The notes under the pieces are model-generated. The model had not been told where the DNA came from. It made no database searches and saw only the letters and a list, made by a program, of their open reading frames with translations. Shown here piece after piece: positions 1 to 24,376 of a DNA stretch of 24,376 bases; the first letter of the stretch is position 1, and every line of letters starts with the position of its first letter. Made by a program: the position numbers and the translations under genes. This DNA comes from PVC group bacterium (lineage in GTDB: Bacteria; Auribacterota; Erginobacteria; Erginobacterales; Erginobacteraceae): the NCBI GenBank assembly GCA_043804695.1, contig JAZDIV010000079.1, forward strand, positions 1-24,376. The letters run 5' to 3'.

Positions 1-18
1 TTTTACGGAGTAAAAATT

Positions 19-1044
19 TTGAAAGCGATGATACTGACGGCGGGGAAGGGGACGCGCCTGGCTCCCCTGACCGATGATTGTCCAAAACCGCTTTTCCCGG
101 TCGGCGACCGGCCGGTCATCACCTATCTCTTCGATCTCCTCAAGCAGTACGGCATCAAGGAGATCGTGCTCAACGTTCACCACCTCGGGGATCAGATCCG
201 GGAGACCCTGGGCGACGGGAGCCGCTTCTCGGTCCACCTCTCCTACTCCCCGGAGGAAAAGCTTCTGGGGACGGGCGGCGGCGTCCGGAAGGCCAGCCGC
301 TTCTGGGGGAACGAGGATGTCCTGGTCATCAACGGCGACAACCTCCTCGAGATCAACCTTGGGAAGCTCATCCTCTATCATCAGGCGTCCGAGGCGGTGG
401 CGACGATGGCCCTCAAACCGCTGGGGGCGCATTCCGATTACACCCCCATCTACCTCGACAAGGATTCGAACGTGGACGCGATCGGGGGGAAGGAGCGGGC
501 CACCCCGGGGTATGCCTTCATCGGGGCGCAGGTCCTCTCCCCGGCGTGTCTGGATTATCTCCCCGCCTCCGGGCCATCCTGCCTGATCAGGGACGGGTAC
601 AAAAAAGTCATCGGTTCCCGGAAGAACAACGAACGAGTGAGCGGGTTCATCACCACCGGCTACTGGCGGGAGATCAGCACCTTCCCGCTCTACTGGGGAA
701 CCAACTTGGATTTTCTCCGCGGGCGGCTCCCGGCCTATTTTTACCGGTGGCGGGAAGTGTTCACCCGCCGCGGCCTCCACGTCGGCAAGGGTTGTAAACT
801 CGGCCCCCGGGTCAGCTTTAATTCTCCGGTCTACCTGGGTGACGGCTGCCGGATCGGGGAGGGGTGTGTGCTCGGCTCCGGTCTCCTGGCCGGCGCCGGC
901 TCCACGATCGGCGAAAAGTGCCGTCTCCAGGAGGTTGTCATCTGGCCCGGCACCAGCGTCAGAAAGGGGAGCAAGCTGCAGAACATCATCATCGCGCCCT
1001 TCGGCAAGATCCCGGTCGGCCCGGACGGCCCCGTCGGAGCGTGA
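19..1044 (+). CDS. NDP-sugar pyrophosphorylase / nucleotidyltransferase (mannose-1-phosphate guanylyltransferase-like) with C-terminal left-handed beta-helix, 341 aa
   Basis: N-terminal signature MILTAGKGTRLAPLT..PKPLFPV; EEKLLGTGGG and VINGDNL motifs; C-terminal hexapeptide repeats (VYLGDGCRIGEGCVLG, STIGEKCRL). TTG start preceded by GGAG at 7-10. Confidence 0.9.
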   Translation: MKAMILTAGKGTRLAPLTDDCPKPLFPVGDRPVITYLFDLLKQYGIKEIVLNVHHLGDQIRETLGDGSRFSVHLSYSPEEKLLGTGGGVRKASRFWGNEDVLVINGDNLLEINLGKLILYHQASEAVATMALKPLGAHSDYTPIYLDKDSNVDAIGGKERATPGYAFIGAQVLSPACLDYLPASGPSCLIRDGYKKVIGSRKNNERVSGFITTGYWREISTFPLYWGTNLDFLRGRLPAYFYRWREVFTRRGLHVGKGCKLGPRVSFNSPVYLGDGCRIGEGCVLGSGLLAGAGSTIGEKCRLQEVVIWPGTSVRKGSKLQNIIIAPFGKIPVGPDGPVGA

Positions 1045-1120
1045 GCCGGGGCGCTCTTTAGTTATTTAGCTGCCTGGGAATTTTCACGCATTGCCGCGAG
1101 CGGATGAAGGGTTAGTCGTC

Positions 1121-2830
1121 GTGGAGAGAGAGAGATGGAAGAACCGGACCGCCTTCGTGATGGCGGCGATCGGGAGCGCGGTCGGGCTGGGGAACGTCTG
1201 GCGTTTTCCCGTCATCTGCTATAAGCACGGCGGCGGGGCCTTCTTCATCCCCTACTTCGTGGCCCTCCTGACCGCCGGCGTGCCGCTGATGATCCTGGAG
1301 TACGGGATCGGCCAGATGATGCAGGGCTCGGCCCCGCAGTCACTCTCCCGGATCAACAGGCACACCGAGTGGGTGGGCTGGTTTGCCCTCCTGGTGGGGC
1401 TGGTGATCTCCGTTTACTACGCCGTCATCATGGCCTACTCCGTGGAGTACCTGGTCTACGCCGTCAAGGGACTCTTCGCCGGAGGACGGATGCCGTGGTC
1501 GACTCCCCCGGCGGGATTTACCGGAACGTACGAGGCTGTTTTCTTTTCCGGGACCGTCCGGAACCACAGTTCCAGCGTCTCCGAGATGTGGCAGCTGGTC
1601 TGGCCGTTGGTCGCCGGCCTGGCGGTGACCTGGGCGTCCGTTTATATCATCCTCTGCCGGGGCGTGCGGCGGGTCGGAAAGGTGGTGATGCTGACCGTTC
1701 CCCTCCCGGTGGTGGTGCTGGCGATTCTGGCGGTGCGGGGTCTGACCCTTCCCGGTGCCTCCGATGGGATCATCTATTATCTGACCCCCAACTTCGCGGC
1801 GCTGAAAGATCCCGCCACCTGGCTGGCGGCCTACGGCCAGATCTTCTTCTCCCTCACGCTCGGTTTCGGGGTGATGATCGCCTACGCCAGCTACATGCCC
1901 CGGGAGAGCGACATCACCAACAACGCCTTCATCACCTGTTTCGCCAACTGCGCGACCAGCTTCTTCGCGGGTTTCGTCGTCTTCAGCGTCCTCGGCTTTC
2001 TCGCCTACCAGAAAGGCGGGGTGGCGGTGAGCAACGTGATCGACGCCGGCCCGGGGCTGGTCTTCGTCACCTATCCCACCGCCGTCTCCCAGATGGGCCA
2101 GTTCGGCTGGCTCTGGCCTCCGCTGATCGGGATCCTTTTCTTCGTGATGCTGCTCTTTTTAGGGATCGACTCGCTCTTCTCCCTGATCGAAGGGATCACG
2201 ACCGGACTGCGGGACCGGTACTCCTGGATGAGCCAGAAGGCATTGACCGCGGTGGTCTGTGTTTTCTCCTTCCTGGCAGGGTCCGTGTTCTATGCTTCCC
2301 GGGCCGGGATCCACTGGCTCGACATCTTCGACCACTGGGCAAATGATTACGGGCTGGTGATCGTGGGGCTCCTCCAGTGCGTCATCGTCGGGTACTTCTT
2401 CAAGACCGACACGCTCCGGGATTACATCAACCGGGTATCGGAGATCAAGCTCTGGGGATGGTGGGAGCTCTGCATCCGGGTCATCACTCCCCTGGTCCTG
2501 GGCTACCTGATCTTCTCCAACTTCATCGCCGAGCTGACCCGGGAGAGCCTCTACGGGGCCACCGGCACCGACTTCGACCGGTACCTCTGGGTCGCCCCGG
2601 TGAGCTTCGCCGTGCTCTTCATCATCGCCTTCAGCCTGTCCCGCCTCTGGAAGATCCTGGGGCTCATCGGCGGGGGGGCGGTGGTCTCCCTGGTCGCCTG
2701 GCTGCTCCTCCCCGCGCGCGCCCCGCTCGCCGCCTCCATCTTCTGCGGCCTGGCGGCGGCCGTCCTCTTCGGCGGCCTCTGCATTTGCATCAATATCGCC
2801 CGCCGAGGCCCGAAATCGCAAAAAATGTAA
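1121..2830 (+). CDS. Sodium-dependent transporter, NSS/SNF (neurotransmitter:sodium symporter) family, probably an amino acid transporter, with two extra C-terminal helices
   Basis: RERW...AAIGSAVGLGNVWRFP, GGGAFFIPY, AAYGQIFFSL, AYASY and GPGLVFVTYP are canonical NSS motifs. The ORF track starts at TTG 1091; GTG 1121 (preceded by GAAGGG) fits the usual M-x-RERW start better. Confidence 0.93.
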   Translation: MERERWKNRTAFVMAAIGSAVGLGNVWRFPVICYKHGGGAFFIPYFVALLTAGVPLMILEYGIGQMMQGSAPQSLSRINRHTEWVGWFALLVGLVISVYYAVIMAYSVEYLVYAVKGLFAGGRMPWSTPPAGFTGTYEAVFFSGTVRNHSSSVSEMWQLVWPLVAGLAVTWASVYIILCRGVRRVGKVVMLTVPLPVVVLAILAVRGLTLPGASDGIIYYLTPNFAALKDPATWLAAYGQIFFSLTLGFGVMIAYASYMPRESDITNNAFITCFANCATSFFAGFVVFSVLGFLAYQKGGVAVSNVIDAGPGLVFVTYPTAVSQMGQFGWLWPPLIGILFFVMLLFLGIDSLFSLIEGITTGLRDRYSWMSQKALTAVVCVFSFLAGSVFYASRAGIHWLDIFDHWANDYGLVIVGLLQCVIVGYFFKTDTLRDYINRVSEIKLWGWWELCIRVITPLVLGYLIFSNFIAELTRESLYGATGTDFDRYLWVAPVSFAVLFIIAFSLSRLWKILGLIGGGAVVSLVAWLLLPARAPLAASIFCGLAAAVLFGGLCICINIARRGPKSQKM

Positions 2831-2930
2831 CTTTTTCGGTTTTCACCACCTGCTCACACTAATCCAATAATCGACAACTGCAATTGTGGGATACCCCGGA
2901 AATAATTACAAGGGCGGGATGCCGTTTAAC

Positions 2931-2958
2931 GCCATGCACTCTGCTCTTTGCGCTTTGC
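2931..2958. repeat. Four degenerate tandem heptamers (gccatgc actctgc tctttgc gctttgc)
   Basis: Period-7 NCYNTGC array abutting the stop codon of the SGNH gene in the convergent intergenic gap. Confidence 0.55.
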
Positions 2959-2959
2959 T

Positions 2960-4723
2960 TCAATAGCTCTGCCCCACCACCGGGGTATCGCCGTCGTTGC
3001 CGTAGAGCTGCTTGAAGTTAGGGCCGGAGGGGTTGAAGATATACCATCTCCCTTCCCCGGGACGGAAGGTGCCTAAGTTGTACGTCCCGTTCCCGTCGAA
3101 GTCCCCCGTCACCGGGGTGTCGGCCGCGTAGCCGTACCTGACTTTCCCGATGTTCCGGAGGAACCAGATCATATGGTAATCCCCGTAGAACCGCCAGAGA
3201 GCGGGGTCGGTCGTCCCGTCACCGTTATAGTCCAGGGCCCTGACCCGGTCTCCCGGGTATCCCCAGAGATAATTATAATTGTTCCCATCGGCTTCCCGGA
3301 CCAGCCAGCGGATGCTGGCGCCGCTCGTCCGCAACAGCGCCCGGTCGCAGGTCCCGTCCCCGTCGAAGTCCCCCGGGATCGGGGTGTCCCCGGTGTTCCC
3401 GAAACACTGCCAGGCCGAGGCGGCGCCATAGATATGCCAGTAGCCCAGGCTCCCGGAGGGGCTCCAGGTCGCGTAGTCGGTCGTCCCGTCCCCGTCATAG
3501 TCCTCCGGGACCGGGATATCGTCGTAGAGCCCCCATTCCAGGCCGCTGGTTATCACTTCCCCGGTCAGCGTGTCCTTCACGTACCACCGGGCGCTGAAAC
3601 GGTTGTAGTAGGCGAGATCGGCCGTCCCGTCCCCGTTGTAATCCCCGGGCGCCGGGAGGTCCCCCTCCCCGTCCCCCCAGACCACCCCCGCGGTGATCAC
3701 GGTGCCGGATTGGGCGTCCATAATATCCCAGGTTCCACCGTTGAAGAGGGCGTAGTCAGTGTAGCCATCCCCGTTGTAGTCGTCCCAGCCCACTACCAGA
3801 TAGACCGAGGTCGGCGCCGGGACCGGTGTCGCTGAAGGCGCCGCCGTTGGCGTTGTAGACGGTGTCGCTGTTTCCGTTGGTGCCGGTGTGGGGGGCAGAG
3901 GGGTCGCGGATGGCGTTGGAGAGGGAGATGAAGTCGGGGAAGAAGAGGGTGGGGCTGTCATGGTCGGTGTAGGTGACGCCGCCGGGGTGGGGGGCGGTGT
4001 GGGGATCAATCCCTGGAGGGCCGTGTACCAGTTCTCGGCCATGATCGCGTAGCCCTCGGCGTTCGGGTGCACGTTGTCGGCCATCAGCCACATCTTGGCT
4101 TCGAAGGTCGATTCGTCATAGAAGTCGTCCCAGTTCGAGGTGAACCACAGGTCATGTCCGCTCAGATTGTTCGAGAGGCTGGAGTTGTACCAGCTTACGG
4201 CCACCGTCCCCCAGCCGTCTTCCAGCAGGTTGGGGATAAAGGCGGAGACGATCACCTCGGGGTGGGACCCATCGGCATTGGTGTGCGCCTTGATCAGATC
4301 CACGCAGGACTGCATTTCCCAGGTGGTCTCCTGGATGATCTGGATAATGGTGAAGACATTTGCCTGGGCCAGGTCGTTGCCCCCGATCTTCAACAGAACG
4401 TAATCTGGATCCTCGGAGAGAGCCCCCGGCTGAAGCAGATCGGAGACCACGTGTTCCGCCCGGTACCCGACAACCCCCTGATTATAGACGACAAAGGCTC
4501 CAGCTCCATATTCCGTGTCCAGAAGAGAGGAGAGCCGGGCCGGATAAGTGTAGGGGGAACTCTGATCATACGGATGACCCTGGGTTACGCTGTCGCCGAG
4601 ACAGGTGATCACCGTCTCGGCCGGCAACCTGGCGGCGAGAACAGATGAGAGACAGCATAGGAATAGGATCGCCGCCCGTCTCGTTATCAGGCCGGAGATA
4701 TTATTAATAACTCTATTTTTCAA
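2960..4723 (-). CDS. Secreted SGNH/GDSL hydrolase + Pro/Thr/Ser linker + six FG-GAP/VCBS-like repeats, 587 aa
   Basis: SGNH blocks CLGDS, NQGVVG, IGGND, DNVHPN are all intact. PT-rich linker (PTPPPTPAASPTPT...). Six D[YF][ND]G[DN]G repeats. TTG start with AGGAG RBS at about 4729-4733; hydrophobic N-terminal signal. Confidence 0.9.
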   Translation of the reverse strand: MKNRVINNISGLITRRAAILFLCCLSSVLAARLPAETVITCLGDSVTQGHPYDQSSPYTYPARLSSLLDTEYGAGAFVVYNQGVVGYRAEHVVSDLLQPGALSEDPDYVLLKIGGNDLAQANVFTIIQIIQETTWEMQSCVDLIKAHTNADGSHPEVIVSAFIPNLLEDGWGTVAVSWYNSSLSNNLSGHDLWFTSNWDDFYDESTFEAKMWLMADNVHPNAEGYAIMAENWYTALQGLIPTPPPTPAASPTPTMTAPPSSSPTSSPSPTPSATPLPPTPAPTETATPSTTPTAAPSATPVPAPTSVYLVVGWDDYNGDGYTDYALFNGGTWDIMDAQSGTVITAGVVWGDGEGDLPAPGDYNGDGTADLAYYNRFSARWYVKDTLTGEVITSGLEWGLYDDIPVPEDYDGDGTTDYATWSPSGSLGYWHIYGAASAWQCFGNTGDTPIPGDFDGDGTCDRALLRTSGASIRWLVREADGNNYNYLWGYPGDRVRALDYNGDGTTDPALWRFYGDYHMIWFLRNIGKVRYGYAADTPVTGDFDGNGTYNLGTFRPGEGRWYIFNPSGPNFKQLYGNDGDTPVVGQSY

Positions 4724-4786
4724 TTATTCTCCTTTTTACGGACAGCGCGACAATATGGATCGATAAGGTTTATACGTTTATAATAA

Positions 4787-4822
4787 TTAAGATGCCGAAA
4801 ACGGGTATTCCTTCCCGATTTT
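4787..4822 (-). promoter_or_regulatory. Conserved bipartite upstream motif, copy 1 (candidate ECF-type sigma promoter of the SGNH gene)
   Basis: Minus strand AAAATCG-GGAAGG-AATACCCGTTTTCG-GCATCTTAA; same spacing as the copies at 9699-9734 and 20822-20857. Confidence 0.6.
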
Positions 4823-4885
4823 CTCGGAAAAAAGGGCTGGAGTGAAGTGGTATGGGGCGCCCCGAAAGCCCCCTGCCAGCACCGG

Positions 4886-7800
4886 TCACCGGCCCCGGAA
4901 CGGCAGGCGGAAATCATCCGGGTGGGGGACGAACTTGAACTGCGATGGGGTGGACCGGGGAATGGGGCCGAAGGGATCGCCGGGGTTGAACGGGGTATCG
5001 GGCAATTGGGGCATCGTCACGTTGGGTAGAAATAACTTCGGTTTGATTATTCCGGGAACCGGCCAGTATTCATCCGCGCCGATGTCATAAATATTTTCCG
5101 ACCCGTCTTCTCCCACGCCGGAGATATCGATCGGACGGGGCTGCCCGTCGATGTCCACCTGCGGAACGTCAGGTCCGGCGGTTCCCCGGTCGATGCAGGG
5201 TGACTGGGACGAGAGGTGATAGAGGGGTTCACCATCGGCAAAGAGCGGGTCCTGGTTAATGTTTCCCTGACCTCCGTCCCAACCTCCCTCGATGTCGCAG
5301 TGGGCCACCGCGTCACTGCTTTTGGGTGAATATATCTGAGATGATTCAGGCGCCTGGTTATCCCACACGATTGAATTACCGAGATCGGGCTTGAGAGAAC
5401 TGTAGTACAATCCGCCGCCCGCGACATGGGCGAAGTTCTCGACGATGGTGTGGTGGATCACCGCCGGCGCCGGCTTGATCGGGAAGCCATACATTGACGC
5501 AGGTGCCGGAGTAAAATAGATCGCCCCTCCGTACCCGGCCCGGTTTCCGGCCATGATGTTATTGAAAAGCGTCGGGTTGGCCGCACTGTACAGCCCGCCC
5601 CCTCGCTCATCGGCGGAATTGCCGCAGATCACGTTGGCGGCCAGTACCGGGGACCCCAGCAATAAATACACCCCGCCTCCGTCCCGGGCGACGTTGTTCG
5701 TGATCAGGTTCCTCTCCAGGGTGGGAGATGAGAAGAGGCAGCAAATCCCGCCGCCCGTCTCCGATGATCCGCACCGGATGGTGAAACCCCGGAGGACGGA
5801 AGCCGGTCCTTCCCCCGAGTCGAAGGTGACGACGCTGCCGCCCTGCTGGCCGTTAATGATCGTGTTCTCCACTACGGAAGGATCGGAGGGGTTTTCGCTC
5901 CTGAGCGTCACCGCCTTGCCGTAAAAGTTAATGATTTCGGCGTATTCGCCCGGTCCGACGATGATCGTGTCCCCGCAGCAGACCAACGGTTCGGAGAGCG
6001 CCCGGCCGATCGTCCGCCAGGCGGCGCCGGTCTCTCTCACGGCGGCCGCGTCCAGGGCATCGTCCCCGTCCTGGCTCACATAATAGATACAGGGATGAAT
6101 GGCGTCGCCGGGGTCGGTGCCGTTTTCGTATTCCTCGACATTCGTCCAGCCGTCTCCATCATAATCCTCCCACGGCTCCTGGCCTGTTCCACCCAGGTAA
6201 TGCAGCTCCCAGTCGTCGGGCAGTCCGTCACCGTCGGTATCGGTGAACAGCCATTCGTCCGCCCCCATGTCGGGACCGCCGCCCATCGGGCGCGGGTCGC
6301 CGTCGATGTCCTCCCCGGACGGGCAGCTTGTCGAGCCGGAGTCGATACAGGGTGAGCCGTAGGTCAGGTGGTAGTCACCCGCCGCTGGGTTCAGGAAGAG
6401 AGGGTCGGCCGTGATATTCCCGACCCCCGAGCCGGTCCATGCCTGTTCCAGGCAGGAGTGGTTAACGATCAATGCCGCTTCACCGTCGGTTATCTGTGTG
6501 CTGTCCTTACCCCAGTTCCCGTATATGATGCAATTACCGATCGTGAGTTCGCCTCCGGCACAGGAGATTCCGCTCATCCCCTTTTCGGCGAAGTTGCCGG
6601 TGATCGTGACTCCGTTAAATACCGCGGAAGACATTCCTCCGTAGAAGGCACCGCCGGCGGTGTGCGCGTAGTTGGCGGCGATAACGGAATCACGCACGAT
6701 CGGATCGGAATTAAAGGCCGCGATCCCCCCGCCTTCATCTGCCCGGTTACCGGTGATGAAATTGTTGGTCAGGGTGGGTGAAGCCAAGTGACAGAAGACG
6801 CCGCCGCCATGCAGGGCCTTCCCGTTTCGAATCATGAATCCGGACAGAATCGTATCGGGCCCCACGCCGGGATGAAACGATACGACACTTCCTTCTTCGC
6901 ACCCGTCAATGATGGTCACGTTTTGCTTGAGGTTCCGTTCCCAGGTGACCGGATGGTATCCGCCGTAGAGCTTAACCCCTGCGGGTATGGACACGGTTTC
7001 ATGGTACGTGCCGGCCGATACCCGGACAATGGGGCAGAGACTGTCGGCCGCCTCTTCGATGGCGTGCCCGATCGTTCGCCACGGAGAATCCTGGCTGCCG
7101 TCGTTTAAATCAGACCCCACCGGACTCACGCAGTGGTACACTATCGGCCCGGTCGTGAAACTGAAGCAGATGCCTCCATTATCCTCCGTCGTCGTATTGC
7201 CGATCAGGTCGGACGATACGACCTTGAAAAAATACGTTGTCTCGGGCTGGAGGTTGTCCAGCAGGATGAAATGGGATGTCACCAGCGCTTCGTTTTGTTC
7301 CACGGATACGAGTTCACCGGGGCCGGTTCCATACTGAACGATGCTGTCCCCGGAAATGTCGGTCTCCCATTCTATCCGGGCCCGGGTGCAGCCTGCTTCA
7401 GATGTGACATTCATGATAACCGGAGGGAAGAGAGAGACGAGTGCCGTGTCGGTTGCGGTTGCCGTCACCCCGCTTCCGTCGTCGTCATCGTCATAAGAAG
7501 CGGTGATAGTGTCCCCATGGGATACCTGGAGTATGCCGTCGGGCAGCGGGACGCCGGTCTCGATCTCCAGGCAGCCGAAGAAGAGGCCGGTGCCGGGCTG
7601 GAATTCCGTCAGGATCAGCGATTCGGGCTCGGTCTCCGAGGAGCTTTCGATGTAAACAACCACCGTCTCGACGGTACCGGGCTCCTGGTTCAGGTCCTGG
7701 TCGGAGACGAGGATACAGAGCTGAGAGGGCGCCGTCACAAAGTCCGCGATGATATCAACATATCCCTGGGAAGAGCAGGGTATGATCGGGGTGCAGGGAT

Positions 7801-9595
7801 CCCCGAAGAGGTTCAACTGGTAGTAGCACCAGCGCATGTCCTCGTCATCTACCCGGTAGGCATTATCCTCCTTGGAATCCTGATTCATCTCTCCTAACCG
7901 GGAGATCCCTTCTCCGAAGAACGCGTCCCAGAACTCCCGGTTATACCGCTGGGATGCCCCGTCGGTTGAGTCCGGGACCAGCGCCGCCTTCCCGTTCCGC
8001 GCGTTCATTATCACGGCAAAGGCGCCGTGCTCCATGGTGGTGATCACTTCGGCGAAGCATTCTTCCGTATCAAATCCCCCCGGCCGGCATCCCTGGGAAT
8101 AGACGAAGAAATAGTCGGTGTTCTTCAGGGCGGACAGATCGTCGGTATAGAGCTTCATGGCGTAGTCGTAATCGCTGTGCCCGATATGGTTGACCAGGTG
8201 GACGCCGTCATTGAAGATCTTCACCAGTTTGTCGGGCGGCCAGTTGTGGTCCGGTTCCCAGTCGGCGTCGTAGAGCGTTTTCAGGTTGAAGTAGTCGAAG
8301 GACGAGAAGCCCTCGGTGTGGTAGCCATACGCGTCGGATCCCTGCGCTATCTTCTCCTGGAACCCCTTCCCGTAGGTGGCTATCCCGCCGAACCCGGCCC
8401 ATTCGCCTACCAGGCAGGCCCGGCCGAGCGGACTCCCGGCGGCGTCCTCGTAGGAAATCGTTTTGTTGACGAAGTGAGTGACCTCGGCCTCGTTCGCCAC
8501 GGCGGCTCTTCCAATGAGGATCTCCGCCATCAGGGCCGCTTCGTCCACCCCGTCGGCGTTCTCAGCCGCGCATTCGCCGTAGACGCCGTCAGCGTCCTGG
8601 TCGAAGGTGCCGCTTAAACCGGCGTAGTAGAGGTCGGCCGGGACGTCCCCGCTGTTCGCTCTGAGTTCTCGGGGAGGGATGATATCCTTGTCTCCCCCCA
8701 GCAGAACGTATTCCGTGTCCCAGTTTTGATAGGCATCGATGATAAAGTTTCGTATTCTGGTCTGATCGTCCTCACCGCCGTCGGGTCGCGTTCCGGGGTA
8801 AGTGGTGTAGATGAAGTCGGTATTGACGATAATTGAATTAATCCCCTGCCCTATCCGGTGATCCCGGAGAGGCACGAAGGAATCAACGAGATTCGCACTC
8901 GTGATGATCACGTGCCGGAAGTCACCGGGCGGAAGCCCGCTGTCTCCCATCAGCATATCCGGTTCCCCGGAGAGGTAGGTATCGAATACCCACTGATCCT
9001 TATTGTCGACCAGCTCCTTTACCTTTTCCAGGGCCCTCGCCTTGGGAGGCAGTGTATTCCTGTCCGGCCGGGACGCCTTCCCGACCACGACTTCCACGGT
9101 CAGGTCACTGTAATAGGAAAGCCGGCCAGAGGCGGGGGTGTATTCCACCGGATAGAGATTGATGAAGAGGATTGAATAGCCATTTTTAGTACGGATAACG
9201 GCCCGGGTTGCGATCTCCGGGGGGTAGGGTTCACATGAACGGTACACCGCTTCATCGAGCCTGGTGGGCTCGATCGGCCCCCGGTAATCGAGCGATACGG
9301 TTTCGGGATCCGGCTCGACCAGGTAGTTCCCGCGGATACCGATCTTTTGCCCGGGGACCACCCGCACCGCGCGGACTTCCGTCATGTACGGGATAAGCAA
9401 CTTGACGGATCTGACCGGGAGCAATGGTTCACCGGTCCGACCCATGTTGTCCAGGCCCTTCATGACCACCCGGTGATAGCGTCCCTGTCTTGACACTTCC
9501 GGATGAGGAAATCGTACGGTGTGCCGGATTTCCTGCGCCGCAGAAGATGCCGCCAGCAACGGTAAGAGTCCCAAAACCAGCAGGTATTTTTTCAT
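4886..9595 (-). CDS. Secreted multidomain C25 (gingipain-like) cysteine peptidase: propeptide, C25, Ig/FN3-like domains, two right-handed beta-helix modules, TSP3-like Ca-binding motif, Pro-rich tail, 1569 aa
   Basis: Signal peptide ending ASSAA; propeptide motif GEPLLP; C25 motifs YVLLGGD, ADLYYA, catalytic NHIGHS and SQGC, LNLFGDP. FN3-like LDNLQPETTYFFKV. Repeated GGGI/GGGV beta-helix turns, each module closed by YHL...SPCID...D.GADE. DTDGDGLPDDWE motif. Confidence 0.92.
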   Translation of the reverse strand: MKKYLLVLGLLPLLAASSAAQEIRHTVRFPHPEVSRQGRYHRVVMKGLDNMGRTGEPLLPVRSVKLLIPYMTEVRAVRVVPGQKIGIRGNYLVEPDPETVSLDYRGPIEPTRLDEAVYRSCEPYPPEIATRAVIRTKNGYSILFINLYPVEYTPASGRLSYYSDLTVEVVVGKASRPDRNTLPPKARALEKVKELVDNKDQWVFDTYLSGEPDMLMGDSGLPPGDFRHVIITSANLVDSFVPLRDHRIGQGINSIIVNTDFIYTTYPGTRPDGGEDDQTRIRNFIIDAYQNWDTEYVLLGGDKDIIPPRELRANSGDVPADLYYAGLSGTFDQDADGVYGECAAENADGVDEAALMAEILIGRAAVANEAEVTHFVNKTISYEDAAGSPLGRACLVGEWAGFGGIATYGKGFQEKIAQGSDAYGYHTEGFSSFDYFNLKTLYDADWEPDHNWPPDKLVKIFNDGVHLVNHIGHSDYDYAMKLYTDDLSALKNTDYFFVYSQGCRPGGFDTEECFAEVITTMEHGAFAVIMNARNGKAALVPDSTDGASQRYNREFWDAFFGEGISRLGEMNQDSKEDNAYRVDDEDMRWCYYQLNLFGDPCTPIIPCSSQGYVDIIADFVTAPSQLCILVSDQDLNQEPGTVETVVVYIESSSETEPESLILTEFQPGTGLFFGCLEIETGVPLPDGILQVSHGDTITASYDDDDDGSGVTATATDTALVSLFPPVIMNVTSEAGCTRARIEWETDISGDSIVQYGTGPGELVSVEQNEALVTSHFILLDNLQPETTYFFKVVSSDLIGNTTTEDNGGICFSFTTGPIVYHCVSPVGSDLNDGSQDSPWRTIGHAIEEAADSLCPIVRVSAGTYHETVSIPAGVKLYGGYHPVTWERNLKQNVTIIDGCEEGSVVSFHPGVGPDTILSGFMIRNGKALHGGGVFCHLASPTLTNNFITGNRADEGGGIAAFNSDPIVRDSVIAANYAHTAGGAFYGGMSSAVFNGVTITGNFAEKGMSGISCAGGELTIGNCIIYGNWGKDSTQITDGEAALIVNHSCLEQAWTGSGVGNITADPLFLNPAAGDYHLTYGSPCIDSGSTSCPSGEDIDGDPRPMGGGPDMGADEWLFTDTDGDGLPDDWELHYLGGTGQEPWEDYDGDGWTNVEEYENGTDPGDAIHPCIYYVSQDGDDALDAAAVRETGAAWRTIGRALSEPLVCCGDTIIVGPGEYAEIINFYGKAVTLRSENPSDPSVVENTIINGQQGGSVVTFDSGEGPASVLRGFTIRCGSSETGGGICCLFSSPTLERNLITNNVARDGGGVYLLLGSPVLAANVICGNSADERGGGLYSAANPTLFNNIMAGNRAGYGGAIYFTPAPASMYGFPIKPAPAVIHHTIVENFAHVAGGGLYYSSLKPDLGNSIVWDNQAPESSQIYSPKSSDAVAHCDIEGGWDGGQGNINQDPLFADGEPLYHLSSQSPCIDRGTAGPDVPQVDIDGQPRPIDISGVGEDGSENIYDIGADEYWPVPGIIKPKLFLPNVTMPQLPDTPFNPGDPFGPIPRSTPSQFKFVPHPDDFRLPFRGR

Positions 9596-9698
9596 TTTTG
9601 ATTTTTCCGGGTTAAATGGTTTCTTGGGCGAAAACTATGCACGTTATTAAGAAGAAAGCGGTTTATTGGCTTCTTGGCGGCGGTTTCTCCGTATATGA

Positions 9699-9734
9699 TT
9701 ACAATGCCCGGGAAGCCGATACCTTCCATTTTTT
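9699..9734 (-). promoter_or_regulatory. Conserved bipartite upstream motif, copy 2 (candidate promoter of the 1569-aa C25 gene)
   Basis: Minus strand AAAAAAT-GGAAGG-TATCGGCTTCCCGG-GCATTGTAA, about 100 nt upstream of ATG 9595. Confidence 0.6.
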
Positions 9735-9865
9735 TTACGGTCGACTCTTTGGCATCCGGCTGCCATGGCTATGTAACATCTACGGCTATGGAAAAAGATA
9801 AAAAGGCCGGGGATTTTATCCGTCCGTCAGGCGGCCAAATAACCCGCACTACAGTGCCAACCGTT

Positions 9866-11587
9866 TCAGCGTCCCGGGACGGCCGGCCGCTCCGCGGGCG
9901 CCGGGTCGGGTCCCGGCGGGAAGGATAGCGGGGGCGGAGGCTCGATCAGGAGGAGTTCCGCCATCAGCGCAGGGGGAAAAGGTCTTTCCGGGACGGTCCG
10001 GAGAGGGATCGCCGGGGGCAATCCCCGGCATAGCGTGCCGGCGATGAACCCGACCCAGACCGTGTAGGTGTTGCCGATAAACAGCCCCGGCCCCTCGCCG
10101 TCCACGTGTTTATCCTCGCAGGGGATGAAGTTTCTCGCGGTGACGGTGACGTCGAATTCATCCCACCCGGCGGGGACGGAGAGCTTGAGCCGTCCCTCAT
10201 TGTCGGTCTTCCCAACGAGAAACTGGTTGCCCTGTTTCCTCAGGCAGACGGTCGCCCCCGCCACCGGGATCCATTTTTTCCCTGCCCGGAGGGGATAACC
10301 GGGTGGTGATCCGGACACTTCCAGCGGAAGCGGGTACCGGATATAGATCGGCAGTTCGGGATCACCGAGGAGGTTTATGTTCTCCATATCGTAGCGGCGA
10401 ATGGCCTCATTCGTGACTATCCCCGGGTTTCCTTCTTCCTCGACCGAAGCCTCGTACATGGCGATCTTTCCGGCGTCCATTACCGGACCCATCTTCCCGC
10501 TCTCCGCAAGTTCCTGGTAGCACCCGTCGAATAACCCGTACTTGAAGCCCGGCCCGCCGCTCCTGGCAGGTCCGATAAACCCGATGCCACCCCGTCCCGG
10601 AAGTTTGAGAAGCAACTCCCCGATCCCGTTCTCGCCGGGAGGATAGGTCCAGTTCGGGTAGGGATGTGTTTCGAGGTCGAACTGGCCGGTGGAGCAGCCG
10701 GCGCTGATGACCAGGGGAAGGCGGCTCCCGTTGTCGAGCCATTCGAGGTAGTTGTAACCGAGGATGTGCATCCCCCAGGGTGAGCCGTGGCCATAATATC
10801 CCGCGACGCTCACCCCCTGATTGATCTCATCGAAGAACGGGGCCGGGTTGTAGATCGAGGGCGTTGTTATTATTGTCGTAAAACCCGGAAGAGCGGACTC
10901 GAGAAGCTGCGCGTCTTCCGGTCCGTATTCCCCTATTTCAAGTTCGGTGCCGAAGAGGAGGCCCCGGGAGAACCAGTCGCACCCCGTGTTCCCGGGATAT
11001 TTTTCGTAATCGAGTATCTTCTGGACCATAACCTCCAATTCTTCCGGGGTTCGGGCGGGCAGGCGGCCGACATGGATCTCCGGGAATGGGCCGTCCCCCA
11101 TGATCCCGTAAAAGATGTCTGAGACCACCAGCCCGTCGGTGTAATAGAGATCTTTCCCCGTATCGTCCGGGCGGTAGTGAGGGGGGATGTCCTCCGCGTC
11201 CCCGGCCAGGAGAAGGTAGGTGATCGGCGTCAGGGACTTCTCATGCAGACTCTTGATAGATGCCGAAATTTCCTCGAATCCGGGATCGTCACCGATCTCC
11301 GAGAGCTCTATGATTCGGGTCCGAAGGCCTTTTTTCTGTTTCCACTCGACCAGCGGTTCGATGGCCGGCTTCAGTTCGTCGGGAACGACGATCAGGTAAT
11401 CGACCGTATTATAATGAGGGAGGAACTGATCGAGGCGGGTTTCAGGTCCTCGGGCGGGGACCTCCACCTGCCGTCGCGGACTGAATCTCGAGTATTCCCT
11501 TCCCTCCTGGCCGAAGGCAGCCGGGTAGATACCCGCCCCGGCCGCCAGAAGAAGCGTCAACAATGCGGCGCGGTTAACTGACTTCAT
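9866..11587 (-). CDS. Secreted C25 (gingipain-like) cysteine peptidase with C25_C Ig-like domain and Pro-rich tail, 573 aa
   Basis: DYLIVVP, WKQKKG, YLLLAGD, VGRLPA, KILDYE, catalytic YYGHGS and SAGCSTG, NLLGDP; C-terminal GATVCL...VTVTARNFIP. RBS GGAGG; signal peptide. Confidence 0.92.
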   Translation of the reverse strand: MKSVNRAALLTLLLAAGAGIYPAAFGQEGREYSRFSPRRQVEVPARGPETRLDQFLPHYNTVDYLIVVPDELKPAIEPLVEWKQKKGLRTRIIELSEIGDDPGFEEISASIKSLHEKSLTPITYLLLAGDAEDIPPHYRPDDTGKDLYYTDGLVVSDIFYGIMGDGPFPEIHVGRLPARTPEELEVMVQKILDYEKYPGNTGCDWFSRGLLFGTELEIGEYGPEDAQLLESALPGFTTIITTPSIYNPAPFFDEINQGVSVAGYYGHGSPWGMHILGYNYLEWLDNGSRLPLVISAGCSTGQFDLETHPYPNWTYPPGENGIGELLLKLPGRGGIGFIGPARSGGPGFKYGLFDGCYQELAESGKMGPVMDAGKIAMYEASVEEEGNPGIVTNEAIRRYDMENINLLGDPELPIYIRYPLPLEVSGSPPGYPLRAGKKWIPVAGATVCLRKQGNQFLVGKTDNEGRLKLSVPAGWDEFDVTVTARNFIPCEDKHVDGEGPGLFIGNTYTVWVGFIAGTLCRGLPPAIPLRTVPERPFPPALMAELLLIEPPPPLSFPPGPDPAPAERPAVPGR

Positions 11588-11621
11588 GGTTCATCCTCCC
11601 CCGGCTCTTTTTTTATCATGG

Positions 11622-11858
11622 CATTGTTCACAATAAACCGGATTTATGGATACATCGGGGTACGGCCGGGGAAATGATTCGGGACGGGATCCGGTCCGGG
11701 GCGCGGCGGGAAGGGGTTATCGGGCAGTTCCCGGGGTAGCTCTTTCAGCAGGAGCTTTTTATCCGGCAGCGGCCGGAGCTTGTTGGATGGTTTCCAGCCG
11801 CCGGCCTCCAGCGCGGGCTTCACCTTCGAGCACCCGCCGACCGTTATCTTGACCGTGA
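11622..11858. repeat. 237-bp direct repeat, copy A (3' end of the 1390-aa S8 gene plus 22 nt past the stop)
   Basis: Ungapped match to 19158-19394 with 12 mismatches by manual count (about 95% identity), offset 7536 bp. Confidence 0.95.
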
Positions 11859-14800
11859 TGGAAAATGTAAAGGAAGAAAAGGCTTTTCCGTCCGAGACGG
11901 TTATCATGATCTTCGAATAGACCCCGGCCTGGCGATAGGAAGGTGCCCACTTGAACCAACCTTTGGAATCCACACTGGCCCCGGGCGGCAGATTGCTTCC
12001 GGAGAAGACCAAAGGGTCATAATCAGGATCGCTGGCCGATACTTTAAATTCCAATTTATCGCCCTCATAAATTGTAATATCATTAATTTTTGTTATGGAT
12101 GGCGCGTGATTCTTTTCGTACCGGGCGGTCTTCTGATTATTAAATCTCCACATCGACCACTCGATTCGCTCCGGGTCTCCCTCGGTTTTTAAGACGTAAA
12201 TATTAACCGGTGTGTGCGGTTCACAAAAATACGTCCCCTCCTGGCAATATTTCCCGGTTACGACGATCTCGGTCTTGCCATCATTGTTAATATCCGCCAG
12301 AACCGGATCTTCGAAACACTCCCCGTCGGAAGCAAGCAACGTCTCCGTATACCATTGGCTTTCTTTCTTAAAAAAGCGCCTTACCCAATATTTTTCGTTT
12401 TGTCCAACTCCCTCTTCTCCAGCCGTGATTATATCCGGGCAACCATCATCATCATAATCCCCTACCACTGATTCTCCCGAACCATCGGCAAGCATATCCC
12501 CCATCATTTCTGAGTAGGCAACTTTCTCGATCAAGTTTCCCCATCCGCCGACGATAGTTAACCCTTTATCATAGAACGAGATCAATTCCGGTACGTCGTC
12601 ACCATTTAGATCGGCCAAGCTTGCGGTTGAGGTCGACGTGTCTTTATCCAGCTCTCGCGGATCATTCGAGAAAAGTTCTGACCCATCGTAACGATATACT
12701 TTCAGCCCATAATCAGAAGATCCGTCCTGCTTGCAGTCGATGATAATCTCGTCGCACTTATCCGCATCGAGATCGCCTGATATTACTTTTCCTGTTCCAA
12801 GAGACTTTAGCGCCGAGTCGCTTTCAAATAATTCCTTTTGCCAAAAAGGCAGGAACTTATCGCCGTCCACCTTAACCGTTTCCAGGTAGAACTGTTTCTG
12901 CTTCAAATTATCGCTCTCTTTGGTGACAACATACAGACCCGCTATTTTTTTCCCTTTCTCCACATAGGTAAAGACACCGCCGGTATGGATAATCGGGTGC
13001 TGAGGAATGAACTCACCCAACCAATCTCCCTGACTGGAGAGAATCAACAATTTATTGCCTTCGCCTGTTTCGTGGCGGGCACATAATATAATTTCATCAC
13101 TCACGTCTTGATTGACATCAAATATCATGATGCTCTTGCTCGGCGTTTCGGATGGGGGGAAAGAATTTTCCTGGACTTCGGTTACCGAATCCAGATTCAG
13201 ACCAACCAGAGCATCGACCTTGATTTTATCCCCGGGCGGAGAGCTCCCGGACGTATAGCATACCAGCGCGTCCTTTTTACCGTCTTTATCGACATCTACT
13301 ATCGGACAATTCTTCAATGATTTAGAGCTTTCGCTGAAATACTGATCGACCAGATTGCCCCAGGCGTCGTAAACAAACAGCTTGGGATTCTGTTTCGAAT
13401 AGCCCGGAGCCCAAGGTTTATAGGAAGAATTCTTATGGCAATGAAAAGGGAATATTATTTCTTTGGCGCTATCCTGGTTAAGGTCAAAAATAGTTTTGTC
13501 ATTGAATTCACCACCGGTGATCTGATCCGGCTTTTGGGGCCAACCGTCAATAATGTTAGAATTTATATTTATCGAACGTTTTTCTTCATTAATATATCCG
13601 TTATAGGATGCCACGAGCTTGAGGGTGACCACCCCATCCCCGGATAAATTCAAGCTCCCCAGGTCCATCTCCCCGATGGTGTCGTATTCGTTGGGCAATG
13701 CCGCCTTGCCCTCAAGCATCTTCTGGTAAGAATCGGGGTCTTCACCAATCCCGGCCCAGATTTCATAATGGTCCAATGTACTGCCGCTTATCCTCCCTTT
13801 AATTGTAACTTTGCTCTTTAATCCGTATGACTCTCCCGAGAAGGGAATCCAGATTCCGGTTTTGTTAACGCTGAACCGCTTTCTCACTTCGAAATATTTG
13901 TCTGTTTCGCCCGGGACCGCCAACCTCGCCCTCACCGTATATAACCCGTCCGGCCGATCAGTAGAAAATGGGCAGATCGCACGATTGTCGGTAGTCACCT
14001 TATAAAAAAGTGGATCCCATGTCTCCGGGTTCAAGCCTAAGCCGCAGTCTAAAATAAGATCTTGCGCCAGAAATTGGCTTCCCAAACCTTTGACCATAAT
14101 AGAGAAATCTTGATTGATCTCTATCTGGTCCACAAAATAATCATCTGGAAATAGCTTCTTGGGTCCGAATTCAATAGTCAGTGCTGGAATGTCGGGATGA
14201 TTCAATAAGAACTCCAGCGCCTTTGAGGCGTTCAACTTGCCGTAACCGGAGGCGTCGTCAAAGCCCGGCTCATATGTGAAACCAGATAACTCATTTTTGT
14301 AACTCAAGTCTTCGGCGCTACACCGCAAAACCTGCCTCACCTGTTCATTATTCAAGTCGGGCCGGAGAGCGCATAAGAGCGCGGCCACCCCGCTCACATA
14401 GGGAGCAGAAAATGATGTCCCGGAACCCTGGCCATATAAACCTGCCTCATCAATCGGCTCCAAGGCGGTGGGGTTCTCGCTCGTATCATGGGAATACAGG
14501 GAGAGAATAATTACCCCCGTAGCTAACAGGTCAATCATGCCGTAATTTGAACTACTAAATTTTTTGTACAACTCTTTGCCCGGTATTCCGACATAAAACC
14601 CATTACCGACGGAGATCACTCTATCGCAGTTGTTGGGAAAATATAATTTGACGTCCTGGTAATCGTTTCCCGCCGCAAAAACCACAATGCACTCTTCTTT
14701 TTCCGGATTATAATCGGAAGAGTCGGGATCGTCCGGCAAAACGGCATACTCGATGGCCTGATATAATCCTGAATCAAATGAGGTTCCCCTCCAACTGCAA

Positions 14801-15816
14801 TTGATAACCTTTGCCCCGTTATTGGCGGCATAAATGATGGCCACATCTTCCTTTTTGGATTCCATTGTTCGATTTAATGCCATGATCTTCGCCTCGGGCG
14901 CCACTCCGATAATGCCTTCGCCGTTGTTGCCCTTGGCCGCGATGATTCCGGCGATGAAAGTCCCATGGTATGTATAGTCCATCGCCTCGAAGGGTCCATA
15001 GACATCGTCCACATAGCCATTCCCGTCGTCATCCAGCAGGTTACCGGCAATTTCGTCCTCATTGATCCAGATCTGCCCTTGCAGGTCGGGATGAGTATAA
15101 TCAACGCCGGTATCCACCACCGCCACCACCACAGGTTGCGCATCTCCCGGGAGGTTTTGATAAAAAATCTTCCATCCTTCCGCGGCTTCGATGTCGATAA
15201 GTCCGCGTGCGTAAGGATAGGAGTCCCATTCGTCGTCCTGGTTTTCATCAATGTAGGTATCATTGGGTAAAGTATTCGGAAATTCGCAATCCCGATAGAT
15301 GGGCACCGGCCCCACGTACTCAAAAAGGGGTGACCTTTCTCTGAGCTCATTTATCAGGTCTTCCAATGGGATACTCTCCGGAAAACTCATTCGGAACGTT
15401 CGCCGCAGGCGGTCTTTGACTTCCCGCATCCTCACTTTCTGTTCCGGAGTGATTCTTTTTCTCTTTTCCTCCGCTTCTCGGAGCTGAGGCTGAGTCAACT
15501 GCCTACGGATAATGTTGAAAGTGAAATCCGGGCATAAGTGGCGGATTTCCTTAATCCGGTATTTTCTTAAAATCGAGGCAAGATAAGGATCTTGGCCGAA
15601 GGCACTCTTAACATCGTAGCCGTTCATTCCCGGTTCTCTCTGTAAGACATCGGCCAGACCCTTGGTCACGACCACCTCAACCACCCCGGGCAAGCAGGAG
15701 GGCTCCTTCTCTCCCTCATCCGGGGTAAGAGCGGATAAATTTTTCGCGGAGGCTTCCGCTATTAACAAAGTCCCGATTAACGGCACCAAGCCGAAAAAAA
15801 TGGATTTAACCTTCAT
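11644..15816 (-). CDS. Secreted S8 subtilisin-like serine peptidase with FG-GAP-like repeats, putative Ig (He_PIG/cadherin-like) domain and Pro-rich tail, 1390 aa
   Basis: Triad VVDTGVD, YHGTFIAG, GTSFSAPYVSG; oxyanion FAAGND; GYGKLNA. Repeats DLNGDDVPE, DINNDGKTEI and similar. NHAP...ASDPDYDPLVFSGSNLPPGAS..WAPS Ig module. Confidence 0.93.
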   Translation of the reverse strand: MKVKSIFFGLVPLIGTLLIAEASAKNLSALTPDEGEKEPSCLPGVVEVVVTKGLADVLQREPGMNGYDVKSAFGQDPYLASILRKYRIKEIRHLCPDFTFNIIRRQLTQPQLREAEEKRKRITPEQKVRMREVKDRLRRTFRMSFPESIPLEDLINELRERSPLFEYVGPVPIYRDCEFPNTLPNDTYIDENQDDEWDSYPYARGLIDIEAAEGWKIFYQNLPGDAQPVVVAVVDTGVDYTHPDLQGQIWINEDEIAGNLLDDDGNGYVDDVYGPFEAMDYTYHGTFIAGIIAAKGNNGEGIIGVAPEAKIMALNRTMESKKEDVAIIYAANNGAKVINCSWRGTSFDSGLYQAIEYAVLPDDPDSSDYNPEKEECIVVFAAGNDYQDVKLYFPNNCDRVISVGNGFYVGIPGKELYKKFSSSNYGMIDLLATGVIILSLYSHDTSENPTALEPIDEAGLYGQGSGTSFSAPYVSGVAALLCALRPDLNNEQVRQVLRCSAEDLSYKNELSGFTYEPGFDDASGYGKLNASKALEFLLNHPDIPALTIEFGPKKLFPDDYFVDQIEINQDFSIMVKGLGSQFLAQDLILDCGLGLNPETWDPLFYKVTTDNRAICPFSTDRPDGLYTVRARLAVPGETDKYFEVRKRFSVNKTGIWIPFSGESYGLKSKVTIKGRISGSTLDHYEIWAGIGEDPDSYQKMLEGKAALPNEYDTIGEMDLGSLNLSGDGVVTLKLVASYNGYINEEKRSININSNIIDGWPQKPDQITGGEFNDKTIFDLNQDSAKEIIFPFHCHKNSSYKPWAPGYSKQNPKLFVYDAWGNLVDQYFSESSKSLKNCPIVDVDKDGKKDALVCYTSGSSPPGDKIKVDALVGLNLDSVTEVQENSFPPSETPSKSIMIFDVNQDVSDEIILCARHETGEGNKLLILSSQGDWLGEFIPQHPIIHTGGVFTYVEKGKKIAGLYVVTKESDNLKQKQFYLETVKVDGDKFLPFWQKELFESDSALKSLGTGKVISGDLDADKCDEIIIDCKQDGSSDYGLKVYRYDGSELFSNDPRELDKDTSTSTASLADLNGDDVPELISFYDKGLTIVGGWGNLIEKVAYSEMMGDMLADGSGESVVGDYDDDGCPDIITAGEEGVGQNEKYWVRRFFKKESQWYTETLLASDGECFEDPVLADINNDGKTEIVVTGKYCQEGTYFCEPHTPVNIYVLKTEGDPERIEWSMWRFNNQKTARYEKNHAPSITKINDITIYEGDKLEFKVSASDPDYDPLVFSGSNLPPGASVDSKGWFKWAPSYRQAGVYSKIMITVSDGKAFSSFTFSITVKITVGGCSKVKPALEAGGWKPSNKLRPLPDKKLLLKELPRELPDNPFPPRPGPDPVPNHFPGRTPMYP

Positions 15817-15840
15817 TGGTCATCCTCTTCTCTGAAGAGA

Positions 15841-18800
15841 TTACTGGTTCAACCAATCGACCGCCTTTTTCAAGAGTAGTGCCGCCTGGTCGGGGTTTTT
15901 GATTTTGGAGAACGGGAAGCTCAGGACAACGACTTTATAATAGATGGTGGGGTCCTCGTACCTGCTCCCGACATATGGATTTTCAAGCGGTTCTTCCGGT
16001 GTGAAGATTCCCTTCGCGACGGCATCAGTCGCGAATGAATTGCAGTTGCCCCAGGGTGTCCCGTACAGAGCTACATTCAGTTCTGAGGTGATGGGGTCGC
16101 CGGCTACTCCGTTCGCGCGGCTGATCGTTTCATACAAATCCGAATCCGGGGAAGTGACCGAGTTGATTTTGAGGTACCCGGACATAAATTCTGAGGGCAT
16201 CCAGAAAATGCCGCGTCCGGCCAAGAGAAGCCTACCCCCTCCTTTTAAGTACGGGGTCGCGCTTTTCGTCCTCAAGTTGCAGAAAGGATTCCCGATCCCG
16301 CTATCCCACAACACCACGTCGTACGGGAAGAGATCGCCCGGTTCGGGAAGGGAGTGCTGCTCCCAAGCCAGGCTATCCCACACATCATAGTCAAAACCAT
16401 ACTTATCCAACGCGCTCTCAAACGCCGACGGGTCTGCCCCATATCCATCGTCATCCACGACCAGGATCGGAGCATTTGGCGTAGTGGTAAAAACACCGGG
16501 GACGACCTGGTTGACTTCGTTACCCACCTTGTCCCGGACCTTTAGGATCAATACATAGGGGTAAGTTGGGACAAGATCAGAGATCAATACCTCGTGCGTG
16601 ATCCCCATATATGGGAGACATCCTCTTTGGGGGACCGTCATCGGTATATAAATTTTACTTGGATCGATATCGCAATAGGCTTCGGCGATCGGCTGAGCGA
16701 GTTCGTCCGTAATGAATTGCAATATGAAGTGAGTCGGCCCCGCGGTAACCTGGATATCGGAAACGACCGGTGGCTGGGCGTCGACCTGCGAGGTTGACTT
16801 TACGAGGAAAGGTTGGCCATTGGCAGCTTTAGGATCGGTATATTCGACGGTAATCACGTCCCCGTGCTTTACCTTGAGCTGGGTGGTCTTCTGGGGCGGA
16901 TCGAGGGTTAAGTCCACGTATCCACGAAAAAGCGAGGGATCGTTGCCATAGCGGTGGAGCATGATCGCCTTCCCCCGGCTCCAGTCGCTCTTCACCTTGA
17001 CCGTGACCGATTGTGTCCCGGCGGGGAGGTTGAGATCGGTCAGCCAGATCCTCGCGGTCGCGCCCGCCGGATAGAGATCGCGGTCAAAGCGGACCGAAGC
17101 CGTCTCGCTCCTCACCTTCAGGGGGGTCTCGGGATCGCCGAGCAGATTGAGCTCGTATAAGTCGTACAAACCCCAGATACCCATCCAGAGGTTGTCTTCC
17201 TTGGAATCCTGAAGCGTCTTGCCGAGGTTGGTGATCCGCTCCATGAAGAGCGCGTCCCAGAACTCCTTCGCGCAATGCTGGGAAGAAGAGTCGGTCCCCT
17301 CATACGACCACCAGCCGTAGCGGGAGTTGGCGACCACGGCGAAGGCGCCCTTCTCCCCCGTCACCAGCTCTTCGGCCACGCAGTCGGGACCGTATTCCTG
17401 GAAGGTGCCCAGGAGCCGGTTATCAAAGGCCCCCGCCCAGCACCCCCCGAAGTAGGCGAAGAAATGATCTTCGTTTGTCAGGAGGTCCATGTCCGTGGAG
17501 TAAAGCTTCACGACCTTATCAGTGGTGGCGTGCCCTTCCTGGGCGATGAGATGGACACCCTGGTTGATCAGGTCCACGATCGCCTGCTGCGGCCAGCCGT
17601 CCGGCCCGTTCTCCTGGTCGTAAAGTGTCTGGACATTCAGAAACGGGCACGCCGAAAAGCCAGGTTTGTATATATGGGGGAACGGGTTCGGATAATGAAG
17701 ATCTTCCAGGTAATATTTCCCGTAGGTTGTATCGCACTTCCACTGCTCCTTCCCGATATAAGCGCCGAGCCATTCTCCGACCAGAACGGCCTGGTGGAGA
17801 TACTCGCCGGCGGAATTCTCATAGGCGACGGTCTTACTCACGAAATGCTTGACTTCCTCGATTGAGTCCACCGGGGCCCGGCCGACGTACACCTCGGCGA
17901 GCAAATCCACCAGGTCTCCGCCCTCTCCATCATCGAGCTCGCCGTAGATGCCGTCGGCGTCAGCGTCAAACGTCCCGTCGAGGCAGGCGTAGTAGATGTC
18001 CGCCGGGATCCAGTTGTCCCAGGTCATGCTGCCTTCCTCATTGGCGGCGTCCGGGTCCGATAGCAGCCGGTGGGGAACGACCACCTCGCCCCCGCCGCCG
18101 TCGGAATCTCCGCCCAGGAGCACGTATTCAGTCCCCCACACGTTGAAGGCGTCGGTGATGAAGTTCCGGATCCGGGTCTGATCGTCCTCTCCGCCCTCGG
18201 GCTTAGTTCCGTCATAATTGGCGTAAATCCACTCAGTCGACACTATCTTGCTCGAGATCCCTCTCTTTTTCTTTTGCTCCATTAAAACATACCAGCTGTT
18301 CTCGCCCTGATAGTCCATGAATTCCTGGCTGGTGATGATCACGTATTTGACCTCGTAAGCTAAAGGAGTCAGGGACGATGCGCCGCCACCAGCCTGGCTG
18401 CGGCTGGAGGCCTGGCGGTAATGCTCGTAGAATCCGTTAACGTCCGCTTGATTATCGGCAAGGCTTTTGAGTCTCCTTTTCGTCTGCTCTCCGTCCCTGA
18501 ACCGGGGGGCGACAGCGCCCGGACTCGAACCGGACCACTTTTTCGGAACGAGTTCCAGATCGATGCTTAAAGAACTGAAATAGGAGAGCTTCCCCGCCGC
18601 CGGCAGATATTCCACCGGATAGAGGTTGATCACGGCCAACCGGCAACCGTTTAGCCGCTGGATTCCTAAGAAAGAATATGTTTTTGCAGGATAAGGGGAG
18701 CCGCTGCGGTATATTTCCGAAAGAACTGTTGTAGCTTCACCCGGGCAGGGACAAGCGCCATGGACTTGACGGGATCCCGGCCTCACCAGGTAATTGCCCG

Positions 18801-19086
18801 CAAGAGACCTCTTTGCCCCCGGGCGAATCGTTATGTTGATCACTTCGGTTTCGGGGGGCAGTAGCAGCTTGACCGGCCGGACGAGCAAAGACGGCTCGCC
18901 TTCTTTCCCGAAGGTCTCCGTCCCCGCCATACTGACATCGTGATAGCCATCAACTGCAGTAACGGTAGGGGGCTCGAATTTGCAGGTGTAGCTAACGGTC
19001 TCGGCATGCCCGCTCCCGGCCAGGATTAAAACCGCCGCGGAGAACAACGACAGGAAGGCGGCTGCTCTAATTGAAAGATTTTTCAT
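15841..19086 (-). CDS. Secreted C25 (gingipain-like) cysteine peptidase with propeptide and C-terminal accessory domains, no Pro-rich tail, 1081 aa
   Basis: GEPSL propeptide; YVIITS, YVLLGGD, PADIYYA, VGRAPV, catalytic QEGHA and GGCWAGAFD, LNLLGDP; terminal ILVVDDDG...AVDWL alpha/beta domain. RBS AAGGAG. Confidence 0.92.
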   Translation of the reverse strand: MKNLSIRAAAFLSLFSAAVLILAGSGHAETVSYTCKFEPPTVTAVDGYHDVSMAGTETFGKEGEPSLLVRPVKLLLPPETEVINITIRPGAKRSLAGNYLVRPGSRQVHGACPCPGEATTVLSEIYRSGSPYPAKTYSFLGIQRLNGCRLAVINLYPVEYLPAAGKLSYFSSLSIDLELVPKKWSGSSPGAVAPRFRDGEQTKRRLKSLADNQADVNGFYEHYRQASSRSQAGGGASSLTPLAYEVKYVIITSQEFMDYQGENSWYVLMEQKKKRGISSKIVSTEWIYANYDGTKPEGGEDDQTRIRNFITDAFNVWGTEYVLLGGDSDGGGGEVVVPHRLLSDPDAANEEGSMTWDNWIPADIYYACLDGTFDADADGIYGELDDGEGGDLVDLLAEVYVGRAPVDSIEEVKHFVSKTVAYENSAGEYLHQAVLVGEWLGAYIGKEQWKCDTTYGKYYLEDLHYPNPFPHIYKPGFSACPFLNVQTLYDQENGPDGWPQQAIVDLINQGVHLIAQEGHATTDKVVKLYSTDMDLLTNEDHFFAYFGGCWAGAFDNRLLGTFQEYGPDCVAEELVTGEKGAFAVVANSRYGWWSYEGTDSSSQHCAKEFWDALFMERITNLGKTLQDSKEDNLWMGIWGLYDLYELNLLGDPETPLKVRSETASVRFDRDLYPAGATARIWLTDLNLPAGTQSVTVKVKSDWSRGKAIMLHRYGNDPSLFRGYVDLTLDPPQKTTQLKVKHGDVITVEYTDPKAANGQPFLVKSTSQVDAQPPVVSDIQVTAGPTHFILQFITDELAQPIAEAYCDIDPSKIYIPMTVPQRGCLPYMGITHEVLISDLVPTYPYVLILKVRDKVGNEVNQVVPGVFTTTPNAPILVVDDDGYGADPSAFESALDKYGFDYDVWDSLAWEQHSLPEPGDLFPYDVVLWDSGIGNPFCNLRTKSATPYLKGGGRLLLAGRGIFWMPSEFMSGYLKINSVTSPDSDLYETISRANGVAGDPITSELNVALYGTPWGNCNSFATDAVAKGIFTPEEPLENPYVGSRYEDPTIYYKVVVLSFPFSKIKNPDQAALLLKKAVDWLNQ

Positions 19087-19157
19087 CTCCTTCAGCTCCT
19101 TGATTGCAATTCACATAGATATTCACTGGCGATAAGCGCTACTGATTGCTCTTCAGT

Positions 19158-19394
19158 CATTGTTCACAACGAACCGGATTTATGGATACATCGGGGTACG
19201 GTCACGGAAATGATTCGGGACGGGATCCGGCCCGGGGCGCGGCGGGAAGGGGTTAGCGGGCAGTTCCCGGGGTAACTCTTTCAGCAGGAGCTTTTTATCC
19301 GGCAGCGGCCGGAGCTTTTTGGATGGTTTCCAGCCGCCGGCCTCCAGCGCGGTCTTCAGCTTCGAGCACCCGCCGACCGTTATCTCGACCGTGA
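19158..19394. repeat. 237-bp direct repeat, copy B (3' end of the 513-aa gene plus 22 nt past the stop)
   Basis: Ungapped match to 11622-11858. Confidence 0.95.
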
Positions 19395-20721
19395 CCTGGT
19401 CCGTTCCGCCCCATCCGTCGTCTGCCGTAAAAAGCAAGATGTAAGGCTCCGGACTCGCCTGCCCCGGGGCGGTCTTCCAGCTGAAGGCTCCCGATTTCGG
19501 GTCGAGCGAAGCGCCATCCGGAAGCGTACCATCCCCGGCGCAGTAGGACGGCGGGTCGCCGTCCGGATCGGTCGCCTCGAGCGTGAACAGGAGCGTTCCC
19601 CCGGGGCAGACCGTGAATGGTCCGGCCTCTTCCAGGACCGGGGGGCGGTTGATGTCTTCGATCTCCAGCTCGTGGCCGTAGGAGAGGTAGAGCTTTCTTC
19701 CGAAGACGCAGACGCTGAAAAACTGCTGGCCGGACTCCAGGTGCTCGACTAACCACGGTGTCGCGAGGTCCATTCGGTAGTAGCCGGGCGTGCCGGTGCC
19801 GCATTCGGCTTCGTCTTCCAGGTATACCCGGCCGCCGCTTTCGAACATCCGCCGCACGTACAGGCCCGGCACCTTGGTGATCTTGGTGATCTCCCTGGTG
19901 GGTAAATCCAGGCGGTAAAGATAGTCGCAGGTGTCCAGGAAATAGGCCGCGTCCCCGACGATCAGGAAAAAATTTTGCAGCTCCTCCATTCCGGCGGAAA
20001 GTATATCGAGACCCGTCATCGTCACGGGATCGATGACCAGCACCATCCCCCCGTCGACATAACCGTCGAACTCTCCCCACTTGATCGTATCAGCCCGGGC
20101 ACAGGTCGTGGTATAGAGGTAAATCCCGTCGGACGCCAGGCTGTGGGTGGAATCGGGGGCCCAGACCCCGGCGATTACCTTCATCCCGTTCGGATCGATC
20201 TTGAAGATCTGCTCGCTTTGCGGTTTGTAAGGCGGATCATAACCGTGGTAGGCGGCGGCATATAGGTACCCGTCTTTTCCCGCCACGATGCCGGTGATAT
20301 TGTATTCGCAGGGGTTACACCAGCCGGTTCGCTGGAGCGTTTCTTTGTCAATCTGGATGACGTAGCCTTCGTCGGTCCCCACATAGAGATACGCTTCGTC
20401 CGAGGTCATGATGGTGATCTCGTGATCCCAGGTCAGGAATGTGTCCGTCATCAGGGCGGAAGCGGGGATTGTTCCCTGAAGGGCGAAGCCATGATCGTAC
20501 ACGTTGATGTAGCCCATGTTGTACCCGGGCCAGGTTTTTCCCCATAAGCCCTTTTTCTCGTAGGCGTTGTAGATGTAGTCCGCGTCGACGTAGTTCGTTG
20601 TCAGAAAATAATCGGGGTCGTCCGGTTCGGCCTCCGGAAAGAACTCGCCCTGGACGGGCCGGAGTCCGCCCAGAAGAAGGATTGAGGACAAAAGAGCCGG
20701 CAGAAGCATTCGCTTTTTCAT
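19180..20721 (-). CDS. Secreted hypothetical protein: probable beta-propeller + putative Ig (He_PIG-like) domain + Pro-rich tail, 513 aa
   Basis: Signal peptide MKKRMLLPALL...VQG. About 40-aa repeats of type D(G)xYLY....(K/V)IDP. NRPPVL...ATDPDGDP...LPDGASLD...FSW Ig module. RBS AAGGAGG. Confidence 0.85.
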   Translation of the reverse strand: MKKRMLLPALLSSILLLGGLRPVQGEFFPEAEPDDPDYFLTTNYVDADYIYNAYEKKGLWGKTWPGYNMGYINVYDHGFALQGTIPASALMTDTFLTWDHEITIMTSDEAYLYVGTDEGYVIQIDKETLQRTGWCNPCEYNITGIVAGKDGYLYAAAYHGYDPPYKPQSEQIFKIDPNGMKVIAGVWAPDSTHSLASDGIYLYTTTCARADTIKWGEFDGYVDGGMVLVIDPVTMTGLDILSAGMEELQNFFLIVGDAAYFLDTCDYLYRLDLPTREITKITKVPGLYVRRMFESGGRVYLEDEAECGTGTPGYYRMDLATPWLVEHLESGQQFFSVCVFGRKLYLSYGHELEIEDINRPPVLEEAGPFTVCPGGTLLFTLEATDPDGDPPSYCAGDGTLPDGASLDPKSGAFSWKTAPGQASPEPYILLFTADDGWGGTDQVTVEITVGGCSKLKTALEAGGWKPSKKLRPLPDKKLLLKELPRELPANPFPPRPGPDPVPNHFRDRTPMYP

Positions 20722-20731
20722 GGAACCTCCT

Positions 20732-20773
20732 TCAAATCGCAGTGGTGGGGCATATCCCCGTAATTTTTTTCAT
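20732..20773 (-). other. 13-codon upstream mini-ORF MKKITGICPTTAI (leader peptide or relic gene start)
   Basis: GGGGAGG RBS followed by ctctac-ATG; its TGA overlaps the AAGGAGG RBS of the 513-aa gene. Confidence 0.35.
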
Positions 20774-20821
20774 GTAGAGCCTCCCCGGTTGAAGTACCTG
20801 GAGAATTATCCTTCTCATTTA

Positions 20822-20857
20822 ATACAATGCGAAACCGGCGATTTCCTTCCCGATTTT
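20822..20857 (-). promoter_or_regulatory. Conserved bipartite upstream motif, copy 3 (candidate promoter of the 513/1081/1390/573-aa operon)
   Basis: Minus strand AAAATCG-GGAAGG-AAATCGCCGGTTTC-GCATTGTAT; shares an exact 15-mer with copy 1 (plus strand ttccttcccgatttt at 20843-20857 and 4808-4822). Confidence 0.6.
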
Positions 20858-20876
20858 TTCTCGTACGAGAAAAAAT
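20853..20876. repeat. Perfect 24-bp palindrome ATTTTTTCTCGTACGAGAAAAAAT
   Basis: Self-complementary with no loop; lies directly upstream of the GGAAGG element of motif copy 3. Confidence 0.85.
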
Positions 20877-20895
20877 AATCCGGGATAACCCCCGG
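20870..20895 (-). terminator. Possible intrinsic terminator after the 1076-aa S8 gene
   Basis: Minus strand CCGGG(G)-GTTA-(T)CCCGG followed by ATTATTTTTT, about 50 nt after the stop codon. The stem is short. Confidence 0.4.
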
Positions 20896-20944
20896 CGCGA
20901 GCTTCAAATTGCTCCGAGGGTGGGGGAAACCGGGCCGGTTTCTT

Positions 20945-23900
20945 TTATCTTCCCCGGGGAGGCGGACAGGGAGTTGGCGTCGGCCAGGGAAAGGGGTTGA
21001 ACGGATCATTCGGATCGGGCAGGAACTTCGGCTGCCGGGGCATCAGTATATCATGGGAGGGGAACTGCAGCTTGATAACCGAACCCGAATATTCATCAGC
21101 GCCGATATCGAACTCTTTTCCCGTCCCGTCCTCACCTTTTCCCGGGATATCGATCGGCCGCGGATCGCCGTCTATGTCGATACCGGGAACGTATTCCTGG
21201 AAGATCCCCGTGTCTATACAGGGGGAGAAATACTGCAGGTGGTAATCCCCCGAGCCCGCGTCGACAAAGACGGGATAGGCATCCAGGTTGTCCCCGCTCG
21301 ACCACCCTCCCTGGATATTACAGGAGGTGACTTCCGGACTGCTCCCGGGGTCGCAGTAGAACTGCGGAAGACCCTGAGCCGTATTCATCCAGAAAATCGA
21401 GTTCAAAATTAACGGAGACGAACTCTCGCAGTAGAGACCGCCTCCCTCCTGCCCGGCCATACTGAAAGATCCGGCGGCGTTGTCGGCAACGGTGTTGTTA
21501 ATGATCGCGGGAGAAGAATAGAGAAGATAGATTCCCCCTCCTTTCCCGGCCGCCTCGTTCCGGGTAATAAAATTATTGGTGATCTCAAAAAAGGAATGCT
21601 TGAGGTAAATACCGGCGCCGTCGGTCTCCGACTGATTGCCGGTGATGTCGTTTCCGGTGATCTCTCCGGAGGTAAAGCTGCAGAGAACCCCCCCTCCTCC
21701 CTTGGCCGCGAAGTTATCCTTGATGGTGTTGTCGGAGATGACAATGGATGACCAGAAACAGTAGATCCCCCCACCCCATATCTCGCCGCCGTTCAGGATC
21801 GTAAACCCGGAGAGGGAGGAAGAAGAAGCCCGTTCAAAAGCAACAGCCCGGTCTCCGCCTCCGTTTATGGTGGTCTCGTTCAGTTCTACGTCTCTCGACC
21901 AATAATCCGGCTCATATCCGCCAAAGATGCAGAGACTCTGGAGCCCGCTGACCACAATGTTCTCGAAATAGGTGCCACGTGCCACATGTATGTTCGTGAA
22001 GGGCAGAGCGGCATCTACCCCGTCCTGGATGAACCGGTAGGGATCATCTTCGGTCCCGAGCCAGGGGGGGGTCAGGTTCTCGCAACTCACGTAAATATCC
22101 TTCCAGTACCCCGGGACGACAATCGCTTCGTTTCCCGGGTCTCCTCCGCAAATGAGATTCAACTGGAATGGGAGATCATGGTCCGCCGGAAAATTATTCC
22201 TGACCGCAAATGTGAATTCGGACGTCGCGAGTTCCCCGTAGCCTATCCCGTCAAGGATCTGCTGATTATCCATCATCTCCACATAGGGGTCATTCGTGTT
22301 CAGTGCCGTCGATACGTTCTGGACCGCTTCTCCGCTGTTACGAAGAGAGACCTTCAGAACTATCATCTCTCCCGGATCCGCCAGGCCATCACCATTTCCG
22401 GAACTGTCGTCCACCTCGACATGTTCTACAGCCACCTGGGGAGCGGGCGGCGGAGAGCCCAGCGCCGTGAGGGCATTTATCCTCCCCGTTCCCAGTTTGC
22501 CTTCATAGCCTGGATTAAACCCATCGATCTCATCAGCCGTGTTTTTTATATGACAGATGACGGCCGCGTTACTCCAGTCCGGGTGGGCCGATAGGATCAG
22601 GGCCGCCAGGCCGGCCACATGAGGGCAGGCCATGGAGGTCCCGGCCGTCCGGTAATAACCCTCTGAGACCTTGATCTGATCCGCATTCAGGGCGAACTCG
22701 CAATCACCGGACATAGTGGACAATATATTATAATCAGGCGGGGGCGCTATCGGCTCATCCGGGTATCCCCCGCCCGGGGCGGAGACATCGACTCTGTCAC
22801 CCCAGCAGGACGTGTACCATTTTACATCGTCGGGCGTGGTGGCCGCCACGGTAAGAACCTCGTCCATATTATTGGGAGAATAGTAGGCGACATCGTCCCC
22901 GTTGTTCCCGGCAGCGAAGACCAGTATCACCCCCAGCCCGTAGGCGTACCTGACAACCTCCTCGACCGGGGGATCTATCGGGTAGGGAGAATGATGTCCC
23001 CAGCTGTTGTTCACCACATCAGCGCCGTTATCGACAGCGTACTGTAGCCCCTCCACGAAAGAGTCGAGACCTTTATCACTCCCGGCTCCATTGACCGCCA
23101 TTATCTTACTGAACGGGGCGACACCGGCGATACCGATGCCGTTATTCGCCACCGCCGCTATTACCCCGGCGCAGTGGGTCCCGTGACCGTAACCGTCCCG
23201 GGGATCGTATTCTTTCTCCCCGTTCTCGATGTCGGGCTGGACATTCCAGCCCACCAGGTCGTCGGCAAAACCGTTTCCATCGCTGTCCTCGCCGTCGAGA
23301 TCGTCCGGGTCGAGTACCCACGTCTGGCCTATCGCGTCCCACTGCAGCACCCCGTCGCCGTCCAGGTCCTCCCCGGGGTTCTGCCAGATGTTCTGTTTGA
23401 GATCCTCGTGCCCGTAATCGACTCCGCTGTCCACGACCGCCACGACAATTCCTCCCCCGGGGGGTGTCTCACCCCCATCGAAGAGGCCGTTGTTGTTCTT
23501 GTCGAACGCGTTCCAGGCTTCGATGGCCTGGATCTTCTGTAACCGCCACAGATCGGGATAGTCCTGTCCCCAGCTCCCTTCTCGGAAGTGCCCCGGGTTG
23601 GCAGCATCCTCGATGAACTCATCATCCGGGATGTATGGCACCTCCGGGAGCGGGTCGGAGTTGAGCTGAGCATAAGAAACCGGGCAGGCCAGGTCCACCT
23701 CACTTAGATCCCCGTACTCCTTTGCCGCGGCGCCGATATCGACTCCTTCATCCATCTCGAGCCGGTACCAGAGAGATATATCGGGTATTTGCGCCCCACT
23801 CCGGGCCCGTGCGGCCCGTACCGGGAACTTCTTTTTTATCTCCTCCACGTGCTTTTGAAAGCTCATTCTCTGGCTCTTCATGCGCTTTACCATACCCGGG

Positions 23901-24175
23901 AAGAGCGGCCGTATTTCTTTAACGCCATATGTCCTGTTCATCCCGGCCACGCGCCACGGCAACCGACCGTATCTGCGATAATAGGAAGCGGTGGCCGGCG
24001 TGAACTTGACGAGGATCCGGCCGGGAACGACAGCATCTTCCTCTGCCCGGAACCCCTCTCCCTGCTCCGGCAACTCCGGCGGCGTGGAAGACGTTGAATA
24101 CGATATGTCCCTCGCCGGGGAGTGCCCCGGCAGGAGCAGCGAAAAACCGAGAACTACTATGCACAGCATTTTCAT
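20945..24175 (-). CDS. Secreted S8 subtilisin-like serine peptidase with prodomain, Ig-like domain, right-handed beta-helix and Pro-rich tail, 1076 aa
   Basis: VPGRILVKF prodomain; triad VVDSGVD, GHGTHCAG, GTSMACPHVAG; FAAGNN; LGTGRINA; GNGDGLADPGE domain; GGGIY beta-helix repeats; YHL...SPCID...DIGADEY. Confidence 0.94.
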   Translation of the reverse strand: MKMLCIVVLGFSLLLPGHSPARDISYSTSSTPPELPEQGEGFRAEEDAVVPGRILVKFTPATASYYRRYGRLPWRVAGMNRTYGVKEIRPLFPGMVKRMKSQRMSFQKHVEEIKKKFPVRAARARSGAQIPDISLWYRLEMDEGVDIGAAAKEYGDLSEVDLACPVSYAQLNSDPLPEVPYIPDDEFIEDAANPGHFREGSWGQDYPDLWRLQKIQAIEAWNAFDKNNNGLFDGGETPPGGGIVVAVVDSGVDYGHEDLKQNIWQNPGEDLDGDGVLQWDAIGQTWVLDPDDLDGEDSDGNGFADDLVGWNVQPDIENGEKEYDPRDGYGHGTHCAGVIAAVANNGIGIAGVAPFSKIMAVNGAGSDKGLDSFVEGLQYAVDNGADVVNNSWGHHSPYPIDPPVEEVVRYAYGLGVILVFAAGNNGDDVAYYSPNNMDEVLTVAATTPDDVKWYTSCWGDRVDVSAPGGGYPDEPIAPPPDYNILSTMSGDCEFALNADQIKVSEGYYRTAGTSMACPHVAGLAALILSAHPDWSNAAVICHIKNTADEIDGFNPGYEGKLGTGRINALTALGSPPPAPQVAVEHVEVDDSSGNGDGLADPGEMIVLKVSLRNSGEAVQNVSTALNTNDPYVEMMDNQQILDGIGYGELATSEFTFAVRNNFPADHDLPFQLNLICGGDPGNEAIVVPGYWKDIYVSCENLTPPWLGTEDDPYRFIQDGVDAALPFTNIHVARGTYFENIVVSGLQSLCIFGGYEPDYWSRDVELNETTINGGGDRAVAFERASSSSLSGFTILNGGEIWGGGIYCFWSSIVISDNTIKDNFAAKGGGGVLCSFTSGEITGNDITGNQSETDGAGIYLKHSFFEITNNFITRNEAAGKGGGIYLLYSSPAIINNTVADNAAGSFSMAGQEGGGLYCESSSPLILNSIFWMNTAQGLPQFYCDPGSSPEVTSCNIQGGWSSGDNLDAYPVFVDAGSGDYHLQYFSPCIDTGIFQEYVPGIDIDGDPRPIDIPGKGEDGTGKEFDIGADEYSGSVIKLQFPSHDILMPRQPKFLPDPNDPFNPFPWPTPTPCPPPRGR

Positions 24176-24227
24176 TGTCAGTGCCCTTTTTATAAATTAG
24201 CTCGCTTCGCTCGCAAATTTATAAGTG

Positions 24228-24251
24228 GCTCCCCGATTATCATCGGGGAGC
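24228..24251. repeat. Short hairpin GCTCCCCGAT-tatc-ATCGGGGAGC
   Basis: Perfect 10-bp stem with a 4-nt loop. Confidence 0.8.
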
Positions 24252-24296
24252 TGTTACTTAGTGTCTGAACGAAAACCCCATAAACGCGTAGATTTT

Positions 24297-24375
24297 GTCA
24301 TTGCGAGGAGCGGAGCGACGAAGCAATCTCCTCACAAACTAAGCAGATTGCTTCGTCGTTCCTCCTCGCAATGAC
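24297..24375. repeat. GTCATTGCGAG...CTCGCAATGAC long palindromic (REP/MITE-like) element
   Basis: Left arm GTCATTGCGAGGAGCGGAGCGACGAAGCAATCT (24297-24329) pairs almost fully with AGATTGCTTCGTCGTTCCTCCTCGCAATGAC (24345-24375); 15-nt loop. I recognise the termini as a widespread intergenic repeat type. Confidence 0.85.
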
Positions 24376-24376
24376 C

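Follow-up and report, generated by a model that had tools for sequence, protein, structure and literature searches.

A Portable Proline-Rich C-Terminal Tail on Exported Hydrolases and Propeller Proteins of One Auribacterota Genome: A Candidate Docking or Retention Motif

Introduction

Most surface-sorting systems were first recognized through C-terminal tags shared by unrelated exported proteins. A tag with neither a membrane helix nor a folded domain would represent a different way of surface sorting. Among described architectures, choice-of-anchor domains precede LPXTG, PEP-CTERM, or T9SS signals, according to part of the text of bioRxiv 10.1101/2023.03.06.531300. A limited literature search (Auribacterota; C-terminal sorting, proline-rich, or C25) found nothing in print on tails of the kind described here; the portion of PMC9324843 considered mentions peptidases, and neither C25 nor tails appear in it. 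Here, we analyzed a 24,376-nucleotide stretch of DNA (the window), in which an initial annotation had proposed a secreted protease island whose products share a Pro-rich, Arg-ending C-terminal tail.

Results and Discussion

The window carries six tandem ORFs on the minus strand, placed as the initial annotation had them, and a Pro-rich tail ends five of the six. Tail lengths had been put at 45–65 aa and measured 59, 54, 64, 64, and 47 aa in the order below. All features given here lie on the minus strand, and all six products are predicted to be exported. The 1569-aa protein (4886..9595, Pfam/NCBIfam) consists of a C25 propeptide and peptidase followed by two β-helix (DUF1565) modules, two choice-of-anchor Q domains, and a subtype-B tail (4889..5065, by alignment and profile). 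Both choice-of-anchor Q copies exceeded the NF041518 cut-off of 25 bits (32.9 and 30.5 bits), and the terminal copy (5066..5221, 30.5 bits) abuts the tail. The 573-aa C25 peptidase (9866..11587, Pfam) bears the weakest member of the tail family (9869..10030, by alignment and profile), with a shortened core, S-F-P-P-G-P-D-P (9902–9925). The 1390-aa S8 protease (11644..15816, Pfam) has FG-GAP repeats, He_PIG, and a subtype-A tail (11647..11838, by motif and profile) with the core P-F-P-P-R-P-G-P-D-P at 11686–11715. The 1081-aa C25 peptidase (15841..19086, Pfam) is tail-less. The 513-aa propeller protein (19180..20721, Pfam) ends in He_PIG and a subtype-A tail (19183..19374, by motif and profile; core at 19222–19251). 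Lastly, the 1076-aa S8 protease (20945..24175, Pfam) contains a β-helix, a choice-of-anchor-Q-like segment, and a subtype-B tail (20948..21088, by alignment and profile). That segment aligns to the choice-of-anchor Q segment of the 1569-aa protein, and the NF041518 model gave no match there. A GDSL lipase gene with a Pro/Thr linker lies nearby (2960..4723, Pfam); the C-terminus of its product is the FG-GAP-like repeat module usual in the lineage.

Peptidase C25 (PF01364) scored above gathering in the 1569-, 573-, and 1081-aa proteins (E 1e-51 to 7e-56), in whose sequences G-H and G-C dyad motifs can be picked out by eye alone. Peptidase S8 (PF00082) did so in the 1390-aa (E 5e-44) and 1076-aa (E 2e-54) proteins. 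The PPC domain (PF04151) had no Pfam match in the six window proteins. A second, paralogous island on contig C102 encodes two further tail proteins, C102a and C102b, the former a paralogue of the 513-aa protein and the only homologue that a search with that protein returned. Several C25 and S8 enzymes occur in each of the two islands. The α/β domain at the end of the 1081-aa protein is also present in its tail-less C25 counterpart on contig C102, the two proteins being 46% identical overall, and the gene pair of a tailed propeller followed by a tail-less C25 with this extra domain is kept in both islands. The seven tail carriers comprise four proteases, one protein with an HExxH motif, and two nonenzymatic propeller proteins.

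The tails form a family confined to C-termini in this genome. A profile of the seven tails, searched against 23,101 six-frame ORFs, returned exactly those seven (E ≤ 5e-6; next match E = 0.23), each at the extreme C-terminus of a protein whose N-terminus is signal-peptide-like and hydrophobic by a hydropathy rule rather than a trained predictor. This is one part of what the initial annotation had named as support for a signal. Its short core, PF[PNG]P, was present but unspecific on its own (179 matches in the same ORF set), whereas the strict core F-P-P-x(0-1)-P-G-P-D-P matched 4 of the 23,101 ORFs, in every case 10–13 aa from the C-terminus. Neither Pfam nor NCBIfam covered any tail, and a PDB profile search gave no match at E ≤ 10, in line with the earlier view that no described domain is involved. 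The quoted tail strings and the ungapped subtype-B alignment were also correct on re-checking.

Similarity between tails was compared with 1000 composition shuffles for each of 15 tail pairs. No shuffle reached the score of the pairs 1569–1076, 1390–C102a, 1390–C102b, and C102a–C102b, and four more pairs were matched by 1–7 of 1000. The similarity was therefore above composition for eight pairs, but seven were weak (16 to 342 of 1000): the 573-aa tail with all those tested except 1390 (four pairs), together with 1569–C102a, 1076–C102a, and 1076–C102b. The final 13 residues of the 1569-aa subtype-B tail resemble the subtype-A end, and the MAFFT alignment of the 1076-aa tail with subtype A spans the full tail length. 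Judged by alignment, subtypes A and B are one family.

Of the 1,099 ORFs that are 400 aa or longer, the five with the most Pro in their last 45 aa were all tail proteins. The tails differ from Pro/Thr low-complexity sequence, and two of them open with G-G-C followed by charged, Pro-rich sequence. The absence of a transmembrane helix held up: over the last 100 aa, the Kyte–Doolittle mean of 19-residue windows peaked at 1.36, just upstream of the tail in the 573-aa protein, and the remaining tail proteins stayed at or below 1.11. Stop-codon read-through or a helix hidden in another frame was considered, and none was present in three frames from 240 nt before to 150 nt after the stops. AlphaFold gave the tails a pLDDT of about 24–35 and no confident tail structure in the 513-aa protein (mean pLDDT 42) or the last 384 aa of the 1076-aa protein (mean pLDDT 53). 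Such low values fit disorder and say nothing on binding.

Arg is the last residue in three or four of the seven tails, and most others carry a basic residue near the end. Arg terminates 11% of the long non-propeller ORFs in the genome, so the Arg-ending pattern, though as first described, is suggestive only. In the 1390- and 513-aa proteins, moreover, the end belongs to another element. A diverged copy of a genome-wide interspersed hairpin repeat lies at 11619..11662 and another copy at 19156–19198, and the repeat encodes the final five codons (T-P-M-Y-P) and the stop of both proteins.

The two subtype-B tails were duplicated along with the β-helix/choice-of-anchor-Q module. The 1390- and 513-aa genes share a 237-nt tract (11622..11858), comprising the tail and 22 nt past the stop, which is 95% identical to 19158–19394; upstream of it, the codons of the two genes do not align. 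On this comparison, the tract stems from recent gene conversion or cassette transfer. The body of the 1390-aa gene is low in G+C (0.38–0.56 in 200-nt windows, mostly 0.41–0.50), the tail has 0.57–0.60, and no close homologue was found for the region past the S8 domain. By composition and alignment, then, the tail is portable: it has moved between genes and been copied onto a compositionally foreign one. The carriers are few and sit in two paralogous islands, and several are linked by duplication or conversion, so shared descent explains part of the tail similarity. The tails do follow four different upstream contexts (He_PIG, β-helix with choice-of-anchor Q, a C25 protein, and an HExxH protein), but with an inherited B pair and a converted 1390/513 pair they are not five independent additions.

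Protein-level constraint was examined in the conserved core. Between the 1390-aa gene and C102b, seven of nine core codons differed synonymously and none nonsynonymously. The 513-aa protein and C102a are 58% identical over the body and 51% over the Ig domain; identity is 32%, with nine gap columns, across the tail linker and 55%, without gaps, across the motif part. From these comparisons, the core motif is constrained at the protein level while its codons diverge synonymously.

No other genome searched contained the tail. Relatives had been proposed as the place to look for it, and the search of 78 other genomes of the phylum, the same genus included, gave no credible match; three weak foreign matches fell inside low-complexity ORFs. 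A search of 1.84 billion protein representatives found nothing beyond the genome's own proteins and two foreign matches, both unrelated tandem-repeat proteins. Pattern matches in genome contigs (155) and metagenome contigs (149) included none related to the tails, a word search with the 1076-aa tail found itself alone, and the ESM Atlas gave no usable match.

Other C-terminal modules occupy this position in the lineage. The usual module is a six-blade propeller, which ends 60 ORFs of this genome and follows the terminal choice-of-anchor Q domain in all three other such proteins; two of the tails fill this slot after choice-of-anchor Q. In relatives, the same β-helix/choice-of-anchor-Q module runs into Pro/Thr linkers and then propeller or other domains, and the tails could thus descend from such linkers. 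By this account, they would be decayed interdomain linkers, left after loss of an anchor domain and spread by duplication or conversion, with no function of their own. The inheritance of the B tails with their module, the recent conversion at 1390/513, the plastic ORF ends supplied by a repeat element, and the restriction to one genome all favor it. We nonetheless consider it unlikely. The core is kept despite synonymous divergence and is conserved like the folded body, whereas the linker preceding it decays with indels; the tails also differ from Pro/Thr low-complexity sequence, with a motif that always lies 10–13 aa from the end. The copying of the tail onto a compositionally foreign gene argues in the same direction.

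The proteases among the cargo suggest another explanation, in which the tails would be C-terminal propeptides or processing sites that hold the enzymes in a latent or tethered state until a C25 or S8 protease of the island removes them. Gingipain-type C25 enzymes cleave after Arg or Lys, and secreted subtilases with C-terminal pro-sequences are known. Proteases account for four of the seven carriers, a fifth has HExxH, each island holds several candidate processing enzymes, and the tails end in or close to Arg. Two carriers, however, are nonenzymatic propeller proteins, and Pro follows many of the Lys/Arg residues in the tails, an arrangement that usually blocks cleavage. We consider this explanation unlikely as well.

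T9SS was searched for in the genome through its CTD model, TIGR04183 (Por_Secre_tail), which had no match at E ≤ 0.01 in this genome, which is 88% complete, and C25 proteins of relatives end in the propeller module or the C25 domain itself, so the earlier idea that the tail stands in place of a T9SS CTD was not borne out. PEP-CTERM (TIGR02595) also had no match, in a weak search whose controls gave none either. LPXTG, MYXO-CTERM, GlyGly-CTERM, and similar signals did not account for the tails, which have no membrane helix and no NCBIfam match, and the signal-peptide-like N-termini of all seven carriers do not fit a type I secretion C-terminal signal. Neither sorting machinery nor a partner for the tails was found, nor was any set of genes dedicated to export or processing.

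The tail might still be a true sorting signal, with the tail-less, PorU-like C25 (the 1081-aa protein and its C102 paralogue) attaching cargo to the surface without T9SS. The conserved pair of tailed propeller and tail-less C25 is consistent with this, as are weak, far sub-threshold matches of the C25 domains to the NCBIfam model "type IX secretion system sortase PorU" (38–62 bits against a cut-off of 420). A predicted complex between the tail and residues 230–1081 of the tail-less C25 scored 0.00 and gave no verdict. Islands in distant families of the phylum offer a parallel. They are similar in content (PPC protein, C25, MBL nuclease, and S8), and all 10 products examined carry their own 40-aa C-terminal tag (I-N-F-Q-P...G-Y-G-W), which has no assigned family. 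C25 proteins with an α/β domain of the 1081-aa type occur in these tag-bearing islands, in agreement with a sorting role, but there the C25 protein itself bears the tag. C25 genes are present in 36 of the 79 genomes of the phylum and the tail in one. Taken with the PorU scores and the failure to find any CTD or machinery, this makes sorting by C25 decidedly doubtful. There is a slim chance that the tail is a helix-less sorting signal read by the adjacent tail-less PorU-like C25 as one of several lineage-specific tags of the phylum, together with the six-blade propeller that ends in P-V-T-R and with the 40-aa tail. If so, C25 enzymes would be surface sortases independent of type IX secretion.

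Our tentative preference, held at somewhat short of even confidence, is that the tails are a lineage-specific docking or retention motif. The tail would be a disordered C-terminal extension in which a variable basic linker leads to a short linear motif, P-F-P-P-x-P-G-P-D-P-x-P-x-x-F, probably in an extended polyproline-type conformation. As a tag, the motif may tether what the two paralogous hydrolase islands encode (enzymes of the C25, S8, and HExxH types plus a propeller protein) to a common partner, presumably one on the cell surface or within the periplasm. The tag-bearing islands of distant families speak for this reading. It would take the slot filled in other exported proteins by the usual C-terminal propeller module. 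Of this account, the existence of the tail family, where it sits, the constraint on it, and its movement from gene to gene are demonstrated. The motif is real, constrained, and portable, in one genome only, and it is most immediately useful as a defined peptide for binding, cleavage, and localization tests. The wider pattern may outweigh the seven tails: in this phylum, much of the secretome is capped by lineage-specific C-terminal modules that lack annotation. Such modules often occur in islands holding C25 peptidases.

Comparison with Known Systems

The locus resembles the T9SS CTD and its C25-family sortase PorU in that a C-terminal element is common to unrelated secreted C25 and S8 hydrolases and C25-family genes share a locus with the tail genes. 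Unlike the T9SS CTD, which is folded and about 70–100 aa long, the tails are 47–64 aa, Pro-rich, and modeled with low confidence. As in choice-of-anchor architectures, two tails directly follow choice-of-anchor Q, where an anchoring element is expected; the usual partners bring either a membrane helix or a folded CTD, whereas the tails bring neither, and the alternative partner of choice-of-anchor Q in this genome is the propeller module. Like subtilase C-terminal pro-sequences and the PPC domain, the tail is a C-terminal extension on secreted proteases, but it is present on nonprotease proteins too. EVH1 domains bind polyproline motifs of the form F-P-x-hydrophobic-P. The tails share with these ligands a short conserved Pro-rich motif starting F-P-P in a disordered segment, but EVH1 ligands belong to eukaryotic cytoplasmic systems. 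Finally, the tails are Pro-rich and disordered like the Pro/Thr-rich interdomain linkers of secreted multidomain enzymes. Those linkers are internal, low-complexity, and unconserved, whereas the tails are terminal and carry a motif that is fixed in position and constrained.

Results and Discussion

The window of 24,376 nt is contig C79 of the G000 assembly (2.97 Mb, 155 contigs) in its entirety, and six genes, all on the minus strand, occupied positions 4886–24175. All six products began with a basic and then a hydrophobic segment, resembling signal peptides. Pfam assigned a C25 propeptide and peptidase with two DUF1565 beta-helix modules to the 1569-aa protein, a C25 peptidase to the 573-aa protein, S8 with FG-GAP repeats and He_PIG to the 1390-aa protein, C25 to the 1081-aa protein, a propeller-like body with He_PIG to the 513-aa protein, and S8 with a beta-helix to the 1076-aa protein. 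NCBIfam added two choice-of-anchor Q domains to the 1569-aa protein. Every protein except the 1081-aa C25 ended in a Pro-rich tail, with lengths of 59, 54, 64, 64, and 47 aa. The 1081-aa protein ended in an alpha/beta-looking domain of ~220 aa without a Pfam name (window 15841–16506).

No membrane-helix-like stretch was found in the last 100 residues, where 19-residue hydropathy peaked at 1.36, upstream of the tail in the 573-aa protein. This moderately hydrophobic stretch adjoins the tail (window 10031–10090), lies below the usual membrane-helix level, and probably represents the final strands of the preceding domain. A hidden helix reached by stop-codon read-through or alternative frames was ruled out, as the translations contained none. 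No Pfam or NCBIfam model spanned any tail, a PDB profile search with the tails gave no match at E ≤ 10, and AlphaFold models showed low confidence across them. These results confirmed the initial annotation in describing Pro-rich tails without a transmembrane helix on five of six tandem secreted proteins, and its check for an already described domain matched no tail.

Tail similarity exceeded chance. When the 1,099 ORFs of 400 aa or more were ranked by the Pro content of their last 45 residues, tail proteins took the top five places. Six tails were compared in 15 pairs with 1000 composition shuffles per pair. Four pairs were reached by no shuffle and four others by 1–7. Seven pairs were weak (16–342 of 1000 shuffles): the 573-aa tail with all except the 1390-aa tail (four pairs), and three pairs between subtype A (1390, 513, and 573 aa, plus two proteins on contig C102) and subtype B (1569 and 1076 aa). 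The subtypes are one family, since MAFFT aligned the 1076-aa tail with subtype A across its full length. The core first proposed, PF[PNG]P, is present in the tails but unspecific, with 179 matches in six-frame ORFs, whereas the longer F-P-P-x(0-1)-P-G-P-D-P occurred four times in 23,101 ORFs, always 10–13 residues before the stop and twice on C102. A seven-tail profile searched against G000 recovered only its own seven members, all C-terminal (E ≤ 5e-6; next E = 0.23), a confinement that the annotation had named as support.

Contig C102 (locus L001, 1–13149) carried a second, paralogous hydrolase island of similar kind. It encoded an Lcl_C protein whose N-terminus bears propeller repeats; an S1/P1 nuclease; a 411-aa ORF without a Pfam match; an unrelated, exported HExxH protein with a tail; a tailed propeller paralogue 55% identical to the 513-aa protein; and a tail-less C25 of 1105 aa. 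A tailed propeller protein followed by a tail-less C25 was common to both islands. The tail might be a true sorting signal read by the tail-less, PorU-like C25; no machinery associated with the tail was found, and we consider this reading improbable. The tail may instead be a C-terminal propeptide, or a site at which proteases of the island process the protein; this is somewhat less remote, though still unlikely.

The tails were less independent than had been supposed. At 40% identity, a whole C-terminal module is common to the 1569- and 1076-aa proteins, from the beta-helix through the choice-of-anchor Q segment to halfway along the tail, and the subtype B pair is therefore a single duplication. 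The 1390- and 513-aa tails were 95% identical over 237 nt, extending 22 nt beyond the stop, while the adjoining upstream codons were unalignable; the tract is a recent conversion or cassette transfer. The 1390-aa gene also differed in G+C between its tail tract (0.57–0.60) and its body (window 11900–15816; mostly 0.41–0.50, vs ~0.58 for the contig), but Pro codons alone lift tail G+C, so that the nucleotide identity carries more weight. No close homologue was found for residues 560–1390, the part past the S8 domain and the only part searched. This gene is probably foreign in origin, with the local tail acquired later. The 513-aa body was an orphan as well, being matched by its C102 paralogue only. 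The 1390- and 513-aa genes both take their final five codons and stop from a diverged copy of a ~44-nt hairpin repeat (11619–11662; 19156–19198), which has copies on more than 25 other contigs of G000. The repeat overlaps both 3′ ends, and after it comes a brief A/T-rich segment that closes with ATG. Ahead of it, both tails terminate in Arg, like the 573-, 1569-, and 1076-aa tails. About four independent contexts remained: He_PIG, beta-helix/choice-of-anchor Q, the 573-aa C25, and the HExxH protein.

Of the nine conserved core codons, seven showed synonymous differences between the C102 HExxH gene and the 1390-aa gene, and none a non-synonymous one, indicating conservation at the protein rather than the DNA level. 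The 513-aa protein and its paralogue on C102 were 58% identical in the body (10 gap columns), 51% in He_PIG (no gaps), 32% in the tail linker (9 gap columns), and 55% in the motif part (no gaps). These identities follow the pattern of a short linear motif within a disordered segment. A docking or retention motif displayed on a flexible basic linker is the reading that we tentatively favor as the best fit to the facts shown.

The tail had been proposed to stand in place of a T9SS CTD, a view not sustained since no T9SS CTD was found in G000. PEP-CTERM likewise gave no match there, in a search whose controls matched nowhere. The common C-terminal element of G000 was an FG-GAP-like repeat module, whose repeat occurred in 89 ORFs (e.g., window 2960–4723, C143:24123–26426, and C105:6018–7874). 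In 60 of 80 stop-ended ORFs, the last repeat finished within one residue of the C-terminus; 50 of these 60 had at least five repeats, and 36 ended exactly in P-V-T-R. The module also terminates C25 proteins of related genomes and, in G000 and these relatives, caps many kinds of exported enzymes; it has the look of a standard surface module for the lineage. Choice-of-anchor domains are described, in a statement concerning type A, as preceding alternative anchoring signals (bioRxiv 10.1101/2023.03.06.531300). In all three other G000 proteins with a terminal copy, the FG-GAP-like module directly followed choice-of-anchor Q, and the two subtype B tails therefore occupy the slot of the usual terminal module. 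In relatives, Pro/Thr linkers follow the homologous beta-helix module, then propeller or other domains, which leaves room for a linker origin. A functionless linker remnant multiplied by duplication is conceivable, and we judge it rather unlikely beside the docking or retention motif.

The tail has so far been found in one genome and seven proteins only. A subtype A profile was searched against 78 further genomes of the phylum, among them one (89% complete) from the same genus, and no site was credible; three foreign matches at E 0.004–0.007 were internal and lay in low-complexity ORFs. Among 1.84 billion protein representatives, the profile matched four proteins of G000 and two others, which proved to be unrelated tandem-repeat proteins. 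Pattern scans gave 155 matches in genome contigs and 149 in metagenome contigs, with no confirmed relative, and the 1076-aa tail matched only itself.

The alpha/beta domain of the 1081-aa C25 recurred in two distant families of the phylum, again in C25 proteins (genomes G046, G048, G051, and G052); some very long ORFs of G007–G009 matched it more weakly. In all but G048 of the four, these genes lay in tandem islands of a PPC protein, C25, MBL-type nuclease, and S8 (L089, G046:C122; L090, G051:C1; L091, G052:C38). All 10 island products examined ended in TSP3 repeats and a ~40-aa tail comprising I-N-F-Q-P, ~20 residues, and G-Y-G-W at the extreme end. This tail had no Pfam or NCBIfam match, and we regard it as a candidate unannotated C-terminal tag. 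It gave 16–38 matches per genome in five genomes, a wider spread than that of the Pro-rich tail, and none in the family of G000.

Conclusions

The tails stand as first described, while their interpretation was supported in part, given no CTD, fewer independent tails, and no machinery. The Pro-rich tail constitutes a C-terminal motif family that is new and unannotated and shows signs of both function and portability. It belongs among the shared C-terminal tags on exported proteins.
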